Part shown: positions 1 through 64,000 of the stretch, one piece after another
Layout: every line of letters begins with the position of its first letter
Numbering within the stretch: position 1 is the stretch's first letter
IMG/VR virus record: IMGVR_UViG_3300022698_000267
Coordinates: 124,001 to 188,000 of that record
Reading direction: 5' to 3' (one strand)
Length of the DNA: 64,000 nt
Position numbers and translations under genes: made by a program
The notes under the pieces: model-generated
Seen by the model: the letters and a program-made list of their open reading frames with translations, nothing else
Databases searched by the model: none
Told to the model about the DNA's origin: nothing

Positions 1-138
1 CCATGGTATGATAAAGACCCAAATGCAAAAGGATTATCTGGCGGTCAAAGAGAAAGAATGGGAAGAAGCTGCTAGGGCAATGGAAAAGGACATGGAAGAA
101 GCCTATGGCGAAGCAGATTCTATCTTGGAGGAAGACTA

Positions 139-642
139 ATGCAAAGCCCCTACTATATTCAGAGAATGAAAAGAGTTGAAAACCCATCAGAGAACCCGTC
201 TGTCGATGACCTTTATCGAATGGACTATATGGGTTCGGCAGAGTTTGAGTTTGGAGCTCTGCCCAAGTCATTGAAACGTATGACCAAAGTTTTCGATGAG
301 CTTGTGGTTCAGATATCAGTAATCAAGGATTTCAAAAAGAAACCTCTTTACCTGCTTGGAACAGCAAAAAATGTTCATGAATATCAAAATTTTATTCCAG
401 AATTGTTTTATGAAAAGATTCATTTGAAAGAAAGGCTGGAGCATACGTATGCTTGGAAAGGTAAAGGTGGTTATGGTATTACCAAGTATCCTTTCAAAGA
501 GTTTTATCATCCAACGGCCTGGTGGGACATTGACAATGATGTGATGTTCACTTTCGGAAAGAAGCACGCTGAAAATTTGCGAAAAGCTATTGGTGTCGTT
601 CGGGACAAGAAGATGGCACAAGGGAAATCCGAATGGTACTAA
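139..642 (+). CDS. phage hypothetical protein
   Basis: 167-aa ORF, GGAGG RBS, overlaps upstream stop (TAATG); DYMGSAEFEFGALP motif. Confidence 0.75.
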   Translation: MQSPYYIQRMKRVENPSENPSVDDLYRMDYMGSAEFEFGALPKSLKRMTKVFDELVVQISVIKDFKKKPLYLLGTAKNVHEYQNFIPELFYEKIHLKERLEHTYAWKGKGGYGITKYPFKEFYHPTAWWDIDNDVMFTFGKKHAENLRKAIGVVRDKKMAQGKSEWY

Positions 643-753
643 TTGTATTTCTTCAACACCTCCCCCCCAACACCTTTCTCATGAGAGGTGAGGTCCCCTC
701 CCTCACCTCTCCCTACCTATCACATAAATTATTCTGAAAAGTTCAAATAGTAC

Positions 754-782
754 TTGACATTTCTATCAAATTCTGTTATACT
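754..782 (+). promoter_or_regulatory. sigma70-type early promoter (cassette copy 1)
   Basis: TTGACA-17-TATACT with extended -10 TG. Confidence 0.85.
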
Positions 783-933
783 ATGTTTAAGTGGTTAGGG
801 GAAATAGAATAAAGGGGGGATAGCAAATGATGAATGAAGCCGAATATGATTTTTACATGGAAGCACAGAGACAGGCGTGGGAAGTAGAGCAAGAGCTGGA
901 AAAAGAAGAAGCGGAAGAGGAGGTGATAGAATA

Positions 934-1236
934 ATGGAAATGGCTTTCGAATGGCAGCGGGAAGAGATTTTGAATAAGGCTAACAATTTTGAGAAGTTTG
1001 CAGTAAAGGGAAAGACAGTCACTCTTATCTGTTCGGATTGTACAATTGTCCTTCAAGTTGGAGTTGTACAAAGGGTGGAATTGGTTTTTGTTTACTACTT
1101 CCCAAAGGCTGCAGATGAGAAACCTTTGGAATTTTGGATCAATAAATCGTCTATGTCACAGTTGGGTGATAAGCTTCGAAGTTCTGCTTTTAAACGGGTC
1201 CCATGGACTGAAGTTCCAGTACTGAAGTTCCAGTAA
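934..1236 (+). CDS. hypothetical protein
   Basis: GGAGG RBS, TAATG coupling to a small acidic ORF at 827-934. Confidence 0.65.
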   Translation: MEMAFEWQREEILNKANNFEKFAVKGKTVTLICSDCTIVLQVGVVQRVELVFVYYFPKAADEKPLEFWINKSSMSQLGDKLRSSAFKRVPWTEVPVLKFQ

Positions 1237-1297
1237 AAACTATTCCTTTACTTAGATTAAAACCTTTTTAAAATCATTTGAATCTACGTAGAGGACA

Positions 1298-2293
1298 TTG
1301 ATGGGAAAGAGTAGGTTAAAACCCAAGGTTAAGAAAGAAATTGCAGTTGTTCCACATTCTCGTGTGGATCCTAAGAAGGGAGTTGAAGAAGTTGAAGGAC
1401 ATCAACGTAGTATGGATGTTAATGCTGCTGTTTCTGATGTACATAAATCGAAGGAAAATGCAGCAAATCCTGATAGACAAAGACGAGAGTTTGTGGATGA
1501 TATGAATCAGAAGTTTTCTGAGATGAATAGTAGGGAAGAAACACATGATGACTTTAGAAAAAAGACTGGACAAAGAGAACAAGCAAAGCGTCTTACCAGT
1601 GAAGAAATAGGAACTATTGATAAGTACACAGAGGAAGTTGGATTCAATGAAAAGTTGCGAAAGTCTATCAAGGATGGACATACCAATGATCCAGACGTAA
1701 AGCTTCTGGATTCTGTGGTTTCTAAAGCAGAACCACTAGCAAATGATACGTTAGTAGTTAGAGGATCCAGAAGAGATTTTCATAAAACCATTGGTAGAGA
1801 GTTGAAAGTTGGTGAAGTCATCACAGACCATGGATTTATGTCTACCACTACACAACCGGATGTAGCTTCTAATTTCATGTGGAAGCAGAATAAAGATACC
1901 GGAAAGATCAAGATGGGAACCTTCTATCAAATAAGTTTGCCGAAAGGAACGAAAGCATTTCCTATAAATGCTAAGGAGCATGAATATCTTCTTTCCAGAA
2001 ACATGAACTTTGAAGTACTAAATAATCAAGTAGTTGATATGAACAAAGATTCCCAGAAGTTACCAAGGATACTAAAACAGTATGGAGAGCAAGGATTTAA
2101 TCCCCTCACTTGGGGAGTTGGGAGTGATGCCGATACTGGTGGTGGTTCTGCTGGCGGCTCGACCGGTTTGGAATCAGAAAAGTTACGACTGATTCATTTA
2201 CGAGCTTTGCCAAATGAAAACCAGAGAGGAAAAGTTAGTGACAAACCTTTACAACCTAAGAAGACTGTTATTCGGAGAAAGAAAAGGAAATAA
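1298..2293 (+). CDS. ADP-ribosyltransferase (VIP2/exoenzyme-like R-S-E fold) with basic low-complexity N-terminus
   Basis: LVVRG ... DHGFMSTT ... ISLPKGT ... EHEYLL match the R, STT and ExE motifs. Confidence 0.8.
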   Translation: MMGKSRLKPKVKKEIAVVPHSRVDPKKGVEEVEGHQRSMDVNAAVSDVHKSKENAANPDRQRREFVDDMNQKFSEMNSREETHDDFRKKTGQREQAKRLTSEEIGTIDKYTEEVGFNEKLRKSIKDGHTNDPDVKLLDSVVSKAEPLANDTLVVRGSRRDFHKTIGRELKVGEVITDHGFMSTTTQPDVASNFMWKQNKDTGKIKMGTFYQISLPKGTKAFPINAKEHEYLLSRNMNFEVLNNQVVDMNKDSQKLPRILKQYGEQGFNPLTWGVGSDADTGGGSAGGSTGLESEKLRLIHLRALPNENQRGKVSDKPLQPKKTVIRRKKRK

Positions 2294-2294
2294 A

Positions 2295-2489
2295 ATGGCA
2301 CCTATTGAAAGCAAAGGAGATGAATCAAGGTTTACTTGGGATGACCCATCATTGTTATCTTTCACTGATTGTGGTACCTGCAGAAATAAGTTTCCTGAAG
2401 ACTTTGGATGCAAAGTATATCCAGATATTATTCCAATCAATTTCCGCACACCAAATGTTGATAAATGTCCCGATTACGTTAGAGAGTAA
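2295..2489 (+). CDS. small 4-Cys protein, putative ART partner or immunity protein
   Basis: RFTWDD, CxxC..C..YP..IP..CP; coupled to the ART gene; paralog at 42623. Confidence 0.6.
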   Translation: MAPIESKGDESRFTWDDPSLLSFTDCGTCRNKFPEDFGCKVYPDIIPINFRTPNVDKCPDYVRE

Positions 2490-2515
2490 TTTCTTTTAAA
2501 ATCTTCATAAAGTAC

Positions 2516-2544
2516 TTGACAAAACCTCTAATTTTTGTTATATT
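2516..2544 (+). promoter_or_regulatory. sigma70-type promoter (copy 2)
   Basis: TTGACA-17-TATATT. Confidence 0.8.
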
Positions 2545-2582
2545 ATGTTTAATATGTTAATGAAAGTTAAGGGGAGGGGAAA

Positions 2583-3074
2583 ATGCAAATTCGAATCAAC
2601 ATTGAAGACGATATGGCAAAAGTGGATGAAAAGGCTATCCTGGAGAAGTTAAATACTTCCTTTAAGCAATATCCAAATAATTACATTTCATCTTTATTTA
2701 CTCAAGAGTTTGTTGATTGGTGTTCCTGGAGGATTAAGAATGATTTCCCTCTCGATGTGATGGAGTACATCAATGCTTATGAGGAAGATAAAGATGCCCG
2801 AGCAGAACGTGATTTGGCCCAGGCTGAAGCAGATTCTAAAGAAGAACTTCTTGAAGTTCGGGATCAAATTATACGAGATAGAGAGGAAGAGATTTTAAAG
2901 CTTCATGAACAAATTGAAATCATGCAATCCAAGATGGATACAATGGTTGATCGAATCGTTTTTGAGGCTATGAGCAGGGAAAGAGACAAACAAGACCAGG
3001 CTTATGCAAGGTTGGAACAAGAGAATAAAGACTTGAAAGCCCATCTTTATGATTTAATGACAAAAAAATCTTGA
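2583..3074 (+). CDS. hypothetical coiled-coil protein
   Basis: 163-aa ORF behind promoter, GGAGG RBS. Confidence 0.7.
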   Translation: MQIRINIEDDMAKVDEKAILEKLNTSFKQYPNNYISSLFTQEFVDWCSWRIKNDFPLDVMEYINAYEEDKDARAERDLAQAEADSKEELLEVRDQIIRDREEEILKLHEQIEIMQSKMDTMVDRIVFEAMSRERDKQDQAYARLEQENKDLKAHLYDLMTKKS

Positions 3075-3128
3075 TAATATAAGTAAAAGATACTAAAACA
3101 TATGTAAATTAATGAAAGGAGAGACGTG

Positions 3129-3173
3129 ATGACAGCTTTTTATTTTCCGTAGATACGTGACCCGCCGTTTTAA
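3129..3173 (+). CDS. putative leader peptide with internal amber (MTAFYFP*IRDPPF)
   Basis: AAAGGAG RBS about 6 nt upstream; TAG at 3150-3152; ATA CGT GAC CCG CCG TTT TAA follows in frame. Confidence 0.55.
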
Positions 3174-3222
3174 TCTCCGGTCCAAACCCTCTGGTACTAC
3201 ATCTAAAAAAGGAGATTAGAAA

Positions 3223-3567
3223 ATGGCAAAGTACGAAATGAAGGAAGATCTTAAAGCATTAGCGTCGAGGATAAGAAATGGGAAATCCGGAAGGAAACCC
3301 AAATTTAGGACTGAAACAAACACTCAGGATTACAACGATTTAGACCGTCTTCGGTATCAATTCAGACATATGCACATCGCACATTGTCTTCTACGTGGCC
3401 GCAAGATGGAACAAATCGAGCGTCCCAGGGAAGACAACCAACCTAATGACGCTACAATTTACGAATACATTAAGCAGTATAGACCAAAAGATTGGAAGAT
3501 TAATTTTAAGCATACTTTCGATGGTTTGGAAAGTTTTATTGTTGAAGAAAAGAAGGAGGCTGCCTAA
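3223..3567 (+). CDS. phage hypothetical protein upstream of the PTH2-like gene
   Basis: AAGGAG RBS; RHMHIAHCLLRGRKMEQIE motif. Confidence 0.75.
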   Translation: MAKYEMKEDLKALASRIRNGKSGRKPKFRTETNTQDYNDLDRLRYQFRHMHIAHCLLRGRKMEQIERPREDNQPNDATIYEYIKQYRPKDWKINFKHTFDGLESFIVEEKKEAA

Positions 3568-3860
3568 TGGAAAAAATGTATGTTCTTATACGAAAGGACT
3601 TGTCTAAAAGTCAGCAGGCCGTCCAAGCTGGACATGCCGTGGCAGAGTACGTTCTACGGGATTAGGGACTTCGTTGGACTAACGGAACGCTTATCTACTT
3701 GGCAGTTAAGAACGAAGATGACCTTAGACATTGGGAAAAGAAGTTAATGGATTGTAATCAATTGTACGTAACATTTCGGGAACCTGATATTGGTTATCAG
3801 AGGACAGCTATTGCAACTGTTGCTGGCGGCGAAATGTTTAAAAACGAGAGATTGCTTTAA
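3567..3860 (+). CDS. peptidyl-tRNA hydrolase type 2 (PTH2)-like protein with in-frame amber at codon 33
   Basis: Manual translation: MEKMYVLIRKDLSKSQQAVQAGHAVAEYVLRD*GLRWTNGTLIYLAVKNEDDLRHWEKKLMDCNQLYVTFREPDIGYQRTAIATVAGGEMFKNERLL; TAG 3663-3665; absent from the ORF track. Confidence 0.75.
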
Positions 3861-3866
3861 ATGGAT

Positions 3867-3944
3867 TGCGTCTGTAGCTGAGAGGTTCAGCGGTGGACTC
3901 TAAATCCACGTCAACGTAGGTTCGAATCCTACCAGACGCACCCA
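3867..3944 (+). tRNA. amber suppressor tRNA, anticodon CTA
   Basis: Acceptor GCGTCTG/CAGACGC, D stem GCTG/CAGC, anticodon stem GTGGA/TCCAC with loop CT-CTA-AA, T arm GTAGG-TTCGAAT-CCTAC. Confidence 0.9.
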
Positions 3945-3964
3945 AAAATAAATTCAAATAATAC

Positions 3965-3993
3965 TTGACAAAACCCCTCAAATATACTATAAT
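3965..3993 (+). promoter_or_regulatory. sigma70-type promoter (copy 3)
   Basis: TTGACA-17-TATAAT directly after the tRNA. Confidence 0.85.
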
Positions 3994-4024
3994 GTGTTTA
4001 ATTAAAAATTGAGGGAGATACATT

Positions 4025-4369
4025 ATGGAACGTCGAAATGGTTATAATTTTAAGCGGGCAAAAGTAAGTCGAAAAAGAATCGCCAATGTGTTGAACAATT
4101 TCAGTTTCGTTAATTGGGATCCAGATTCGGTTATAATCAAAAGGCCAAGTTATGATCTTCCACAGTTCAGCATCAAAGGCGTTTATCGAAGGAATTTTAA
4201 ACATGTTGATGTGATGTGGGTGAGTAAACATCCGGGTGGAACTGTACCAAGATTCTTCTTCGGTCATAAGATTCTTCCTAGGATTTCGCAAGGTATTACT
4301 GGTTTCAGACCAGCTTATTTTTCAAATGCTGAAAAGATTCACAAGCTTCTTTATGATATGACAATGTAA
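4025..4369 (+). CDS. hypothetical protein
   Basis: GAGGGAG RBS behind promoter. Confidence 0.7.
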   Translation: MERRNGYNFKRAKVSRKRIANVLNNFSFVNWDPDSVIIKRPSYDLPQFSIKGVYRRNFKHVDVMWVSKHPGGTVPRFFFGHKILPRISQGITGFRPAYFSNAEKIHKLLYDMTM

Positions 4370-4375
4370 TTCTTA

Positions 4376-4451
4376 GCCACCATAGCTCAGTTGGTAGAGC
4401 AGGTCACTTGTAATGACTTGGTCGCGGGTTCGACTCCTGCTGGTGGCTCCA
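4376..4451 (+). tRNA. tRNA-Thr(TGT)
   Basis: Cloverleaf, loop CT-TGT-AA, encoded CCA. Confidence 0.95.
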
Positions 4452-4465
4452 AAGAGGATAAAAGA

Positions 4466-5077
4466 ATGTTCAAGAATTTTAAAGTATTGGGATCTACTAC
4501 TGGAAGAGTAAGTTCGAAGAAACCAAATTTTTCATCTCCTCCAAGATCTATTAGTGATGCTGAAAAAGAAGTTCAAGGATTCAAGTTTTTTAAATTAGAT
4601 CCTGAAAAGGAGCACACAATTCGGATGCTGCCTGATGTTCCGAAGGCAAAATTTAATAAGAAAGGATTATTTTTCGGAGAGGCTAAATGTCCCATATGTG
4701 AAGCATTAGAGGAAAGGAAGAAGAAAATGTCGAAAAATCGAAATTTCATGAAAGAGGCAATCGAAATTATATCCCTCAACCCAAATCTGTACAAAGAGAT
4801 TCTGGAAGAGATTGTTCGTAAACGTCCTTCAGCCATTGTTCGGGCTTTCGAAAAGATTCAGAAGGATGAAAAAGGGTCAAATCCCAATCAGGTGGAACTA
4901 AAATGGTTGGAAGAAGTTAAGAAGTTGTTATCTGATGGTCGAAAGATCGAAGCCATTAAAACTTACCGCTATTATGCACAAATTGGTCTTAAAGAGGCCA
5001 AAAAGGCTGTGGATGAACTTGAAATGAAATTGATACGTGGAAAAGGATTCCCTTATCGAAAGTACCCACATGTTTAA
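4466..5077 (+). CDS. mosaic hypothetical protein with C-terminal ribosomal L7/L12-like domain
   Basis: C-term GRKIEAIKTYR..GLKEAKKAVDEL; N-term TTGRVSS..PN and FFKLD..HTIRMLP..CPICE segments. Confidence 0.6.
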   Translation: MFKNFKVLGSTTGRVSSKKPNFSSPPRSISDAEKEVQGFKFFKLDPEKEHTIRMLPDVPKAKFNKKGLFFGEAKCPICEALEERKKKMSKNRNFMKEAIEIISLNPNLYKEILEEIVRKRPSAIVRAFEKIQKDEKGSNPNQVELKWLEEVKKLLSDGRKIEAIKTYRYYAQIGLKEAKKAVDELEMKLIRGKGFPYRKYPHV

Positions 5078-5084
5078 TATTTGT

Positions 5085-5160
5085 TCCTCCGTAGTTCAGT
5101 TGGTAGAACGGCGGACTGTTAATCCGTATGTCGCAGGTTCGAGTCCTGCCGGGGGAGCCA
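5085..5160 (+). tRNA. tRNA-Asn(GTT)
   Basis: Cloverleaf, loop CT-GTT-AA, CCA. Confidence 0.95.
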
Positions 5161-5183
5161 TTAATTAGTAAGGAGAAAAGGTT

Positions 5184-5618
5184 GTGGCTACTATATCCTT
5201 AAATCAAGCCTGGGCAACGTTGGCAGAACCTATCGATAAGAATAAAGAGTATGAACGTGCACTTCGGGTAGTACGGGATAGTTACTTTGAAATTGAACAA
5301 GAACTGTTTCGTCTTAAGAAAGATGGAAAGAACGAAGTGACAAGTAGAAAGAAATCAATCCGGGATGATATTCGAGCTAATAGAAGACAAAATCATCCTC
5401 ATGAAGCTAAATTCTACAGCGAGTGGATGCGGGAACATGCAAGTAGAATAGGTAAATCATATACCACTCTCGAATACTTACTGGCGGAGAATCCGAATTA
5501 TCCTGCAGGTGAATGTACCGAACGGGATGAATATGTTGCAGAAGTTTTAATTCAATGGCTTGGTTCTCCGGTTGGATTAAGTTTCTTACGTAATTGTGGA
5601 TTTGAAGAGGAAGAATAA
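5184..5618 (+). CDS. hypothetical protein
   Basis: AAGGAG RBS, GTG start; C-term IQWLGSPVG motif. Confidence 0.65.
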   Translation: MATISLNQAWATLAEPIDKNKEYERALRVVRDSYFEIEQELFRLKKDGKNEVTSRKKSIRDDIRANRRQNHPHEAKFYSEWMREHASRIGKSYTTLEYLLAENPNYPAGECTERDEYVAEVLIQWLGSPVGLSFLRNCGFEEEE

Positions 5619-5693
5619 AGGGGTGTTGCCAAGTGGTAAGGCAGCGGGCCTTGGACCCGCTATTCGGAGGTTCGAATCCTTCCACCCCTGCCA
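5619..5693 (+). tRNA. tRNA-Gln(TTG), C at position 33
   Basis: Acceptor AGGGGTG/CACCCCT, anticodon stem GCGGG/CCCGC, loop CC-TTG-GA, CCA. Confidence 0.9.
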
Positions 5694-5703
5694 AATTAAA
5701 TTA

Positions 5704-5837
5704 TGATGGGTGCCCTAATGGAGGGTTGATGTTCGGAGAGTTTGAGGCCGGTAACCTTTGAGCTTTTCAAACATCGGGAACAATTACCGGTTGTGAAATG
5801 ATAATTTGTAGGTTCGAATCCTACCATCCATCAGCCA
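5704..5837 (+). ncRNA. tRNA-like RNA with anticodon arm replaced by an approximately 80-nt insert
   Basis: TGATGGGTG/CATCCATCA stem + G + CCA, D arm CCCT-AATGG-AGGG, T arm GTAGG-TTCGAAT-CCTAC. Confidence 0.7.
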
Positions 5838-5865
5838 CAATTTAAAGGGAGTACTTGAGTAGGAA

Positions 5866-6219
5866 ATGTTAAGTCCTCAGATAAAAGAATATATGCGATT
5901 GATTGGTTTACAATCTTTTCCATTCAATTCTGAGCAGTTGAATAAAGCATGGAGGTTTGCTGCTAGTCAATGTCATCCAGATAAACCTGGTGGAAGTTTG
6001 CAGAAGATGCAACGTGTGAATGAAGCTCGTGCTGCATTGAAACCTCTCGTCACCATTGTAGTAGAAAAGCCAGTAGAAAAGGTTACTAAACAAAGAACAA
6101 ACGAGCCAGGGACGAATAATTTTTTGCGACAAATGAGGAAACAAACCATTAAAGGTTTGAAGAAGAAAAAGGCGCAAGGAGCAGATACCGACGATTTATT
6201 GAAGTTTTGGCAAGAGTAA
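5866..6219 (+). CDS. DnaJ (J-domain) protein
   Basis: KAWR..ASQCHPDKPGGS...MQRVNEA with the HPD motif. Confidence 0.85.
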   Translation: MLSPQIKEYMRLIGLQSFPFNSEQLNKAWRFAASQCHPDKPGGSLQKMQRVNEARAALKPLVTIVVEKPVEKVTKQRTNEPGTNNFLRQMRKQTIKGLKKKKAQGADTDDLLKFWQE

Positions 6220-6222
6220 TAC

Positions 6223-6309
6223 GGCACCGTGGCGAAGCTGGGAGACGCGCCAGATTTAGGATCTGGTGACCGAAAGGTCGTGGGAGTTCGATCCTCCCCG
6301 GTGCTACCA
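6223..6309 (+). tRNA. tRNA-Leu(TAG)
   Basis: Long variable arm, loop TT-TAG-GA, CCA. Confidence 0.95.
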
Positions 6310-6609
6310 TTTAAGAGGATTAGGCTAATGTATTACTGCAAAACATGTGAATTGAGTATTTCAGAAGAGAATGTTCTTACAGATCGTGATGGTGATCCAT
6401 ATTCCAAAGATACTAAATTTTGGAGCATATGTCCTTATTGTTTAGAACCAGTAGAGGAGTTGGACAGTGATAGTATATAAAGATTGGGTGGAACTTAAAG
6501 ATGGCAAACGTTATGTTTGCGAAGGGTACTTTTTATTTGGAAAGGTTCCATTATTTATTTCCAAATATGATCCAGATGTTCCTGGAAATTCAGACAAGAA
6601 ATAATCATT

Positions 6610-6697
6610 GCCAAAGTGGTGGAATTTGGTATACACGGTGGATTCAAAATCCACTGACCTTCGGGTCATGGGAGTTCGATCCTCCCCTTTGGCACCA
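6610..6697 (+). tRNA. tRNA-Leu(CAA)
   Basis: Long variable arm, loop TT-CAA-AA, CCA. Confidence 0.95.
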
Positions 6698-6878
6698 TTT
6701 AACTAGGAGAACAAATGGAAGATTCTAAAGCTCAACAATGTGTCGTTGACATTCGAAAATGGGCTATGGGAATGGTTAATTGTTCTCATGCACTCTGTTC
6801 AATAGCAGAAGCAGGTTATGAAGAACGTTATGGAAATGAAGTATTGAAAATCATTGAAAAATATGAGAAGTAAATAAA

Positions 6879-7055
6879 ATGAAACAAACTAAAACAGTTA
6901 CAGGAAAGATTACTTCTAAAGCTCCTCCGTTCCAAGAGATTGAAAGGGGATCTAAAGACAGAAAAAGTCTCGGCCCCTATGTACATCTTACGCTGGAAAT
7001 GGATTATGAGAAGTTGGAGGCTAGAATCGCAAAGTATTTCAATATGGATGCTTAA
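6879..7055 (+). CDS. small hypothetical protein resembling DNA polymerase A motif remnants
   Basis: VTGKITSKAPPFQEI and MDYEKLEARI resemble PolA TGRLSS..PN.Q.I and D.SQ.ELRI. Confidence 0.4.
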   Translation: MKQTKTVTGKITSKAPPFQEIERGSKDRKSLGPYVHLTLEMDYEKLEARIAKYFNMDA

Positions 7056-7069
7056 CTATGAGAACAAAT

Positions 7070-7364
7070 GCCTGGGTGGCGGAACTTTGGTAGACGCAAG
7101 GGACTTGATTTAAATTGAGCCTTTATAGGGAAACTTATAAAGTGGACACTGCTAAAACGGGGAAACCTTAACAGATATGCTGATGGCAATCCCGTGCTAA
7201 CCGAAAGGTGAGTGTAGAGACTTTATACAGTGCATCTAAGTCTAAGGATAAGATGAAGAGAAAGTCCAGACCACAAACTATTTTTATAGGCGATGAAAAT
7301 CGTAGTGGTATGAAAATCCCTCGATCGCAAGGTCGTGCGGGTTCGATTCCCGCCCTAGGCACCA
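7070..7364 (+). tRNA. tRNA-Leu(TAA) interrupted by a group I intron
   Basis: Exons 7070-7106 and 7313-7364 join to loop CT-TAA-AA; CCA. Confidence 0.9.
7107..7312 (+). mobile_element. group I intron (tRNA-Leu UAA, IC3-like), no homing endonuclease ORF
   Basis: P AAAACGGGGAAACC, Q AATCCCGTGCT, R GTGTAGAGACT, S AAGAGAAAGTCC, terminal G before AAAATCCC. Confidence 0.9.
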
Positions 7365-7372
7365 AAATATGC

Positions 7373-7448
7373 GGGTTGGTAGCTCAGTTGGTAGAGCAGG
7401 GGACTGAAAATCCCCGTGTCAAAGGTTCGATTCCTTTCCGGCCCACCA
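7373..7448 (+). tRNA. tRNA-Phe(GAA)
   Basis: Cloverleaf, loop CT-GAA-AA, CCA. Confidence 0.95.
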
Positions 7449-7453
7449 TAAGC

Positions 7454-7529
7454 GCCACCGTAGCTCAGTTGGTAGAGCAATCGGCCGATAACCGATAGGT
7501 CGGGTGTTCAATTCACCCCGGTGGCACCA
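7454..7529 (+). tRNA. tRNA-Ile(GAT), C33
   Basis: Anticodon stem ATCGG/CCGAT, loop CC-GAT-AA, CCA. Confidence 0.88.
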
Positions 7530-7532
7530 TAT

Positions 7533-7707
7533 AATTAAATATTGACTGCACCCGTGGACCATAGTGGGTATTGTGGGCTCGCGACCTATCAAGATACCAC
7601 AAAGTCGCCCGACTTGGGGAGATGCGGAACTGGAACTTTTGGATTCACACCGGTCAATGAGCCATTAGGAAAGGATAAGTGCCGTCGGGTGCAGTGAATA
7701 TTTAATT
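7533..7707 (+). ncRNA. candidate structured ncRNA (175 nt)
   Basis: ATTAAATATTGACTGCACCCG / CGGGTGCAGTGAATATTTAAT closing stem with 1 mismatch, between two tRNAs, no ORF. Confidence 0.6.
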
Positions 7708-7708
7708 T

Positions 7709-7785
7709 GCGCTCATAGCTCAGCTGGACAGAGCAGGAGCCTTCTAAGCTTCAGGTCGTAGGTTCGAATCCTACTGGGCGTACCA
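7709..7785 (+). tRNA. tRNA-Arg(TCT)
   Basis: Cloverleaf, loop CT-TCT-AA, CCA. Confidence 0.95.
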
Positions 7786-7802
7786 TAAATTTCATAAAGT
7801 AC

Positions 7803-7831
7803 TTGACTTTTTGTTCCATATCCTATATAAT
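7803..7831 (+). promoter_or_regulatory. sigma70-type promoter (copy 4)
   Basis: TTGACT-17-TATAAT. Confidence 0.85.
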
Positions 7832-7856
7832 AAATTAAAAAATTAAGGAGGGAGCA

Positions 7857-8057
7857 ATGAGTGAGTACACTGTTCAAAGTGCAGATCCAAAGGAATTGAT
7901 TGCTGTGATTTCAAATCATGAATGGAAATGGGCAGATGTTAAAGCTACGAGAAAAGAAAATCTAGTGACTGTTCAGGAATTAGCAGGTAATTGTCTCGAT
8001 GAACTTGATGCAATTTTGGATTCTGTTCCCGGCAGTTACTACATACTATCTCATTAG
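7857..8057 (+). CDS. small hypothetical protein
   Basis: AAGGAGG RBS behind promoter. Confidence 0.7.
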   Translation: MSEYTVQSADPKELIAVISNHEWKWADVKATRKENLVTVQELAGNCLDELDAILDSVPGSYYILSH

Positions 8058-8071
8058 ATATTGTATCATGC

Positions 8072-8149
8072 GCCTTCGTAGCTCAGTTTGGTCAGAGCAG
8101 GGGACCTTTAATCCTTTGGTCGTAGGTTCGAATCCTACCGAGGGCACCA
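8072..8149 (+). tRNA. tRNA-Lys(TTT), C33
   Basis: Stem GGGGA/TCCTT, loop CC-TTT-AA, CCA. Confidence 0.88.
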
Positions 8150-8419
8150 AAGTAAAGGAGAAAGATGAAAGATAAATGTTGTATATGTGGCAGGGTTAAT
8201 GGTGATGGTGATTTAATTTCACACACTACTTGTATTAAATGCCATGTAAAACCTAGATTAAAACAACATGCAGCAATGATTAAAATTGCAATGCAAGCAA
8301 TACAGTACATGGGGATTAACTATGGATATGACAATTCTTCTATTGGCAATAGCTACTCTAGGAACTTTGGGTGTTTTCATTGCAAGGCAGCATGATGTTG
8401 TTGGTAACAAATAACTTAT

Positions 8420-8498
8420 CTGCGTGTAGCTCAGTCTGGTAGAGCGCTCGCTTTGGGAGCGAGAGGTTTCGGGAGTTCAATTCTCCCCACGCAGACCA
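8420..8498 (+). tRNA. tRNA-Pro(TGG)
   Basis: Cloverleaf, loop TT-TGG-GA, CCA. Confidence 0.95.
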
Positions 8499-8520
8499 TT
8501 AAAATAATTTCAAATAATAC

Positions 8521-8549
8521 TTGACATTTTTATTCATTTCCTATATAAT
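8521..8549 (+). promoter_or_regulatory. sigma70-type promoter (copy 5)
   Basis: TTGACA-17-TATAAT, then TTTAAGTGGTTGGGGAAA leader. Confidence 0.85.
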
Positions 8550-8586
8550 AGATTTAAGTGGTTGGGGAAATTATAAAGGAGATGTT

Positions 8587-8859
8587 ATGGAACTTTTTAA
8601 TTTAAATAGAGCAGTTGCAGAAATTACTTTTGCTAAACGTGATTTAAAAGCAGCTCTGCTTTTTGAAAAAGAAGATTCCGATATTATGATTCGTTCGGCA
8701 TTGGGTACGTTGAATGATGCTATCCAGGTTATTGAATTAAACAATAGATTAGATTCAAAGGTTATTTCTTTTCTGGTCGCTGTAAGAAGCTGGTACAAAA
8801 GAACCAGAAAGTTTTACTACGAGAAAGTAAAAGGATTAACTAATGAAAGCAAAGATTAA
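8587..8859 (+). CDS. hypothetical protein
   Basis: AAGGAG RBS. Confidence 0.65.
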   Translation: MELFNLNRAVAEITFAKRDLKAALLFEKEDSDIMIRSALGTLNDAIQVIELNNRLDSKVISFLVAVRSWYKRTRKFYYEKVKGLTNESKD

Positions 8860-9085
8860 TAAAGCAGGAAGGTTGCTTTTACAACGTAACGGAATTGATG
8901 ATGAAAATACTTATGTTACGCAAAGTTGTCGTTTTCAGATTGATCAATTCTGTGATGTTTTTTGTCCTTTGTTCGGTGAACCAAAAGTTGTAAGAGTAAT
9001 GACAAATGCACGATCCATTGAAACCATTCAACTTTCCCTCTGTCAAAAAACTTTGGTTTTTGAAGGCATAATTATCGAAAAATAA
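8843..9085 (+). CDS. hypothetical Cys-containing protein
   Basis: AAGGA RBS; C..Q...C...CPLFGEP motif. Confidence 0.6.
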   Translation: MKAKINKAGRLLLQRNGIDDENTYVTQSCRFQIDQFCDVFCPLFGEPKVVRVMTNARSIETIQLSLCQKTLVFEGIIIEK

Positions 9086-9098
9086 ATTCAAATAGTAC

Positions 9099-9127
9099 TT
9101 GACTTTTTGTTCTATGTCCTATATAAT
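9099..9127 (+). promoter_or_regulatory. sigma70-type promoter (copy 6)
   Basis: TTGACT-17-TATAAT. Confidence 0.85.
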
Positions 9128-9154
9128 GCATTTAAATCAATTGAGGAGGGAACA

Positions 9155-9991
9155 ATGAACAAAGACCTTATTAAAAGAGGAATCGAGAAGATGGGGGCAA
9201 ATGTTGCCTTCACAGGACTTCATTCCTTCCGTCGCAGTGCCCTGGATTTTGATATTGACGTTGTGGAGGACAAAAAGAAAGGTTCTTTTTTCTCTTTCGG
9301 TGTGGCAGATGAAGATGTATTTAACGATTTTACAATCCTGGACATTGATCCCAAAGATCGACACCTTCTTCTTATGAAGAAAGAAAAGATTATGGCGAGA
9401 GATGGAAAAAATGTCATGGATATGATAAAACATCGTCTTCTTCTCGGTCATGATGAAAGGGATTGGTTTTGTGCTGCCGTTCCTGGAAATGCTTCCACCA
9501 TTCAACAAGCAAAAGACGAACTTCGTCCCGATGCTGCTACCCATTCCATCAAGAAGCGTGGAAAGATCAAAAACCGGAACAAGAGAAAGAACAAGGGTTT
9601 CAAACGGCAGGGAGAATGGTTCTTTATTCCTACCAACCTTAACTTGGATGACGAGATTATTCATTCCAACGAGCCTATTGTTCGAACTGGTGGTGGAAAG
9701 CCTCATATCGTTTCTGAAATTGTTCGAATGGGAGGGCATACTGTCTATACCCATCCTCTTTTCGAAGGGGAAATTGGTCAGGAACAATACAGCGAGATTA
9801 TGAAAGATCCCACAACTGATTCCACTCATAAGATTGGATGGCAAACTTGGACCAGAGATGCAACAGTTTATGGTCGTGGGACTGTTCGTCATCCCGATCA
9901 CAAAACAATCAAACTTCCCGGATGGCATTTAATCCTGGCTAACTTGGAAGACAAAACACCTCTTAGAAGGAATCTGACCTTCCTGGATTAA
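9155..9991 (+). CDS. phage hypothetical protein
   Basis: GAGGAGG RBS; GHDERDWF, RQGEWFFIP and VRHPDH motifs. Confidence 0.8.
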   Translation: MNKDLIKRGIEKMGANVAFTGLHSFRRSALDFDIDVVEDKKKGSFFSFGVADEDVFNDFTILDIDPKDRHLLLMKKEKIMARDGKNVMDMIKHRLLLGHDERDWFCAAVPGNASTIQQAKDELRPDAATHSIKKRGKIKNRNKRKNKGFKRQGEWFFIPTNLNLDDEIIHSNEPIVRTGGGKPHIVSEIVRMGGHTVYTHPLFEGEIGQEQYSEIMKDPTTDSTHKIGWQTWTRDATVYGRGTVRHPDHKTIKLPGWHLILANLEDKTPLRRNLTFLD

Positions 9992-10402
9992 CTAAGGAGG
10001 ACAAGATGTTGCGTTATCTCAACACATTTTTAATACTGTTTGCTACTCTTCTTGTCTTAATGGCTTCTGATAACTTGGAAGACATAAGATTGTTTGTTGC
10101 TACCATACTACTGCTATTTTGTGCAGCTATCAGCTTTGCAAGAGCTACATAACTAGGAGGACAAGATGGCTTTTTTACCTGATAATACAGTACAACCAAG
10201 AGTAGTAACAACTTGGGATTCTTTACCTCCGGTGGTAGAGGCATATGGTGAAACTTTTTCAACAAGGGTTTTGGCATATAACTATAGTAAGATGCAAAAA
10301 GCTTTGGAATCAATTCGAGATCATGGCTTAGACGCAAAGCAATGTCGTGATGCGGCTTCAGATGCTTTAACTCATGTAATATAAAATAAATTCAAATAAT
10401 AC

Positions 10403-10431
10403 TTGACATTTTTCCCTCTATCATATATAAT
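10403..10431 (+). promoter_or_regulatory. sigma70-type promoter (copy 7)
   Basis: TTGACA-17-TATAAT. Confidence 0.85.
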
Positions 10432-10664
10432 GTTGTTAAATTAAAAGATAGGGGGGATTTTCATTATGGAAGACAACACAGTAAAGATAGTTGCTAATAA
10501 CGAAGTGGTTGAGTTGCATATGTTCGGTAAATTTGAGGCCAGTTGGGATCTGGATACTGGTGTGGATGTGACCAAAACCATTCTTCCATATGCAGTGAAA
10601 AGAGCCGTTGAAATTGGTAAAGAGCGTAAGGCGGTGGAAATTCGAAAAGTACTGGGGTGCTAAT

Positions 10665-11123
10665 ATGGAAAAGAAAGTGGTTGAAAAGTATGGCTTGAGG
10701 CTAAAGGATACCGATGAGGTGCTCGGTTATTATCATGAGAGTAATCATGGAGCTGACTTTGCTGGTGATACTCGTTGTCATCTTTCTACCTCTGAAGATA
10801 AAATGTGGTTGGTAGATGATAAATATCAGGCTGAATATGTTCGCAATTTTACTACTCCTTGGTACAATGCCGGTTATGAAACTCCTATGAATGATTTTGA
10901 TCCAGATGAACTGGAAGTGGTGAAGGTTAAAATTGTCACCGAAGTGAAAGCAGAAGAAGTATCGGTTCCAACTTTCGAACAATACCTGGAATTGAAGTAC
11001 AAGGAAAAAGAACCTGCCCATTATGAGTACACTTTGAAGGAGTATAAGGAACATCCTCAATCATTTTCGGCTTATAGTGTTTATGATCTTCTCGAGTTAG
11101 TACAAAAGAAATTGTGGAGATAA
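10665..11123 (+). CDS. hypothetical protein
   Basis: 152-aa ORF coupled to the upstream ORF 10466-10663. Confidence 0.7.
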   Translation: MEKKVVEKYGLRLKDTDEVLGYYHESNHGADFAGDTRCHLSTSEDKMWLVDDKYQAEYVRNFTTPWYNAGYETPMNDFDPDELEVVKVKIVTEVKAEEVSVPTFEQYLELKYKEKEPAHYEYTLKEYKEHPQSFSAYSVYDLLELVQKKLWR

Positions 11124-11126
11124 CAA

Positions 11127-11590
11127 ATGTTTGTACAATGGAGTTGTGGATGTGTTGGACTAAAACTCAGGAACCGTTGCATTGTTATGGATTCCTGTAA
11201 TGAAGTTCATACTAAAACTAAGATTAAACAAGAGGTACTTATTTCTTCTGATCTTCATAACTATCCATATATTCCTTTAACTATTCAGAAGGCAGAAATC
11301 TATACGGATAGATTTTGCGAATTGCTTGAAACTTGTATTGGAGGTATATAATGTTTGTACAATGGAGTTGTGGATGTATTGGTTTGTTATTGGATGATGT
11401 TTGCATCGTTATTGACGAGTGTGATGGTCCAGATACTTTGAGTTTTAAACCACGTCCGGATCTTGCAGATAAGTCCTATCATCCTATATCTCGTGGTCAT
11501 CGAGCTGATCTCATTGAAAAAATGGAGACACAGATGGTGGATGGTTATAAATGGGAAACTTTCTTGGAGCTTGTACATAAAGACGATTAA
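11127..11590 (+). CDS. two tandem paralogous small proteins (11127-11351 and 11351-11590)
   Basis: Both start MFVQWSCGC(V/I)GL with identical first 27 nt. Confidence 0.7.
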
Positions 11591-11681
11591 CTTATAGAAC
11601 AAAATATCCCTCCCAACCCAACCCTGAAGATTAAGGGATCATTTCTGATCCCTTTTTCTTTGTAAAAAGTTCAAATAGTAC

Positions 11682-11710
11682 TTGACTTTTTAGTTCGTAG
11701 TCTATATAAT
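11682..11710 (+). promoter_or_regulatory. sigma70-type promoter (copy 8)
   Basis: TTGACT-17-TATAAT + GGTTGGGG leader. Confidence 0.85.
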
Positions 11711-12030
11711 ACGTTTAAGTGGTTGGGGAAAACAGTAAGGAAGGATAGAAGGAGGAACTTTACTTGGAACTTTATAAGGAGCCTTATTTGAATAAAGATG
11801 GCAGGATTTTTCTTACCAAAGGTGGTAAGCCTAATAAAAACAGAAAGAATAAAAGGCTATCTAGGTTAAAATCTGATCTTCGGAAGTTAAATGGTCTTCC
11901 CCCCTATAACGATATGTCTAATATTTGCTGGGGGGATAGTTACTTCAATAAAAGCATTAGAAGTCGTTATAGTAAATCAGAGATTAAACAGGCTGAAAAA
12001 GAGTTGGGTTTAAAATAAGGGAGGTGGCAA

Positions 12031-12435
12031 ATGAAATATGAAGCAGCTGTTAGAGATTTTACACCTGGTTTCACGAAAGATGAATTGGATGATCTGAGAA
12101 AGAAAATTAACAAGGCTTTGGCAGCTTTCAAGGATCAGGGAATCAACATTTCCATCAAGGGAGGAATTCGTTACGGTAATGGAGCTTTTTCCTGTAAGAT
12201 CGAGGGTTTGAAAGAAGGATTTGATTCGAGAGAAGTTTCCGCTTACAAACTTAACTCCAAATTATATAACTTGCCTCCTCTTGGATCGAAGATTGAAGTT
12301 GGTGGAAAGCAGTTTACAATTCGAGGCTTCAATACACGGGCTCGAAAAAACAAGATCCTTTTAACTGGGGTTCACGATGGAAAGGGTTATCATGCATCCA
12401 TTCCCCAACTTCAACGTGCAATTGTTGTCTCCTAA
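12031..12435 (+). CDS. hypothetical protein
   Basis: GGAGG RBS, 134 aa. Confidence 0.7.
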   Translation: MKYEAAVRDFTPGFTKDELDDLRKKINKALAAFKDQGINISIKGGIRYGNGAFSCKIEGLKEGFDSREVSAYKLNSKLYNLPPLGSKIEVGGKQFTIRGFNTRARKNKILLTGVHDGKGYHASIPQLQRAIVVS

Positions 12436-12514
12436 TCATTAATCTCATCACTATCCTCCCAAAGGGTTAGTCTTCATGATGACCCTTTTCCTTGTAAAAA
12501 AATTCAAAAAGTAC

Positions 12515-12543
12515 TTGACATTTTGTTCAAAATAATATATAAT
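12515..12543 (+). promoter_or_regulatory. sigma70-type promoter (copy 9)
   Basis: TTGACA-17-TATAAT. Confidence 0.85.
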
Positions 12544-12847
12544 GTATTTAATGGTGAGGGTGATAGGGTAAATTAAAAAGGGAGGTAGTAAAATGGGGTA
12601 CAAAAATTTTGGTGTTGATGTTTCACTTGCTAATGAAATCAGGGGCTACATCAAAAATGGTGACGTGAAAAATCTGGTGAAAATTTGTGGGCAACTTGAC
12701 ACTACTCCACGTGAGTTGGTGATGCTTGAATGTGAACCAACTCTCCGTGATGCTGTATGTGAAAAATTGGGGTTCGTTTGGGTCGGTTAATTTAAAATTG
12801 GGGGGTTTCAACCCCCCAAAAAAAATTAAAAAATATTCAAAAAGTAC

Positions 12848-12876
12848 TTGACATTTTGCTCCAAATAATATATAAT
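12848..12876 (+). promoter_or_regulatory. sigma70-type promoter (copy 10)
   Basis: TTGACA-17-TATAAT. Confidence 0.85.
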
Positions 12877-12926
12877 ACGAATAAGACGTTGGGGAAATGG
12901 TTAAAATTTAAATGGGAGGTAGCAAA

Positions 12927-13202
12927 ATGGTAGAGAAAATTAAAAAGTATTTTGAGTTGAAGGACCAGATGAAAGCTTTGGATACGGAGCTGAAGGGGAT
13001 TCGGGATGATATTTTCACTGCGTTCGGCGGAGCCAAAGTTGAAATCGAGGTTGATGGTACCAAGGTTCGGTGTCAAACCAAAACACGTTCCACCAAGCGT
13101 TGCAGTTGGGACGCCCTCAAGGAGGCCAACGAAGATCTTTACAATCGTGTGGTAACCGAATCTGAGTCTTCCTACTACGAGCTGAGAAAATTGGCTCGTT
13201 AG
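12927..13202 (+). CDS. small hypothetical protein, paralog of 30818-31093
   Basis: Shared YFELKDQ..KVRCQTK..TESESSYYELRKLAR. Confidence 0.8.
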   Translation: MVEKIKKYFELKDQMKALDTELKGIRDDIFTAFGGAKVEIEVDGTKVRCQTKTRSTKRCSWDALKEANEDLYNRVVTESESSYYELRKLAR

Positions 13203-13215
13203 TTACCCACCCCAC

Positions 13216-13235
13216 TGGGGGGCTTCGGCCCCCCA
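13216..13235 (+). terminator. GC hairpin with C(UUCG)G tetraloop
   Basis: TGGGGGGC-TTCG-GCCCCCCA; similar hairpins near 31814 and 32544. Confidence 0.6.
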
Positions 13236-13813
13236 CCCATTCTTTCAGCTTCCTATCCAATCTGCAAACAATCGTTGCAAACTGCTTAACTATATGAACA
13301 AAGGATGAATATTACTAAATACTTTCTAAGGAGGGGAAGTATGAAAGAAATCAACTTACGTTACATGCTTTCTATTCATCCTGGACTTGGAATTTACAGA
13401 TTATGTATTGTATTTGCAGAGGATGAAGAGAACTATTATGGTCATTGGGTCGTTGATGTTGGAGATTTCAAGACTAAGTTTCCGAAGAAGGGGACCAGAG
13501 CATTGACTGAAGAAGAGGTAGAGAATTACAACAGTTTTCGTTTTAGAAGAACGAAAGGTATTGTATTCGAAATTAAGATGAATTACGATGGTACTCCGAA
13601 AGGACTGAAGAAAAAATTTGAGTAATTTATGGAAAAGGTAAGAGATCAATTAGAGAAAGCATTCGAATATCTTACAGAGTGTGAGAAACAACCAACCTTC
13701 TTTTGCTTGGAACAAATGGAGAAGTACATTCGAAGATCCCTTACTTTTGTTGAGGAAGAAAGAACAAGAATAAATATGAAAATGCGTTTATTGAAAAAAA
13801 ATTCAAAAATTAC

Positions 13814-13842
13814 TTGACATTCTACTAAAATTTTGTTATACT
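13814..13842 (+). promoter_or_regulatory. sigma70-type promoter (copy 11)
   Basis: TTGACA-17-TATACT. Confidence 0.85.
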
Positions 13843-13886
13843 ACATTTAAGAGGTTGGGGATAACATTTAAACAAGGAGGAAGCAA

Positions 13887-14264
13887 ATGGGTAACGTAGA
13901 AAAGAAAGAAGGATACAATCAAGTTTGTGTATGGCCGGGAACCGTGCTTGGTGAAAGTACACCAGCAGATTTTGAGAAGTGGTTGAAGGACGAGTTTGGG
14001 GTTGAAGGTCAGTACTTGGAGGAAATCGAAACCAGTCCTGATATGGAGAATGGAAAACCGGTTTCCAATACTGGCGGTCGAAGCGATTTATTCTTCGCCA
14101 TTCACGATGAAGACGTTGACAAGTTTGTCCTTCCCAAGCTTCGAATAGGAGCCCGATGGGTCGAAGATGTTCTGGCCGATGTCAATTACACCTCCCCTAT
14201 CTATCCAAAACGGGTTTTCGACTATTGTTCCTGGAACAAAGAAAATCTTGCTGTCTCGGCGTAA
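13887..14264 (+). CDS. hypothetical protein
   Basis: AAGGAGG RBS, 125 aa. Confidence 0.75.
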   Translation: MGNVEKKEGYNQVCVWPGTVLGESTPADFEKWLKDEFGVEGQYLEEIETSPDMENGKPVSNTGGRSDLFFAIHDEDVDKFVLPKLRIGARWVEDVLADVNYTSPIYPKRVFDYCSWNKENLAVSA

Positions 14265-14289
14265 AACATACTAAACTAATAGAACAAAC

Positions 14290-14379
14290 GGCGGGTTGTC
14301 CGAGTCTGGTTAATGGTGCTTGACTTGAAATCAAGTGGATGTAAAAGTCCCGTGGGTTCGAATCCTACACCCGCCGCCA
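14290..14379 (+). tRNA. tRNA-Ser(TGA)
   Basis: Long variable arm, loop CT-TGA-AA, G73, CCA. Confidence 0.95.
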
Positions 14380-14401
14380 ACAACTAACTAAGAGAACAAA
14401 T

Positions 14402-14809
14402 ATGGATATTACTTGGGGTGAAGCACAGGAGTTAGTTCAAGACTTAGCAAAGTGGATAAGAGAGAAGAATCTTTTAGCCATAACAAGAGGAGGTCTTGTC
14501 CCTGCTGCTATGCTATCTCATGTAAATGACTTCGACATTATCGATACAGTATGCATTACAAGCTACGTAGACCGGCAACAAGGGCAGTTAAGAGTTTCCA
14601 AATGTCCTGACATAGGGACTGGCTTAGGATGGTTTATACTTGACGATATCGTCGATTCAGGTGAGACCATAAAAACTCTTAGAAGATTATTTCCTGATGC
14701 TCAATACGGAGCATTGATTGCAAAACCCGATGGGGTTGATCAGATCAACTCTTATTCTCTTTTAGTTCCACAAGATACATGGGTAATTTTTCCTTGGGAG
14801 AAAGACTAA
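14402..14809 (+). CDS. purine phosphoribosyltransferase (Gpt-like)
   Basis: AITRGGLVPA, ILDDIVDSGET PRPP-binding loop, WVIFPWE. Confidence 0.9.
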   Translation: MDITWGEAQELVQDLAKWIREKNLLAITRGGLVPAAMLSHVNDFDIIDTVCITSYVDRQQGQLRVSKCPDIGTGLGWFILDDIVDSGETIKTLRRLFPDAQYGALIAKPDGVDQINSYSLLVPQDTWVIFPWEKD

Positions 14810-15180
14810 TGGCAAAATCAAGTATGAAGGATATTGTTAAAGCAATTCAAGAAGGTTACTACGAAAGCAAAGTTCCTTATCCTGGATCGAAACCTTTAAA
14901 GCCAAAACCTCTTCTTGGAAAAGAATACAATGAATTGAATAAAAAGGCTCTTAAAATCTATGAAGGTTTAATATCAGAGCACAACGAGAAAGTTCTGGTC
15001 TATCGAAAAGAACAAGCCAGATTAGCCAAGGAATTTCGTGAAGATGCTCTCGAGTATGTTGGATTAACTGGTCATTTGAAAGCTGATAAGGCTTTCGAAT
15101 TGGCTTGGGATAAAGGGCATAGTTCAGGACTTTATGAAGTATTAACAAATCTGGAAGAACTAGCGGAGCTTTTGATATGA
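14809..15180 (+). CDS. hypothetical protein
   Basis: Coupled start; AWDKGHSSG motif. Confidence 0.7.
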   Translation: MAKSSMKDIVKAIQEGYYESKVPYPGSKPLKPKPLLGKEYNELNKKALKIYEGLISEHNEKVLVYRKEQARLAKEFREDALEYVGLTGHLKADKAFELAWDKGHSSGLYEVLTNLEELAELLI

Positions 15181-15473
15181 ACAAGGCCTTTACATCTCCT
15201 GAGGAAGTAATAGCTTATCTTACTGAATGTACGTTGGCAACGGTTATTACAATGGCGTCTAAAAAAAGACGTTCGCAGAATGAATTTAATCGTCAAATAA
15301 GTATTGCTCAAACTGGAATAGATGCTTTAATACAGTTTAAAGTTCCTATTCCACTTAATTCAGGCTATGGAAGAGTTGATGTTGTTCTTAATGATTACAA
15401 ACAATCTGTTAAGGATTGGGTTGTTAGTAAGATGGAGGAGTGGCCGAGTCAGGTCAAGGCAGCAGTTTGCTAA
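15177..15473 (+). CDS. hypothetical protein, paralog of 16044-16310; 3' end overlaps tRNA-Ser
   Basis: AYLTECTLATV.TMA.KKR shared with 16044. Confidence 0.7.
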   Translation: MNKAFTSPEEVIAYLTECTLATVITMASKKRRSQNEFNRQISIAQTGIDALIQFKVPIPLNSGYGRVDVVLNDYKQSVKDWVVSKMEEWPSQVKAAVC

Positions 15474-15522
15474 ACTGTCGAATGTAAAAGTTCCGGGGGT
15501 TCAAATCCCTCCTCCTCCGCCA
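15434..15522 (+). tRNA. tRNA-Ser(GCT)
   Basis: Long variable arm, loop TT-GCT-AA, G73, CCA. Confidence 0.93.
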
Positions 15523-15541
15523 AAATAATTTCAAATAATAC

Positions 15542-15570
15542 TTGACATTTTCATTCATTTCCTATATAAT
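15542..15570 (+). promoter_or_regulatory. sigma70-type promoter (copy 12)
   Basis: TTGACA-17-TATAAT; nearly identical to copy 5. Confidence 0.85.
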
Positions 15571-15761
15571 AGATTTAAGTGGTTGGGGGAAATATTAATA
15601 CGGAGGAAAGATAATGAAACCTACTAAATTCCTTTGTTCCAATGCCAAAGATTTTTGTTGTGGAAAAGCTAACAAGTTGACCATGAAAGGTGTCATTCGG
15701 GCCATTTGTAAGAAAGAAGCCAAGATCGAAATCAAAGAACAGTTGGTGGAAGATAAGTAAT

Positions 15762-15848
15762 GGGTCGGTGTGCTTAGTGGCGAGAGCAGCGGACTGTAAA
15801 TCCGTGACAAATGAAACATCGTGGGTTCGACTCCCACCCGGCCCTCCA
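15762..15848 (+). tRNA. tRNA-Tyr(GTA)
   Basis: Loop CT-GTA-AA, long variable region, CCA. Confidence 0.9.
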
Positions 15849-16043
15849 CTTAACTAGGAGAACAAAATGAGTGTTTCTATTAAACTTACGGAAAAAGAGC
15901 ATTTTGATGTTATCAGACCTTTTACATCTATCATCGTTCCTGGAATGCGATATATTGGACAATGGTCTGGCGGTCCAATCGTTAAATTTGATGAAGAATC
16001 AGAATCTTACAAAAGATTTCTTGAATTACATGAGGGGTAGTAA

Positions 16044-16310
16044 ATGCACTTTTATCATATAGCTTCTTCAGAAGATGCATTGGCCTATTTGCTAGATTGT
16101 ACTTTGGCTACTGTGGAAACAATGGCTGAAAAGAAGAGGATTCCTAAGTATGAATATGAACGTCATGTTGGAATAGCACAGAGGAATTTGGAATTGTGTA
16201 GGAAGTTCGATTGTAATATTGCTGGAACCAGAGGACAGAAGGTGATGGAAGAGTTTAATGGTGATGTTTCAGAATATGGACTTTCTATTCAAATACAAAC
16301 TAATACTTGA
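16044..16310 (+). CDS. hypothetical protein, paralog of 15177
   Basis: AYLLDCTLATVETMAEKKR. Confidence 0.7.
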   Translation: MHFYHIASSEDALAYLLDCTLATVETMAEKKRIPKYEYERHVGIAQRNLELCRKFDCNIAGTRGQKVMEEFNGDVSEYGLSIQIQTNT

Positions 16311-16335
16311 CAAAACCTTTCAAATACACTATAAT
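16307..16335 (+). promoter_or_regulatory. sigma70-type promoter (copy 13) driving a candidate ncRNA
   Basis: TTGACA-17-TATAAT; boxA-like TGTTCTTTGAAAA at 16357-16369. Confidence 0.8.
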
Positions 16336-16365
16336 AGTATAAGAAGTTGGAATTTTTGTTCTTTG

Positions 16366-16683
16366 AAAAAGGAAGTTAAGCTGGAGAAAGCGACAATTGT
16401 GAAACGATGCACTTAGAGTCGAAGTAGCTTTGCAGCTTTAATTGATGGGATTCCCCCGGTTAGACCCCCTTGTCCGTCCACAACTGGTGGACGCGGCGGC
16501 TGACGGTCCTGGATGAAGAACAGCCGCCCTTTTTGGGTTCCGGGAATTGCTGGAATTTGCCAGTGTATAAAGCGGTTTTGGTTCTGAAGCCCAACGGTAC
16601 CCATACGTGAATATGATAAGACATCCGGAGTCTTAACTTAATGAACAAGTCAAATAATTGGCCTCCAGTTTAACTTCCTTTTT
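16366..16683 (+). ncRNA. candidate large structured ncRNA (about 318 nt)
   Basis: 21-bp terminal stem 16366-16386/16663-16683 with one G-U; several internal GC hairpins; no credible ORF. Confidence 0.7.
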
Positions 16684-16697
16684 GAATGAACAATTAT

Positions 16698-16772
16698 CGC
16701 GGGTTAGCCAAGAGGTAAGGCACCAGACTCATATTCTGGAGATCGTGGGTTCGATTCCCACACCCGCAACCA
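16698..16772 (+). tRNA. tRNA-Met(CAT), initiator-like acceptor
   Basis: C1-A72 mismatch (CGCGGGT/ACCCGCA), loop CT-CAT-AT, CCA. Confidence 0.9.
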
Positions 16773-16818
16773 AATTTTTATACCTTCATTAAAATTCTCA
16801 AAAATCAGTAAATAATAC

Positions 16819-16847
16819 TTGACTTTTATTTCTAGATATTATATAAT
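16819..16847 (+). promoter_or_regulatory. sigma70-type promoter (copy 14)
   Basis: TTGACT-17-TATAAT. Confidence 0.8.
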
Positions 16848-17047
16848 ATTGGAAATAAAAGTTAGTCATCATGGAGAATTTAAATGACAAAACAATCAAA
16901 GATTATGGTGACAATGCGGGTTCAGAAAACAATTGCCTTTGAAAATTTTGAAGACGATTATGTTGGTCAATTGAATGAGATGATTGGTCAATTGAATAAT
17001 CTGGGTTACGCAGTTGATGTTGAGTCAGAAGATGATGTTTAATATGC

Positions 17048-17126
17048 AGTCCCTTAGTCTAGTCTGGTCTATGACGCCAGCCTGTCACGCTGGAGATCGC
17101 GGGTTCAAATCCCGTAGGGACTGCCA
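17048..17126 (+). tRNA. tRNA-Asp(GTC)
   Basis: Loop CT-GTC-AC, G73, CCA. Confidence 0.95.
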
Positions 17127-17133
17127 AAACCTT

Positions 17134-17211
17134 GGACCCTTAGACCAAAATGGTAAAGGTCATGGGACTTTCAATCCCATAACGCGGGTTCAATTCCCGC
17201 AGGGTCTACCA
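17134..17211 (+). tRNA. tRNA-Glu(TTC)
   Basis: Loop CT-TTC-AA, CCA. Confidence 0.93.
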
Positions 17212-17417
17212 TAATACTAAAAGGGTTTTGTATGAGCACATTAGATCCTTTCTTACGTTTGGCAGAAGATTCTTTATACATGTTAAGAGATCGATCTAGA
17301 TTGGGAGTAGATATGATGAACATACGAACTGACTCACCTACACATAAGAAAAACATTAAGAAGAAATGCAAACGGAAGATTGTTAAAGCATCACGAAGAA
17401 GGAATCGTTAACTAAAT

Positions 17418-17494
17418 GGGTCGCGTAGCTCAGTTGGGAGAGCGTCTGCCCTGCAAGCAGAAGGTCCCGGGTTCGAGCCCCGGCCGATCCACCA
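17418..17494 (+). tRNA. tRNA-Ala(TGC), C33
   Basis: G3-U70 pair, loop CC-TGC-AA, CCA; one-base bulge in the acceptor stem. Confidence 0.88.
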
Positions 17495-17513
17495 TCAAAA
17501 AAAGGATAAGATT

Positions 17514-17954
17514 ATGGGTATTAAAAGAATTTTATTTCTACCAATCTTATTCCTGTCTTTAGTACTTCCCTTCAAAGTTTATTCTGCAGATTCCATATAT
17601 GTTACTGGTTCTCATGAATTTGAACCATTAGATTACATAACCTACTTTGGAACAACAGACAAGACAATTACAATGGCATGGGATGCAGCAGAAAATGCGG
17701 TAAAATACGATATTCGTTTGTATCATGTAGAACAACATGTTTATCTTAAGTATGGATATGTAGAAGGTTTACAAGTTTCTTTAAAACTTCCAAAGACAGG
17801 ACACTATATTCCTGAGATAAGATCGGTTGGAACTACTGATGATCAGGTAAGTGAATGGGTAACTTCATTGACAGCGGGTACTGTCAATGGAGAGTTAAAA
17901 CCCTGGTGGCTTTATGGTTACGTAGCACCACCAGGACCAATAATCATTAATTAG
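17514..17954 (+). CDS. secreted fibronectin-type-III-like protein
   Basis: Signal peptide; TMAWDAAENAVKYDI..Y.PEIRSV pattern. Confidence 0.55.
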   Translation: MGIKRILFLPILFLSLVLPFKVYSADSIYVTGSHEFEPLDYITYFGTTDKTITMAWDAAENAVKYDIRLYHVEQHVYLKYGYVEGLQVSLKLPKTGHYIPEIRSVGTTDDQVSEWVTSLTAGTVNGELKPWWLYGYVAPPGPIIIN

Positions 17955-17967
17955 GGAGGGTATTAAC

Positions 17968-18300
17968 ATGGCAATAGTAAAGAAAGTAACATTATCATTT
18001 CCACCTTCAGGATCACCGGATGTTGTTGGTTATAATCTATACATCGTACCGGTCCCAGAGGTAGTGGATGAAACTGGTGCAGATGGGAATTACATTGCAA
18101 ATCCTTATGATTTGGGGAACACAACAAGTGTAGATTTGTCAACAATTCCAGGTATGACTACCAATGATGGGACTTACAACATTGGTGTAACAGCGGTTGA
18201 TGATGCCGGCAATGAATCGTCAATGTCTGTAACAACAAATGTCCCTTTAGATTTTGCTGCCCCAGATGCCCCAGGCGAGCTTGTCATAACAAGGTCGTAA
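17968..18300 (+). CDS. fibronectin-type-III-like protein
   Basis: VVGYNLY..YNIGVTAVDDAGNES..APDAPG. Confidence 0.65.
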   Translation: MAIVKKVTLSFPPSGSPDVVGYNLYIVPVPEVVDETGADGNYIANPYDLGNTTSVDLSTIPGMTTNDGTYNIGVTAVDDAGNESSMSVTTNVPLDFAAPDAPGELVITRS

Positions 18301-18459
18301 ATAAAGTTCTGGGAGTGTTTTGCAGCATATCTCATTTCATGGGGTTCTGTAAAAGGTAAAGAAAGAACAATCTACTAAAATATCAGTATATGGCCGGATT
18401 AGGTCCGAGTAAAATCCCTTTCCTCCACCTAATCTGGCCATTTTAACTAAGGGAACAAA

Positions 18460-18957
18460 ATGGATCTTTTAGAAACTCTTGAATTTATTAAAGAGGCTCA
18501 TAAGGGACAGGTAGATAAAGCAGGTAAACCTTATTGGAAACATCCATATTCCGTTAGAATTCTTCTTGGTCCTAATGCAACGTTCGAAGAACAACAATTA
18601 GCTTTGTTACATGATATTCTGGAAGATACGAAATGGACTGCAGAAGATTTGCTAACTCATGGTATTTCAAAAGAAGTTGTAGAAGCTCTAATTATCATCA
18701 GTAAACCTGAGGAAATGACTTTAACATACATGGATTGGATTCGCAGTATCATAGATACTAACAACGAATTAGCTATAAAAGTAAAGTATGCAGACCTTAT
18801 GCATAATTCATTTCCTTGGAGAATTGAACAATTGCCTGTAGAAGAACAGAGTATTGCTAAGCGTTACGATAGAGCGAAGAAGTTAATTGATAAATGGATA
18901 ATAAGTAATAACAATCAAGATCCTGGTTGGAATTATTTATTGGATGTGACTGTGTAG
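18460..18957 (+). CDS. HD-domain hydrolase, RelA/SpoT-hydrolase (Mesh1/SAH)-like
   Basis: AHKGQVDKAGKPYWKHP, LLHDILEDT, VKYADLMHN. Confidence 0.85.
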   Translation: MDLLETLEFIKEAHKGQVDKAGKPYWKHPYSVRILLGPNATFEEQQLALLHDILEDTKWTAEDLLTHGISKEVVEALIIISKPEEMTLTYMDWIRSIIDTNNELAIKVKYADLMHNSFPWRIEQLPVEEQSIAKRYDRAKKLIDKWIISNNNQDPGWNYLLDVTV

Positions 18958-19033
18958 GGCCTGTAGCTCAGTTGGCTAGAGCCCCCGGCTCATAACCGGA
19001 TGGTCAAAGGTTCGAATCCTTTCAGGCCCACCA
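18957..19033 (+). tRNA. tRNA(CAT), probably Ile2
   Basis: GGGCCTG acceptor, CCGG-CT-CAT-AA-CCGG arm resembling lysidine-modified Ile2, CCA. Confidence 0.85.
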
Positions 19034-19052
19034 AAATAAATTCAAATAGTAC

Positions 19053-19081
19053 TTGACAAATCCTCTCATTTATACTATAAT
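19053..19081 (+). promoter_or_regulatory. sigma70-type promoter (copy 15)
   Basis: TTGACA-17-TATAAT. Confidence 0.85.
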
Positions 19082-19120
19082 AGATAGTACGATAAGAGGA
19101 TTTTTCATGAGGGGACTAAA

Positions 19121-19732
19121 ATGGATCAATTGAAAGTAGATGAATTAAAGACAGTCGAAACTTACCGGAAAGACAAATGTGCATGGTTTTGTTCGAAAAG
19201 AGATCCTTACTGGGAACTATCGAATATTGCTGCAATACCGGTTGTTTTTGGAGCAATAACGTGTAATTCTTCGGAACAACTTTATCAGGCTACCAAATAT
19301 GACTGGGATGTTGAATGTCTTCCCGAAGATGCTAAACCTGGAACTGATCCTAATGTGAAAAGAAGGATTCTGGCGGCGAAAAATGCTATGGGTTCTAAGA
19401 TGACACAGAAGTGTGCTGTAAAAGCTGGTCTAGTTCGGAGGGATTGGTATGCTCCAGAAGAGATGAGAATACATACAATGCTTTGGGTCCTGGAATTAAA
19501 ATTGTGGAATAACAAAGATACGTTTGGAGCGGTCCTTAAAAGCACTGGTGATTTGCCAATCGTTGAGAAGTCTCGTAAGGATAATTTCTGGGGAGCTATT
19601 CCTATGGGTATAGGGAATATGATTGGTTGTAACATATTGGGTAAACTTCTAACTATTTTGCGTGACGAAAAATTTGATAAAGTTTTGAAAGGCACTTTTA
19701 CTTACCCAATGGACGGTCTTTTTCTCCTGTAA
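19121..19732 (+). CDS. NADAR (YbiA/DUF1768) family protein
   Basis: LSN..SSEQLYQATKY, LKSTGD.PIVEKS.KDNFWG, GCNILGKLL. Confidence 0.85.
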   Translation: MDQLKVDELKTVETYRKDKCAWFCSKRDPYWELSNIAAIPVVFGAITCNSSEQLYQATKYDWDVECLPEDAKPGTDPNVKRRILAAKNAMGSKMTQKCAVKAGLVRRDWYAPEEMRIHTMLWVLELKLWNNKDTFGAVLKSTGDLPIVEKSRKDNFWGAIPMGIGNMIGCNILGKLLTILRDEKFDKVLKGTFTYPMDGLFLL

Positions 19733-19760
19733 AATAATTTAAAAAAGTTGTAAATAATAC

Positions 19761-19789
19761 TTGACAAAACCTCTAAAATCTGTTATACT
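19761..19789 (+). promoter_or_regulatory. sigma70-type promoter (copy 16)
   Basis: TTGACA-17-TATACT. Confidence 0.85.
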
Positions 19790-20064
19790 ACCTTTAAGAC
19801 GTTGGGGAGAACATTTAAATAAGGGGATAGAATGAGATACGATACTTGGGAAGAAAAACGGTTGGATGAAGAAATTGATCGTGAATGGTGGGAGAAAATG
19901 AAAGAAAATGTGAGAAAAGAGAAGGAGAAAAAAGAGAAGTAGTTATATGGGGGGTTCGCCCCCCAATTAAATCGTTAACTATAAGAACAAAGAAAGGGGG
20001 GGCTTATTATGCGCTATTGCTAAATTCTTCTAACTAAATGAACAAAATACTAAAACATAAAGTG

Positions 20065-20221
20065 TATGGGGCATAAGACCCCCGCTTTGCCGGCCAGCGC
20101 CCCTGGAACAGAATAAGATCGGGCGCCTAATGACCGGCCTGCCGGCCTAGTTGGGATGGGCCAATAATACATCCCCTTTTAATACATAGATATGGGCCTC
20201 AACGGGGGTGGGCACCCCATA
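20065..20221 (+). ncRNA. candidate GC-rich structured ncRNA (about 157 nt)
   Basis: TATGGGG/CCCCATA and ACCCCCG/CGGGGGT closing stems; arms GCGCCC/GGGCGC and GGGATG/CATCCC. Confidence 0.6.
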
Positions 20222-20350
20222 GATTAAACTAGTGGGCCGGGAGGTGCCAATGCTAAAAGTGACTTTAAAAAGCGCTTGCTTGCATATCAGGCGCTGAGAC
20301 ATAAATGTTTAAATATGCATTTACGTTATTATAAAAGTTCGCTTATCACA

Positions 20351-20398
20351 GAGAAAAGAAAGGGGTGCCGGCAAGGTCGACACCCCTTTTTCTTTCTC
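20351..20398. terminator. bidirectional intrinsic terminator-like hairpin
   Basis: GAGAAAAGAAAGGGGTG..CACCCCTTTTTCTTTCTC. Confidence 0.7.
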
Positions 20399-20413
20399 GA
20401 CAAAACATTATGT

Positions 20414-20953
20414 ATGTTAACAAGACAAGTAAAAGATCGTTACCCTTATGGTGCTCCTAATCCTAAACCACTTCCACAATGGTTTTATAAACTGGATCTG
20501 GACCGTTTTAACATCCTTGTTCGTAAACCTGTTGATGTTGTTAACTTTGTGATCGAACATATGATATATACTACGGATCAAGAAGCTCATCAAGTTCCTG
20601 AGTATTGGTTACAAAGTCCAGAAGATATATACACATGGTTATTTGATAAGAGAATGGATGATTGTGATGGTTCAGCTATTACAGTGGCAAGTATATTGTA
20701 TAGTCTTGGTAACCCTCACGTTCGTTTGGCATTAGGATATTATGGAAACGATGCTTATGCTAATACAAAAGTATTTCAGATGAACCATGCTTATTGTTTA
20801 CTAGAGATTGGTCCTAGTAAATACAAATTATTAGATGCAGTAGGTGATAGACCTGTAGAGTGGTTAGAGGACATTGATTTTTGCCCTCTTTACCATACAA
20901 TGATCAGTGCATCGGCAGATGGTAGAGTTTGGTATCATAATTCTTGGGTGTGA
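20414..20953 (+). CDS. transglutaminase-like cysteine protease fold protein
   Basis: DDCDGSAIT, NHAYC and LLDA give a plausible C-H-D triad. Confidence 0.65.
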   Translation: MLTRQVKDRYPYGAPNPKPLPQWFYKLDLDRFNILVRKPVDVVNFVIEHMIYTTDQEAHQVPEYWLQSPEDIYTWLFDKRMDDCDGSAITVASILYSLGNPHVRLALGYYGNDAYANTKVFQMNHAYCLLEIGPSKYKLLDAVGDRPVEWLEDIDFCPLYHTMISASADGRVWYHNSWV

Positions 20954-20955
20954 TA

Positions 20956-21150
20956 ATGAAAAGATTTATACTTGTCCTCTCATTCCTGTTCTTAGTTAGT
21001 TGTGCTAGCAGTACTGGTGTTGCTAATAGGGATATTGGTAAGATTCAGAGTCAGTTGGTTACTTTAACCGTCGAGTGTGAAAAAGGTTATCAACCTTCCT
21101 GTGATAAAATACCCTCCAAAAAGCAAGAACTTCAAAAATTACTTCAATAA
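20956..21150 (+). CDS. small lipoprotein
   Basis: MKRFILVLSFLFLVSC lipobox-like signal. Confidence 0.6.
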   Translation: MKRFILVLSFLFLVSCASSTGVANRDIGKIQSQLVTLTVECEKGYQPSCDKIPSKKQELQKLLQ

Positions 21151-21154
21151 GTAC

Positions 21155-21183
21155 TTGACATTTTCTCTACAATCCTATATAAT
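21155..21183 (+). promoter_or_regulatory. sigma70-type promoter (copy 17)
   Basis: TTGACA-17-TATAAT. Confidence 0.85.
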
Positions 21184-21189
21184 AGATAT

Positions 21190-21453
21190 ATGATATGGGA
21201 TAGAGCACAAGCAAAACAATATTTAAAGTCAATAGAATCTTTACTGCTTTCTCAAGGATATACAGCGGAAGTGGTTGGTTCAGTGGATAAAATCGGACAT
21301 TCAGACCATGATTTAGATATTCTTCTGATTCCGGTTAGAGAAGATTACACTTTCGAATATCTGTATGAGTTTTGGAAAGGTGATTTTTTTGGTTCTTGTT
21401 ATACAATGGCTGATGATCAAGGAAGAATGATAGATATATTCTTCGAGGAGTAG
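21190..21453 (+). CDS. minimal nucleotidyltransferase (Pol beta superfamily), apparently leaderless
   Basis: VVGSV..GHSDHDLDILL; ATG 6 nt after the -10 element. Confidence 0.6.
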   Translation: MIWDRAQAKQYLKSIESLLLSQGYTAEVVGSVDKIGHSDHDLDILLIPVREDYTFEYLYEFWKGDFFGSCYTMADDQGRMIDIFFEE

Positions 21454-21586
21454 ATATTATGGGAAAAAAGAAAGATAAATCATATAAAATACTAAAAGTA
21501 AGGGGACAGTTGTTACCACCAAATAAGGCCCATAAATCTAAGAAGGTTTATGATAGAAAGAAGTTAAAGTCATTCAATTAACAGGA

Positions 21587-22198
21587 GTGAACAAAATGTC
21601 TTATTGGGAAGCTATTAAGAATTTTTGGAATAATGTTTTGGGTGTAAAAGAGGAATTCTATTCAGTAGATGCATTAGATCAACTTACTAAAGAGCTTGAT
21701 GTGCCTGATTCAGAGGTAAAAACGTTACGTTCTAATCTTTCAAGCTATCTGAGTAGACTTGAAAAGAAAGGTATTTGTGAAGTGCAAAGAAACGCCTCTA
21801 GAAGGAATTTTGTTTTCAAAAAATTGGCTAACGACGACAATTTGAGAGGTAAGAGAACGCACAGAAAAATAAATAAAAAGGCAAATAAAAAGATCATACA
21901 TGTATATGAACCCATACAAAAGGAAGAAGCTGATTTAACAGATGTAACAGCTTTGGAGCTTGGAAATTCTATAATCTCCCTCATTAAAAATTTTGAGAGG
22001 CGTTTAAAAGCAAAGGACGCTGAGTTATCTGCTCGTTCTGAGGAGATTCGAGATCTTGTTGAGCGTAACAGTGATTTGGAAAGACAAGTTCGAAAGTGCA
22101 AAGAACGTATTCTGGAATTAAATAACAGTAACATGAAAAAGACTGGGAAAACTATTAATCTACATGCTTTGCAACAGATAGTAAAAGGAGCAAGTTAA
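21587..22198 (+). CDS. hypothetical protein, possible winged-HTH plus coiled coil
   Basis: LSSYLSRLEKKGICEV helix-wing pattern; heptad C-terminus. Confidence 0.55.
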   Translation: MNKMSYWEAIKNFWNNVLGVKEEFYSVDALDQLTKELDVPDSEVKTLRSNLSSYLSRLEKKGICEVQRNASRRNFVFKKLANDDNLRGKRTHRKINKKANKKIIHVYEPIQKEEADLTDVTALELGNSIISLIKNFERRLKAKDAELSARSEEIRDLVERNSDLERQVRKCKERILELNNSNMKKTGKTINLHALQQIVKGAS

Positions 22199-22671
22199 TG
22201 GTCTTGAAGAAGATTGTGTCTGGCGGTCAGACCGGTGCAGATAGGGCAGGACTGGATGTTGCAATAGACAATGACATTCCTCATGGTGGGTGGATTCCTA
22301 AAGGCAGAAGGACTGAAGAAGGTCCTTTAGACCCAAAATATAACCTCCAACAGACGAATTCCAGGGATTGGAAGCCAAGAACGGAAAGAAACTTAAGACT
22401 TTCAGATGGCACTATTATCTTAACATATGGACCAATACAAAAGAGGGGTGGTACCGCTTTAACGGTAAGACTTTGTGAGCAATTTAAAAAGCCTTGTCTT
22501 TATGTCGATATGAATACCGATGAGGTTGTTGAAGAAGACATTACCAAATGGTTACAAGATAATAATATCGAGGTGTTAAATGTAGCTGGTCCAAGGGCTA
22601 GTAAAGAACCAAATGTTTATCATGATGCATATGATATGTTAGAAACAGTTGTTAAAACATTGAAAAAATAA
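22198..22671 (+). CDS. putative molybdenum-carrier / SLOG family protein
   Basis: KIVSGGQTGADRAGLD, HGGWIPKGR, RTERN...SDGT, LNVAGPRASK. Confidence 0.9.
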   Translation: MVLKKIVSGGQTGADRAGLDVAIDNDIPHGGWIPKGRRTEEGPLDPKYNLQQTNSRDWKPRTERNLRLSDGTIILTYGPIQKRGGTALTVRLCEQFKKPCLYVDMNTDEVVEEDITKWLQDNNIEVLNVAGPRASKEPNVYHDAYDMLETVVKTLKK

Positions 22672-22797
22672 ACAGGGAGATTCGTCGGGCCCAAGATCAT
22701 GATGACGGTCTCCACAATGTAGGATTGGCCTTGTCCTACATGACCAAAAGCGACGATGCTGCTCCCATCGTCGCTTTTATTTTAAGGAGGATTTAAA

Positions 22798-23253
22798 ATG
22801 CCAGAAGAAGAAATTAACATAACAGAAGTAGCAAGTGAAAGTCTAAATTCAGGTTACGAAATGTATGTTCGAATAACTGATAATACTATGCTATACAAGG
22901 TCTTAGAAGACCATCTATCCTTGGAAGAAGTAAAATTGACCCCTGTATTCATTGTACATGATGCAAAAAGTTACGCACAGACAGTAAGGGCATGTATGAA
23001 GAAACTGAAGGAAGGTTGGACAGATGAAGATTTAGAAGCATACGAACGTAGAGGATTAAATCCTCCTACTACTTTAGAGGAATTCCTTGCAGAGATATAT
23101 GACATCACAGTCCCTTATTGGATGATAGAGGCAGTAGACATATCTATGTCCGGAGTTATGAATATAGATGACCCCTTTATAATTAGAAAAAAACTTTCTG
23201 AAGAAAATATTCCTTCAAACTATACTTTTATTACTGTCGATTCTCGATTATAA
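22798..23253 (+). CDS. hypothetical protein
   Basis: AAGGAGG RBS. Confidence 0.7.
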   Translation: MPEEEINITEVASESLNSGYEMYVRITDNTMLYKVLEDHLSLEEVKLTPVFIVHDAKSYAQTVRACMKKLKEGWTDEDLEAYERRGLNPPTTLEEFLAEIYDITVPYWMIEAVDISMSGVMNIDDPFIIRKKLSEENIPSNYTFITVDSRL

Positions 23254-23286
23254 ATACTAAAAGTATAGAAAATAGGAGGGTACTTA

Positions 23287-23754
23287 ATGCGTTGTAACGT
23301 AGGGATTAATCCAAAATATCTATTAGATCAGCATCTTATAGCTGAGTATAGAGAACTCCCAATGGTTGTTGTATCTTTACGAAAGAACGGTTGGTATATA
23401 AAAGGGAATGTTCCAGATACCTTTGGATTGGGGGAAGGACATATCAACTTTTTTAAAGTACGATTACGATATCTTTGTCGTAGACATGATGAAATAGTAA
23501 AAGAATGCTTCTCCAGAAATTTTAATTGTACAGCATTATCAATGTCTCCACTTTTCTATCCAGTTGGTTATTGTAAGAATTGGCTTCCAACTATTGATGA
23601 TTCTATGATAATTAGGAAACGTGTAGTAGAGAAAATTGAACAAAGAAATGAAAAAACACCTGGATTCTGGCGGCATTATAGTTGTAAATTATCAGATAGT
23701 GAGTTAGAAAAAGCAAAAGAGAGAATACTAGAAGGAGACTTATTTTATGTCTGA
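23287..23754 (+). CDS. denV: pyrimidine-dimer DNA glycosylase / endonuclease V-like
   Basis: MR.N..INP..L.DQHL.AEYRELP, FGLGEGHINFF. Confidence 0.85.
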   Translation: MRCNVGINPKYLLDQHLIAEYRELPMVVVSLRKNGWYIKGNVPDTFGLGEGHINFFKVRLRYLCRRHDEIVKECFSRNFNCTALSMSPLFYPVGYCKNWLPTIDDSMIIRKRVVEKIEQRNEKTPGFWRHYSCKLSDSELEKAKERILEGDLFYV

Positions 23755-24348
23755 TCAATTAGGTCCTTTGGAAGAAGCATGGTTGCAGTTTAATAAAGAT
23801 AATGATTTTTCTATTGAATGTGCTGAATGTTTTGAAGAAGGTTTCAAGGCAGCTTTAAACGATAAATTACGATTTCATTCTTCCTATTCTGGTTTTATTT
23901 CCACTTTAATAGTGGAGTTTGATATAGAGTTACAAAAGAAGACTGGTTGGGGTAGGAATGAGATAAAAGATAGATTTCAGAAGTGTTTAATTAGGGCATT
24001 GACAAAGACTTTAGACAGAGAAAAGGAGTAATGATGGATACTTCAAGTGTGCCTATCATAAAACTTGAGTTAGAGGGTATGAAGCACAGAATTATGACTC
24101 ATCTTGGTGTTCATGGAAGTGAACTTGGTGACATAATTAATGCTGGTATAGATAGAGCAATCAAATCTTATGACTTCGATGATAAGGTACTTTCTACAGT
24201 TCATGAGGTCTTGAATACAGAGATTGACAACTTTCTTAAATATGGTGGTGGTAGAGTTGTTATAAGAGAGGCCGTTGCAAAAACTCTTAATGAAGCTTTT
24301 AATATCTCTTCTAAACCAGATGAACCAAAACCACCAGATTCAGAATAA
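23747..24348 (+). CDS. two coupled hypothetical proteins (23747-24031 and 24031-24348)
   Basis: Overlapping start/stop codons, GGAG RBSs. Confidence 0.6.
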
Positions 24349-24363
24349 AGTTGTATATAATAC

Positions 24364-24392
24364 TTGACAAACCAGCTACAATCTATTATAAT
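24364..24392 (+). promoter_or_regulatory. sigma70-type promoter (copy 18)
   Basis: TTGACA-17-TATAAT. Confidence 0.8.
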
Positions 24393-24604
24393 GCATCTAA
24401 TGGTTGATTAATAATGGAGGTGGCAAAATGGATTTTTTAGGGTGGTCAATGCTTTTAGTTTTTATTTTTGGTGGAATAGCACAGTCCTTTCGGCACAATA
24501 AACTTTTGAACAATCTATTCGGTGGATTGGCTTTATTTACAGCTATCCCGGTGGTGATTGTGATAGCTTTACTTTAACATTTAAACCAAAGGAGAGGAGA
24601 GAAG

Positions 24605-25072
24605 ATGAGCAAAGTGGACTACAGTAAGATTCCGGACAGAGAAAAGGCTGCAAGGTTAATGGAGGAGGCTGCTGCAAGGGCTGCAAGGGAGTTGGAGTAT
24701 CAAACCCTCCATGATTCCTTGGCTTTGAATTATCGATATTTTCGCTTTCCAGTCCATTCCAGAAAGGGTAATTGCATACGAACCTGGTGGGTTTCAGTGA
24801 ACTTCGGTTGGAGAGTTGTTGACAGCCATATTGAGTATTCAGTGGCTCTTCAGTCATACAAAGACTTTTTCTCACGACCGAAGGCAAGGAAAGTTATAGA
24901 CGAAAGGTTTCAGATGGGTTTCACTCGTTTGCTTCCAGTCTTCTTCGACAGCAGCAAAGACATTGGTTCTTTACTGGCCTGGCATTACAACAATCTGGAT
25001 AAGAAGAAGAGGAATGAAATCTTTGGCATCGAAGAGGAAATTCCTTCTTATCTATCGAAAATTCCGCTTTAA
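24605..25072 (+). CDS. hypothetical protein
   Basis: GAGGAG RBS, 155 aa. Confidence 0.65.
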   Translation: MSKVDYSKIPDREKAARLMEEAAARAARELEYQTLHDSLALNYRYFRFPVHSRKGNCIRTWWVSVNFGWRVVDSHIEYSVALQSYKDFFSRPKARKVIDERFQMGFTRLLPVFFDSSKDIGSLLAWHYNNLDKKKRNEIFGIEEEIPSYLSKIPL

Positions 25073-25430
25073 CATACAGAACGATGAGTAATATAAAAAC
25101 CAAAACAATTCGAGACGTTAAAGTAGTGTTGTACCTTCCAGAGGATGTTGCTTTATGGTTAAAAGGTATAATGCAGAACCCTTTTTATGGTCAGACTCCT
25201 GATAACGAAAAAGAAATTGATTCAAAAAATAGACATGACCTTTGGGATGCTTTAAACGATTCGTTGCCACATAAAACATAACAATGTTGGGTTCATTTTA
25301 ACCTGTCCATAGTCGATGGTTGAATCGGCTCACCAACTAGTATGTGCGGGTGAATCTCCTTTCTTATCGTTGGGTTCCATTCTGGAGGTTGACTAGTTGC
25401 CTCCCACCTACCAAAAGTTACAAATACTAC

Positions 25431-25459
25431 TTGACTTTTCTTCTAAAATATACTATAAT
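25431..25459 (+). promoter_or_regulatory. sigma70-type promoter (copy 19)
   Basis: TTGACT-17-TATAAT. Confidence 0.8.
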
Positions 25460-25533
25460 TATGTAAAGGAAGAAAGAGCTACTCTTTCTTAACTTATAGA
25501 ACAAATACTAATACTTAGTAATGGAGTAGTAAA

Positions 25534-26151
25534 ATGACAAGAAAGAAAGATCCAAATATCATCAGAGTCGGCGATTTGGTTAAAGTCATGAATCCCCGAG
25601 TATTTGAAAGATGTGGTTATCCCATGTCTTTTGAGGATGCTGTGAAGGAAGTAGAGAACAAGTATGGTGACAAAATCAAAGAATTTATCTACAGTATTGA
25701 AGATGAAGCAAGAACTTACGTAATGGGTTTTACATTAGATAGAAATGAAATAACTAATAATGATCCTACTTTTAATAAGATAGTAAGGGCCTTGGCTTAC
25801 AATTACTTAGGAAGGAAAAAGTTTGGTGGTAGGGAAAGAAAGATTTATACTAAGGAAGTTGGACATCTTCTTCATCGGTTGGTGGTTGTTTGTAAAGTAA
25901 GGTTTGTAAAGACTGGTTTTTATATGCCTGGTGGTGGACCTTACTATTCTTATGAAGATCCTTATCCTGAATATGACCAAGCTTATTTGGATAAAGAAAA
26001 GACCCATAAAATATTGTCTGTTTCCAGCGTCACCAATGGACAATATGATGATTGGAAACATGGAAGACCTGTATCAGATATTGGTTGGTGGGAATTTGAT
26101 ATAGAAGCTGACAATGTAAAGAAGTTGTTTCCTAACAAAGAAGGAGATTAA
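25534..26151 (+). CDS. hypothetical protein
   Basis: GGAG RBS, 205 aa. Confidence 0.7.
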   Translation: MTRKKDPNIIRVGDLVKVMNPRVFERCGYPMSFEDAVKEVENKYGDKIKEFIYSIEDEARTYVMGFTLDRNEITNNDPTFNKIVRALAYNYLGRKKFGGRERKIYTKEVGHLLHRLVVVCKVRFVKTGFYMPGGGPYYSYEDPYPEYDQAYLDKEKTHKILSVSSVTNGQYDDWKHGRPVSDIGWWEFDIEADNVKKLFPNKEGD

Positions 26152-26551
26152 AATGGTTGGAATGTTTGTAACGGCTAAATCATCTCAATTGGGATACCCT
26201 GTTCAAGGTTGGGTAGCAGTAGAAGAACCAGAACTTATTATTGTTGGTATGTCTGGTCATCGGTATCGTTGTGATAAAGGGACAAAGTATGTGGAGGTAG
26301 ACAATCCACCAATTATGCCTCCAAAGGTACAAAGTGTGTTGGATGAATATAGAAATGCCCAGAATGAAGAGGAAGGAAATGTGGTGGGTTTATAAATGTG
26401 AAGACTGTGGAAGACTTTGGATTGATCCAGGTGGTGTTCCATTAAAGTGTTCTAATTGTGCAAGTAAAGACCGAGAACAATTATATGTCATAGAAAATCC
26501 CCGTAAAGAGTTAGAAAAGTATTTAAATGAAGAAAAAGGTTCTAATAATAC

Positions 26552-26580
26552 TTGACAAAGTTCTTCATTTAATATATAAT
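26552..26580 (+). promoter_or_regulatory. sigma70-type promoter (copy 20)
   Basis: TTGACA-17-TATAAT. Confidence 0.85.
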
Positions 26581-26614
26581 GGAAATAAAAGGTTGGGAAA
26601 TGGAGGATAAGATT

Positions 26615-27028
26615 ATGACACAACATAGAGTATTTGTATATGGAACATTGAGGAAAGGTCTTCAATTCAGTGATGCTTTGGTTAATGGTAAATTCGAAGG
26701 TAATGCAGAAACCAAGGAAAAATATGGTTTCGTTTTTCATCACTACCCTGCGGTTCTTCCTTTGCCGGATGATGTTCATGTTAAAGGAGAGATTTATACG
26801 GTCTCTTCGGCTGTTCTGGAATCTTTGGATCGGATCGAAGGTCATCCCCGCTTTTATCGTCGACGTCCTGTGACTGTTGTTAAAGAGAATGGATCGGAAG
26901 ATGTGGCCTGGATGTACTTTTTGGGTTCTGGTGCAAATAAAGCAGAGAGAGTTGGAATTCCAATACCTAATGGCGACTTCGTTCCTTTCTACAACAAGTA
27001 TTTTCGAGATAAAAAGGAAGCAGCATAA
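26615..27028 (+). CDS. gamma-glutamylcyclotransferase (AIG2-like)
   Basis: VFVYGTLRKG, VKGEIY, LDRIEG..FYRR, AWMY. Confidence 0.9.
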   Translation: MTQHRVFVYGTLRKGLQFSDALVNGKFEGNAETKEKYGFVFHHYPAVLPLPDDVHVKGEIYTVSSAVLESLDRIEGHPRFYRRRPVTVVKENGSEDVAWMYFLGSGANKAERVGIPIPNGDFVPFYNKYFRDKKEAA

Positions 27029-27371
27029 TGGTCACTGAAGTTAAAAGATTTAAAGCAAATGACGGTCAGGTTTTTAAAACCGAGAAAGAAGCAGAAGACC
27101 ATGAAAAGATTCTTGCTTTACAGGAGTGGTACGAGGAACATAAACTTTCTGGATCCACTTATGGTTCTTCTGTTAGTTGGGATGATTTTATCGATTGGTT
27201 AATAGATCATCGGGATGAAGCAAAGGCTATCCTTAAACTGTATAAATAAAGGAGAGAATAATGGAAGGTATAATCATAATCATCTTTTTTCTTTGGGCTG
27301 TGGCACAAATTGGTAAAGTGGTCAATCGTAAGAAAGACTAAAAAATTTTTCAAAAAAAGTTCAAATAATAC

Positions 27372-27400
27372 TTGACATTTCTACTCCATTCTGTTATACT
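27372..27400 (+). promoter_or_regulatory. sigma70-type promoter (copy 21)
   Basis: TTGACA-17-TATACT + GAGGTAAGAGGTTGGG leader. Confidence 0.85.
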
Positions 27401-27442
27401 AGAGGTAAGAGGTTGGGAGAACAGAACAAGGGAGGTAGTACA

Positions 27443-27853
27443 ATGGATTACAGAGTAGAACAAGTTAAGCAATTCGTCACAGCGGGTAGAGCTTTGTTCA
27501 CCATTAAAAATGAGGAGTCTGGCGGTCGATTCACCTTCAAAGTAAAACAACCCGATCGTGCTCGTGACTTTTGGTTCGTTAGTGTTTTGGATGGTCCAGA
27601 TAATTACTCCAATTACAAGTACATTGGCAGCATTTTTTCTACTGATTTCCGGAGAACAACAAAGAGTCGGGTCAGTTCAGATTCACCCTGTTTTAAAGCG
27701 TTCAAGTGGTTTTGGAAACGGGTAGTGGTTGATCAGTTACCTGAGAAAGTAAGTGTTTATCATGAAGGTCGATGTGGACGATGTGGTCGGCGTCTAACGG
27801 TTCCAGAAAGTATCCAAAGTGGCTTCGGTCCGGAGTGTATTACAAGAGTCTAA
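27443..27853 (+). CDS. DUF6011-like zinc-binding phage protein
   Basis: HEGRCGRCGRRLTVPESIQSGFGPEC. Confidence 0.8.
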   Translation: MDYRVEQVKQFVTAGRALFTIKNEESGGRFTFKVKQPDRARDFWFVSVLDGPDNYSNYKYIGSIFSTDFRRTTKSRVSSDSPCFKAFKWFWKRVVVDQLPEKVSVYHEGRCGRCGRRLTVPESIQSGFGPECITRV

Positions 27854-27956
27854 TATCCACCCTAACCACCCCTCCCAAAGGTGCTATTCTAACGGATAGC
27901 ACCTTTTCTATTTATATAAAACATAAGGTAATCGTAAAATTAATCGACATTTTATT

Positions 27957-29594
27957 ATGGCAAAAGGTTCGAAGAAGATAAAACAATTACCCACAAGGCC
28001 CACCAGTGTAAATGCTGTTAAACGTAGCCCCTATGTTAGACAACAGCATGTATCTACTAGTAAAGATAGATTGAGACCAAAGAAGGAAAGAACTTCTCTT
28101 CAAGAAGAAATTGGTAATCTGGAAAAGTCTTATAAGGATAGAGATCAGTATGGATCTATTACCGATAAGGGGAAGAAGTATATAAGTGATTTTGTAAAGG
28201 GAATGAAAGATAGGCCTCAGGATCAGTTGCATACTATAGCTGAGAGTGGTCTTGGTATAGTAGAGGTTGATTCCTTTTTATCGGATCATTTAGACTCTGA
28301 TGGTATGGCTAAGTTAGCATTAAATACCAAAGATCCTTTCGCTAGGTCAATGTTAACCGATAGGATGGATAATAAATCTTTACATAAACTATTGGACAAA
28401 GAAAAAAATCCTGAAGTTATTCAAAGAATGGCTTTAAATATTGATCAGAAGGGATTACATAGGATTGTAGATAGACCAGAGACTTCTGGAGATGATTATT
28501 CAATATTAATAACCGCATTAAATAGGATGGATACTGCTGGTGCTAAGAAGATAATGGATAAAGCAAATTGGCAGAAGTGGTTAAAGAATGACACTGGGGA
28601 AGAACATGTTGGTGATCATGGTTCTAGATTTGCAAAGAAATTGTTCAATAAATTAGGAATGGACGATTTAAGAAAGTTTATTGATGGAGGAGGCACAGCA
28701 AAGAATGCTTTTGGAGATGATATTGCTAAGGATTCTTTTCTGCAACGTGCTTCATATTCTGAGCTTAAGAAAAAGTTTCCTAATGAGAGGGTCACTAAAT
28801 TTAAGGAAAAGCATAAAGGATTGCTGGAAGGTGTTGATAAGTTAAAGACTCATGAAGAACTGGTTAATCACTTCTCAAAGAATTTACCAGACAACATACC
28901 AGAAGATGAGAATATGCCTGGTCTAAAGTCCTTATTTAGAGAGAACACAACTCATTTTTCCCAACAAATGGATTATTGGTTGTTTACAATGGGACAAGAA
29001 CCAACTCATAATTTAAAGTTTGCTACTATTGATTCTTTTGGTGGTCAATTTAATAGCACTAAGAATCCTAAACACAGAGAAATGTCAGAACCTTTCTTAA
29101 GAGATAGATATGATGGTGTTGGTCCTGAAATTAAAGCAGACTTGGCTAGAGGTTTACAAATATCTAAAGCTTTAAGTAGATCCATTCTAGATAAAAGATT
29201 TCCTGGACAGGATACCATTGAGTTATTTAGAGGAACATCTAGGCCAGAAGTTAACATCAAAAGGAACAAAGAAGGTGTTCCACAAGCTTCTGCTTCTTCT
29301 GATCCACTTTCCTCATGGACACCAAATCCAACAACAGCATCATCTTTTGCTAATCAAAGGGGTGTGTTGTCTAGTAAGAAGGGACTGGTGCTAAGAACTC
29401 ATGCTAATAAGGACAATGTTATAGGGACCAACCAGTTTTGGAGTAAGGAGGGTGCTCAGCAAGAACACATTGTGAATTTTTCTCGTCCTGTTAGTGTGGA
29501 TGTGATGAGAGATTATAACAATGATTATCAGCATGATGATTGGGATCAGTTCTGGGAACATGATCCATATGCAGAAGAGGAAGAACCTTACTGA
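27957..29594 (+). CDS. large protein with probable C-terminal ADP-ribosyltransferase fold
   Basis: Basic N-term like 1298; ELFRG ... LSSWT.N..TA..FA ... QQEHIV (R-S-E pattern). Confidence 0.55.
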   Translation: MAKGSKKIKQLPTRPTSVNAVKRSPYVRQQHVSTSKDRLRPKKERTSLQEEIGNLEKSYKDRDQYGSITDKGKKYISDFVKGMKDRPQDQLHTIAESGLGIVEVDSFLSDHLDSDGMAKLALNTKDPFARSMLTDRMDNKSLHKLLDKEKNPEVIQRMALNIDQKGLHRIVDRPETSGDDYSILITALNRMDTAGAKKIMDKANWQKWLKNDTGEEHVGDHGSRFAKKLFNKLGMDDLRKFIDGGGTAKNAFGDDIAKDSFLQRASYSELKKKFPNERVTKFKEKHKGLLEGVDKLKTHEELVNHFSKNLPDNIPEDENMPGLKSLFRENTTHFSQQMDYWLFTMGQEPTHNLKFATIDSFGGQFNSTKNPKHREMSEPFLRDRYDGVGPEIKADLARGLQISKALSRSILDKRFPGQDTIELFRGTSRPEVNIKRNKEGVPQASASSDPLSSWTPNPTTASSFANQRGVLSSKKGLVLRTHANKDNVIGTNQFWSKEGAQQEHIVNFSRPVSVDVMRDYNNDYQHDDWDQFWEHDPYAEEEEPY

Positions 29595-29605
29595 GAGGAG
29601 ATTCT

Positions 29606-30346
29606 ATGTCACAGTTAGTTTTTGCCGGACATCCAAAGGCTAGTTTGGTATGGCATCAGTATGTTTATGGTAGATTTTGTAAGGAATTAAATTTATCTAT
29701 ACAGTGGGTAACCCGTTTAAGTGATTCTAAGAAGTATTTAGATGAAAATAAGTGTGATTTCCTATTTTACAAGAGTTCAACAGGCTCTCAGATTATGGAA
29801 GATATGATAGGATTTCATATCTATAGAAATCCACGTGATATGTTGGTATCCGGATACTATTCATCTAAATTCAGCCATCCAGCTGATAACCATCCAGTCC
29901 TTCAAGAACACAGAAAGAAATTGCATCAAGTTAACATGGAAGAAGGATTGATACTGGAGATGGATTATTTGAATGATTACTTCAATGACATGAGAGGATG
30001 GTGCTGGGACAATACGAATATCCTTAACATACCTATGGAGGAACTATTTAGTTCACCAGCCGAGATCCTGTTAAACACAATAAAAATTGCAAGACATATG
30101 GGTTTTCTTAAAGGTTATGGTTATGAAAGACCCACTTATCTTACCGAAGCTACCATAACAAGGACTTTAGATGATTATAGCTTTGAAAATCTTACAAAAA
30201 GGAAGAAAGGTGAGGAAGATTCAAAACATCATTTTAGAAAAGGTACACCAAATGATTGGAAAAACCATTGGACGGATAAAGTAGATAAGGAATTTACGGC
30301 TCGTTATGGTGACATTATTGCTGAGTACGATTATGATAAAGATTAG
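29606..30346 (+). CDS. sulfotransferase-domain protein
   Basis: HIYRNPRDMLVSGY (3'-PB motif), HFRKG..NDWKNH. Confidence 0.85.
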   Translation: MSQLVFAGHPKASLVWHQYVYGRFCKELNLSIQWVTRLSDSKKYLDENKCDFLFYKSSTGSQIMEDMIGFHIYRNPRDMLVSGYYSSKFSHPADNHPVLQEHRKKLHQVNMEEGLILEMDYLNDYFNDMRGWCWDNTNILNIPMEELFSSPAEILLNTIKIARHMGFLKGYGYERPTYLTEATITRTLDDYSFENLTKRKKGEEDSKHHFRKGTPNDWKNHWTDKVDKEFTARYGDIIAEYDYDKD

Positions 30347-30468
30347 GAGCAGTTAGCACATACGTAACCTTTCTTTTTATCTTCCAATTTACTCCCGCAT
30401 TTCCAACAGATTCCATTCTTAAACATCTCTTTTTTGTCTGCTTTTGTTAACTTCTTTCTCTTAGCCAA
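30343..30468 (-). CDS. small zinc-ribbon protein
   Basis: AGGAG RBS, TTG start; MAKRKKL..CWKCGSKL..YVCANCS. Confidence 0.5.
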   Translation of the reverse strand: MAKRKKLTKADKKEMFKNGICWKCGSKLEDKKKGYVCANCS

Positions 30469-30550
30469 GAAAAACTCCTATCATTGATTGTTTATTTTTC
30501 ATACTCCTAATGTTTTTCATCACTTTAATTAAAAAAAGTTCAAAAAGTAC

Positions 30551-30579
30551 TTGACATTTTTAACAAATTCTGTTATACT
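30551..30579 (+). promoter_or_regulatory. sigma70-type promoter (copy 22)
   Basis: TTGACA-17-TATACT. Confidence 0.85.
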
Positions 30580-30736
30580 AGAGGTAAGAGGTTGGGGAAA
30601 TACATAATGGAGGTGACGAAATGTTATTTAATGAGATCAAATCAAACATTGTCCATTATTTAATAGCCGTTACAGCAGCCAGCAGTATTTTACTTCTTCT
30701 CATTTACTAAAATTTTAAAAAAACTTCAAAAAGTAC

Positions 30737-30765
30737 TTGACAAAATCGGTTGCAGATTATATAAT
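30737..30765 (+). promoter_or_regulatory. sigma70-type promoter (copy 23)
   Basis: TTGACA-17-TATAAT. Confidence 0.85.
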
Positions 30766-30817
30766 ACGTTTAAGTGGTTGGGGAAATGGTTAAAATTTTA
30801 AAAGGGGGGTAGTTAAA

Positions 30818-31093
30818 ATGATCGAGAAAATCCAGAGATATTTCGAGTTGAAGGACCAAATCAAAGTTTTGGACGATGAGTTGAAAGCCATTCGAAGTGA
30901 AGTTTCCACCCTATTTGGTGGGGCTAAAGTTGAAATCGAAGTCGACGGTTCCAAGGTCCGTTGCCAAACCAAAAAACGTTCCACCAAAAGTTGTGATTGG
31001 TCCACGTTTAAGGAAGTCAATGAGCATCTTTACAATCAGATAGTCACCGAATCTGAGTCTTCCTACTATGAGCTGAGAAAATTGGCTCGCTAA
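30818..31093 (+). CDS. paralog of 12927-13202
   Basis: High identity, same stop position (TAA here, TAG there). Confidence 0.8.
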   Translation: MIEKIQRYFELKDQIKVLDDELKAIRSEVSTLFGGAKVEIEVDGSKVRCQTKKRSTKSCDWSTFKEVNEHLYNQIVTESESSYYELRKLAR

Positions 31094-31244
31094 TCATCTC
31101 CTAAAAGTGGTGGTGGGGCAACCCACCATCCACGTTTAACTTGCCGAACAAAGCCTCCAGCGTTTAACTATATGACCAAAGCTACTTTCAGCTATCGAAT
31201 GGAAACGCTTGTCAAAATTATTTGCAAGAAAGTTCAAAAAGTAC

Positions 31245-31273
31245 TTGACAAAATCGGTTGTAGCCTATATAAT
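31245..31273 (+). promoter_or_regulatory. sigma70-type promoter (copy 24)
   Basis: TTGACA-17-TATAAT. Confidence 0.85.
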
Positions 31274-31321
31274 AGAGGCAAGTGGTTAGGGAAATGGTTA
31301 AAATTTAAGGGAGGTAGTAAA

Positions 31322-31807
31322 ATGCAAATACATGAATTGAACAGCGGTTTCTTACGATCACCTGAAGCAATAAATAATGTGCAGATGGTACGAGGTGGAG
31401 CACCGATTGAAGTCAAGAAGGATGATGAGCAGAAGACATACGTTGCAATCGGTAACGTTCAGGGCAGAAGCCTTGCCAAAGGAATGGTCGTGTTGGCCTC
31501 CTACAACGAAGGTAATCAAGGAGCTGACTTGGTTGAGGTGCTAGGGTTCACAAGTGATAAGGAACACTATGGTGAGGGTGGTGTTGCCTTTGAATCAGCA
31601 AAAGAAATGCTCAAACATTATGGTGTAAAGAGCCTTCAAGAGCTGGAAGACCTGCAGGACAAGAATGAGTATGGGTACCACTCTTATTTAGTTGTTCGGG
31701 ATTTGAACGATGACGAAGAAGGTGCCTGGTATTACCTCTACGAAGGTCGATGGGCAAGGGGTTCCGGTGCGGAGAAATTATCCTTCGTCAGAATGAATTT
31801 ACAGTAA
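31322..31807 (+). CDS. hypothetical protein
   Basis: GGAGG RBS behind promoter. Confidence 0.7.
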   Translation: MQIHELNSGFLRSPEAINNVQMVRGGAPIEVKKDDEQKTYVAIGNVQGRSLAKGMVVLASYNEGNQGADLVEVLGFTSDKEHYGEGGVAFESAKEMLKHYGVKSLQELEDLQDKNEYGYHSYLVVRDLNDDEEGAWYYLYEGRWARGSGAEKLSFVRMNLQ

Positions 31808-31949
31808 CGATCAGGGGGCTTCGGCCCCCATTTTCATAACCTGCCTGGCGTTTAACTATAAGACCAAAACAGCTAACGGATACTGGAATTTGTACGTCAA
31901 TGATTCCTTGAAATATCAAATACTATTTGCAAGAAAGTTCAAAAAGTAC

Positions 31950-31978
31950 TTGACATTTTGTCTCCAAGACATTATAAT
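31950..31978 (+). promoter_or_regulatory. sigma70-type promoter (copy 25)
   Basis: TTGACA-17-TATAAT. Confidence 0.85.
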
Positions 31979-32227
31979 AGAGGTAAGAGGTTGGGGGAAA
32001 TACTGCTAAAGGGAGATACAAAATGGCAAAGAAATTATTGGTTGATAAGGTAAGGGTGACAGGGAAAGACGAAAATGGCTACCGTGCTATCGAAGTTGAT
32101 AGGGCTGGTGAACCTTTAAGTTTTCCCATTATGTTTTCCGATACAAGCATCTCGCAACAAGGCATTGACAAGCTTATTAAGCTGATAAAGAAAGAAATGG
32201 CCTTAATATAAAAAGTTCAAAAAGTAC

Positions 32228-32256
32228 TTGACAAAACCTCCTCAAGACATTATAAT
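32228..32256 (+). promoter_or_regulatory. sigma70-type promoter (copy 26)
   Basis: TTGACA-17-TATAAT. Confidence 0.85.
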
Positions 32257-32298
32257 AGAGGTAAGAGGTTGGGGAAATAGAAAAGAGGGGGAAATAAA

Positions 32299-32535
32299 AT
32301 GGAGCAAGTTATAGAGAATTTAGAAGTACAGGGAATTACCTGCAGGGCCAACGTAATTACCGAACATGGTGACTTTGAAGTGGTTGGGGTTATCGCCGGT
32401 AACGAAGTTGATCAATTAAGGCTTGAAACCATTCTCGAGAACAGGAAAGCGGAATTTGATTTTGAGAACCTTGTTGAGAGAAGGCTCATTGAAGAAGCAG
32501 AGGAAGATTATCAAGAACCGGACGATTGGTACTAA
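32299..32535 (+). CDS. small acidic hypothetical protein
   Basis: GAGGGGG RBS behind promoter. Confidence 0.65.
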   Translation: MEQVIENLEVQGITCRANVITEHGDFEVVGVIAGNEVDQLRLETILENRKAEFDFENLVERRLIEEAEEDYQEPDDWY

Positions 32536-32745
32536 TAATCTAATGGGGGCTTCGGCCCCCAAAGGAGGTATAAAAATGTTCGAGTCGACTCCGTGGTGGT
32601 TAATTTTGGTAGAAATTTCTGCTGGTGGTATTTGGTGTGTAGCAGTAACCTACTACCTTATTAAAATGTGCAGGGCAGTTTCGAGTTAAAATCATAGGGG
32701 GGCTTAAAAAGCCCCCATTTCTTTGCAAGAAAGTTCAAAAAGTAC

Positions 32746-32774
32746 TTGACATTTCTACCATAATCCGTTATAAT
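32746..32774 (+). promoter_or_regulatory. sigma70-type promoter (copy 27)
   Basis: TTGACA-17-TATAAT. Confidence 0.85.
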
Positions 32775-33055
32775 AGAGGTAAGAGGTTGGGGAACCTAAT
32801 TATAAAATGGGAGGTAGCAAATGGAAAAAGTAAAAGGAGTAGACAGGAAGACTTACAAAAAAGCGCTTCGGTATCTTTCGAAGAAATTCGGTCTCAAGAA
32901 GTCAGATTTTGAATTCGAGGCAGCCTGGATTGATGAGTACGTTCGTTGTCTCCTTTTCAGCATCATCAATGAGAAATCCCGTCTGTACAAAAGCACCGTT
33001 GGCTACCAGCTGTAGTCGATTTCTACAAGCCCCCACTTCTGGGGGCTTTTTCAGC

Positions 33056-33219
33056 CTAACTTAATGAACAAAACGTCTAGCGAGACCCGCCTGCATGCCG
33101 CTAACTTAATGAACAAAACGTCCTGCAGAGCCCAGCGGGTCCATCGCTAACTTAATGACCAAAGGCGCTAGGGTGGACCGTGGTGGCCCGGCGGCCACTC
33201 CTCTAACTTAATGACCAAA
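33056..33219 (+). repeat. 4 x CTAACTTAATGA(A/C)CAAA separated by GC-rich spacers
   Basis: Core motif at 33057, 33102, 33148 and 33204. Confidence 0.9.
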
Positions 33220-33281
33220 AAAGCCTTTCAGAGTCAGCCACGTAAGTAGATAAATTAAAACCTTCTATAAAGGAGGAATAT

Positions 33282-33500
33282 ATGGATTCAAAAATTATAA
33301 TGGGTGAAGTGGTAGACAATAAAGAAAGAAGATTTGGTAGTTGGAAAGAATATTACCCTTGTAAAGTTCTTAAATCTAATGGAGAAGAAAAGAATGCTTT
33401 GTTCACTCAGGATCAGATAGAGCAAGCCATTGACCGTGCAGAAAGAAACCCAGAAGATATACCTGAGGATCAGACTTTCTGGGATTGGTTGTTTGGTTAA
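33282..33500 (+). CDS. small hypothetical protein
   Basis: AAGGAGG RBS. Confidence 0.7.
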   Translation: MDSKIIMGEVVDNKERRFGSWKEYYPCKVLKSNGEEKNALFTQDQIEQAIDRAERNPEDIPEDQTFWDWLFG

Positions 33501-33519
33501 ATTTAAACATATACTAAAA

Positions 33520-33660
33520 CATTTAAGTGATTGGATTGACATTCCCCATGCTCAAGCCTTTCACCATAGTCCATTCGACCTTCTGTATATTGCGGCTCTC
33601 CTCAACCTAGACTTAATAGCCGTGATTTGCTACCTCCATAAAGGTCGAATGGACTCCTCA
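33520..33660 (+). ncRNA. candidate trans-acting small RNA
   Basis: Perfect 15-bp stem 33568-33582/33641-33655; inner stem GCGGCT/AGCCGT; C-rich loops. Confidence 0.6.
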
Positions 33661-33715
33661 TTTATAAATTATCAAATACTAAAATTGATTTAAAGAATTC
33701 ATACTATTTAAGGAT

Positions 33716-34099
33716 ATGAAAGAAATGGAATTTACCTTTATGAAACAAAAGAAGGGGAAAGCCCTTTACTACACATCTGATGTTATCATTAAAGATGATA
33801 GACAGGCAGCCTACTGGGCCAATTATCTGACTCGTTTTAGAGGACCTAATACCGTTCTAGCTTCATTCAGTATTCAATATAGATGGGATGGTCCTAAATC
33901 TAATTGGTTTGGTTTTAGGTTGAGTAATTTCTTCGATGGTGCAAATAGCTCACAGATTTGTAGAAGATGGTTGAATTATCTATTGAATAATCCTCCTACT
34001 AATATATTGCATATTCAAGGTCCTGAAATGGCTCCGGATATAAATGCTCCCAATTCATTTGATTTGTTGGAACACATCAGAAAAGCTCTATTCGATTAA
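33716..34099 (+). CDS. hypothetical protein
   Basis: 127-aa ORF, AAGGA RBS. Confidence 0.6.
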   Translation: MKEMEFTFMKQKKGKALYYTSDVIIKDDRQAAYWANYLTRFRGPNTVLASFSIQYRWDGPKSNWFGFRLSNFFDGANSSQICRRWLNYLLNNPPTNILHIQGPEMAPDINAPNSFDLLEHIRKALFD

Positions 34100-34135
34100 A
34101 AAACATTAAATATTATTTATTTTATACAGGATTTT

Positions 34136-37100
34136 GTGATGTCACTTGATGTTAATATTCGTCTTCAGGATAAGCTTGAGAGATCTACCATTTTTAATCA
34201 CAGTCTTAGAGCTTTTCTATTATCACTCCTAATTGTGCTAGGGTTGTACAATCTGAATCTATTTCATCTAACGGGATCACTTATTCCTGTAATAATATCA
34301 ATGTCTTTGTTTCTACTGACTTGGAACACTCGTAATTTCATCAATAATCCTTACATTACTTTTATGGGGATGTCTTGTTTTTTCATAGGTTTGTTTTCAC
34401 TTGGTCATATTGTATTCTATCATGGTGCAAATCTTATAGTACCTATCGACGCTACCAGGTTGGTACGAGTAACAGGATTATTTGCAGATATAATACAAGG
34501 ATTTTCTTTTTTACTAGCACCATTATTCTTTGTTGCTAGAGTGAAATTTAGAATTCTATTTATTATAATTTCTGTTTTTCTACTATCAATGTTGTACTTT
34601 TCTATTTCGATTGATCCAGTATTCAAGTATTACATTGTTTTTAATTTTACCAGTATACAGATATTTATGGTACAGGCAGTACTATTAATTTGTGCTTTAT
34701 TCTTGACATTTAGAATAAGAGAGGCATTTGATAAAAAAACCTTCTACTATCTTCTAGCTTCCATGGTATGTTGTTTAATTTCTGGAATCTCCTATGTGTT
34801 AAATGACCCATTTACAACATATCATGCTATAATTACAATCGTCTTTAATATTCTGACTCTTTTATTTTTATATGACGCTATTATCACTACTGTTTTACTA
34901 AATCCTTATTCCAGTTTAGCTCAGAGTCTAATTACAAGTAAGAAATTGATAAATAATTTAGATTCTATGTATACTAATCTATTTGAAAATATAAATGCTG
35001 GTGTAGCTATATTTAGACCAGAACATGGTAATTTCACTTTGATTTCTATTAATAGAACGGCTTTGGAACTAGATGATCTTGATATTAGGGAGGTATTGGG
35101 TCGTAAAGTAACGGAAATTTGGCCTTCTGTAAAAGAATATGGTATATACGAAGCATTTGAGCACGTTCGAGATACTGGAGATTCTGTGGAATGGCCCACT
35201 TCTTTATATGAGGATGAGAGAATAAGGGCATGGAGAGAAAGTTTTATATATCAACTAGAATCTGGTTTACTAGTGTCGGTATATACAGATAGAACAGATG
35301 AGAAAGAACAGGAAGAGAAATTATTAGAAAGTGAGAGAAGATATAGAACAGTAGCCGAATTTACATACGATTTGGAATATTGGGTTGCTCCTGATGGTTC
35401 ATTTCTTTATATATCTCCGGCATGTGAGAGAATAACGGGGTATACGGTCGAAGAGTTCATGAATGATCCTGAATTAATGGATTCTATAATTTATCCGGAG
35501 GATAGGTTTAAATCTTGTTCTATGAACTCTAAAGATGATGGAACTCTTAATGTAAATTCCACAGAGTTTCGAATAAAGACTAAAAATCATCTGACTAAAT
35601 GGATAGGACATATTTGCATGAACATCTACGATGAAGATGGCACCTATCTGGGAATTCGAGGTAGTTCCAGAGATATTACAGGTAAAAAGGAAGCTGAATT
35701 GGAGGTACTAAGAAGTAAAGCTCTTTTTGAAACCCTTTTTGATGCTCTTTCCATACCTATCTTTCGTAAAGATTTGGAAGGTCATTACGTAATGTTCAAT
35801 AAGGCTTTTTGTAATTTCTTCGAAAGAGATAAGGAGGAATTACAAGGTATTTCAGTCTATGATTTACATACTAAAGAAGTTGCTGATATTTGTATGAATA
35901 GAGATAAAGCTTTGCTGCTATCTGGAGATTCTATACAATCATATACTATTGGAGTGAGGACTAAAAACGGTCTTAGGCAGGTCATTATTAGAAAGTCACT
36001 TTTGAAGGATCATGATGATGTTATAATTGGCTTTGTAGGAGGTGTTTTCGATATTACTAAATTAAATCAATTACAGAATCAATTAATGTCTGAGAAATTA
36101 CTTCATGAAGAAGCACAGAGAGTGGCTAAATTGGGTCATTGGGAATTTGTTAATGGTGATAAGTTTCCTAATTGGTCTGATCAGGTTTTCGAAATATTTG
36201 GGGTATCCAAGACTGCAAAAGGGTTATCTATTGAAGATTGGAAGACCATAATAGACCCTAGAGACTACGATATGGTCATAGATGCTTTTAATACGTGTAG
36301 ATTAGAAAATAGGTCCTTTGAAATAGAATTCAGGGCCATTAAATTTGATACTAAAGAACCAAGATGGTTGTATACTATTGGACGTTGTGTAGAAGATACC
36401 GAACCTAAAAGGGTTTATGGAATCGTTCAGGATATTACAGATTACAAGGAAGCACAGATCTCCTTACATTCTACAGAATTTAAATTCAAAACGTTGATAG
36501 ATAATCTGAATGTTGGGATATACAGTTGTACTGTTGGAGAAAAAGACACAAAGTTTATTGAGGTTAATGATGCTTTAGTTAGACTATTGGGTGCTAAGAA
36601 TAAACAACAATTGTATAAGTTACGACCTAAAGACTTCTGGCTAAATCCTGAAAAACGTGATCTACTTTCGTTTAGACTTTTAAAATATGGTAAAATCCGC
36701 AATATGGAGCTACAATTAAGGACTCTAGATGGTTCTAAAATTACAGGTTTAGTATCTGGTGTTGTTGTCCACGATGATGAATCTAAACCCATTCGCACTG
36801 ATATGATACTGGAAGATATTACACAGAGAAGAAACCTGGAGATACAGTTACAACACGCTGTTAAAATGGAGGCAGTTGGTAGATTTGCTAGTAAATTGTC
36901 GCATGACTTTAATAATCTATTGAGTATTCTACAGGGCTATTCAGAGATACTAAAGAAGGAGTTACCGGAGGGTCAAAATCGTCAGAGAGCAGAGTTAATA
37001 CATAAGTCTTCCATCAATGCTCAGAAGTTAATATCCAGGCTTCTAAAGTTTAGTCGTAAAGAGGTCCTGGAGGTTCATAATGTCAACATACAGAAGTTCT

Positions 37101-38011
37101 TAGATGTGTTCTATACATCAGTCAAAGGATTCCTATCTGAAAATATACAACTAAAATTTATATCAGAAATTGAAAATACTTATTGTAATATGGACATAGC
37201 CCAGATGGAGCAGGTATTAATGAATATAATCGTTAATGCTAAAGACGCTATGCCAGATGGAGGTTCGTTACTTATAGAATGCATTTCTATCAATGTTGAT
37301 GATGAATTCACCTCTTCGAAACCCCATCTTAATTCTGGAGGTTACGTTTGTATTAAAATTGGAGACACTGGTCATGGAATGTCTGATGAAACAAGATTAA
37401 ATATCTTCGAACCATTCTTTACTACTAAAGCTAAAGGAACGGGATTAGGTTTATCCACAGCCTATGGAATAATAAAACAACATGGTGGTGATATATGGGT
37501 CTACAGTGAATTAGGGAAGGGCACAACCTTCAAGATTTATCTACCCATTGTTTCTAAAGACTCCTATGCACCTAAAGTAGATGAAAAGATTCAAATACTG
37601 GATACGAGTTTACATGGAGATGAGAATTTGATAATTGTAGAAGACGATCGTGCCCTGCTTACAATGTTCACAGATATATTGAGTTCTTCTGGATACTATA
37701 CTATGCCGTTCACTGATGGAGATCAATGTCTTGAAGCTATGGTCTTGACGGACGTTATTCCTGATCTGGTCGTTAGCGATTATGTTATGCCAGGAGGGTA
37801 TAATGGACAGCAATTATGTGAAGAGTTGTTGGAGTTATATCCTGATATTAGAATAATACTAATGTCTGGATATTCAGAGAAGTTAAATGGAAGTACTAGG
37901 GTTTCAGGGAAGATCAAAGCTTATCTGGAGAAACCCTTTTCGAATAGAGAATTGTTACAGCTTGTTAGAACTCTTTTAGATGAAAGAAGGAGGTCAATAG
38001 ATGAGAAGTAA
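34136..38011 (+). CDS. hybrid sensor histidine kinase: membrane (MASE3-like) region, several PAS domains, HisKA, HATPase, REC
   Basis: About 8 TM segments; YISPACERITGY; SHDFNNLL H-box; NIIVNAKDAM, DTGHGM, FFTTK.KGTGLGL; VEDD..SDYVMP..KPF. Confidence 0.92.
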   Translation: MMSLDVNIRLQDKLERSTIFNHSLRAFLLSLLIVLGLYNLNLFHLTGSLIPVIISMSLFLLTWNTRNFINNPYITFMGMSCFFIGLFSLGHIVFYHGANLIVPIDATRLVRVTGLFADIIQGFSFLLAPLFFVARVKFRILFIIISVFLLSMLYFSISIDPVFKYYIVFNFTSIQIFMVQAVLLICALFLTFRIREAFDKKTFYYLLASMVCCLISGISYVLNDPFTTYHAIITIVFNILTLLFLYDAIITTVLLNPYSSLAQSLITSKKLINNLDSMYTNLFENINAGVAIFRPEHGNFTLISINRTALELDDLDIREVLGRKVTEIWPSVKEYGIYEAFEHVRDTGDSVEWPTSLYEDERIRAWRESFIYQLESGLLVSVYTDRTDEKEQEEKLLESERRYRTVAEFTYDLEYWVAPDGSFLYISPACERITGYTVEEFMNDPELMDSIIYPEDRFKSCSMNSKDDGTLNVNSTEFRIKTKNHLTKWIGHICMNIYDEDGTYLGIRGSSRDITGKKEAELEVLRSKALFETLFDALSIPIFRKDLEGHYVMFNKAFCNFFERDKEELQGISVYDLHTKEVADICMNRDKALLLSGDSIQSYTIGVRTKNGLRQVIIRKSLLKDHDDVIIGFVGGVFDITKLNQLQNQLMSEKLLHEEAQRVAKLGHWEFVNGDKFPNWSDQVFEIFGVSKTAKGLSIEDWKTIIDPRDYDMVIDAFNTCRLENRSFEIEFRAIKFDTKEPRWLYTIGRCVEDTEPKRVYGIVQDITDYKEAQISLHSTEFKFKTLIDNLNVGIYSCTVGEKDTKFIEVNDALVRLLGAKNKQQLYKLRPKDFWLNPEKRDLLSFRLLKYGKIRNMELQLRTLDGSKITGLVSGVVVHDDESKPIRTDMILEDITQRRNLEIQLQHAVKMEAVGRFASKLSHDFNNLLSILQGYSEILKKELPEGQNRQRAELIHKSSINAQKLISRLLKFSRKEVLEVHNVNIQKFLDVFYTSVKGFLSENIQLKFISEIENTYCNMDIAQMEQVLMNIIVNAKDAMPDGGSLLIECISINVDDEFTSSKPHLNSGGYVCIKIGDTGHGMSDETRLNIFEPFFTTKAKGTGLGLSTAYGIIKQHGGDIWVYSELGKGTTFKIYLPIVSKDSYAPKVDEKIQILDTSLHGDENLIIVEDDRALLTMFTDILSSSGYYTMPFTDGDQCLEAMVLTDVIPDLVVSDYVMPGGYNGQQLCEELLELYPDIRIILMSGYSEKLNGSTRVSGKIKAYLEKPFSNRELLQLVRTLLDERRRSIDEK

Positions 38012-38387
38012 GCACATCCTGTTTGCTCATGGGTCATTACGAAAGGGAGGATTACATAATTACCTTCTACATGATTCTAAATTTCTTGGTGCTGGAGTCA
38101 CTAAAGAATTATATAAAATGTATTTTAATAAGATGACTATGGTCATTGAGAAACCGGATGTTCCTATTCATGGAGACTTATTTGATATAAGTGGTTATAT
38201 GCTTCGAATCTTGGACACATTATACAATCACCCTTCCTTTTATTACAGAGAACTCATAGGTGTGGAGTCTAAAGAACTTGGTGACTTAAAAGCTCTCATG
38301 TACTTCCTACCAGCTAATGACCCTCTATTGTCGAAAGCTAAGCACATTATCAATGGGAATTCATTGTACCCTAAATTCGAAGAATAA
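38001..38387 (+). CDS. degenerate gamma-glutamylcyclotransferase paralog
   Basis: FAHGSLRKG, IHGDLF, LDTLYNHP (LEG glutamate absent). Confidence 0.75.
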   Translation: MRSKHILFAHGSLRKGGLHNYLLHDSKFLGAGVTKELYKMYFNKMTMVIEKPDVPIHGDLFDISGYMLRILDTLYNHPSFYYRELIGVESKELGDLKALMYFLPANDPLLSKAKHIINGNSLYPKFEE

Positions 38388-38873
38388 TATGGAGAGGAAA
38401 TCGAATTATGGAGAGGAAAAGACCACTAAGGACTAGAAAAGACCAATCGACTCCTATTATTGAGTTAGATTCCACGCAGATTGATGTTAATTGGATAAAA
38501 TACATGGATCCTACCCATCCTCTACGAAGACCTGGCGAAACTGACGCTGAATTTCTTGCACGTAATCCGATCGCCGAATATTTGGATGGGAAGATAGATA
38601 TTAATGGGAATCCCATCGATAATAGAATGGTAGAACCTCCTGGTGAAATGCAGGAAAAAGGACCTTTAGACAGGCGTGCTGCTGCTCTGAAAAGGGTGCA
38701 GCGTTCAAGAGGTGATCGCCTTAAGCCTGTTACTAAAAAGTCTACATTTGGTTAGTACAGTTGTTACTAATTTGGTAGATGTTTAATTAGTATATCTGAT
38801 ATTCTATATAAAAAACTTCTCATTAATCCAGTATTTTAGTGTGCAGTCCATTTAAATGTAATATAAGTCTGGT

Positions 38874-38966
38874 CTAAATCTGCTAAATCCACCACTGATA
38901 CCGCTAAATCTGCCCACTGATACCACCACTGATACCGCTGATCTAAATCTGCCCACTGATACCACC
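38874..38966. repeat. iteron-like direct-repeat array
   Basis: CCACTGATACC at 38892, 38914, 38926, 38953; CTAAATC at 38874, 38883, 38904, 38943. Confidence 0.85.
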
Positions 38967-39372
38967 AGACCCCACCCACAAATGATATGATTGCAGCTTT
39001 CTGGCGACAGTCCGAAGAAAAACCCCAAAATCGGCCCGAACGAAAAAAGCCGGTAGTACAAGTACCTCCCCCAACGCAACTATAGGGCGACCAGATACTC
39101 CCGATAAAAACCCGAATAAAAAAACCGTAGTTACAAAACATCCATATAAGGGAATTCAAACAGGCCGGTCTAAAAATACTAGTAGGAAGAAAAAATCGGG
39201 CCTAAAGGCCCCTCAGACAGACAACAAGGGAGGCCTGTATATCCTTATATTAGGATATACCTTACCAGGGAAAAGTCCAATACAGCCCGGCTACGCCGGT
39301 CTGATTGAGTTTTATGGGTAGTATTTATTATTGAATTTGAGTTGTTATTTCCCGTTGTCATTTGAAAGGTTA

Positions 39373-39966
39373 TTAAGAAGTGACGAGAACAGTTGATTCG
39401 CACTTTATTCCTCTGCAGATTGGTTTTAGGTATCTGGATTTTTCTTTGGTCCATTCGTTGAGGGCTTTCCATTCGTGGTTGACTAATTTGTCTTTTAGAG
39501 GGTTTTGATGTTGCCAGGCCATGAGTTCGTCGAAGACGATGATGGTGCCTTTGGTGATTCTGTCGTTGAGTTCGTTGAGGACGTATTTGCAGGATGAGTA
39601 GAGGTCGCTGTCGATGTGTAGGAAAGCAACTTTATTGGGGTGTGTTTTTTTCCATTTGGGTAGGGTGTCTTGGAAGAGGCCGACGTGTAGTTTTACGTTG
39701 TTTTCGACTTTGGGGATTTTAGTTTTGAAGTGGCCTTTTTTTAAACCCCAGCCGTCGAGGATCCAGTCTTCTGGGAGTCCTTCGAAAGAGTCGAAGCCGT
39801 GGAAGGTTATATCTTTGCGGTCTCGAGCTAAGAGGTTTAGTGATACACCTTCGGAGACACCGAATTCCATGAAGTATCCTTCGATTCTAGCCGATTTTAG
39901 GGCTGTTCTGAGGTTTAATCCTCTGTTGAGGGGTTGAACGTTTTTGAAAGTTTTATAGTTAAGCAT
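39373..39966 (-). CDS. TylF/MycF-family SAM-dependent O-methyltransferase
   Basis: EFGVSEG, GFDSFEGLPEDW, GLFQDTLP, HIDSDLYSS, IVFDE. Confidence 0.9.
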   Translation of the reverse strand: MLNYKTFKNVQPLNRGLNLRTALKSARIEGYFMEFGVSEGVSLNLLARDRKDITFHGFDSFEGLPEDWILDGWGLKKGHFKTKIPKVENNVKLHVGLFQDTLPKWKKTHPNKVAFLHIDSDLYSSCKYVLNELNDRITKGTIIVFDELMAWQHQNPLKDKLVNHEWKALNEWTKEKSRYLKPICRGIKCESTVLVTS

Positions 39967-40870
39967 TGTTTTTCCACCATTCTTCAACTTTTTTCATATT
40001 GACAGGATGTACATATGGTTTATCGTAATATTTTAGTTCCGGGGGTTGACAGTCGTCACTTCCGTATCTTATAAAGTGGTTATGTTCTGAATGTAGGTGT
40101 CTGAAGCCCGCTTTTTCGTACCATGTTCCTTCTTTTGAGTACATTTGAGCGTTTAGAGGGTTTTTTGGGACTGTAATATTCTTTAGTTTAAGATCTTTGA
40201 CAGCTCTACCCATTCTTGTTTCGCAGTTTCCGAATTCTTGGGTAGTTCTTTCATAGGTTTTTAGAGGAATGAAATTTTCTTCGAAATGATCCATCATTTT
40301 TATGATAGCTTCTGTTCTACCAAGGAAGCCTAAAGAGTTGAAGCTTGTACTATTTTTGCGTTCCCAATAACCGGTGGATAGAAGATCTCCGTCCTTCTCT
40401 TTTAATTCTTCCAGGAGCTCTAGTATGCCTTCTGGTTTTTCTATGATACAATCTCCATTTGTGCAATAGAGGTACTTGAATTCTCGCATGGTATTTACAC
40501 CAAGTCTGATTAGCCAGAAGTATGGATATAGAACTCCGCTCCATCTGCTTCTGGGACCCATTACAAGAGCATTTATTTTAGGGATTATTTCCGGATTTGG
40601 CATTTTTGAATCCCATGTGGTTTTAGGATTTACATCAAAATGGTTGTCATATGCCAATGTAATCCATGATTTTAATTTAGAATGTGTTTCGATTGAAGCT
40701 TTAAGGAATCCTCTGTTTCCTGGATGAGAGACAATGACTATTCCAAGGTCTCTTAGATAGGGAAAAGCAATATTTTTATCACACCAAGTGTAGCGACGGG
40801 ATAGATTTCTATAATCTTCCCTGCTCTTTTTATTCGTTATTGTCCTTAGATCTATTCTTCTAAATCCCAT
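39959..40870 (-). CDS. hypothetical, possibly glycosyltransferase-like
   Basis: YCTNGDCIIE resembles a DxD-type motif; sugar-modification neighbourhood. Confidence 0.45.
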   Translation of the reverse strand: MGFRRIDLRTITNKKSREDYRNLSRRYTWCDKNIAFPYLRDLGIVIVSHPGNRGFLKASIETHSKLKSWITLAYDNHFDVNPKTTWDSKMPNPEIIPKINALVMGPRSRWSGVLYPYFWLIRLGVNTMREFKYLYCTNGDCIIEKPEGILELLEELKEKDGDLLSTGYWERKNSTSFNSLGFLGRTEAIIKMMDHFEENFIPLKTYERTTQEFGNCETRMGRAVKDLKLKNITVPKNPLNAQMYSKEGTWYEKAGFRHLHSEHNHFIRYGSDDCQPPELKYYDKPYVHPVNMKKVEEWWKNNA

Positions 40871-41500
40871 TTAAATCCTCTTAAGATATCCATCAGGGTT
40901 GAAAGTGAATTCCAGTTTTTCGCATTTTTTGTCTGCTTCAAATTCCGTATTGTCTTTCATAAACGTTTTTAGTGCTTCCATCGGTCCCAAATCTTTGTAT
41001 GCCCATGGAACAGGATTCCAAACATGGGTATCTTCAACGATAAGATAGGAACCAGTGGTAACCATTCTAGAGTAGATACTAAGTTCTTTCAGTACGTAGT
41101 CTTCTGAGTGCCAGGAATCCAGAAGAACCATTACAGACCCTTCTAATTTCTCTTCAACGGTTTTGACTATATTTGGATCTACACTTTCCCCTGTTAGGAA
41201 AGTTATTCTTTCGCTGGTGGGAATTGTATCGATTATGTCAGATTTCAAATTGCTTGAATCTTTGTCGATAGATATAACTTGTCCATTTCCAATTAATTCG
41301 CAAATAGAAGCAAAGAATAAAGCAGAACCTCCATACCTTGTTCCTGTTTCTACTATAAAATCTGGACGAACTTTGGTAATTAATTCCTGAATAATCACCA
41401 AGTCACATGGATTCTTTTGAACATTAACTCCGAGCCAGTATGTATGTTCCCATAGTCTATTTTCCTCATAATAGATGTGATATTCATCAGATACACTCAT
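40871..41500 (-). CDS. CmcI / cephalosporin-hydroxylase family (rhamnosyl O-methyltransferase-like)
   Basis: WLGV..QKNP.DL, IVETGT.YGGSALF, LDSWH, GSYLIVEDT, NPDGYLKR. Confidence 0.9.
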   Translation of the reverse strand: MSVSDEYHIYYEENRLWEHTYWLGVNVQKNPCDLVIIQELITKVRPDFIVETGTRYGGSALFFASICELIGNGQVISIDKDSSNLKSDIIDTIPTSERITFLTGESVDPNIVKTVEEKLEGSVMVLLDSWHSEDYVLKELSIYSRMVTTGSYLIVEDTHVWNPVPWAYKDLGPMEALKTFMKDNTEFEADKKCEKLEFTFNPDGYLKRI

Positions 41501-41715
41501 TATTTATCTCCTGTATGGACAATTCCATCAATGATTTAAGTATGATTTGCCAAATTAGATAGAAAACATTAATTAATGACAAAGACTGTTTATAAAGTTT
41601 TATTAAAAACATAGTGGAAAGGATTTTATTTTTCATTTTTCATCTTTCAGGGGAATATGAATGTTTCTATTAGAGGGAAGAAAGGTTAATATCTAACCTT
41701 TTTGAATAGGATGAT

Positions 41716-42615
41716 ATGGCTACTAGAAAAAAATTGTCACCAAAGGTTGAAAAGGTTATGAAAAAGACAGATGAATCACCGGATATTGAAAGAAATGTTG
41801 TTTGGGATGGTGATAATTCCCAAGAAATCCCTCAAAATCCAGAATTTACTGTTCAAATAACCTCTGAAGAGTCCAGAAAGGCATTAGTACAGCTTTTGGA
41901 GGCTGATTTTCATATTGGAGACAGGAAACAATGGACATACAATGAATATTCCAGGAAATTTCCTGGAATGCAAGGATTAACAAGTCTGGAAAAGGATGTT
42001 ATACAAGATTACATCGATGAAATAGGTTTCAGAGACATTCTTAACAGTTCGATAAAGACTCCTGGATTTAATGAAGAAGATGTAGCTTCTATGGATTCCG
42101 CTATAAATAAATCGGAAGGTATCTCTACAAGATTGACGGTGTATAAAGGGATACAAGTAGACTTTCATGACATAATTGATAGGAAATTGAGAGTTGGAGA
42201 GACCTTTATGGATTTAGGCTTTGCTTCTGTAGCTTTAAAACCAGATGCAGTGACCAATCTTATGTGGAAAAACAATTCAGAAACAAATATGTTAGAATTT
42301 GGCACCATTTTTAAGATAGATTTGCCAGTAGGTACGAAAGTTCTTGCTATTAACTCCTCTGATTTCGAATTACTTCTTCCTAGAGAAATGGAATTTGAGG
42401 TTCTTGAGAACATGATAATAGACATACGAGAAAAGAGAGATTTGGTACCAAGAAGAATATTCGAATATTTGAAGATGTTGGAAATGAAAATGGGTGGAGT
42501 TGTTCCAGAAGATGCATCAAAAATGCGTTTACTATATCTTCGGGCACTACCAAATGATAATCAATTGACTAAGGACTTTTATTCTAAAAAAATAAGGCCA
42601 CGAGGTCAATTCTAG
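41716..42615 (+). CDS. ADP-ribosyltransferase paralog of 1298 with altered catalytic motifs
   Basis: TVYKG, DLGFASV, IDLPVGT, DFELLLPR. Confidence 0.75.
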   Translation: MATRKKLSPKVEKVMKKTDESPDIERNVVWDGDNSQEIPQNPEFTVQITSEESRKALVQLLEADFHIGDRKQWTYNEYSRKFPGMQGLTSLEKDVIQDYIDEIGFRDILNSSIKTPGFNEEDVASMDSAINKSEGISTRLTVYKGIQVDFHDIIDRKLRVGETFMDLGFASVALKPDAVTNLMWKNNSETNMLEFGTIFKIDLPVGTKVLAINSSDFELLLPREMEFEVLENMIIDIREKRDLVPRRIFEYLKMLEMKMGGVVPEDASKMRLLYLRALPNDNQLTKDFYSKKIRPRGQF

Positions 42616-42622
42616 GAGATAC

Positions 42623-42823
42623 ATGATGTGGCAGAACACTTACTCAAGATTTATGTGGGATGATGAAGAGATGTTGGTTTTTGGTCAATGTTCTGATTGC
42701 ATAAAGAAGTTTCCTGATAAGCTTGGGTGTGAACCATTTTCAGAATCTATTCCTGCCAAGTACAAAGGGCCTGTTGACTTTGAACCATGTCCTCATTTTA
42801 ACAATGGAATTTTCCATATTTAG
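42623..42823 (+). CDS. small 4-Cys ART partner paralog
   Basis: SRFMWDD..CSDC..GC..F..SIP..CP, as in 2295. Confidence 0.65.
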   Translation: MMWQNTYSRFMWDDEEMLVFGQCSDCIKKFPDKLGCEPFSESIPAKYKGPVDFEPCPHFNNGIFHI

Positions 42824-43518
42824 GAGACTATGATGTTGAGTTGGGTTTGTCCTGTTTGCAAAACTGTACATAACTCCGAGTGTGATAGCCTTTCTAATTT
42901 TGATTTTCTTTGCTTGGAATGTAAAGAGAAATTTGAATCAGCAAAGGTGTTTTGGACTTACAAACCAAGGAAATGAAAGCAATTCTATTGCAACCAATGA
43001 CAATGGGTCCAATTGCTAATTGAATCGCCTACATTCCTTTCTACGTTGGTTACATGAGGAAATTAGTTAAGTTTCTTCACTTAAATCTTTTAGAATATCA
43101 TGGAATAGCTCAGAAGATTCTTTGTCAATAAACTTGTCGTACTTAGAACATATAGAACATGACACCAATAAGCTCAGAGGAATTTTATCATCCTCTTCCA
43201 TTGGGTCATTCATCAGAATTTGATTTAGGATTTGTCCATTACTAAGGAGTTGTAAACGCATTCCGATCACATGAGCACCACAAGCCTCTCCAACGCAAGG
43301 TCCTCCAACATCTGGACAGAATTTTATAAACCCTTTATTCATTTTCTTCCTTTTCTAATAATAGAAATAAAGGTCCACTTTCGTTTTCTCTTTTCGCACT
43401 TTTAATGAGAAAATTCAGCTCTTTATAAAGAATATTTATTCTTTCCTTTATTTCAGCATTGGTTTTCTTGAAATTAAATCTATTCTTACTAATTAAGTAA
43501 ACAAGTAGAAAGAATTTT

Positions 43519-44157
43519 TTAATTTTTAGGGTCATCAACAATTTCTGGTTTAAGAACTTCTTTTTTATCATTATCTTTGCTAGGCTTCTCGGCAGTTTTT
43601 GCTTTCTTTCCCTTTTCAGTAGACTTTTTGGAAGTTATGGGTTCAATAATTTCCGTTTTTTTCTTTGCTTCGATTGGAGCTGGGGTTATAACATTTCTCA
43701 TTTTTGTTTTTTCAATTTCTCTGTTTAGTCCATCAACAAAGTCAGACATTGGTGTGTTATTTGGGAATAGAAAATGCATATGTCCATCTTCGAATTTCAA
43801 ACATATCAAGCAATCTACTACTTTTCTTCCTTCACAGGCAGATGTTCCTTCCAAATCTAACACTCTATCTAACATAAATTCTTTGATATTCATTGGCACC
43901 ACCCTCCCATCTTCCATTGCACATGGAACTAAATGAAGAATATTACGTTCATGTTCAGGAATACTAATTAGAACAGAGAAATTCCTGTCATTTTCGCCGA
44001 TTAATCCTGGTCTTTCTCCAGATTTTAGAACCTCTTTTACCTCCTCCCAGATTTTTTGTATTTGTGGAGTATATTTTGTTTCATACGTTCCAGATCCAAA
44101 CCACCCTCCAAGAGGTTCGAAATACTCTAATTCAACAAATATAGCATTGTTTTCCAT
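43519..44157 (-). CDS. hypothetical protein
   Basis: AAGGAG RBS downstream of gyrA. Confidence 0.65.
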   Translation of the reverse strand: MENNAIFVELEYFEPLGGWFGSGTYETKYTPQIQKIWEEVKEVLKSGERPGLIGENDRNFSVLISIPEHERNILHLVPCAMEDGRVVPMNIKEFMLDRVLDLEGTSACEGRKVVDCLICLKFEDGHMHFLFPNNTPMSDFVDGLNREIEKTKMRNVITPAPIEAKKKTEIIEPITSKKSTEKGKKAKTAEKPSKDNDKKEVLKPEIVDDPKN

Positions 44158-44171
44158 TTATTCGACTCCTT

Positions 44172-46622
44172 CTAAATAACATTTACATCACAAACTTCTC
44201 CATTGACGTTATCCTTATCATTCATATTCACAATTTTTGTACCAATAGAATATCTATTACGTATTGGTATATCTGAAATTTTCATCGACATTGTTGCATT
44301 TCCAGAAGTTAAGATTGTTACCCTGGAATCCTCTGTTACACACACGGCTCCTGCTATTTCTTTTTCTGGTTCATCCACTTTTAATAATGATAAACCAACT
44401 GACCCTCTGTTGGCAATTTTGAATTGCTCAATTTTTACTCTTCTTCCAAATCCATTTCTGGATACAGAAAATATTGAATGTTCATCGTCGTATACGACTT
44501 TTCCCATACTTATGATTTCATCACTGCCTTTCAAATTCATCCCTAAGAATCCCATAGCAGATCTGGTGGTTTTTATCTCTTTTATTTTCCCACAATTTAG
44601 GATTAAAACCATTGAATTTCTACTAACAAACATTATGTAGTCAGAGTCTGTAACTTCTTCCACTCCTAATAATTTATCATTATCCCTTAATGTTATAGCT
44701 TCAAGTCCTTGAACTACTTTTTTGCCTCGAAATAATGACATTGGAGATTTCTTTATGTAGCCATTTTTTGTTGCAAAGAAAAGATTTGTATCTTTTGCCT
44801 CTTCTGGTTTATAATGGGTTATGGAAGTTACGAATTCGGAATTTGTTTCAAATGGGTTTTTTCCAACTTTTTGTATATCGATTAAACCAGATATATGTTT
44901 TCCTTTAGCAGATCTACTCATTAGTGGAATATCTTCAACATTTAATATGAAGTATTTTCCAGTATTTGTAAATAGAAGTAGTTCATCATTTGAATCCACA
45001 GATATCATTGTTTTAATTAGATCTGAACCATGAACTATCCCTTTTCCACCCCTTTTTTGTGTTGGATACTCTGAAGCATTGGTGGTTTTAATATACCCTC
45101 TAGATGTTAGGGTAATTATTAATTTGGCAGAATCTAGTAATATTTTTTCTTTTTGGTCTTCAACTTCCTCTTCATTTAGGATTTTGGTTCTTCTTGGTCT
45201 TCCGTACTCATTCTTTATTTCCAACATTTCATCATTTATGGTTTTATCTAATTGCTCTTCCTCATCAATAATAGAATTAAGTTCCTTAACTCTTTTTGTA
45301 GCATTTTCATGCTCTTCTTTTATCTTCTTGTTTTCTATTTTTGTGAGTCTTTGTAAGGAAAGTCCTAAGATGGCTTTTGTTTGTTTCTCACTGGTTTTAA
45401 ATTTCTTTTGTATCTTTTGTTTTGCTATTTCAGAATCATCTGATTTTCTAACAATAGCAATAATTTCGTCAATATTTTTTGCTGCAATCTGCAAACCTTC
45501 TAATATATGCATTCTTTGCTGCAATTTTCTGGCTTCAAAGGCAGATCTCCTAAGAATTATATCTCTTCTGTGATCTATAAATGCTTCTATATAGTCTTTC
45601 AAATTTATTTGCTTTGGTTTATTGTCACTAACACATAGCATGTTAATGCTAAATGATGCTTCCAATGGAGTGTGTTTGTACAAACCATCTACGATGACTT
45701 TTTCCTGACTATTTCTCTTTAAACTAAGAACAATCCTGATTCCATTTCTATCCGATTCATCCCTAATCTCAGAAATTTCGGAAATACCCTTCTCAGTTAC
45801 ATAATGTCCTATTTTTTCAATCAAAGTAGTTTTATTAACAGAATATGGAATTTCCTTTATAACAATAGACTTGGTTCCATCTGGATTTGTTTCTATGTTA
45901 ACAACTCCATTGATTTTTATACTTCCACGTCCAGTTTTATATGTTTCTGAGATGGAGTCATTTACAAAAATAACTCCTCCAGTTGGAAAGTCAGGACCCT
46001 TGACAATTTTGCATAAATCTTCTATTGTTATTGCAGGATTTTTAATAGTAGCTATTATTGCATCTACTAATTCATTCAGGTTATGTGGTGGAATACTGGT
46101 GGCCATCCCTACTGCTATTCCAGAGGTTCCATTTAAAAGGAGATTAGGTATTCTGGTCGGAAGTATTTCTGGTTCTACAGTGCTACTATCGTAATTTTCT
46201 CTATAATCTACGGTTTCTTCGTTGAGATCCTTTGTAAATTCATCTGCTATTTTTTGTAATCTGCATTCAGTATATCTCATTGCTGCAGGTTTATCACCAT
46301 CTACAGACCCTATATTTCCTTGACCATCAACCAAGGCACTTTGCATGTTGAAATCTTGTGCCATTCGTATCAGGGCATCATATATGGCTCCGTCACTATG
46401 TGGATGGTATTTACCTATAACATCACCAACTATTCTAGCGGATTTTTTAAAAGGCTTGTCGTATCTATTGCCCAATTCTGTCATTGCATAGATAATTCTT
46501 CTGTGTACTGGTTTTAACCCATCTCTAATACTTGGAATAGTCCTTCCTACAATTACATTCATCGAGTAGTTCAGATACGATTTTTCAATTTCTTCTTTTA
46601 TGTCGACGTCGGTACTAGGCAT
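44172..46622 (-). CDS. gyrA: DNA gyrase subunit A
   Basis: [25 protein letters not shown] catalytic Tyr, GyrA box QKRGGKG, C-terminal repeats. Confidence 0.95.
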
Positions 46623-46666
46623 TTTTGTCCCTTAATTTATACAACATTATCATTCTTTAATTGTTT

Positions 46667-48538
46667 TTAGTATATTCCTTGATTAATCTGAAGATTATAG
46701 ACTTGACCATTTTTAAGACTGGCTAGTTTCACTTCATCTGAGAAGTACATAGCTTGTATTGATTCTATAGTAATTTCCTGCATTGTGTGAGCTGCCAACT
46801 TTAAGAATCCATTATCATCCACTTTATAAACTAGAAGTCCTGGTATAGATTCTAACACACAGTAAACAAGGTTTTGATAAGCATAGACTTTAATATAGTT
46901 ATTGTTACCAGTACCTCCATCCCAAAGATTTGAATCTACAAATACTGGTCGTTTTGTAATTGAATCTATTTTGAATGAAAATAGGCCTTGTTGTCCTCCT
47001 GCTATAAATAAGAAATGATTGGAAGTTGTCATATCCTTCGATTGAATTAGTCCATATGAGTATCCATTGTGTGCTTGCAATTCATATACTCCATTAGTAC
47101 TTTCAACGTAGAAGGTGTGGATGTAATATCCTCCGTCTGATATTCTATATAGGAAACCTTCTACTGCAACATACTTCTTTGCAGATGGATATGAATATGT
47201 CATTCTATTTGTGTTAAGAAGGCTTATCCCCCCATCTGGATAAGTTAAAAGGTGATGTATAAACGCATCTGAAGATTCTATAAAAAATCTCGAACTATAA
47301 TTTGCAATGGCAGAACTTGGCTTGCTACCAATGTCATATAAATCTAATGGTTCTAAGGTTCCATTGTTCGTTTGAAAAGTTAACAAACCTCCCCCATTAA
47401 ACAAAGTCGTTGTCGTTTCGTAACCATGCCATAGTACAAAAACCATAGTATTTACTGTTAAAACATCTAGCATTTTAACATTTCCATATGACCTTTTAGC
47501 TTTAGGATGCTCTTGAATAAAATTTTTAATTTGTGTATTGTCTATTGTTGTAAGAGTGTTGTTAGTGTCTATTCTATGATAGATTAAATCTGCATCTCCT
47601 CCAGATATAGAAGAAGCTGCTAAAACATTTCTCCCATTACATTTGAATGTTTCTAATGTTTCAGTTGTCTCATCTATTAGCAATGTTCCATCGACTAGTT
47701 CTGCTGCTAATGTTCCATAGGGTGCTTCTAGACTAGCGCTTGAGCTTGCAGAACTACTTGATGTAGAAGAACTTGAACTACTTTTAGAAGAACTTGAACT
47801 ACTTTTAGAAGAACTTGAACTACTTTTAGAAGAAGCAGAACTGCTTGAACTGCTTGATTTTGAAGAAGAACTACTCGAGCTTGAAGAAGAACTACTTGAC
47901 GGTACTATTATTTCTATTGGTACACATAATCCTACAAGTTCAGCATCTGACATTTCTAGTGGATTCCAAGGTCTCCCTGCAATTTTATCGTATGAACTGT
48001 CAGTTTCACAAACTTCTTTATACTCTAATTCTGCACCAGCAGTGCCCTTCTTCCACAGTCCTCCAAGCTTTCCAAGAAGATTAAGAGTAGTGAGAACCAA
48101 TTGACAATTAAGTCCAGCCAGTGGAATGGGACAGTCTGCTTCTAAATCTGCTAAAACCCATGAATAAGGACAGGCTCCACCTTGCAATTTTGGACAAACT
48201 AGAGGATCATACTTATACACGGCATCCCCGTATATTATAGTTTCCAATCTTTGACATAAGGATACAAATCCTGCATAAGGACATACGTGTTCTTTTCCAG
48301 GTAGTAAATCAATATTATAATCTTTTCTATTGTTTTGAACTGGACATTGTCCAAAACATGTTGATCTGCATCCTGGACAATGTTCACGACAGAAACCCAT
48401 TTCTCCATATTCACCAAAACCCATACCAATGTTCCCATCGAAATCTACCATGGATCCACCAATGGGTCTAAAACTACCTTTTTTTGTCAAAGACCATATA
48501 GGATAATTATCTTTGTGACTCCAGAACGAAAAAGGCAT
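46667..48538 (-). CDS. hypothetical: Cys-rich N-terminus, poly-Ser linker, beta-rich C-terminus (possible virion or surface protein)
   Basis: About 15 Cys in the first 200 aa; about 55-aa Ser tract. Confidence 0.6.
   Translation of the reverse strand: MPFSFWSHKDNYPIWSLTKKGSFRPIGGSMVDFDGNIGMGFGEYGEMGFCREHCPGCRSTCFGQCPVQNNRKDYNIDLLPGKEHVCPYAGFVSLCQRLETIIYGDAVYKYDPLVCPKLQGGACPYSWVLADLEADCPIPLAGLNCQLVLTTLNLLGKLGGLWKKGTAGAELEYKEVCETDSSYDKIAGRPWNPLEMSDAELVGLCVPIEIIVPSSSSSSSSSSSSSKSSSSSSSASSKSSSSSSKSSSSSSKSSSSSSTSSSSASSSASLEAPYGTLAAELVDGTLLIDETTETLETFKCNGRNVLAASSISGGDADLIYHRIDTNNTLTTIDNTQIKNFIQEHPKAKRSYGNVKMLDVLTVNTMVFVLWHGYETTTTLFNGGGLLTFQTNNGTLEPLDLYDIGSKPSSAIANYSSRFFIESSDAFIHHLLTYPDGGISLLNTNRMTYSYPSAKKYVAVEGFLYRISDGGYYIHTFYVESTNGVYELQAHNGYSYGLIQSKDMTTSNHFLFIAGGQQGLFSFKIDSITKRPVFVDSNLWDGGTGNNNYIKVYAYQNLVYCVLESIPGLLVYKVDDNGFLKLAAHTMQEITIESIQAMYFSDEVKLASLKNGQVYNLQINQGIY
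47765..47827. repeat. 3 x 21-bp tandem repeat in the poly-Ser linker
   Basis: AGAAGAACTTGAACTACTTTT x3. Confidence 0.9.
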
Positions 48539-48583
48539 TACAGTATAACACTCCTTATTATTCGTAATCTTTGTTAAAGGTTT

Positions 48584-49273
48584 TCAGAATGGAATTTCAC
48601 TTCTAAGATCTTCTAAATCTATAATGCTATCAAATTCTTTCCCTGTTCTGTCGATCCATTCACCATCATGAAATATAGAAGTTATTGTTTCATGTGCATA
48701 TGTTTGATAAAGATCTGCTAGATGTATATATTTGGTCAGAGGAAATTTTTCGATTGCTTCGCTTAAAGAAGCACCAGTGGGATAGAAGAAATGAGTTCCC
48801 GTTTCATGTCGATTAGTATGCCATCTTATAGCACAAGCTTCTTCTGGAGTTACTTGTATATAATTTTGTAGCATGTATAAACTCTTTTCTCCATGACCAA
48901 GAGGAACCATATCATTATGTCCCCAAACTTCAACTTCTTTCCATCTTCCATCAGGTTTTTGCCATTTCATTTGAATTTCATACATTCCAACTTTACAAAG
49001 ATCATGAAAGATTGAAACTAGGAATATAGTATCTGAACCTAATTCTTTAAATTCTTCTGGAGATCTCTTAAGAAGCATTTGCAATCTTTTATATACTCCC
49101 CATGAGTGTAGAAATAAACCTCCTGAGAAGGCTGCATGAAATTTGGTGGATGATGGGGCCGTGAAGAAATCAGAACTTAATAAGAAATCAACGAATCCAA
49201 TTGCATCACCTCTTTCTTTCAATAAATCTCTACAATCTCTAATCACTTTAATTGCACATTCTTGAGCATTCAT
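48584..49273 (-). CDS. HD-domain phosphohydrolase
   Basis: TAPSSTKFH..GGL.LHS, FHDLCK, GHGEKS, AIRWH. Confidence 0.85.
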   Translation of the reverse strand: MNAQECAIKVIRDCRDLLKERGDAIGFVDFLLSSDFFTAPSSTKFHAAFSGGLFLHSWGVYKRLQMLLKRSPEEFKELGSDTIFLVSIFHDLCKVGMYEIQMKWQKPDGRWKEVEVWGHNDMVPLGHGEKSLYMLQNYIQVTPEEACAIRWHTNRHETGTHFFYPTGASLSEAIEKFPLTKYIHLADLYQTYAHETITSIFHDGEWIDRTGKEFDSIIDLEDLRSEIPF

Positions 49274-49347
49274 CTTTTTCCTCCAGATATTTTTTATTAT
49301 TTAGTATCAATATAAAACATTCTGAAAATCCTATTGTTTAAATTCTT

Positions 49348-51096
49348 TTGGAGGAGCTTCTCTTGAAATCTAATCAATCTACCTGTCCAATTTGTAATAG
49401 CGATGATGTCATTTGTTACATGAAAAAAGATCTTTCGAAATGTCTGGAATGTGAACACGTTTGGCAATCGAGTTTAAACGTAACTCAGACTTACAACAAG
49501 GATTATTGTACCAAACGATATGACAATGAATCTTCTGATAAAATGGCATACTTACGAGCTGGTTTTGTTTTATCCTGTTCTTCTTTATTATCAGGAGCCA
49601 AAATTTCTAACACTCGTACTATCTGTGATATAGGTTATGGAATGGGTCATTTCTTGAAAACTATCGAGTGTTTTGATTTTAAAACTTATGGAATTGATGT
49701 CCATGGAGGAGATTTTGGGATACAGGAATGTAATTATGACTCAGATATTCACTTTTCTGTTGTTACAATGTTTGATTCCTTAGAACATCTTGAGGATCCT
49801 CTTTTAATTTCTAAAATGTCCACTGATTTGTATATTGTGACATTGCCAAATACACCAATGGACATTGCAGATTTCATTACTTGGAAGCATTATAGGCCTG
49901 GAGAGCATCTCCACTACTTTTCCAGAAAATCTTTGGAAACAACATTAAATTCCAAAATTATTAGCGAGATTGATTTAGAGGATGTTATAAGAAAGGGAGA
50001 TATTGCACATAAAGGTGTTTTCGGAAATTCTAATACAATTACATTAATTTTAAAACCAAATGATAGGGAAGAAAAACCACTTTTTGTTTCGTCTAACTCT
50101 TTTGAAGTAGAAAAGCCAGTAGAAAAGGTTACACCTCCAAAAGAATTAGAAACTTTGACTGTTAAAACCATAGATGGAGTTGGTGATGTTTGGTGGACTT
50201 ATAATAGAGTAAAAGACCTTGCAGAAAAGATACATTTACAAATTTATATGAATACTTTTTCAAAAGAGAGGCGTGGACAAAGACTTGAGAGACCAAGAAG
50301 GGCTCATCAGTTGATAGAAATGCTTCCAAATGCTTCTTATGAGTACATGCCATGTACTGATGACGATTACTTGCGGGTCTACAAAGGCTGTGCACCAGCA
50401 ACTCTTACACAATCACAATTGGTAGCAGCCCTTCGAAATGGCAGTGGTTATTCTGCTTGTGTAAACTCCCTTATGGAGACTGGAATTCACTTACAAGATG
50501 TTTGGAAAATGCCTTTAAGTTATCATAAGTTGAGTTTGGAAAAAAATGCCAATCTGAAATTATTAGATTCCGTAAATCTTAAGAAATTGGTATTTTTACA
50601 TGGAGCAACTTATGGAAATAGAAAAGTATGGGCAGATATGCCTCCTGATACCCTGGCATCTTTGGCAAAAGATCTATCCATTAATTTTGGTTTAGATATT
50701 GGTTTGATTGGAAGTGAGTATGATAACGTTGATTGGGATGTTTTAAAGAAGAAAGTTAGAAATGCTATTGGAAGATCTCCCTTTATGTTAGTCGGTGAAC
50801 ACTTATCTACTTCATTGTTAGCAATTCATAGATCACTTGGTTGGGTTGGTCCCATATGTGGAGTTGGAATTGTTGCTTTAACAATGGGTGACCCAATTTT
50901 TGCCTTATGGCCTAAACATCATCATAGAATGGTCAATACAATTAGTAATCCTTCAATATCTCCAAATCCACCCTATTTCCCATTTCTGTGCGAAAATTTC
51001 TATAAGGGAATTCCAACATCAGATGTTGTTTCTAAACTTCGATCTGATGTTCTTCGATGGGCAAAGAAGGCAGTCGATTACAGAAAACTCAGTTGA
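49348..51096 (+). CDS. class I SAM methyltransferase fused to a glycosyltransferase (GT9-like) domain
   Basis: CPIC..CLEC, DIGYGMGHF, MFDSLEH, GEHLHYFS; DGVGD and FLHGA..W in the C-terminal half; start uncertain. Confidence 0.65.
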   Translation: MEELLLKSNQSTCPICNSDDVICYMKKDLSKCLECEHVWQSSLNVTQTYNKDYCTKRYDNESSDKMAYLRAGFVLSCSSLLSGAKISNTRTICDIGYGMGHFLKTIECFDFKTYGIDVHGGDFGIQECNYDSDIHFSVVTMFDSLEHLEDPLLISKMSTDLYIVTLPNTPMDIADFITWKHYRPGEHLHYFSRKSLETTLNSKIISEIDLEDVIRKGDIAHKGVFGNSNTITLILKPNDREEKPLFVSSNSFEVEKPVEKVTPPKELETLTVKTIDGVGDVWWTYNRVKDLAEKIHLQIYMNTFSKERRGQRLERPRRAHQLIEMLPNASYEYMPCTDDDYLRVYKGCAPATLTQSQLVAALRNGSGYSACVNSLMETGIHLQDVWKMPLSYHKLSLEKNANLKLLDSVNLKKLVFLHGATYGNRKVWADMPPDTLASLAKDLSINFGLDIGLIGSEYDNVDWDVLKKKVRNAIGRSPFMLVGEHLSTSLLAIHRSLGWVGPICGVGIVALTMGDPIFALWPKHHHRMVNTISNPSISPNPPYFPFLCENFYKGIPTSDVVSKLRSDVLRWAKKAVDYRKLS

Positions 51097-51161
51097 AATA
51101 CTAAAACACCTCTGTGAGATACTAATTATATTTAAAGATAACCGCTCATGGAGGTATTTGT

Positions 51162-51647
51162 ATGTCTACACAAGATGTTCCTGGTTTTGGTTGTGCAGTT
51201 CGTGATGAACTTGCAATTGGTGTCTGGGGTGAACATCCAGACGGTTCCCTTATTTTAATTGAAGGTGTTGAGCAAGGCAGAGTTGTATTTTCCATGTTTG
51301 ATATGGAACCAACACCTCCCATCGAGTATCGAGATTCTCTTCCTGAAGATCAATTTAAACGTCAATTTTCATTCAGTTCCAGTGATAGTATTGTCAAAGA
51401 TGGTTGGCAATGGCATGACAAAACTCAGTTTCCCTGGAACAAAATCATGGATAATTTCCCAGATGGAACCAGATTCCCTTCCGCCGATGTTATCATGAAT
51501 GAAGCTCAAAGACTGGCTAGAGTTCGTTCTCTCAAGGGTGGTGTAGTTAAAAGAGAGAATTATGAGCACATGATTAAAAAAGTTGGAAGAAAGGGCAAAA
51601 TCATTGTTGATAAAATTCAACGAGCAATTGGTGAATTGAGGATCTAA
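51162..51647 (+). CDS. hypothetical protein
   Basis: GGAGG RBS. Confidence 0.7.
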   Translation: MSTQDVPGFGCAVRDELAIGVWGEHPDGSLILIEGVEQGRVVFSMFDMEPTPPIEYRDSLPEDQFKRQFSFSSSDSIVKDGWQWHDKTQFPWNKIMDNFPDGTRFPSADVIMNEAQRLARVRSLKGGVVKRENYEHMIKKVGRKGKIIVDKIQRAIGELRI

Positions 51648-52229
51648 AATGGCAGGGTCCTACCGTCATATCACAGATTCGGAAAATAATTTTTGTGGTT
51701 TAGAATCTATCGATAATCTTGGTGATGCTGTCGAAGCCCTTGAAGAGTGTTACTATATGATTCTACAACTTGCAGATGGTAAGAAAGAAAAGATTCATGA
51801 GGCATGGCTTCATGGATATGCATTAAAATTCTTGCCAGAAAGTAATCAGGATCTTTTTACCTATGATCGTTTTTGGGAGTAACTATGAATTTTATTCAAG
51901 CTTGTTGTAGAGGGAAAGAAGCAATTAATAAAATAGATGATTATGTTGATCAATGGCATGAAAATCATACCCATGAGCCTTTACACATATTTTTGGGTAT
52001 GACATACTTTGAATACAAAGTATGGTTAGAATCTAAAGATCCGGAGAATGTACTTTTGGAGGTTATTAAAAGTCACAAGAGCACAGTAATCGTAAATGTC
52101 AAAAATTTTGAACAAGAAATCGAAATGTTCCAATCAACATCGATATATCAAAATAAATCAACAGGATATAAAAATGGTTTTATCGATTGTGTTTCTTTAT
52201 CAAAACAAATAATTGAAGAAAGATATTAA

Positions 52230-52340
52230 TGTGGGTATAGCTTAAAGGTAAAGCGCCTGATCTAGTGAAAGAATGTAATGGTTGGTCACCTTGCCCTTTC
52301 TCGGTCAGGAGAAAATGTTCGAATCATTTGCCCACAACCA
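52230..52340 (+). ncRNA. tRNA-like RNA with a 44-nt extension in place of the anticodon loop
   Basis: TGTGGGT/GCCCACA + A + CCA, D arm GCTT/AAGC, CCTGA/TCAGG stem, T arm AAATG-TTCGAAT-CATTT. Confidence 0.75.
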
Positions 52341-52795
52341 AAGGAAACTTCTATGGACAGTTCTTATAGAGATATACCAATAGTCGAAGATGATATGGGT
52401 GAAGGTTTCAAAGATCCCATCGAAGAAAACGAAAGTGAAAAGGATAGGTCACAGAGGGAACATTACAAATTATTGGCTAAATTGAAAGATGCTGAAACAC
52501 ATAATCATGTGCTTGCGCATCTGACCAAGAATCAATTCTTTCCTGGAAAAAGGGGAAATCGTTAAGGAGATTGCAATGGCAACGGAATTAGCAAATGCAG
52601 TCAAAGTTTTATCTAATGCTCTGAAAGAGGATGAAGGATTATATATGGCATATCAATCAAATATTGCAGTAGCTTTTCAGGATGAATTTGCAAGAAGCAC
52701 TCTTAAATATAAGAATAGAGAGGAAGTTCACCGAATTTCTAATGAGGCAGCAAAGAATTTTCTGAATACTCTGATTTTTCTCAATAGAGGGTAAA

Positions 52796-53197
52796 ATGGC
52801 CGGCAAAAAAGTCTACTGTGAAAGTTGTCGAAAGTCGTATACAGCTAATAGCAAATTGAACGAAGATGGTGATTTAGTTAGAATATGTCCTCATTGTTTA
52901 CGGGAAGATCCTGTTAAACCAATTCGAACTGACACTCATTGCACTGAATGTTCAAAGAACTTTATTTCAGAAGTAGACGTGACGATAAACGGGGATCATG
53001 TTGTAATTTGCCCTTATTGTGGACATGAACATTGTCGGGTGGTTGAAGATGGCGTTATTACCAGTGACAGATGGAGCACTAGATCTCATAGGAAAGATGT
53101 CTTTGCAAAAGTTTGGAAATCGAACAACTTTCCTATCCAAACTTCTACAGCCTCCCAGTTTCTTAGAGATAAGTGGCTTAGGGTCGGGGTACAATAA
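52796..53197 (+). CDS. multi-CxxC zinc-ribbon protein
   Basis: CESC, CPHC, CTEC, CPYC. Confidence 0.7.
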   Translation: MAGKKVYCESCRKSYTANSKLNEDGDLVRICPHCLREDPVKPIRTDTHCTECSKNFISEVDVTINGDHVVICPYCGHEHCRVVEDGVITSDRWSTRSHRKDVFAKVWKSNNFPIQTSTASQFLRDKWLRVGVQ

Positions 53198-53198
53198 T

Positions 53199-53840
53199 AC
53201 GATGATAAATTCAGGAACTGCAACGTCGATGTATTATGATACAGGAACAGCTTCTACAGCATATGATACAAATGCTTACGTTACTTTTACTACGTCAGAT
53301 TCCATTGTTAGTACAGGTAGTGGAAGTGCACAAGTTGTTCAAATTCAGCATCATTACCCAGACATTCAAGAAATGTTAGAGGATAATGGTGCTCGCATAG
53401 ATTTCGCCACTAAATTAAAGATGAAAGACGGCTCTATTATTCATGTAGATAAAAAAGGTAACTTTCGAATTGATGATAAAAATGCCAAGGTTATTTACAA
53501 GGGTAATAATATTCGAGAGTTTAATAGATACATTAATGCTTCCGATATTATAGAGGAGTTTATTCGATTCTTAGGTCAGGAATTTCATGTAAAACAGGAG
53601 CAAATTTTGCAGGTTCCATTGGAACTTTTTATCAATTTTCTCATTCTTAGAGCTAGTGAAGAAGATGGTGATAATTGTGATAATGAAATCAAGGCTTTAA
53701 CCATTGGTGCTAAGAAGAATAGATACTATAATCGTTGTAAATGGTGTGGTAAATTCATTCCAAAGAAGTTAATTGAGGCAGGAATACAATTCTGCAATCC
53801 AGAACACTATCAATTTAAATTAAGACAAATTAACTGCTAA
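53199..53840 (+). CDS. hypothetical protein with C-terminal CxxC
   Basis: Long ORF; start uncertain. Confidence 0.55.
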   Translation, partial: TMINSGTATSMYYDTGTASTAYDTNAYVTFTTSDSIVSTGSGSAQVVQIQHHYPDIQEMLEDNGARIDFATKLKMKDGSIIHVDKKGNFRIDDKNAKVIYKGNNIREFNRYINASDIIEEFIRFLGQEFHVKQEQILQVPLELFINFLILRASEEDGDNCDNEIKALTIGAKKNRYYNRCKWCGKFIPKKLIEAGIQFCNPEHYQFKLRQINC

Positions 53841-54175
53841 TTCCAATTTCTTTCCTTTTATGGAATAATCACTGGATAATTCGTAGGAAACTCCAGAATC
53901 AATATTAGTTACATATACGTTATGTATGTTTTTAAAACTAAGAAGATATGATATCATAGCTTTAGTTTTATTTTCTCTTGGTTTTGGATGTTGTGTAACA
54001 CTAAGTATGAAGTCTCTTCTGGTTTCTGGAACGAATTTCAAGTCAATTGCTTTTGTTTTCGTTAAATCCCTCGATTTTGGAATTATAACCCATATTTCCT
54101 CAATGTTATTATCCATCAAGATTTCTTTTAACTTTCCAGATTTCATTATATTTCCCTCATACTTTTTCAAATGTT

Positions 54176-55048
54176 TTACCGTTCGAATGCATTAATCCAG
54201 TCTTCGAAAACATGATGTCTTAAAAATGAAGCAAATTCATATCTATCGAAAACCTGTCTTAATTTTCTTCTGTCTATAGAATCCTGAGTCACATCATTTG
54301 TAATGTCAAATTTGCCTTCATGCAAAGGCAATTTTACCAATTCTAGGTTTCTTCTATAGATTTCCTTTCCTTCCTCTGATTCGATTCTTCCTTTTACGAC
54401 ACCACTTTTCATTTCACCTTTGATATATTTTATAGCTTTTATGGCACCAACACCCTCTATTCCTGGAACTTCGTCAGATTTGCACCCTCCTAAAGCTTTT
54501 ACATCTACCCATTCTTGTGGTGTGACGTCTCGATACTTCTTAGCAAGATCTTTAATTCCAAATCTTTTCCCACCTTTTATTTTATACATTATGACATTCT
54601 CATCTAGTAGTTGATACAAATCTTCATCCGAACTCACAATGATATTTTTTCCTTCTAAACCTCTTGATAGATGACAAATTAGATCATCTGCTTCATATCC
54701 AGTTTTCATAAAGGAGTTATTAAATCCAATTTCAGGAAGAACAGATTCTCGTATTTTTGATATTTGTTCATGTGTCATCATAATCCTGGCGAGATCTTCT
54801 GGTGATAGCTCCTTCTTCTTGTCTGATCGTTTCCTTTTATAGTCTGGAAACATTAATTTTCTATACGATTTTCTGGAATCCCAACAGAAATAGAAATTGT
54901 TGGTTTCGAATTTTTTAGATAATGCTAGTACTTGCTTCAAAAATCCATAAATTACACCGACCTCTTGGTCGTCTGTTGACATTTCTGGTAAAGCAAATGA
55001 ACTAGACCAACAAACGTAATGACAATCCATAATGATATTCGTTTTCAA
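54176..55048 (-). CDS. 5'-3' exonuclease / flap endonuclease (PolI N-terminal, T4 RNase H-like)
   Basis: CWDSRKSYRK..YK.KR, GYEADD, SSDEDLYQL, GCKSDEVPGIEGVG. Confidence 0.9.
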   Translation of the reverse strand: MKTNIIMDCHYVCWSSSFALPEMSTDDQEVGVIYGFLKQVLALSKKFETNNFYFCWDSRKSYRKLMFPDYKRKRSDKKKELSPEDLARIMMTHEQISKIRESVLPEIGFNNSFMKTGYEADDLICHLSRGLEGKNIIVSSDEDLYQLLDENVIMYKIKGGKRFGIKDLAKKYRDVTPQEWVDVKALGGCKSDEVPGIEGVGAIKAIKYIKGEMKSGVVKGRIESEEGKEIYRRNLELVKLPLHEGKFDITNDVTQDSIDRRKLRQVFDRYEFASFLRHHVFEDWINAFER

Positions 55049-55320
55049 ATCAAACCCCCCTCTAAAATTTTACTAAATTTAGTATTCAAAAGTGTTATTA
55101 AAACTTTAGTTATAGATTCAATATAGTTACATTCCTTTTAGATTTCAAAAAAATACTAAAATTATATAAAGAAAATGCAAACAGAATATTCAAATAAATG
55201 TGACAAATGTAAAAAGATAACGGAAGCTAGGATTTTTTACATGCCAGTTTTGGATGGTGACTACCCGTATCTTTGTAAAGAATGTTGGAATAGGATTACT
55301 AAATTACTTGAAGAGGATAA

Positions 55321-57681
55321 ATGGAAGAGCGATACGACGGAAATAACATAATTGTTTTAGAGGGTCTAGAAGCTGTCAAAAAGCGTCCAGCTATGTATAT
55401 TGGCAGTACAGACTATCGTGGTGTTCATCATCTGGTTTATGAGGTTCTAGATAATAGTATTGATGAAACTATGGTTGGTTATTGTGATCATATAAAAGTT
55501 CTAATTCACAAAGACAACAGTATTACTGTAATAGATAATGGTCGAGGAATTCCGGTAGATAAACATCCTACTGAAAATATGTCATCTTTAGAAGTTGTTA
55601 TGACAAAATTGCATGCAGGTGGAAAATTTGATCACAGAAGTTATAAAGTTTCTGGTGGACTTCATGGAGTTGGAATTTCTGTAGTTAATGCACTTTCTGA
55701 ACAATTAAAGGTTAGTGTTAGAAGGGATGGAAATTTATTTATACAGAATTATGAAAAAGGATTTCCTGTCACCGAATTAAAAAAAGGAAAAAAGACCAAT
55801 AAAAGAGGAACTACCATAAAATTTCGACCAGATGAAGACATTTTTGGTTCGTACAAAATAGATTTTAATATGCTATCCGAGAGGATGAAGGAACTAGCTT
55901 ATTTAAATGGTGGTTTACAGTTAGAACTTTTTGATGAACGTACTGGTGCAGAATCTTCTTTTAAATTCGATGGTGGAGTTAATAGTCTACTTAAAAAGTT
56001 GAATGAAGGCAAGAGAAATGTGCATCCAATCATTTATGATTCGGATTCAATGGATTCTGGTCTTTGGATAGAATTTTGTTTCCAATATACAGATGTTTCC
56101 AACACAAGAGTTCTATCTTTTTGCAATAACATTAAGACTCAAGAAGGTGGAACTCACCTCTCTGGTTTTAAAACTGCTTTAACAAGAACATTTAACTCTT
56201 TTATACAAGGTAGTGATTCCGTTGCAAAAAGATTGAAGCAATTTAGAATTAATGGAGAGGACATTCTAGCAGGTTTGTCTGCTATCATTAATGTCAAAGT
56301 GCCGGATCCACAATTTGAAGGACAAACCAAGACAAAGTTGGGAAATAATGATGTTTCTGGAGAGGTTAGATCTTTCGTTGGGGGTAAATTAACCACTTAT
56401 TTAAATGAGAACCCAAAACATGCAAAATCTATTGTAGAAAGATTAATTCAATCTACCAGAGAAAGAGAAGCAGCCAGAAAGGCTAAGGATATTATTAGAA
56501 AGAAATCAGGACTTTCACATCTTCTGATATCCAGTAAATTGGCTGATTGTCGTAGTAAAAATGTTAAAAAGCGAGAACTATTTATTGTTGAAGGTGATAG
56601 TGCTGGTGGTTCTGCTAAACAAGGTAGAAATCCAGAATTTCAGGCTATATTGCCATTAAGAGGTAAAGTTTTAAATATTGAAAAAGCAGATACACACAAG
56701 ATTATTAAAAACAAAGAGATTCAAAATTTAATTGCTAGTCTAGGTGTGGGTTTTGGTGATGACACTGATGTCAATAAACTTCGATATGACAAAGTCATTA
56801 TTATGACAGATGCTGATATTGATGGAGCTCATATTAGAACTTTGCTTCTAACTTTCTTTTTTAGGCAATTTGTTGAGATTATAGAGAATGGACATCTGTA
56901 TATATCACAACCACCTTTATATAGAGTCTATAAGAAAGGATTTGAAAAATTTCTTTCTGATGAGGCTGATTTAGAAGAATTTCTATTGGAGGATTCTATA
57001 GATTTTCTTGCTGTAACAAATGGAAAAAAGACTTATACAAAGAAAACTTTACAAAATTTCTTACTTCGAATTAGAGAACTTATGAGACTTTTTTCTAGAG
57101 CATCCGATTTTGGTATACCAAAAGAATTGTTTAAACTGATTCTACTATATGAAGACCTTTCAGTTAATTTAAATTCTAAATTTGAACCATTTAAGAAGTA
57201 TATGAAAAAGAATGGTTTTTTTCTAGAATTAAAATCGAATGTTATAGAAGATGAAGATCTACCTTACTTTCTATTACAATATGGAAGAAAGAAGGTTAAA
57301 ATTCCAATTGATTTCTTCAGATCCAATTTGTATAGGAATTCCTACAAGATTTTGAGTCGAATAAAACTTGATAGTCCGACATTACAATTTAAACTTCCTT
57401 CAATAGAAGAAGAATTAAGTTACGAAGAATTGTACGTCAAAAGTTTAAATCTTCTGCGTTCTAAGTATTCTATTCAACGTTATAAAGGTTTGGGGGAAAT
57501 GAATCCAGAACAGCTTTGGAAAACCACTATGAATGCAAGAACTAGAAATCTTCTACGAGTAACAATACCAGATGCAGAAGCAGCAGATAGATCTTTTAGT
57601 ATGTTAATGGGTGGTAATGTTGAAATCAGGAGGAATTTCATTGAGAGCTACTCCTCCAATTTTGAATTTCTAGATATTTAA
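55321..57681 (+). CDS. gyrB: DNA gyrase subunit B
   Basis: LEAVKKRPAMYIG, EVLDNSIDE, LHAGGKF, VEGDSAGGSAKQGR, MTDADIDG, RYKGLGEMN. Confidence 0.95.
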   Translation: MEERYDGNNIIVLEGLEAVKKRPAMYIGSTDYRGVHHLVYEVLDNSIDETMVGYCDHIKVLIHKDNSITVIDNGRGIPVDKHPTENMSSLEVVMTKLHAGGKFDHRSYKVSGGLHGVGISVVNALSEQLKVSVRRDGNLFIQNYEKGFPVTELKKGKKTNKRGTTIKFRPDEDIFGSYKIDFNMLSERMKELAYLNGGLQLELFDERTGAESSFKFDGGVNSLLKKLNEGKRNVHPIIYDSDSMDSGLWIEFCFQYTDVSNTRVLSFCNNIKTQEGGTHLSGFKTALTRTFNSFIQGSDSVAKRLKQFRINGEDILAGLSAIINVKVPDPQFEGQTKTKLGNNDVSGEVRSFVGGKLTTYLNENPKHAKSIVERLIQSTREREAARKAKDIIRKKSGLSHLLISSKLADCRSKNVKKRELFIVEGDSAGGSAKQGRNPEFQAILPLRGKVLNIEKADTHKIIKNKEIQNLIASLGVGFGDDTDVNKLRYDKVIIMTDADIDGAHIRTLLLTFFFRQFVEIIENGHLYISQPPLYRVYKKGFEKFLSDEADLEEFLLEDSIDFLAVTNGKKTYTKKTLQNFLLRIRELMRLFSRASDFGIPKELFKLILLYEDLSVNLNSKFEPFKKYMKKNGFFLELKSNVIEDEDLPYFLLQYGRKKVKIPIDFFRSNLYRNSYKILSRIKLDSPTLQFKLPSIEEELSYEELYVKSLNLLRSKYSIQRYKGLGEMNPEQLWKTTMNARTRNLLRVTIPDAEAADRSFSMLMGGNVEIRRNFIESYSSNFEFLDI

Positions 57682-57693
57682 AGGAGGTTGTAA

Positions 57694-58463
57694 ATGAATG
57701 CGCTACATGAAGTTAAGATTGCTTTTGCAGAAGAGATTAATAAGCTTCCGGAAGAGTTGAAAAAGCAAACATTAAAAGAACTTGACCTTTTTGAGGGTCT
57801 TTTCAATCGAGATATTTTTGGAATCACTGACAATTCTGCAGTAGGACTTATTAACAAGAAGGAGGCCTGGTTTATTTTTATGTTGGCAAAGATTTCTGCT
57901 AGGGTAAATTTCGTTGGGGATTGGTGTTCAAAGTTAGAAGAAAGTCTTGAGGAAAAATGAAGAAGTATCTTTTATATCATCCAGTTGCAGGAATATTTCT
58001 TGGAATGTTTGGCAATGTTTCTTTATGGTCTGATTTGGATCCAATGGGTATAAGTTCTGCTTTTGTTTTTTCTTCTATTAAAGACTTAAACCATTTTGCC
58101 ATAAGTCATATCCCACCAGAAAATTTAGAAGATCTGGTTTACTATGAAATAAAAACGGAAGAGGATTTTCAAGTTATTCCATATTGTGAAATCAAGAAAT
58201 ACTGTCCCACCTTACACCCTTGGAATCCAATGCACTCACCGATTCAAATTGTTCAATAAAAGGAGGTTAAAATGGCATTATTGGAAACTAATATTGTTCA
58301 TAATCCTAGATCTGGAATGTTATTTGAAAGGGATGATCTTAAATGTAGCAATTGTCAAACTCTTGCCGTTATTCTACTGCAATTGGATTCAAAACACCTT
58401 TTATGTAAAAGTTGTTTATCAAATTTCATTAAGAAAATTGATGAAGCAATTCTTCAGTATTAA
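57694..58463 (+). CDS. three small coupled hypothetical proteins (57694-57960, 57957-58259, 58272-58463)
   Basis: GGAGG RBSs and overlapping stops; the last has CxxC motifs. Confidence 0.6.
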
Positions 58464-58529
58464 AACATTAATCATATATTTGCTAGTGTGTTCAGTGAAT
58501 GATGTTTCTTAGAAGGAGGATTTTTATAC

Positions 58530-59030
58530 ATGTTAATTAGAAATTTGGAATATGAAATGATTTGCAGATTTACGCAGGCCAATGATTTCATGGATAGAGA
58601 AGTGGATATGCTTTCTAGTACGGCTGCTGTTACATCTGGAACAGCATTTACTACTGAACTTATCCACAATATTATCCTTGGTTTGGCCACTTTGTCTAAT
58701 CCTGGTTACGTAGCTAAGTTTATCGATACGGATGATACTGAATATACTTCTACATCTACCGTTGCAGATTTCTACGAAACCGAAACAGACTTGATTTCAG
58801 AGTCTGTTATTACAAACTCTATTACTGTTACATCTGATTTGTACCTCAAGACTGGTATGATTTTGTTTAATAGAGGTGGTGCTCAAGACCTGTTAACTGT
58901 TTTGACTTCAACTCAATTACGGAATTTGGACATTTCTGTTTTGGATGGCACTTCTAAAGGCATACCGATTTTAAGTGCTGGAGGAAATCTTACTATTCAG
59001 ACTAAGTTTCGTTTCATTGTTTCGAAATAG
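58530..59030 (+). CDS. hypothetical Thr/Ser-rich protein
   Basis: GGAGG RBS. Confidence 0.65.
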   Translation: MLIRNLEYEMICRFTQANDFMDREVDMLSSTAAVTSGTAFTTELIHNIILGLATLSNPGYVAKFIDTDDTEYTSTSTVADFYETETDLISESVITNSITVTSDLYLKTGMILFNRGGAQDLLTVLTSTQLRNLDISVLDGTSKGIPILSAGGNLTIQTKFRFIVSK

Positions 59031-59059
59031 TTTTCTTTCTCATATGTGGAGGTTTTCGT

Positions 59060-59956
59060 ATGTCGTTAGATCCTGGTATTCCAGATGAACTGTCTTCTGA
59101 ATCGATAAATTCTATTGCTAGAAAGTTAAAGCATTATTGGTCGAATATTTACACCATTAGCCCTGTTGAATTAGCTACATTCGTTAAAATAAAGAGTAAC
59201 TTCCTTCGTCAAGGTATTGTTCTAGAAGAATCAGTATTAAATTCTTCAGTTTCTAACATTACCTCATGGTTAGAACGAAAACTTCGTTCCACTAATTTCC
59301 TGTCTTCGAATAACATTGGAGATTTTCCAAGTAATGATAATTTGGATGGTTTGCTAAATGTTGATGTTGATTGTATAGAATCAGAAAGACAGGAAATTAG
59401 AAAGCAGTTGTTTAATGAAGACATTAAAGTTCGAATTCAACAATCTGTCAAGAGTTTTAGTATTCAATGTAATAAGAAGATGACAGTTTGGGATATTCGA
59501 ATTCCAGCCTCCTGGAATGTAAATGTTGAGCAATCTTTTCTGCTTAGTTTGTATGACAAAACCTTTCATAAAAAAGAGGAGAAACCAAAAGCTGATGTCA
59601 CAAAGTTAGAGCCAGATTCCGTTGATGAGGAGTTGAATGAAAAGGATTTAACAGATTCTATTTCGAAATTTACTGGATCTATAATTCAAAAGTATAATGA
59701 CTTTTCATTAATAAGGGCTGAGCTAGATTCTTTTCTGGCAGACAAGAAAAATTTAACTACTTTGGAGCTTGGTGAGGACATATTTGGTGATGATCTACCA
59801 TTATCATCAATAATAATTTTAAAAGTCTTTTCAGATAAAATCATTGCTGGAAAGATTGATAAAACTGATGTTTTTAGAAAAATAGGTGTTAGAAGAAAGC
59901 GCTTATTAAAAAGACTGGAGGATTTTCTTTCAGCAAAACGCTCTTCTAAGAAATAG
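59060..59956 (+). CDS. hypothetical protein
   Basis: GGAGG RBS, 298 aa. Confidence 0.7.
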   Translation: MSLDPGIPDELSSESINSIARKLKHYWSNIYTISPVELATFVKIKSNFLRQGIVLEESVLNSSVSNITSWLERKLRSTNFLSSNNIGDFPSNDNLDGLLNVDVDCIESERQEIRKQLFNEDIKVRIQQSVKSFSIQCNKKMTVWDIRIPASWNVNVEQSFLLSLYDKTFHKKEEKPKADVTKLEPDSVDEELNEKDLTDSISKFTGSIIQKYNDFSLIRAELDSFLADKKNLTTLELGEDIFGDDLPLSSIIILKVFSDKIIAGKIDKTDVFRKIGVRRKRLLKRLEDFLSAKRSSKK

Positions 59957-59964
59957 GAAGCAAT

Positions 59965-62900
59965 ATGTCTGGTTTCTTTGGATTTTTCAGGGGTGCAGCT
60001 TCATATGGCCTTGGTAGTGAATCCAGGTTAGAAGGGTTTATTCATGGTTTAAATGACTTTGTTGAGAGTGGTTCTAATCCACTACCATATGCTAATAGAA
60101 TTGTTACCCCAACAATTGATTTTGCATCTGGTCCTTCTGGATTCATTACTAAAATTTCGTTGGGAGATGCACGAAATTCACACCTTTTTCGTTCTGCTAA
60201 ACTTGCTGCAATGAATTCTAACATTCCGACTATGCCTATGCAAGATGCCAGACTTGGAGAATTCTCTATTGTTACAAATCCAGAAGCTTATGGGGGCAAT
60301 TTAGAAGCTGCATCTATTGGTCATGCTTTAAATTCCTATATATCTGTTATGGGAATGCAAGATCCAAATCTAGCCACGTTTCTTACTGAAGGTTCTCTTA
60401 GAAATAAAACGCAGTTTAATCCGATACAGAATTTTTTGGCTTCTGAATTTCGTTGGCAGGATAGTTCTCAGAGTATGCAAGATAGAAATTTATTCTACTC
60501 TAATCAATTTCTTGGAACGATGGATGTATACGGACATCCTAGTGGAGGTGAATTTCAAGGACAAAGAGCACATCCAGAGAGATGGGGTGATACTAATCTT
60601 CTACGGAGATTAAATCCTGGCATAAATGATCTAATAAATTCTATTTCAATTGATGATTCTGCTTCTGGTATTAAAGCTGGTTTTGAAAAACAAATGCTTC
60701 GTGTCAAACATTCGGCAGATAGTCAATACGAAAACATTCATGATTTTGCTACACCTAATACTATAATTTCAAGAAGTCAACTTTCAGGAACAGATTTTGA
60801 TAGACCTGTACAGACTGATGCCGATGTTGAAGGAAGACCAGATGTAACACCCACCGATATTATCAATAGAAGTGGTGAAGGAATTGCTTCTGTACTTGCA
60901 TCTACCACAGGAACGACACTCGATGTTTACAATTCAGAAACTGGTGAGCTTTTGCATACACAAAGTCCGTCAGGAACTACAAGACCATCGACAGAAGCTC
61001 CTACAGAAGGAAATGTTCCAAGTTCTGGTGAGGCAGCAAGTGGAAATATTTACGTTTTCGCTGATGGTTACATTCCAGATCCAGATTTTGCAGATGAAGA
61101 AGAATACATTAGGAATAGATATGGAGACGAAGCTGCAAATGCTTTTACTGAGGGTCGTTATGCCTCTTCTGTTGAAGATGCTGAAAGAATGTCTAGAGCT
61201 GGTGGACCAGAATCTTCAGAAGGTGTTCGACCTAGTGGAAATCCTGAAGTTAGACACACAGACACACATTCAATAGACAATACTCCTCCCAGTTTACAAG
61301 ATACACCTACTCAAAGAACAGGTCGTCCAGGTCCATTTTCTGAATCTGGTGGTTTCAATGTAAACTATGAGGATTTTGATAGTGCAGCAAGGGCTCAGTA
61401 TGATGAACGTAATGTTAACGTTGTTGATTCACCTTCTTCTATAGATACAAGTGCTATAAGAATCATATCAGAAGCAGAATATGATGCTCTTGAAAAGCGT
61501 TATCCTATTGGTGGAATTGGTCATCAGGAGGAAGGTTCACATTTAGTTAGCACACCAGATGCTGTGCATGCAGTAAATACCCTTCGTGACATTCAAAAGA
61601 GCTTTGGCTTGGCCAATGATTCTGACAGAAGATTTTATGAGAATATAGGGAAAAATGCTATAGGAGAAAGAAATTTTTCGGTACATTCTGGTGAGTTGGA
61701 CACAGTAACTAACAAAATTAAACGAAAGATGATGTTGGGTGGAGCTATAGTTGGAAGATCTGAAGAAGGTGGACATTTATGGTTAATGGATGAACCATTA
61801 AACAGTCTTTGGGAAGTGGGAAGTTCAATGAGTAATCGTCCACAAGATTTTCCACGTCCTAACTTTCGTACCATACAAGATACACCAATTCCAGAGATGG
61901 ACCCAAATCCTGATAACTGGCGTATACGAAATATGGACATTAGTATGCGGGATGCTATGGGAAAGGGATACATCATGCCGATTGGTGGGCGTGATGCCGT
62001 TTTTTTGCCTAGTTTTGCTAACCCAGATTTTAGTATGGGTGTAGAAATAGAATCATTTCTTACTAGACCAATTTCTGAAATCACTCGTGGAATTCAACAG
62101 AACTATGGTTATAATCTTAATCATATGGCTTTTAATGGAGAATTTAGTTCCCATAATGACCCATCCGTTTATGGTGGTGGTAAAGAATACATAACTCCGG
62201 TTATGTCTGGACTCAGAGCTTTTAAAGCAGGATATCTTCTTGGGGAACAGCTAAAGTCTCTTGGAGATGTTCCTCCAATACATAGAGGTCCAGATAGATT
62301 TGACACTTCAGGTTTACATGTAAATATAGGAACCATTCCAGCGTATAATAAAAAGAATGCTTTCAAATTTTCTACTGATATGTTGCGATTACAGGAAGAT
62401 GTAATAAAACGAATGTCAGAACCGGATGTCAGATACAATTACTATTCTAGACCAAGTACGGGAGGTCAGTATTCCCCTTATAATTCTACAATAAAACCTG
62501 AAAGACTTCCTCCAGATGCTCGTAGTTCTCCACATGAGGAACATGGAAGACAGTTTTGGTCTCAATCCATTTCTAAATTTAGGTCTGCTGGAAGAACGAA
62601 TGAATATGATTACTACAGAAATAATGGAAAACATTATTCAAATGTAGCTCTTGAGATGTCAATGTCAGATGTTGGCAAATTGGCAAAGTACAAAACGTTT
62701 GGTATGCATAAACTTCAATTAATGGGTTTAATGGAATACAGGTCTCCAATGTATGTTCCTGGTGGTGATCATGTTTTAGCATCTATGGCAATGGGAACTA
62801 AATTAGCTGCAGACATTTTTCAAGCATCACAAAATCATGGTGCATTTGCTAGAACAAATAAATTGATTCCTCCTATTGGTGGTTGGTTTAATGGTGATAA

Positions 62901-63045
62901 GAACGTGTTTAATAATATTGCTGAAAACTTCCTAAATATACGAAATCCAGTCAATCAGGAATTTATGTGGCAAATGCATCAAAAATGTGGACAGGTTACA
63001 ATGCCACCAGATGCAAATACTCTTAGAAGTCAAGGAATATATTAG
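59965..63045 (+). CDS. large protein with C-terminal putative amidoligase (COOH-NH2 ligase type 2-like) domain
   Basis: MGVEIE, KEYITPVMSG, TSGLHVNIG, LMEYRSP; low-complexity middle. Confidence 0.7.
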   Translation: MSGFFGFFRGAASYGLGSESRLEGFIHGLNDFVESGSNPLPYANRIVTPTIDFASGPSGFITKISLGDARNSHLFRSAKLAAMNSNIPTMPMQDARLGEFSIVTNPEAYGGNLEAASIGHALNSYISVMGMQDPNLATFLTEGSLRNKTQFNPIQNFLASEFRWQDSSQSMQDRNLFYSNQFLGTMDVYGHPSGGEFQGQRAHPERWGDTNLLRRLNPGINDLINSISIDDSASGIKAGFEKQMLRVKHSADSQYENIHDFATPNTIISRSQLSGTDFDRPVQTDADVEGRPDVTPTDIINRSGEGIASVLASTTGTTLDVYNSETGELLHTQSPSGTTRPSTEAPTEGNVPSSGEAASGNIYVFADGYIPDPDFADEEEYIRNRYGDEAANAFTEGRYASSVEDAERMSRAGGPESSEGVRPSGNPEVRHTDTHSIDNTPPSLQDTPTQRTGRPGPFSESGGFNVNYEDFDSAARAQYDERNVNVVDSPSSIDTSAIRIISEAEYDALEKRYPIGGIGHQEEGSHLVSTPDAVHAVNTLRDIQKSFGLANDSDRRFYENIGKNAIGERNFSVHSGELDTVTNKIKRKMMLGGAIVGRSEEGGHLWLMDEPLNSLWEVGSSMSNRPQDFPRPNFRTIQDTPIPEMDPNPDNWRIRNMDISMRDAMGKGYIMPIGGRDAVFLPSFANPDFSMGVEIESFLTRPISEITRGIQQNYGYNLNHMAFNGEFSSHNDPSVYGGGKEYITPVMSGLRAFKAGYLLGEQLKSLGDVPPIHRGPDRFDTSGLHVNIGTIPAYNKKNAFKFSTDMLRLQEDVIKRMSEPDVRYNYYSRPSTGGQYSPYNSTIKPERLPPDARSSPHEEHGRQFWSQSISKFRSAGRTNEYDYYRNNGKHYSNVALEMSMSDVGKLAKYKTFGMHKLQLMGLMEYRSPMYVPGGDHVLASMAMGTKLAADIFQASQNHGAFARTNKLIPPIGGWFNGDKNVFNNIAENFLNIRNPVNQEFMWQMHQKCGQVTMPPDANTLRSQGIY

Positions 63046-63051
63046 TTTACT

Positions 63052-64000
63052 ATGGATCTTCAGAGAATAGCTTCTTATACCAAAGATCTTTTAGACAAAC
63101 ATGGTGTTTACCTTAATGTTGACCCAGATGTTTTGGCATCTGTTTCACGTTCTGATCCGAGTGAAGTAAAAAAGATTTCGCAGAAGGAGACATTCGAAGC
63201 ACCTGGAGGCTTAGATTTTAAGATTCCTAGACAAGCTACATCTGTTCCATTTATAACTGGAATAAATGGAAATAATCTAAGTTTGATGACCTATCAACCT
63301 GGTTTTAAACAATATAGACCAGAATCTTGGGCATTTGGCCCTTCTACACATGGGGCTATGACACCAACCAGATTACATGACTTTAGATCTGAAGTAAATA
63401 GAATCAATAGAAGCCGGTTTCCAAATGGTTTGAATATTGATAGTATGAATTTAATTAATATTAGAAATGAACCATTTGACAGAGAGGGCTTGCAAAGGGT
63501 TCTTCAACATGGAGCAATAGTACCTTTAAGCTCTAATAGAGGAGCCTTCATTCCTAATTTTGGAATATCATCAAACTTTTTTTCCTATGAATATGAAGGT
63601 CGATTTAAAACTGATCTTGATCTTGGTTATGGACCATCTGAACAAGGAAAATTCGATTCTTTAGTGACCAATCCAATTGAAAAGAATTTTGGAGTTAATG
63701 TAAAAAATCTTCTCCCCTATGATTTTGGAAGCCAGAACTCTTACAAAGCATACAATGATGGTTCTATTTCTGAGAAACCTGGTAGAAAATCACAGGAGGT
63801 TGTAGTTGGATCTGCTCCAATGTCTAATCTACTAATGGCTTCTGATATGATGTTTGGTGCTTGGCAGAAGGAAGGAATGTTACATCCAGATGACATACCA
63901 ATGGATAGGTCTGCTGGAATGCACATTAGTACAACATTGCCTAATCTTGCTGGTAGTGGAGCTTATGAAGTACAAAAAGGCATGTCTAATTACTTAAACA
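63052..64000 (+). CDS. partial large ORF, in frame with the upstream gene across a TAG
   Basis: No stop to the window end; DRSAGMHIST resembles the amidoligase GLHV motif. Confidence 0.65.
   Translation, partial: MDLQRIASYTKDLLDKHGVYLNVDPDVLASVSRSDPSEVKKISQKETFEAPGGLDFKIPRQATSVPFITGINGNNLSLMTYQPGFKQYRPESWAFGPSTHGAMTPTRLHDFRSEVNRINRSRFPNGLNIDSMNLINIRNEPFDREGLQRVLQHGAIVPLSSNRGAFIPNFGISSNFFSYEYEGRFKTDLDLGYGPSEQGKFDSLVTNPIEKNFGVNVKNLLPYDFGSQNSYKAYNDGSISEKPGRKSQEVVVGSAPMSNLLMASDMMFGAWQKEGMLHPDDIPMDRSAGMHISTTLPNLAGSGAYEVQKGMSNYLN

What the first reader, a model, noticed from the sequence alone, without database searches (positions are those of the whole stretch)
5704..5837. CCA-ended tRNA mimic with a possible pseudoknot instead of an anticodon arm
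Seen: a 9-bp acceptor-like stem TGATGGGTG/CATCCATCA, then G and CCA; a D arm with AATGG loop; a canonical T arm. The 80-nt middle has crossing helices TTGATGTT(5726-33)/AACATCGG(5770-77) and CCGGTAA(5748-54)/TTACCGG(5784-90), i.e. H-type pseudoknot geometry. Known: tmRNA, bacterial Y RNAs and allo-tRNAs have tRNA-like domains, but this RNA has no tag ORF and has a D stem. Inference: an undescribed tRNA-like RNA, possibly a decoy for anticodon nucleases or a ligand for synthetases, EF-Tu or RelA.
Basis: partly seen in the sequence, partly recalled or inferred. Interest (0 to 1): 0.75.

Follow-up and report, generated by a model that had tools for sequence, protein, structure and literature searches.

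The report
Long-armed tRNA-like gene in phage
A 134-base gene inside a giant phage's tRNA cluster keeps the acceptor end, D arm, T arm and CCA tail of a tRNA but has a 20-base-pair hairpin where the anticodon loop should be, so it is a real tRNA-derived RNA that either works as a non-decoding tRNA look-alike or needs a kind of splicing not known in bacteria.

Summary
The element at 5704-5837 is real. It lies 10 nt after tRNA-Gln in a 19-tRNA array of a 273.5-kb IMG/VR jumbo phage, and like its neighbours it ends in an encoded CCA. ARAGORN (also in intron mode) and all 4227 Rfam models fail to call it.

The proposed pseudoknot is not supported. Its second helix (7 bp) appears in 14% of shuffles. 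It competes with a nested 13-bp G-U-rich helix that, stacked on the first helix, gives a long arm (z = -3.7, strand-specific).

The 5' part reads as a canonical tRNA: U8, A14, G18G19 and the anticodon-stem halves UGAUG/CAUCG. Three things interrupt it: about 33 nt in the anticodon loop, about 26 extra nt before the T arm, and 2 extra nt (CA) after the T stem. Deleting both inserts in silico gives an ARAGORN-callable tRNA with anticodon UCA, CCA, CGA or CGG, depending on the junction.

No homologue and no sequencing run could be found, so covariation and expression are untested.

- Best reading: a non-decoding tRNA-shaped stable RNA, comparable to T4 species 1 RNA (0.45).
- Rivals: a twice-interrupted tRNA that is spliced (0.25); a pseudogene (0.15).

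The same genome holds other disrupted tRNA genes, including five circularly permuted units outside the window.

The parts
5704..5712 (+). Acceptor 5' strand (9 nt). Alternative reading: a 7-nt acceptor strand plus U8 and G9.
   Evidence: Pairs with 5825-5833 in the sequence and in the MFE fold.
5713..5725 (+). D arm: stem CCCU/AGGG, 5-nt loop AAUGG holding the G18-G19 equivalent.
5726..5777 (+). Long arm in the anticodon-arm position. It consists of H1 (5726-5733/5770-5777), a 1x1 mismatch (5734/5769), a 13-bp G-U-rich helix (5735-5747/5756-5768) and an 8-nt loop CCGGUAAC (5748-5755). It contains anticodon-stem halves UGAUG (5727-5731) and CAUCG (5772-5776), and two anticodon-loop-like heptamers, UUCGGAG (5732-5738) and UUUCAAA (5765-5771).
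   Evidence: MFE fold. z = -3.7 on the + strand, 2 of 1000 shuffles as stable. Energy -19.5 against -11.1 kcal/mol for the reverse complement.
5778..5807 (+). 30-nt linker in the variable-region position, with no significant structure.
   Evidence: z = +0.24. H2 is within chance expectation.
5808..5824 (+). Canonical T arm: GUAGG-UUCGAAU-CCUAC.
   Evidence: The identical T arm occurs in three neighbouring tRNAs.
5825..5837 (+). Acceptor 3' strand CAUCCAUCA, discriminator G, encoded CCA.
   Evidence: All tRNAs of the array encode CCA.
5619..5693 (+). tRNA-Gln(UUG), 10 nt upstream, most likely on the same transcript.
   Evidence: ARAGORN and Rfam. No promoter-like or terminator-like site lies between it and the element.

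Best explanation
It is a tRNA-derived gene whose product is a stable, non-decoding, tRNA-shaped RNA.

Inferred steps:
- It is made as part of the polycistronic tRNA/ORF transcript of the array.
- RNase P cuts at its 5' end, guided by the acceptor/T-arm helix and the GCCA.
- The 3' end is trimmed to the encoded CCA.
- The D loop (GG) and T loop (UUCGAAU) dock to form the tRNA elbow.

Shown by the sequence:
- Where the anticodon arm should be there is an irregular helix of about 20 bp, capped by an 8-nt loop that cannot present an anticodon.
- A 30-nt unstructured linker follows.

The RNA would therefore meet the proteins that read the tRNA core (processing and modification enzymes, perhaps a synthetase or a host tRNA-directed nuclease) without taking part in decoding. 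This resembles the 139-nt species 1 RNA in the T4 tRNA cluster and the tRNA-like modules of bacterial Y RNAs. Its molecular target is unknown.
For: - Core intact: 9/9 acceptor pairs, 4/4 D pairs, 5/5 T pairs, a consensus T loop, GG in the D loop and GCCA. This holds despite three length changes relative to a tRNA, which argues for selection on the core.
- The long arm is significantly stable and strand-specific.
- It sits in line with 19 CCA-encoding tRNAs, 10 nt after tRNA-Gln.
- Neither a tRNA model nor a tmRNA model accepts it. Removing the anticodon-loop insert alone does not make it callable.
- A 14-bp acceptor/T stack (9+5) and the absence of an acceptor-D linker fall outside the known decoding geometries: 12 bp for canonical and allo-tRNAs, 13 bp for tRNA-Sec (PMC7609411).
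- Precedent: T4 rnaC folds as acceptor stem + long arm + hairpin + canonical T arm and lies in the T4 tRNA cluster.
- The same genome carries permuted tRNA-like units in which a long stem takes the place of the anticodon arm (unit B). These are shapes that cannot decode.
Against: - No expression data: no sequencing run was listed.
- No homologue anywhere searched, so no covariation.
- The three available copies are identical.
- The 5' half is so canonical, and the split anticodon stem with U33/R37-compatible heptamers on both sides so tidy, that an interrupted but functional tRNA is a serious alternative.
- No function can be assigned.
Confidence: 0.45

Rival explanations
1. A twice-interrupted tRNA gene. 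A hairpin of about 33 nt in the anticodon loop and about 26 nt in the variable region would be removed by an unknown endonuclease, and the ends joined, for example by the phage RtcB ligase. The product would be a decoding tRNA. Its anticodon would be UCA (opal suppressor or Trp-type) if the junction lies at 31/32 as in the tRNA at 52230, CCA (Trp, which the phage set lacks), or CGG (Pro) if the junction lies at the classical 37/38 site.
For: - Canonical 5' half (U8, A14, G18G19, U26) and anticodon-stem halves UGAUG/CAUCG.
- Deleting both inserts in silico gives ARAGORN-called tRNAs for every junction choice.
- G73 fits bacterial Trp and Gln identity (my knowledge of E. coli identity sets).
- The phage set lacks Gly, Val, Cys, His and Trp.
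- Another tRNA in the window (52230-52340; Rfam tRNA 48.4 bits) has a 37-nt hairpin in the same place and is otherwise canonical.
- tRNA-Leu(UAA) at 7070-7364 carries a group I intron.
- The phage encodes RtcB.
Against: - Protein-dependent tRNA splicing is not known in bacteria or their viruses.
- No EndA-type endonuclease is present.
- There is no bulge-helix-bulge motif at the insert borders.
- No nuclease lies beside RtcB.
- The insert is too short for any self-splicing intron, and no ribozyme family matched.
- Two separate excisions are needed, and 2 extra nt (CA) would still remain between the T stem and the acceptor.
- No sign of UGA recoding: only 3 in-frame TGA junctions between long ORFs.
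Confidence: 0.25
2. A decaying tRNA pseudogene that picked up insertions and has no function.
For: - tRNA detectors reject it.
- No homologue is known.
- The closest relative found, with a 65%-identical neighbouring protein, has no tRNAs at that place. The array is therefore young and fluid.
- The cluster at 59.9-61.0 kb also holds degenerate tRNA pieces.
Against: - Every stem of the core is perfect and the T loop, GG and CCA are intact, despite three independent length changes.
- The inserted sequence extends the anticodon stem as a significantly stable, strand-specific helix rather than as random sequence.
- The insert is not a repeat or mobile element elsewhere in the genome.
Confidence: 0.15
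3. One reading: the middle forms an H-type pseudoknot (H1 crossing H2) that replaces the anticodon arm and gives the mimic its specific function.
For: Both helices exist and cross. H2 is 7 perfect Watson-Crick pairs with duplex energy -8.9 kcal/mol. Its 5' strand is the apical loop of the long hairpin, so a loop-to-tail pairing is topologically possible.
Against: - A helix like H2 appears in 14% of shuffles.
- The competing inner hairpin is worth -10.1 kcal/mol before any pseudoknot penalty.
- With the full hairpin in place, the connecting loops would be 0, 1 and 6-8 nt across about 20 bp of stem. I judge this sterically implausible (inference).
- There is no covariation data.
Confidence: 0.1
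4. A tRNA-like processing signal ('t-element'). Only the acceptor/T/D core is needed, to direct RNase P and 3' trimming and so release the downstream J-domain mRNA (ORF 5866-6219) from the polycistron.
For: ORFs and tRNAs alternate throughout the array. The element ends 28 nt before the ORF's ATG. The anticodon region appears free to vary while the core is kept. Plant mitochondrial t-elements are a precedent (PMC1920247, title and abstract only).
Against: A complete tRNA-Gln sits 10 nt upstream and would already provide the same cuts. This reading does not explain the stable long arm.
Confidence: 0.1

Closest known systems
Bacteriophage T4 species 1 RNA (rnaC, 139 nt; NC_000866 70908-71046)
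   Same: A small stable RNA encoded inside a phage tRNA cluster, of similar length. It has a canonical T arm (CCGGG-UUCGAAU-CCCGG) next to an acceptor-like terminal stem, a long irregular arm in the middle and an extra hairpin before the T arm. Its function is unknown.
   Different: There is no detectable sequence similarity. T4 rnaC has no D arm, its terminal stem has two U-U mismatches, and it has no encoded CCA. It is not represented in Rfam, so membership cannot be scored.
Bacterial Y RNA-like RNAs (YrlA, Yrn1) with tRNA-like modules
   Same: A tRNA core (T arm, D arm, acceptor-like stem) is joined to a long stem in the anticodon-arm position. M. smegmatis YrlA is cut by RNase P and receives CCA (PMC4201824).
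   Different: The Rfam YrlA model gives no hit on the element. There is no GNCGAA(N)G Ro-binding motif (read from the sequence). The phage has no Ro/TROVE protein. The strand order is that of a tRNA, not the permuted order of YrlA.
Irregular tRNAs: tRNA-Sec (8/5, 9/4), allo-tRNAs (8/4, 9/3) and phage 8/4 tRNAs
   Same: A lengthened acceptor stem, a small D loop and a longer anticodon stem. Such tRNAs and irregular tRNA polycistrons occur in phages and metagenomes, and some are not used in translation (PMC5389517; PMC7609411).
   Different: Those have 12 or 13 bp in the acceptor/T stack and a 7-nt anticodon loop. Here the stack is 9+5 = 14 bp, there is no linker, no anticodon loop, and the total length is 134 nt.
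Intron-containing tRNA genes (archaeal/eukaryal bulge-helix-bulge introns; bacterial group I introns)
   Same: The insert sits in the anticodon loop and pairs so as to extend the anticodon stem. A group I intron interrupts tRNA-Leu(UAA) in the same array.
   Different: There is no BHB motif, no EndA, the insert is too short for group I, and a second insert and 2 extra nt would remain.
tmRNA
   Same: A T arm and an acceptor stem with CCA.
   Different: ARAGORN's tmRNA mode is negative. The Rfam tmRNA models match only the T arm: 15.5 bits against a gathering score of 84. There is no tag reading frame, and a D stem is present.

Membership tests
Canonical tRNA (Rfam RF00005 / ARAGORN) | Cloverleaf with a 7-bp acceptor, a 2-nt linker, a 5-bp anticodon stem with a 7-nt loop, and a 5-bp T stem abutting the acceptor. 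| tested here: not met
   No RF00005 match even at E <= 10. ARAGORN is negative with and without intron mode. The anticodon loop is replaced by a 36-nt insert, and there are 2 extra nt after the T stem.
Canonical tRNA (Rfam RF00005 / ARAGORN) | Conserved elbow nucleotides: T loop UUCRANY, G18-G19, U8, A14. | tested here: met
   UUCGAAU at 5813-5819, GG at 5720-5721. U at 5711 and A at 5717 fit U8 and A14 if the acceptor is read as 7 bp.
tRNA-Sec / allo-tRNA | An acceptor/T stack of 13 bp (8/5, 9/4) or 12 bp (8/4, 9/3), with a 7-nt anticodon loop and a long variable arm. | tested here: not met
   The stack is 9+5 = 14 bp. No RF01852 hit was listed for the element at E <= 10. The 30-nt linker has no significant helix.
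tmRNA | A tRNA-like domain without a D stem, plus a tag reading frame and pseudoknots. | tested here: not met
   ARAGORN -m is negative. The Rfam tmRNA models match the T arm only, far below gathering.
YrlA / Y RNA-like | A match to RF02553, a Ro-binding stem with GNCGAA(N)G, and a neighbouring rsr gene. | tested here: not met
   No YrlA hit on 5704-5837. The motif is absent from the sequence. No TROVE domain is found in the genome.
BHB-intron tRNA (archaeal/eukaryal type) | A bulge-helix-bulge at the exon-intron borders, and a splicing endonuclease. | tested here: not met
   The motif scan finds none at the anticodon-stem borders. PF01974 is absent. A ligase (RtcB) is present.
Group I intron tRNA | A catalytic core of about 200 nt or more that matches RF00028. 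| tested here: not met
   The insert is about 33 nt and gives no RF00028 hit here. The positive control in the same array, 7097-7287, scores 59.7 bits.
T4 species 1 RNA-like stable RNA | A discrete stable RNA processed out of the phage tRNA transcript by RNase P, with a T arm plus a terminal stem. | not testable with these tools
   The architecture is similar. No family model exists, and no sequencing run was listed for this phage.

The most novel reading that the evidence does not exclude
The element, the tRNA at 52230-52340 and the five permuted units at 59.9-61.0 kb of the genome are all precursors of working tRNAs. They would be matured by a protein-dependent cut-and-join pathway of the phage (an unidentified endonuclease plus RtcB). 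That would be non-group-I tRNA splicing and tRNA gene permutation in a bacterial virus, with this element yielding a Trp or opal-suppressor tRNA.
Probability: 0.15. Interest if true: 0.9.

Novelty: new variant of a known kind. Interest (0 to 1): 0.5.

Why it matters
Phage tRNA clusters have been known since T4 to hold tRNA-shaped stable RNAs whose function is still unknown. Standard annotation misses them.

This element has an unusually clean design: a perfect tRNA core, an encoded CCA and a long helix in place of the anticodon arm. It lies in a genome that also holds a hairpin-interrupted tRNA, a group I-interrupted tRNA, an amber-suppressor tRNA and five permuted tRNA-like units.

If it does not decode, it is a handle for asking what tRNA look-alikes do during infection: titrating tRNA-directed defence nucleases, serving as a processing signal, or being charged for a purpose outside the ribosome. 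If it is spliced, it would show a tRNA maturation route not known in bacteria or their viruses.

Tried and rejected
**Homologue searches (all empty)**
- Exact and gapped DNA patterns from the 3' end, the D arm and the middle were run in IMG/VR, in metagenome contigs and in genome contigs. Nothing was found except two chance hits in coding DNA (L013, L014).
- blastn against GenBank phages returned only T-arm matches to ordinary tRNAs.
- Neighbouring proteins have no IMG/VR relatives.
- Their only database relative (65% identity) lies on contigs without tRNAs.
- A pattern from the adjacent tRNA-Gln was absent from IMG/VR.
- The one distant phage relative found (L003/G001, 41% identity in a 1026-aa protein) has no tRNAs and no match.
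- That protein has no GenBank phage match.

**Strain variants**
- Two further JGI contigs of the same phage are identical over the element, so they give no information.

**Expression**
- Two searches for sequencing runs listed none.

**Other ideas tested**
- tmRNA, Y RNA, tRNA-Sec and ribozyme readings were rejected on Rfam and ARAGORN results.
- The insert as a repeated mobile element was rejected: there is no second copy in the genome.
- Stop-codon recoding that would call for an opal suppressor found no support. An apparent TAG read-through at 63043 turned out to be two ordinary adjacent genes, also in the relative.
- I saw a short sequence resemblance between the linker (GGUUGUGAAAUGA) and the 5' flanks of the permuted units (GGUUGUUCAGAAU, GUUAUUACAGA). 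It is not significant by BLAST, and I do not rely on it.
- ARAGORN on re-permuted constructs of those units was too permissive to fix their anticodons.

Full report
**Context.** The window is bases 124,001-188,000 of a 273,563-bp IMG/VR virus record estimated 97% complete. It is a jumbo phage of about 37% G+C. It encodes gyrase A and B, a large hybrid histidine kinase and an ADP-ribosyltransferase-like protein. Between 3867 and 19033, all on the + strand, ARAGORN finds 19 tRNA genes interleaved with small ORFs. Printing them shows that every one carries an encoded CCA. Two perfect sigma-70 consensus promoters (TTGACA-17-TATAAT) lie in this stretch, at 3965 and 8521, which points to a bacterial host. 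The finding lies 10 nt after the CCA of tRNA-Gln(UUG) (5619-5693) and 28 nt before the ATG of a J-domain ORF (5866-6219).

**Check of the observation.**
- a 9-pair acceptor (5704-5712/5825-5833, one G-U), then G, then CCA;
- a D arm CCCU/AGGG with loop AAUGG;
- a T arm GUAGG-UUCGAAU-CCUAC, identical to the T arm of three neighbouring tRNAs;
- H1 (8 pairs, two G-U) and H2 (7 Watson-Crick pairs), which cross.

The core cannot be a chance product. The element is nevertheless called by nothing: ARAGORN with tmRNA and intron modes, Rfam at gathering thresholds, and Rfam at E <= 10 on the 351-nt surroundings all fail. The last search returned only T-arm fragments of tmRNA models at 15.5 bits against a gathering score of 84.

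**The pseudoknot.** The minimum-energy fold is -44.4 kcal/mol (z = -2.8 for the whole RNA). It keeps H1 and stacks a nested 13-pair helix on it across a 1x1 mismatch. That helix, 5735-5747/5756-5768, has six G-U pairs and is capped by the 8-nt loop CCGGUAAC. The arm 5726-5777 on its own has z = -3.7 (2 of 1000 dinucleotide shuffles are as stable). It folds at -19.5 kcal/mol, against -11.1 for its reverse complement. This is the signature of a structure selected at the RNA level on the + strand.

H2 pairs that apical loop with 5784-5790. As a duplex it is worth -8.9 kcal/mol, while the inner hairpin is worth -10.1 before any pseudoknot penalty. A perfect helix of at least 7 bp appears in 14% of shuffles of the middle. 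The best nested fold forced to contain H2 is 9 kcal/mol worse than the MFE. If both structures formed together, the connecting loops would be 0, 1 and 6-8 nt across about 20 bp of stem, which I judge implausible (inference). The linker 5778-5807 has no significant structure. The pseudoknot is therefore possible but unsupported. The supported feature is a long hairpin arm.

**Reading it as a tRNA.** From 5704 the sequence reads as follows:
- acceptor strand U1-G7, then U8 and G9;
- a D stem of 4 bp, with a loop holding A14 and G18-G19;
- U26;
- UGAUG, which finds its partner CAUCG 40 nt downstream.

Just inside these stem halves lie two heptamers, and each could serve as an anticodon loop: UUCGGAG and UUUCAAA. 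Both have U33 and a purine at position 37. Relative to a canonical tRNA the gene has three differences:
- about 33 extra nt in the anticodon loop;
- about 26 extra nt between the anticodon stem and the T stem;
- 2 extra nt (CA) between the T stem and the acceptor strand. These pair with U8-G9 and so produce the 9-bp acceptor with no linker.

Deleting both inserts in silico makes ARAGORN call a tRNA for every junction choice. The anticodon is UCA (junction after position 31-33), CCA, CGA or CGG (junction at 36-38). Deleting only the anticodon-loop insert does not suffice. The phage set lacks Gly, Val, Cys, His and Trp. The discriminator G73 would suit Trp or Gln (my knowledge of E. coli identity rules).

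**Other disrupted tRNA genes in the same genome.** Four other items bear on the interpretation.

- *The tRNA at 52230-52340.* Rfam scores it 48.4 bits as tRNA. It is canonical except for a 37-nt hairpin inserted directly after the 5' strand of the anticodon stem. ARAGORN in intron mode reads Glu(CUC). The insert again extends the anticodon stem (z = -2.5).
- *tRNA-Leu(UAA), 7070-7364.* It carries a group I intron: RF00028 at 59.7 bits, above the gathering score of 50.
- *The amber-suppressor tRNA(CUA) at 3867-3944.* It can form an 8th acceptor pair, which displaces its CCA by one nucleotide.
- *Five tandem units outside the window, at 59.9-61.0 kb of the genome.* Each has the order T arm, acceptor 3' strand, discriminator, CCA, a 6-8-nt linker, the complementary acceptor 5' strand, UA, D arm. 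Each unit's outer flanks pair into a long stem of 10-20 bp. An anticodon-like hairpin lies after the D arm in units A and C, lies before the T arm in units D and E, and is replaced by the flank stem in unit B.

The YrlA model matches two of the permuted units end to end at 37 and 34 bits. That is below its gathering score of 69, and the model also gives sub-threshold hits on plain tandem tRNAs and in control genomes, so it is weak evidence. A published precedent exists. M. smegmatis YrlA has a 7-bp acceptor hairpin that RNase P cuts in vivo, after which CCA is added, giving a two-piece tRNA-like RNA (PMC4201824).

The phage encodes RtcB (250.9 bits), next to an HD-domain protein. It has no EndA-type splicing endonuclease, no TROVE/Ro protein and no CCA-adding enzyme. 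The search for a T4-type RNA ligase 1 also found nothing, but that family rang in no control genome, so its absence is not shown.

**Search for relatives and expression.** No homologue of the element was found by DNA patterns in IMG/VR, JGI metagenome contigs or GTDB genome contigs. blastn against GenBank phages and searches through neighbouring proteins also found none. Two chance hits were inspected and discarded. Two further contigs of the same phage are identical over the element. One is identical over 20.4 kb and the other has 4 mismatches in 5.6 kb, none in 5619-5865. A relative with a 65%-identical neighbouring protein has no tRNAs at that place, so the array is specific to this lineage. 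No public sequencing run was listed for this DNA. Covariation and expression are therefore untested, and every functional statement below is inference.

**Interpretation.** The perfect stems, T loop, GG and CCA are kept despite three separate length changes, and the stable arm is strand-specific. Both argue against a neutral pseudogene (0.15).

Two readings then remain: a spliced tRNA and a non-decoding tRNA-shaped RNA.
- The splicing reading (0.25) draws strength from the canonical 5' half, the tidy split anticodon stem, the parallel case at 52230 and the phage RtcB.
- It needs two excisions by an unknown nuclease. There is no bulge-helix-bulge at the borders. It leaves the 2-nt anomaly unexplained. 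And it has no precedent in bacteria or phages.
- The non-decoding reading (0.45) needs nothing unknown for maturation: RNase P, 3' trimming and the encoded CCA suffice.
- It fits the 14-bp acceptor/T stack, which lies outside the 12- and 13-bp geometries of translating tRNAs (PMC7609411).
- It has precedents in T4 species 1 RNA, whose fold is acceptor stem + long arm + hairpin + canonical T arm within the tRNA cluster. Further precedents are the tRNA-like modules of Y RNAs and the irregular, non-translating tRNAs reported from phage and soil data (PMC5389517).
- It also matches unit B of the permuted set in the same genome, where a long stem likewise stands in for the anticodon arm.

What the RNA binds is unknown. 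A processing-signal role for the downstream mRNA is another, weakened by the complete tRNA-Gln 10 nt upstream.

**Verdict.** The element is a real, unannotated, tRNA-derived gene. The pseudoknot is not supported. It belongs to no curated family, and it stands closest in design to T4 species 1 RNA and to irregular phage tRNAs. I rate it a new variant of a known kind with moderate interest (0.5). Interest would be high if RNA data showed splicing. The permuted units outside the window deserve their own follow-up.

Noticed in passing
Outside the window: G000:C1:59,900-60,980 (L011:400-1480): Five tandem, circularly permuted tRNA-like units, each seemingly behind its own repeated upstream motif (AAATTTTGTTCTTT). 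Their order is T arm, 7-nt acceptor 3' strand, discriminator, CCA, 6-8-nt linker, perfectly complementary acceptor 5' strand, UA, D arm. The outer flanks pair into a long stem of 10-20 bp. An anticodon-like hairpin sits after the D arm (units A, C), before the T arm (units D, E), or is replaced by the flank stem (unit B). Two units match Rfam YrlA end to end at 37 and 34 bits, below the gathering score of 69. The phage has no Ro/TROVE gene. They could be two-piece tRNA-like Y-type RNAs opened by RNase P, as in M. smegmatis YrlA, or permuted tRNA genes. I found no report of either in this form for a phage.
   Followed up: partly
window 52230-52340 (+): A solitary tRNA gene (Rfam tRNA 48.4 bits) with a 37-nt hairpin inserted right after the 5' strand of the anticodon stem. 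ARAGORN intron mode reads Glu(CUC). A possible 8/4 acceptor/T layout places A73 before the CCA. There is no BHB motif at the borders.
   Followed up: partly
window 7070-7364 (+): tRNA-Leu(UAA) interrupted by a group I intron (RF00028, 59.7 bits, 7097-7287). Default ARAGORN and the gathering-threshold Rfam scan of the whole window both missed it.
   Followed up: partly
window 3867-3944 (+): An amber-suppressor tRNA (anticodon CUA; ARAGORN labels it Pyl from the anticodon alone). It has a possible 8th acceptor pair (U-1:A73), followed by C and CCA. The genome otherwise looks standard-code. One TAG between two long same-frame ORFs (63043) is an ordinary gene boundary, also in a relative.
   Followed up: partly
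Outside the window: G000:C1:220472-221554 (L012:1420-2604): The phage encodes an RtcB RNA ligase (250.9 bits), preceded by an HD-domain protein. No splicing endonuclease or CCA-adding enzyme was found in the genome. The RNA ligase 1 search was uninformative because that family rang in no control genome.
   Followed up: partly
L006:562-640 (Ralstonia phage RsoM2USA, MG752970.1, about 75,350-75,430, reverse strand): An unannotated element of about 79 nt in another jumbo phage's tRNA array. It has a 9-bp acceptor-like stem, no D arm, one hairpin with a 7-nt loop, a 17-nt single strand, and the same T arm GUAGG-UUCGAAU-CCUAC. Fold z = -3.25. ARAGORN and Rfam tRNA do not call it.
   Followed up: partly
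window 3965-3993 and 8521-8549 (+): Two perfect 12/12 sigma-70 consensus promoters (TTGACA-17-TATAAT) inside the tRNA/ORF array. They suggest early transcription by the RNA polymerase of a bacterial host.
   Followed up: no
window 1298-2293, 34136-38011, 44172-46622, 55321-57681: Phage-borne genes: an ADP-ribosyltransferase-like ORF (PF03496), a 1291-aa hybrid sensor histidine kinase (MASE3, PAS domains, HisKA, HATPase, receiver), and gyrase A and B.
   Followed up: no

What the first reader, a model, noticed from the sequence alone, without database searches (positions are those of the whole stretch)
6700..33219. Unexplained 16-bp motif TAACT-N4-GA(A/C)CAAA, 19 copies on one strand
Seen at 6700, 7053, 11588, 13287, 14273, 14385, 15851, 16634, 18444, 19976, 20031, 25490, 31137, 31165, 31853, 33057, 33102, 33148 and 33204 (two have one mismatch). 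Spacing is fixed at 4 nt. Copies sit right before or after tRNAs, after hairpins or just before start codons. Inference: strict polarity and position suggest an RNA-level site (processing, nut-like antitermination) or a polar DNA-binding site.
Basis: seen in the sequence. Interest (0 to 1): 0.65.

Follow-up and report, generated by a model that had tools for sequence, protein, structure and literature searches.

The report
Conserved jumbo-phage early-region signal
A 16-20 base signal (YNYY-TAACT-WA-NN-GAACAAA) marks the head of genes, tRNAs and small RNAs in the early region of an uncultivated 273-kb phage and of at least three related phages, always on the transcribed strand; it is real and conserved, but sequence alone cannot say whether it is a phage-specific promoter or an RNA cutting site.

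Summary
There are 17 exact and 2 one-mismatch copies, all on the + strand and all intergenic (0.02 expected by chance). The rest of the 273,563-bp phage genome has no further copy.

New here: the same motif, with the same fixed 4-nt gap, occurs about 48 more times on the gene strand in four metagenomic contig sets from three related phages (L124/L118, L142/L104/L145, L159). It stays intact where the flanks and the N4 have diverged.

It lies in the distal half of a host-sigma70-driven early region with 42 near-perfect TTGACA-17-TATAAT promoters. It sits at the head of expression units:
- 0-2 nt before an ATG or a tRNA 5' end;
- 10-60 nt before an SD-ATG;
- in front of small terminator-ended RNAs;
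- 12-140 nt upstream of early promoters, often after U-tract-less C(UUCG)G hairpins and often in arrays of 2-7 copies.

No phage RNA polymerase, RegB, MotA, RegA, RNase III or NusG was found. There is one divergent sigma factor and ADP-ribosylation enzymes.

My ranking is: delayed-early/middle promoter with RNA 5' ends at its 3' edge, about 0.4; RegB/S1-like RNA processing site, about 0.3; binding-only regulator, about 0.2. Only 5'-end mapping can decide.

The parts
6700..6715 (+). motif copy TAACTAGGAGAACAAA; 2 nt after tRNA-Leu(CAA); N4+G forms an SD; ATG overlaps the last A
7053..7068 (+). motif copy; its TAA is the stop of ORF 6879-7055; ends 1 nt before tRNA-Leu(UAA) 7070-7364 (206-nt intron)
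11588..11603 (+). motif copy; its TAA is the stop of ORF 11351-11590; followed by a C-rich ~57-nt segment ending in an intrinsic terminator (11633-11654 plus T tract)
13287..13302 (+). motif copy 51 nt after hairpin 13216-13235; 38 nt before an SD-ATG (13341)
14273..14288 (+). one-mismatch copy (AAACT...); ends 1 nt before tRNA-Ser(UGA); overlaps an ATACTAA element
14385..14400 (+). motif copy 5 nt after tRNA-Ser; ATG of the phosphoribosyltransferase gene 1 nt after it
15851..15866 (+). motif copy 2 nt after tRNA-Tyr; AGGAG in N4; ATG directly follows
16634..16649 (+). one-mismatch copy (...CAAG); 48 nt before tRNA-Met; the same variant recurs in relative L104
18444..18459 (+). motif copy after a long-stem hairpin; ATG of the HD phosphohydrolase gene directly follows
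19976..19991 (+). motif copy 10 nt after hairpin 19948-19965; followed by an SD plus a 4-codon mini-ORF; orthologous copy in L124
20031..20046 (+). motif copy abutting ATACTAAAACAT and a conserved GC-rich structured RNA (20047-20398) that ends in a terminator
25490..25505 (+). motif copy in the 5' UTR between sigma70 promoter 25431-25459 and ATG 25534; directly after a 9-bp hairpin
31137..31180 (+). two copies (31137, 31165) 12 nt apart, after hairpin 31111-31128 and 64 nt before sigma70 promoter 31245
31853..31868 (+). motif copy 23 nt after hairpin 31814-31829 and 81 nt before sigma70 promoter 31950
33057..33219 (+). array of four copies (33057, 33102, 33148, 33204; periods 45/46/56) with GC-rich spacers, 8 nt after terminator-like hairpin 33027-33048, at the end of the early region and upstream of the histidine-kinase operon

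Best explanation
The motif is a strand-specific 'head-of-unit' expression signal of a family of uncultivated jumbo phages. My most likely reading is a phage-class (delayed-early/middle) promoter read on double-stranded DNA by the host RNA polymerase after phage reprogramming. The candidate reprogramming factors are the early-encoded divergent sigma factor at genome 106723-107754 and the ADP-ribosylating enzymes. In this reading TAACTW acts as a -10-like element: T and A sit at the two critical first positions, and T sits at the last position in 38 of 60 copies. Transcription would then start 7-8 nt downstream, inside the invariant CAAA. RNAs would begin 0-4 nt before the docked ATGs (near-leaderless mRNAs) or tRNA 5' ends, or would carry short 5' UTRs, or would be small terminator-ended RNAs. 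The SD-like N4 seen when an ATG follows would serve the longer read-through transcripts from upstream sigma70 promoters. What is shown: the motif is real, polar, intergenic, confined to the early region and conserved in relatives, and it always lies upstream of something transcribable. What is inferred: that it acts on DNA, where the start site lies, and which protein reads it.
For: (1) There are 19 copies on one strand, none elsewhere in 273 kb, and all are intergenic. (2) The same motif occurs on the gene strand about 48 more times in three related phages. The 12 fixed positions are kept while N4 and flanks diverge, including at orthologous positions. (3) Every copy is followed by a unit. 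An ATG lies at -1 to +2 nt (window 6700, 14385, 15851, 18444; L124:98, L124:5623). A tRNA starts at +1 (7053, 14273). An SD-ATG lies 11-62 nt away. A terminator-ended short RNA follows (11588; L124:2955). A conserved ncRNA follows (20031; L124:5125). Or a sigma70 promoter lies 12-140 nt away, as in tandem promoters. (4) In L124 a 179-aa gene starts directly at the motif's 3' edge with no SD in N4. In L159 its homolog lies 23 nt behind a motif copy. This argues that an RNA 5' end forms at the motif. (5) The geometry fits a -10 element plus a start site, and the motif is self-contained, with no conserved flank. (6) The genome programme is T4-like: consensus early promoters with UP-like sequence, an early sigma gene behind the first early promoter, and an ADP-ribosyltransferase. 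Further upstream elements, ATACTAA and TAAAAC(C/A)TT, appear at other genes. An extra temporal promoter class inside the early region is therefore expected (PMC2988021).
Against: No phage RNA polymerase was found: Pfam T7-type and beta/beta' searches, the DFDGD motif and the T7 motifs A/B/C were all negative. Near-invariance over 12 positions is unusual for a host-polymerase promoter. The sigma factor has regions 2 and 4, which predicts a -35/-10 pair about 17 bp apart, and no such partner is conserved. Arrays with only 5-nt spacers (21-nt period, up to 7 copies) are awkward for independent promoters of a large polymerase. N4 is SD-like in the four window copies where an ATG follows, so there the motif is read as RNA. 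Several copies are followed by another promoter-like element before the gene (13287, 20031, 25490, 33204), so the motif is not needed as a promoter there. W is A, not T, in 37% of copies.
Confidence: 0.4

Rival explanations
1. The motif is an RNA processing (punctuation) site in early polycistronic transcripts. A sequence-specific endoribonuclease, either a phage ORFan or a host enzyme, would recognise UAACU. Ribosomal protein S1 or a similar factor would bind the A-rich GAACAAA 4 nt downstream, by the logic of T4 RegB/S1. Cleavage would free tRNAs and small RNAs, set short 5' UTRs or cut off SDs, and leave the upstream mRNA ending in its protective hairpin.
For: The 3' half G-A-A-C-A-A-A fits the S1-dependent part (G-R-A-Y-A-R-A) of the RegB/S1 site GGAGRAYARAA; copies 6700 and 15851 (AGGAGAACAAA) fit 10 of 10 positions (PMC1702504). 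Like RegB sites, the motif is confined to early transcripts and overlaps SDs. Most copies follow a tRNA or a GC hairpin, often C(UUCG)G, that lacks a U tract. Such hairpins look like RNA 3'-end stabilisers rather than terminators. Arrays with 5-40-nt spacers are natural for RNA sites. In the window's array, GC-rich spacers fold so that copies lie in linkers or in a loop (z = -2.4). The bare pentamer TAACT is about 10-fold enriched within 14 nt of tRNA ends in the window, L124 and the distant phage L017.
Against: No RegB, RNase III or other nuclease or RNA-binding domain was found in the genome or among 66 early ORFs. The invariant GGA of RegB sites is absent from most copies. Predicted RNA accessibility of the motif is no higher than that of A-rich intergenic controls or in-place permutations (0.64 vs 0.57, p = 0.056; 0.62). 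The window array follows a terminator-like hairpin with a U tract (33027-33048). Other tRNA-gene junctions in the same cluster lack the motif.
Confidence: 0.3
2. The motif is a binding-only regulatory site that creates no RNA end. On RNA it would serve a translational repressor or enhancer, an S1-type leader, or an antitermination or stabilising factor. On DNA it would serve a regulator or roadblock that controls the adjacent early promoters and read-through.
For: Arrays of 3-7 copies lie 24-80 nt upstream of consensus early promoters in L142, L145 and L159. Copies overlap ribosome-binding sites. The half-site centres are about 10 bp apart, which suits a protein touching two successive major grooves. 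Two copies lie in 5' UTRs between a sigma70 promoter and the ATG (25490; L124:5623).
Against: Array periods (21, 28, 34, 36, 43, 45, 46, 55, 56) are not helically phased. Distances to promoters vary from 12 to 140 nt. Copies 1 nt before tRNAs and before terminator-ended RNAs have no translational role. There is no NusG-, RegA- or MotA-like gene and no HTH among the early ORFs scanned. There is no boxB-like hairpin partner. Docking at unit starts is better explained by formation of an RNA 5' end.
Confidence: 0.2
3. The motif is a recombination or mobility scar of shuffled early-gene cassettes, or a replication, nicking or packaging site, with no role in gene expression.
For: The early regions of these phages are mosaics of small cassettes with repeated promoters and hairpins, and gene order differs between relatives. 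tRNA-Ser is flanked by two copies (14273, 14385). One array in L159 lies next to iteron-like repeats.
Against: The 12 fixed positions are kept across about 66 copies in phages whose flanks have diverged to 70-80% identity, while the flanks of copies are unrelated. The motif is not palindromic and has no inverted-repeat partner. GC skew shows no origin at the array. Seven nicks at 21-nt spacing would be implausible.
Confidence: 0.07

Closest known systems
Phage-specific promoters with a short, nearly invariant sequence ending at the start site (T7/T3/SP6 type)
   Same: A self-contained ~17-bp element, nearly invariant, on one strand, in intergenic positions directly upstream of units. No conserved sequence lies outside it, and units begin at its 3' edge.
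   Different: No single-subunit RNA polymerase gene was detectable. The central 4 bp are free, whereas T7-type promoters are specific there (my knowledge). Arrays with 5-nt spacers are not known for them.
T4 temporal promoter classes (middle: MotA box + sigma70 -10; late: TATAAATA with gp55)
   Same: The phage depends on the host polymerase, has strong consensus early promoters and an ADP-ribosyltransferase, and encodes an early specificity factor. An extra signal class is embedded in the early region, co-oriented with early transcription, tRNA region included (PMC2988021).
   Different: There is no MotA or AsiA, no box at -30, and no separate -10 at 12 +/- 1 bp. The motif is far less degenerate than MotA boxes.
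T4 RegB/S1 endoribonuclease target sites (GGAGRAYARAA)
   Same: An 11-16-nt single-stranded RNA signal in early transcripts, in intergenic regions and SDs, on the sense strand only. The A-rich 3' part matches GAACAAA (PMC1702504).
   Different: There is no RegB homolog. The invariant GGA is missing in most copies. The extra invariant UAACU, the arrays and the tRNA-adjacent copies are not RegB features.
Mobile regulatory cassettes of T4-type phages (promoter-early stem-loops, PeSL; recalled from memory, Arbiol et al. 2010, not read here)
   Same: Repeated promoter, hairpin and signal modules lie between small early genes, and gene order is shuffled between relatives.
   Different: PeSLs are the early promoter plus terminator themselves. 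Here the motif is an additional, distinct element lying between the hairpin and the promoter or gene.

Membership tests
T7-type single-subunit RNAP promoter | The genome encodes a T7-like RNA polymerase | tested here: not met
   PF00940 six-frame search found nothing, although no control genome rang either. No ORF carries two or more of the T7 motifs A, B, C or TxxGR.
T7-type single-subunit RNAP promoter | A ~17-23-bp near-invariant element ending at the transcription start | tested here: inconclusive
   The element is 16-20 bp and near-invariant, and units dock at its 3' edge. No start site was mapped.
Multisubunit phage RNAP promoters (phiKZ/AR9 type) | Phage beta/beta'-like subunits present | tested here: not met
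   PF00562 gave no hit. PF00623 gave only E = 0.02 inside the helicase ORF. No DFDGD motif was found.
T4 middle promoter (sigma appropriation) | MotA box centred at -30, 12 +/- 1 bp upstream of a sigma70 -10 element | tested here: not met
   No conserved -10 lies downstream of the motif, and units start 0-2 nt after it. The definition comes from PMC2988021.
T4 middle promoter (sigma appropriation) | A MotA activator gene | tested here: not met
   PF09158 gave no hit.
Canonical sigma70-family promoter | -35 and -10 elements 16-18 bp apart | tested here: not met
   The two blocks are 4 bp apart and there is no conserved flank. The separate class of 42 TTGACA-17-TATAAT promoters in the same region does meet it.
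RegB/S1 cleavage site | 100% conserved GGA at the cut | tested here: not met
   GGA at the right place is seen only in copies 6700 and 15851 (PMC1702504).
RegB/S1 cleavage site | A-rich 3' consensus RAYARAA immediately downstream | tested here: met
   G-A-A-C-A-A-A fits G-R-A-Y-A-R-A in 56 of 60 copies; the four GACCAAA copies miss one position.
RegB/S1 cleavage site | A RegB nuclease gene | tested here: not met
   PF10715 gave no hit.
Lambda-type nut site / RfaH ops | boxA plus a boxB hairpin, or a 12-nt ops with a NusG paralog; placed upstream of the terminators to be overridden | tested here: not met
   No hairpin partner lies at a fixed distance, there is no NusG-family gene, and most copies follow hairpins.
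CRISPR repeat / RNA anti-CRISPR repeat units | Repeats of 23 nt or more with regular spacers | tested here: not met
   The conserved unit is 16-20 nt, and the 'spacers' range from 5 nt to whole genes and tRNAs. cas genes were not searched.
Replication iterons / partition sites | Clustered, helically phased direct repeats at one locus | tested here: not met
   Copies are spread over 26.5 kb at gene boundaries, array periods are not phased, and GC skew shows no origin at the array.

The most novel reading that the evidence does not exclude
The motif is the signal of a so far undescribed, highly specific RNA punctuation system of jumbo phages. An unknown phage endoribonuclease would read UAACU, and ribosomal protein S1 (or a similar factor) would read GAACAAA 4 nt downstream. 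The system would dice early polycistronic transcripts at fixed points, which would release tRNAs and small RNAs, create near-leaderless mRNAs and time the shut-off of early genes. This would be a RegB-like logic with a 16-nt address and no RegB homolog.
Probability: 0.25. Interest if true: 0.75.

Novelty: new variant of a known kind. Interest (0 to 1): 0.6.

Why it matters
The phage is only about 25% identical to any cultured phage in terminase and DNA polymerase, so nothing is known about its gene regulation. This motif, together with the consensus early promoters and two further upstream elements, gives a first map of its expression programme.

If the motif is a promoter, it defines a new promoter class for a host polymerase reprogrammed by a divergent phage sigma factor, and it predicts near-leaderless mRNAs and tRNAs made without long leaders.

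If it is an RNA site, it would be an unusually long and exact address for RNA cleavage or binding, which could be useful as a tool.

Either way, it is a compact, portable 16-20-nt element with a clear experimental test.

Tried and rejected
- **Sequencing runs.** None was listed for window 13000-20500.
- **IMG/VR scans.** The tandem pattern gave only unrelated tandem repeats. The L009/G001 pair lies inside an ORF, and L011 is a low-complexity 9-mer repeat with no similarity to this genome.
- **Leader scan.** Scanning for the early-leader 16-mer gave only single chance hits.
- **Protein-based searches in IMG/VR.** These gave only 41-51% relatives, and L017, the one scanned, has no full motif. 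The JGI contig L056 is identical to the window.
- **Host inference.** The histidine kinase gave only about 35% hits to various phyla.
- **RNA accessibility.** It looked significant against GC-matched controls but not against A-rich intergenic controls or in-place permutations, so it is inconclusive.
- **Small RNA against early leader.** The C-rich RNA after copy 11588 pairs with the conserved G-rich early leader no better than shuffles do (-20.1 vs -19.3 +/- 2.5 kcal/mol), so this idea is rejected as unsupported.
- **Rfam.** It finds only tRNAs.
- **Ideas considered and dropped.**
  - An antisense RNA target: there is no complementary copy in the genome.
  - IHF, LexA or Type I restriction-site likeness: the spacing or sequence is wrong.
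  - sigma54-type geometry: no such factor is present, and units start too close.
  - A Rho-loading site: that would be too unspecific for an invariant motif.
  - A terminator: it would kill the docked downstream genes.
- **Literature.** A search by sequence was uninformative.
- **Intron handling.** The tRNA-Leu intron was called on the unspliced reference only.
- **Genetic code.** No alternative genetic code was used.

Full report
**Observation.** The pattern TAACT-N4-GA(A/C)CAAA occurs 17 times exactly, and 19 times with one mismatch allowed. Shuffles expect 0.02 exact copies.

The window is bases 124001-188000 of a 273,563-bp virus record with 35.8% GC. The whole record holds no other exact copy on either strand. 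Two-mismatch hits are equal on both strands, so the motif is all-or-none.

All copies are intergenic, and twice the TAA is the stop codon of the upstream ORF. The logo is sharply bounded, with no conserved -35-like or -10-like flank.

**Setting.** The record is a jumbo phage. It encodes terminase, PolA, a helicase, ribonucleotide reductase, NAD ligase, GyrA/GyrB and a 1291-aa hybrid histidine kinase. Terminase and polymerase are only about 25% identical to any cultured phage.

Genome 105.8-156.7 kb is an early region with 42 near-perfect TTGACA-17-TATAAT promoters, all on the + strand, 19 of them scoring 12 of 12. Many share an upstream AGTAC and a conserved transcribed leader TTTAAGTGGTTGGGGA. 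The motif occupies only the distal half of this region (130.7-157.2 kb), which also holds 20 tRNA genes.

Other genes carry other upstream elements. ATACTAA(A/T) precedes many replication-type genes, and TAAAAC(C/A)TT precedes structural genes.

I found no phage RNA polymerase:
- no T7-type family hit;
- no beta or beta' subunits;
- no DFDGD motif;
- no set of T7 motifs.

There is one divergent sigma70-family ORF just behind the first early promoter. Region 2 is detected by Pfam, and a region-4-like C-terminus is my reading of the sequence. Early genes also encode an ADP-ribosyltransferase, an ADP-ribosylglycohydrolase and a NADAR protein. This is the strategy of T4, which redirects the host polymerase (PMC2988021).

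RegB, MotA, RegA, RNase III and NusG families are absent. Sixty-six further early ORFs show no nuclease, RNA-binding or HTH domain.

**Contexts in the window.**
- Copies 6700, 14385 and 15851 lie 2-5 nt after tRNA CCA ends. Copy 18444 lies after a hairpin. All four have a purine-rich, SD-like N4 and an ATG at -1 to +1 nt.
- Copy 14273 ends 1 nt before tRNA-Ser.
- Copy 7053 ends 1 nt before a tRNA-Leu(UAA) carrying a 206-nt intron. ARAGORN finds this gene only with its intron option, run on the unspliced sequence.
- Copies 13287, 19976, 31137, 31853 and 33057 follow GC hairpins, several of the C(UUCG)G type without a U tract.
- Copy 25490 lies in a 5' UTR, 31 nt after a sigma70 -10 element.
- Copy 11588 is followed by a C-rich 57-nt segment that ends in an intrinsic terminator.
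- Copy 20031 abuts ATACTAAAACAT and a GC-rich structured region that ends in a terminator.
- Four copies form an array at 33057-33219 with GC-rich spacers.

**Relatives.** IMG/VR gave no close relative. A scan of metagenome contigs for two motifs 10-40 nt apart gave 54 loci. Most are unrelated tandem repeats, but five are true relatives:
- L124 and L118 (sample Ga0114918): 17 and 3 copies, one of them shared between the two contigs;
- L142, L104 and L145 (sample Ga0209013): 10, 5 (plus 2 ...CAAG variants) and 5 copies.

All these copies are on the gene strand. The contigs carry the same consensus early promoters and are 70-84% identical to patches of this genome.

A protein search with a gene near the motif led to a further relative, L159 (sample 3300033146). 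It has 8 exact copies on the gene strand and one on the other strand, the latter breaking the W rule.

Over 60 copies, A1, A2, C3, T4, G9, A10, C12, A13 and A14 are invariant. T0, A11 and A15 are nearly so. Position -1 is always a pyrimidine and position 5 is always A or T. The logo is YNYY-TAACT-WA-NN-GAACAAA.

At an orthologous locus the same order of elements is kept in the window and in L124: hairpin, motif, SD plus 4-codon mini-ORF, motif, ATACTAAAACAT, structured RNA, terminator. N4 and the flanks differ there, but the fixed positions do not. This is strong evidence of function.

**What the relatives add.**
- *A gene with no SD.* In L124 a 179-aa gene starts directly after a copy whose N4 (AATA) is not SD-like, 6 nt behind a tRNA. 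Its homolog in L159 lies 23 nt behind a copy, and its homolog in the window also lacks an SD. This suggests that an RNA 5' end forms at the motif's 3' edge.
- *Arrays.* Periods are 21 nt (5-nt spacers, up to 7 copies) and 34 nt in the Ga0209013 contigs, 36 and 43 nt in L124, and 36 nt in L159. They are not helically phased.
- *Position relative to promoters.* Arrays often end 24-80 nt upstream of a consensus early promoter.

**Weighing the explanations.** Two readings fit every context.

*Promoter.* TAACTW would be a -10-like element with a start 7-8 nt downstream in CAAA. All copies are upstream of something transcribable, units dock at the 3' edge, and the class is confined to a delayed-early block. 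Against it:
- there is no dedicated polymerase;
- the near-invariance is unusual;
- the 21-nt arrays are awkward;
- SD-like N4 shows that the motif is also read as RNA;
- other promoter-like elements lie between some copies and their genes.

*RNA processing site.* The 3' half matches the S1-dependent part of the T4 RegB/S1 site GGAGRAYARAA (PMC1702504). Copies follow tRNAs or U-tract-less hairpins that look like 3'-end stabilisers. Arrays are natural for RNA sites. The bare pentamer TAACT is enriched at tRNA flanks, even in a distant phage. Against it:
- no nuclease was found;
- most copies lack the GGA of RegB sites;
- predicted accessibility is not above proper controls.

A binding-only regulator and a recombination or replication site fit less well.

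I put the promoter at about 0.4, processing at about 0.3, a binding-only site at about 0.2 and the rest at about 0.1. No tool here could map RNA ends, because no sequencing run was listed.

**Novelty.** The motif matches no defined family:
- T7-type promoters fail on the polymerase;
- T4 middle promoters fail on the box/-10 geometry;
- sigma70 promoters fail on spacing;
- RegB sites fail on GGA and on the enzyme;
- nut/ops sites fail on the hairpin partner and the factor;
- CRISPR repeats and iterons fail on architecture.

It works like a known kind of thing, a phage temporal expression signal, but in a new form and in an unstudied phage lineage. I rate it a new variant of a known kind, with moderate to high interest.

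Noticed in passing
window 3965-32774 (genome 105.8-156.7 kb): 42 near-perfect sigma70 promoters (TTGAC[AT]-17-TATA[AC]T; 19 score 12 of 12), all on the + strand. Many are preceded by ...AAATAGTAC. About 17 are followed at a fixed distance by a conserved transcribed leader, TTTAAGTGGTTGGGGA, whose role is unknown.
   Followed up: partly
window 7070-7364: tRNA-Leu(UAA) interrupted in the anticodon loop by a 206-nt group-I-like intron. Default ARAGORN and Rfam miss it, and Rfam reports no intron family hit. A second intron-bearing tRNA lies at 52231-52336: Rfam calls a tRNA there, and ARAGORN -i calls tRNA-Glu(CTC) with a 37-nt intron.
   Followed up: partly
window 3867-3944: A tRNA with anticodon CUA (an amber suppressor; ARAGORN labels it 'Pyl') heads the tRNA cluster. 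Several early ORFs end in TAG. I did not test recoding and used no other genetic code.
   Followed up: no
window 20047-20398; L124 5141-5540: A GC-rich, structured RNA-like region of about 350 nt with no Rfam hit. Blocks of it are 80-84% identical to the relative L124. It ends in an intrinsic terminator whose stem shows compensatory changes, and it is preceded by a conserved ATACTAAAACAT. Probably an unknown phage ncRNA.
   Followed up: partly
whole genome, e.g. genome 49212, 94498, 215295 (ATACTAA); 5503, 8466, 9613 upstream regions (TAAAACCTT); window 33243-33252: Two further upstream elements. ATACTAA(A/T) lies 20-45 nt before many replication-type genes but is absent from the structural modules. 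TAAAAC(C/A)TT lies before structural genes and before the histidine-kinase operon. They are candidate middle and late promoters.
   Followed up: partly
window 34136-38011; 44172-46622(-); 55321-57681; 29606-30346: The phage carries a 1291-aa hybrid histidine kinase (MASE3-PAS-HisKA-HATPase-receiver), both gyrase subunits and a sulfotransferase. This is unusual cargo for a phage.
   Followed up: partly
window 1298-2293; genome 110169-111080; window 19121-19732: Early genes for an ADP-ribosyltransferase, an ADP-ribosylglycohydrolase and a NADAR protein. Together they suggest T4-Alt/Mod-like modification of host proteins, with a built-in eraser.
   Followed up: no
window 11604-11660: A candidate small RNA: 22 nt of single-stranded C-rich sequence (CCCUCCCAACCCAACCC) followed by a terminator hairpin. 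Its complementarity to the G-rich early leader is no better than shuffles.
   Followed up: yes
window 19992-20030; L124 5075-5124: A 4-codon mini-ORF with a strong SD (MRYC* in the window, MHTR* in L124) lies between the two motif copies in both phages. The position is conserved but the peptide is not.
   Followed up: no
L159 14000-14188: In the relative L159, a motif array is followed directly by at least 8 iteron-like repeats (GGTCGATTGATTTAT), possibly a replication origin.
   Followed up: no
L124 1454-1476: After tRNA-Ala in L124 the sequence TAACTAAGGAGAACAAATG has a 5-nt gap instead of 4. In L159:1731 an RBS-type copy has T in place of the invariant G. RBS-type copies can therefore drift from the motif while keeping the RBS.
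   Followed up: no

What the first reader, a model, noticed from the sequence alone, without database searches (positions are those of the whole stretch)
16307..16690. About 318-nt multi-helix ncRNA with its own promoter and a boxA-like element
Seen: a consensus promoter, TGTTCTTTGAAAA (boxA-like), then a 21-bp terminal stem. It encloses CAATTGT/ATAATTG, a GC domain (TTCCC..ACCC/GGGT..GGGAA) with hairpins CGTCCAC/GTGGACG and GGCGGCTG/CAGCCGCC, plus CTGG/CCAG and AAGAC/GTCTT. tRNA-fMet follows. It lacks RNase P (GAGGAAAGTCC), tmRNA and SRP signatures. Known: large ornate phage ncRNAs such as GOLLD and ROOL occur next to tRNAs but are longer.
Basis: partly seen in the sequence, partly recalled or inferred. 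Interest (0 to 1): 0.75.

Follow-up and report, generated by a model that had tools for sequence, protein, structure and literature searches.

The report
Orphan phage RNA in rRNA-style stalk
A jumbo phage carries a roughly 300-base, GC-rich, non-coding stretch laid out like a miniature ribosomal-RNA operon (strong promoter, boxA signal, long processing stem, then a tRNA), so it is probably a new stable phage RNA; no relative or transcript could be found to prove it.

Summary
The window is part of a 273.5-kb jumbo-phage record with about 20 tRNAs.

A perfect sigma-70 promoter (16307-16335) is followed by TGTTCTTTGAAAA. This is not a separate element. It forms the base of a 31-bp closing stem (16356-16386 / 16663-16693, 21 bp uninterrupted). 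The stem encloses 276 nt with stops in all six frames. A tRNA-Met(CAU) with a C1xA72 mismatch starts 4 nt after the stem.

The same design occurs in a bacterial 16S rRNA operon from a metagenome: boxA lies inside the processing stem, with the same G.G mismatch. Two metagenomic GOLLD RNAs also have a promoter-plus-boxA leader and a C1xA72 tRNA-Met just downstream.

The RNA matches no Rfam family, even at E<=10. No homologue was found in phage, IMG/VR, metagenome or genome collections, and no sequencing run was listed.

The interior alone folds no better than shuffled sequence (z = -0.5). A genuine GOLLD core gives only z = -1.3, so this test has little power.

Best reading: a real, orphan, stable phage ncRNA made and excised the way rRNA is. 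It sits in the GOLLD/ROOL genomic niche but belongs to neither family. Its function is unknown, and covariation could not be tested.

The parts
16307..16335 (+). Sigma-70 promoter, TTGACA-17 nt-TATAAT, a perfect match. Transcription is inferred to start near 16342-16344.
   Evidence: 12 of 12. It is one of about 20 identical-consensus promoters in genome 113-157 kb.
16357..16369 (+). boxA element TGTTCTTTGAAAA, likely a Nus-factor antitermination signal. It forms the base of the stalk's 5' arm.
   Evidence: The same 12-mer follows consensus promoters ahead of 16S/23S rRNA, tRNA and GOLLD genes in metagenomes. GTTCTTTGAAAACT is a conserved Mycoplasma primer site (PMC3019172). Its location in the 16S-23S spacer and its identity as that spacer's boxA are from my own knowledge (Harasawa 1993). 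Exact or near copies occur in this genome at the other stable-RNA loci (59921, 60450, 60634).
16356..16386 (+). 5' arm of the 31-bp closing (processing) stalk.
   Evidence: Pairing probability is 0.94-1.0.
16663..16693 (+). 3' arm of the closing stalk. It contains TTTTGAATGAACA, the imperfect complement of boxA, with a G.G mismatch.
   Evidence: The same boxA-to-complement pairing and the same G.G mismatch occur in a bacterial 16S processing stem (L148) and in YrlA-like unit 4 of this phage.
16387..16662 (+). 276-nt interior, the presumed mature RNA body. GC is 48% overall and 58% in the core 16441-16566, against 36% for the genome.
   Evidence: for GC. Stops occur in all six frames. The short ORFs have no Pfam hit. 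No Rfam hit.
16475..16528 (+). Two adjacent G+C-rich hairpins, 16475-16493 and 16495-16528. The second has an 18-nt loop.
   Evidence: Pairing probabilities are 0.82 and 0.93.
16549..16591 (+). Hairpins GCTGG/CCAGT (16549-16564) and GGTTTT/GAAGCC (16574-16591).
   Evidence: Pairing probabilities are 0.87 and 0.69.
16618..16634 (+). Hairpin AAGAC-ATCCGGA-GTCTT. Its palindromic loop UCCGGA is also complementary, with one bulge, to the loop of the 16495-16528 hairpin. That pairing is an inference.
   Evidence: (I8) and direct reading of the sequence. The minimum-free-energy fold does not use this hairpin.
16418..16424 (+). GTCGAAG, a match to the GNCGAAN0-1G motif proposed as the Ro60 contact in bacterial Y RNAs.
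   Evidence: Motif from PMC4201824. Expected 0.07 times per 300 nt in this genome.
16698..16772 (+). Co-transcribed tRNA-Met(CAU) with the C1xA72 mismatch.
16337..16350 (+). Possible outer pairing of the transcript's 5' end with 16770-16783, just after the tRNA (12 of 14 pairs).
   Evidence: I4. Weak; it may be chance.

Best explanation
This is a phage gene for a stable non-coding RNA, organised like a miniature ribosomal-RNA operon.

Shown:
- A consensus early promoter drives an untranslated transcript.
- The leader carries a bona fide boxA sequence.
- boxA plus the next 18 nt pair with the 3' flank to form a 31-bp stalk around a 276-nt GC-rich body.
- An initiator-like tRNA-Met follows 4 nt after the stalk.

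Inferred:
- Host Nus factors bind boxA. This makes RNA polymerase resistant to Rho on the untranslated RNA and helps the two stalk arms meet, as in 16S rRNA synthesis.
- Host RNase III cuts the stalk. This releases a roughly 290-300-nt RNA closed by a helical stub, while RNase P and 3' trimming release the tRNA.

The body is an orphan: it belongs to no known RNA family. By genomic niche it is an analogue of the large phage RNAs GOLLD and ROOL, which sit in tRNA islands (the two GOLLD loci examined also have a boxA leader and a downstream tRNA-Met). My best guess is that it acts as an abundant structural or scaffold RNA in the phage's take-over of translation or RNA metabolism.
For: - Perfect promoter.
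- The boxA 12-mer is the one found in rRNA and tRNA operon leaders.
- A natural 16S operon (L148) has boxA inside its processing stem, paired to TTTTGAAGGAGCAA with the same G.G mismatch.
- The stalk is the longest long-range inverted repeat in the genome. Numbers 2, 4 and 14 are the closing stems of the phage's YrlA-like RNAs. Shuffled genomes reach at most 20 bp.
- Core GC is 58%, equal to the phage tRNAs (57%) and far above the genome's 36%.
- The region is non-coding.
- GOLLD loci L114 and L116 share the promoter-boxA leader and a C1xA72 tRNA-Met downstream.
- GOLLD and ROOL are known to lie near phage tRNA islands (bioRxiv 10.1101/2024.12.08.627333).
- Bacillus subtilis RNase III excises the SRP RNA precursor from a similar stem. 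This is from my own knowledge (Oguro 1998) and was not checked here.
Against: - The interior alone is no more stable than shuffled sequence (z = -0.53). A real GOLLD core scores only -1.34, so this test is weak.
- There is no homologue, so no covariation.
- The only other copies are 100% identical.
- No transcript data.
- RNase III cleavage and Nus binding are inferred by analogy only.
- The function is a guess from context.
Confidence: 0.6

Rival explanations
1. The interior has no function of its own. The unit is a tRNA-Met operon whose boxA leader and stalk serve only transcription and processing, and the 276 nt are an expanded or captured spacer.
For: - Promoter-boxA leaders directly precede tRNA genes in metagenomic loci L126, L161 and L167.
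- The interior z-score is -0.53.
- No conservation can be shown.
Against: - Spacers in this 36%-GC genome are AT-rich (20-30% in flanking 100-nt windows), whereas the core is 58% GC.
- A stalk that encloses only the spacer and excludes the tRNA has no obvious use for tRNA maturation.
- The other long closing stems in this genome enclose functional-looking RNAs.
Confidence: 0.15
2. It is a giant Y-RNA-like partner of the phage's Ro60 homologue. The closing stem would bind Ro60, and the large body would act as the effector module.
For: - The phage encodes a divergent Ro60/TROVE protein next to six YrlA-like RNAs.
- Unit 4 of that cluster has the same leader, boxA and boxA-complement stalk as this RNA.
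- Long closing stems are the shared hallmark.
- One GNCGAAG motif is present, against 0.07 expected.
Against: - It lacks the RUUACAG motif shared by all six YrlA-like units.
- It has no tRNA-like module and no YrlA hit.
- It lies 80 kb from the Ro60 gene, whereas known Y RNAs lie within about 2 kb of it and are 80-130 nt long (PMC4201824).
- The complex-prediction job was not folded and gives no evidence.
Confidence: 0.12
3. It is a DNA-level element: a MITE-like insertion or a recombination or replication hairpin bounded by 31-bp terminal inverted repeats.
For: - The inverted repeats flank a block of atypical GC.
- A second locus has similar repeat ends.
Against: - There is a single copy in the genome and no other copy anywhere.
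- The repeat starts 21 nt after a perfect -10 box and contains a transcription signal used by rRNA operons.
- No transposase or target duplication was seen.
Confidence: 0.04
4. It is a degenerate tmRNA-like or mRNA-like RNA, or it encodes a micro-peptide.
For: Region 16410-16440 reads ...V-A-L-Q-L-stop and resembles at nucleotide level the ...VALAA-stop tag end of Bacillus tmRNA. That resemblance is from memory only. The genome has no tmRNA.
Against: - There is no tRNA-like domain, T-loop or 3' CCA.
- ARAGORN and all tmRNA models are silent, even at E<=10.
- There is no room for pseudoknot 1.
- No Shine-Dalgarno sequence precedes any short ORF, and the short ORFs have no Pfam hit.
Confidence: 0.04

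Closest known systems
GOLLD (RF02032) and ROOL (RF03087) large ornate phage RNAs
   Same: Both families are phage-encoded, untranslated and sit in or beside a tRNA island. Two GOLLD genes examined here have a consensus promoter plus the same boxA leader and a C1xA72 tRNA-Met immediately downstream.
   Different: This RNA has no sequence or structure match, even at E<=10. It is 280-320 nt, against roughly 600-900 nt. It lacks the many GNRA-capped CGCAAG hairpins seen in GOLLD. It is enclosed by a boxA-containing stalk, whereas the GOLLD loci are not.
Bacterial rRNA operon leader: boxA plus the 16S/23S processing stalk
   Same: The order is promoter, boxA, long helix between the 5' and 3' flanks, then a tRNA after the enclosed RNA. 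boxA is inside the helix, with an identical G.G mismatch.
   Different: The enclosed RNA is 276 nt and is not rRNA (no SSU, LSU or 5S hit). The unit is encoded by a phage.
Bacterial and phage Y RNAs (YrlA, RF02553) with Ro60
   Same: The 5' and 3' ends form a long closing stem. This RNA shares its leader and stalk base with one of the phage's own YrlA-like genes. It contains one GNCGAAG motif.
   Different: It has no tRNA-like module, it is three times larger, it is not adjacent to the Ro60 gene, and it lacks the RUUACAG motif of the phage's six units.
Stable RNAs of unknown function in the phage T4 tRNA cluster (species 1 and 2; own knowledge, not checked here)
   Same: They are non-tRNA stable RNAs co-transcribed within a phage tRNA cluster.
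   Different: Sequence relationship was not tested. The T4 RNAs are shorter, and I know of no boxA stalk around them.

Membership tests
GOLLD RNA (RF02032) | Match to the conserved 3' domain covariance model (gathering score 150 bits) | tested here: not met
   No hit at E<=10 in 16200-16800. The same scan method scores true GOLLDs at 211-213 bits.
GOLLD RNA (RF02032) | Phage or prophage location near tRNA genes | tested here: met
   19 tRNAs lie in window 3.8-19 kb and a tRNA-Met starts 4 nt downstream. The two GOLLD loci have the same leader and tRNA-Met arrangement.
ROOL RNA (RF03087) | Match to the family covariance model | tested here: not met
   No hit at gathering score or at E<=10.
Y RNA / YrlA (RF02553) | Long stem formed by the 5' and 3' ends | tested here: met
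   31-bp closing stem.
Y RNA / YrlA (RF02553) | GNCGAAN0-1G on the 5' strand near the 5' end (Ro60 contact) | tested here: inconclusive
   GTCGAAG is present at 16418-16424 but lies about 30 nt inside the stalk rather than on it. Chance expectation is 0.07.
Y RNA / YrlA (RF02553) | tRNA-like module (T arm, acceptor-like hairpin, D arm) and a covariance-model match | tested here: not met
   No YrlA or extra tRNA hit at E<=10. The phage's real YrlA-like units give 27-37 bits.
Y RNA / YrlA (RF02553) | Encoded within about 2 kb of a Ro60 gene | tested here: not met
   The Ro60-like gene is at genome 61951-63555 and this RNA is at 140.3 kb.
tmRNA | tRNA-like domain with T arm and 3' CCA, plus a tag reading frame | tested here: not met
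   ARAGORN finds none, also at a lowered threshold. No tmRNA family hit, permuted forms included.
RNase P RNA, SRP RNA, 6S RNA | Match to the family models | tested here: not met
   The hairpin loop at 16503-16520 resembles SRP helix 8 by eye only.
rRNA-operon-type transcription unit (an architecture, not an RNA family) | Promoter, boxA and a flank-to-flank processing helix that includes boxA | tested here: met
rRNA-operon-type transcription unit (an architecture, not an RNA family) | Nus-factor binding and RNase III cleavage | not testable with these tools
   Requires biochemistry or RNA end-mapping.

The most novel reading that the evidence does not exclude
The RNA is the founding member of a new class of phage 'ornate' RNA. 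It would be produced by hijacking the host's rRNA synthesis and maturation pathway (boxA/Nus antitermination plus RNase III stalk cleavage) and co-expressed with an initiator-like tRNA. It would act on the ribosome or tRNA pool, or with the phage Ro60/Y-RNA/RtcB system, possibly as a self-assembling RNA like GOLLD and ROOL.
Probability: 0.3. Interest if true: 0.7.

Novelty: new variant of a known kind. Interest (0 to 1): 0.5.

Why it matters
Large structured phage RNAs near tRNA islands (GOLLD, ROOL) form striking RNA-only cages, but their function is unknown.

A third, unrelated and much smaller RNA in the same niche would suggest a common biological role filled by different folds. It would also give a more tractable model of about 300 nt.

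The link to boxA and an rRNA-type stalk shows how phages get long untranslated RNAs made and excised in bacteria. The finding that GOLLD genes also carry boxA leaders is a directly testable lead for that field.

The value is limited for now. The RNA is known from one phage only, with no covariation and no expression data.

Tried and rejected
Family and tmRNA searches
- Rfam at gathering score and at E<=10: only the tRNA matched.
- ARAGORN tmRNA search on the whole genome and on the region at a relaxed threshold: none.

Sequence searches for homologues
- blastn against 50,697 phage records: no match.
- IMG/VR exact-pattern scans found nothing or only chance hits in coding DNA. The patterns were the leader, the tRNA-Met D arm and the big hairpin loop.
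- A scan of the GTDB genome collection for the hairpin loop gave four chance hits inside genes.

Searches through neighbouring genes
- The 88-aa and HD-domain neighbours have only distant, non-syntenic homologues.
- The only syntenic contig is 100% identical.

Searches through related phages
- Terminase relatives reach 76% identity, but on contigs that lack the tRNA region or cannot be searched.
- The two IMG/VR relatives have no tRNAs and no match.

Covariance model
- A single-sequence covariance model of the core (16446-16566) found nothing in 510 kb of held loci or in 36 viral records.

Expression and binding
- No sequencing runs were listed, so no read mapping was possible.
- The complex prediction with the Ro60-like protein was not folded by the tool and gives no evidence either way.

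Readings considered and rejected
- My first reading of the 60-kb cluster as true circularly permuted tRNA genes was replaced by YrlA-like tRNA mimics.
- Permuted tmRNA, SRP helix 8, and 6S or Ms1-like RNA were considered for this RNA and rejected for lack of any model match.

Full report
CONTEXT

The window is bases 124001-188000 of a 273,563-bp IMG/VR virus record estimated 97% complete, with 36% GC. It encodes a major head protein, large terminase and portal, GyrA/GyrB and a large sensor kinase, RtcB and about 20 tRNAs, most of them at window 3.8-19 kb. It is a jumbo phage of a bacterium with sigma-70-type promoters. About 20 perfect TTGACA-17-TATAAT promoters lie in genome 113-157 kb.

THE OBSERVATION

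- The promoter at 16307-16335 matches 12 of 12 positions.
- TGTTCTTTGAAAA is at 16357-16369.
- The terminal stem is 21 uninterrupted pairs (16366-16386 / 16663-16683, spanning 318 nt). It continues outward to 31-nt arms at 90% complementarity, 16356-16386 / 16663-16693.
- The whole element folds at -119.7 kcal/mol with z = -5.6.
- A tRNA-Met(CAU) follows at 16698-16772. It has the C1xA72 mismatch typical of initiator tRNA but not the three G-C pairs in the anticodon stem.

Two corrections are needed.
- The boxA-like sequence is not upstream of the stem. It is the base of the stem's 5' arm.
- The thermodynamic signal comes from the stem. The 276-nt interior alone gives z = -0.53.

I calibrated that second test on a genuine GOLLD core, which gives only z = -1.34. 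The test therefore has little power and neither supports nor refutes an ornate interior.

The 21-bp stem is the longest long-range inverted repeat of the genome. Twelve locally shuffled genomes reached 15-20 bp. Genome-wide it is thus only modestly exceptional. Its position is what makes it hard to call chance: it starts 21 nt after a perfect -10 box and ends 4 nt before a tRNA.

THE REGION IS NON-CODING AND COMPOSITIONALLY RNA-LIKE

- All six frames carry stops.
- The longest ORFs (46-63 aa) have no Pfam match.
- The core 16441-16566 is 58% GC, like the phage tRNAs (mean 57%). The genome is 36% GC, and the flanking spacers fall to 20-30%.

WHAT THE STEM IS

A second exact copy of the 13-mer lies at genome 60450. 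It also starts a long stem whose 3' arm contains the imperfect complement of boxA.

I scanned JGI metagenomes for consensus promoter, 15-25 nt, then TTTGTTCTTTGA. This gave 66 loci. Many are leaders of 16S or 23S rRNA genes or of tRNA genes, and two precede GOLLD RNAs. The motif is therefore a genuine boxA of AT-rich bacteria. GTTCTTTGAAAACT is also a conserved Mycoplasma PCR primer site (PMC3019172). From my own knowledge (Harasawa 1993), that site lies in the 16S-23S spacer and is its boxA.

In the complete rRNA operon on locus L148, the 16S processing helix is formed by the boxA-containing leader and the 3' flank ...TAGTTTTGAAGGAGCAA. It has the same G.G mismatch opposite the boxA G as in the finding and in the 60-kb unit.

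The finding's promoter-boxA-stalk-RNA-tRNA layout is therefore that of an rRNA operon with the 16S gene replaced by a 276-nt RNA. By analogy with rRNA biogenesis, which is established knowledge and was not tested here:
- boxA recruits Nus factors, which suppress Rho termination on untranslated RNA and hold the leader until its 3' partner is made;
- RNase III cuts the stalk.

SEARCH FOR IDENTITY

- No Rfam family matches, even at E<=10.
- ARAGORN finds no tmRNA in the genome.
- A tag-like reading frame at 16410-16440 and an SRP-helix-8-like loop at 16503-16520 are resemblances seen by eye only. No model supports them.

SEARCH FOR RELATIVES

- blastn against phage records found nothing.
- Four IMG/VR pattern scans found nothing relevant.
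- A GTDB genome scan gave only chance hits.
- nhmmer and blastn over all fetched loci found nothing.
- A covariance model of the core found nothing in 510 kb of loci or in 36 viral records.
- Flanking proteins have only distant, non-syntenic relatives.
- Terminase relatives exist at up to 76% identity, but on fragments without the tRNA island or on records the tools could not open.
- The only other copy is identical.
- No sequencing run was listed.

Covariation and expression therefore remain untested.

THE PHAGE'S OTHER STEM-ENCLOSED RNAS

Genome 59.9-61.0 kb carries six tandem tRNA-like RNAs.
- Five are circularly permuted: T arm, acceptor 3' strand with encoded CCA, a short loop, acceptor 5' strand, then D arm.
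- Each is closed by a long stem.
- They give sub-threshold YrlA hits of 27-37 bits, with E down to 7e-6.
- They are followed by a 534-aa protein that Pfam does not recognise. Feature and structure comparison place it with TROVE/Ro60 proteins (score 0.98, TM 0.77-0.86). An ARPP-1 protein follows that.

This is a phage Ro60/Y-RNA system of the kind described by Chen et al. 2014 (PMC4201824).

The finding shares its leader and stalk base with unit 4, and it contains one GNCGAAG motif (expected 0.07). Against membership, it lacks the RUUACAG motif common to all six units, has no tRNA-like module, lies 80 kb from the Ro60 gene and is three times the size of any Y RNA. I therefore rate the 'giant Y RNA' reading at about 0.12.

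NICHE COMPARISON

The two metagenomic GOLLD genes (L114, L116) have the consensus promoter and boxA leader. Each is followed within about 130 nt by a tRNA-Met with C1xA72. GOLLD and ROOL are known to lie near phage tRNA islands, and their function is unknown (bioRxiv 10.1101/2024.12.08.627333).

The finding occupies the same position in an unrelated phage but is not a member of either family. I did not find boxA leaders of GOLLD mentioned in the passages I read.

VERDICT

The most likely reading (0.6) is a genuine, orphan, stable phage ncRNA produced through an rRNA-style boxA/stalk pathway and co-expressed with an initiator-like tRNA. Its function is unknown. My best guess is a scaffold or decoy role in translation or RNA metabolism, analogous to GOLLD/ROOL.

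The main rival (0.15) is that only the leader, stalk and tRNA matter and the interior is spacer.

Interest is moderate. The architecture and the GOLLD parallel are new and testable, but the evidence for a structured, functional interior is single-sequence only.

Noticed in passing
L006:4918-5961 (genome 59917-60960, outside the window): Six tandem tRNA-like RNAs, five of them circularly permuted with an encoded CCA in the acceptor hairpin loop, each closed by a long stem. Four also keep an anticodon arm (GAU, AUG, AGU, CAU), so they mimic tRNA more completely than classical YrlA. All share a 5' motif RUUACAG. They give sub-threshold YrlA hits.
   Followed up: partly
L006:6952-8556 and L006:8572-9582: A 534-aa divergent Ro60/TROVE protein that Pfam misses (structure TM 0.77-0.86 to TROVE proteins) sits directly after the YrlA-like cluster. 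It is followed in the same frame, after a single TAG, by an ARPP-1 protein. With the phage's amber-suppressor tRNA, a read-through fusion is conceivable.
   Followed up: partly
window 3867-3944: A tRNA with anticodon CUA, an amber suppressor that ARAGORN labels Pyl. Long ORFs stop at TAA 78 times, TAG 31 times and TGA 22 times. Nine pairs of long open frames are joined by one TAG. There is no genome-wide recoding.
   Followed up: partly
window 52231-52336: A 106-nt tRNA model hit (48 bits) with an insertion of about 35 nt in the anticodon region. ARAGORN missed it. It may be an intron-containing or disrupted tRNA.
   Followed up: no
genome 113-157 kb, e.g. window 8521-8549, 12515-12543, 15542-15570, 30737-32774: About 20 perfect TTGACA-17-TATAAT promoters, most followed by a conserved leader AAGnGGTTGGGGAAAT. 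This looks like an early-gene promoter and 5'-UTR family.
   Followed up: no
L114:298-1306 and L116:2651-3573 (metagenome loci): GOLLD RNAs are preceded by a consensus promoter and a boxA leader (TTTGTTCTTTGA). A second boxA-like TGTTCTTCAAAA and a C1xA72 tRNA-Met follow them.
   Followed up: partly
window 34136-38011, 44172-46622, 55321-57681, 1298-2293; genome 220391-221575: The phage encodes a 1291-aa MASE3-PAS-HisKA-HATPase-receiver hybrid kinase, GyrA, GyrB, an ADP-ribosyltransferase-like protein and RtcB RNA ligase.
   Followed up: no
window 15177-15473 and 16044-16310: Two paralogous small proteins (98 and 88 aa, shared ...AYL.ECTLATV..MA.KKR... N-terminus) are interleaved with the tRNAs. 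Their relatives occur in small phages next to terminase genes.
   Followed up: partly
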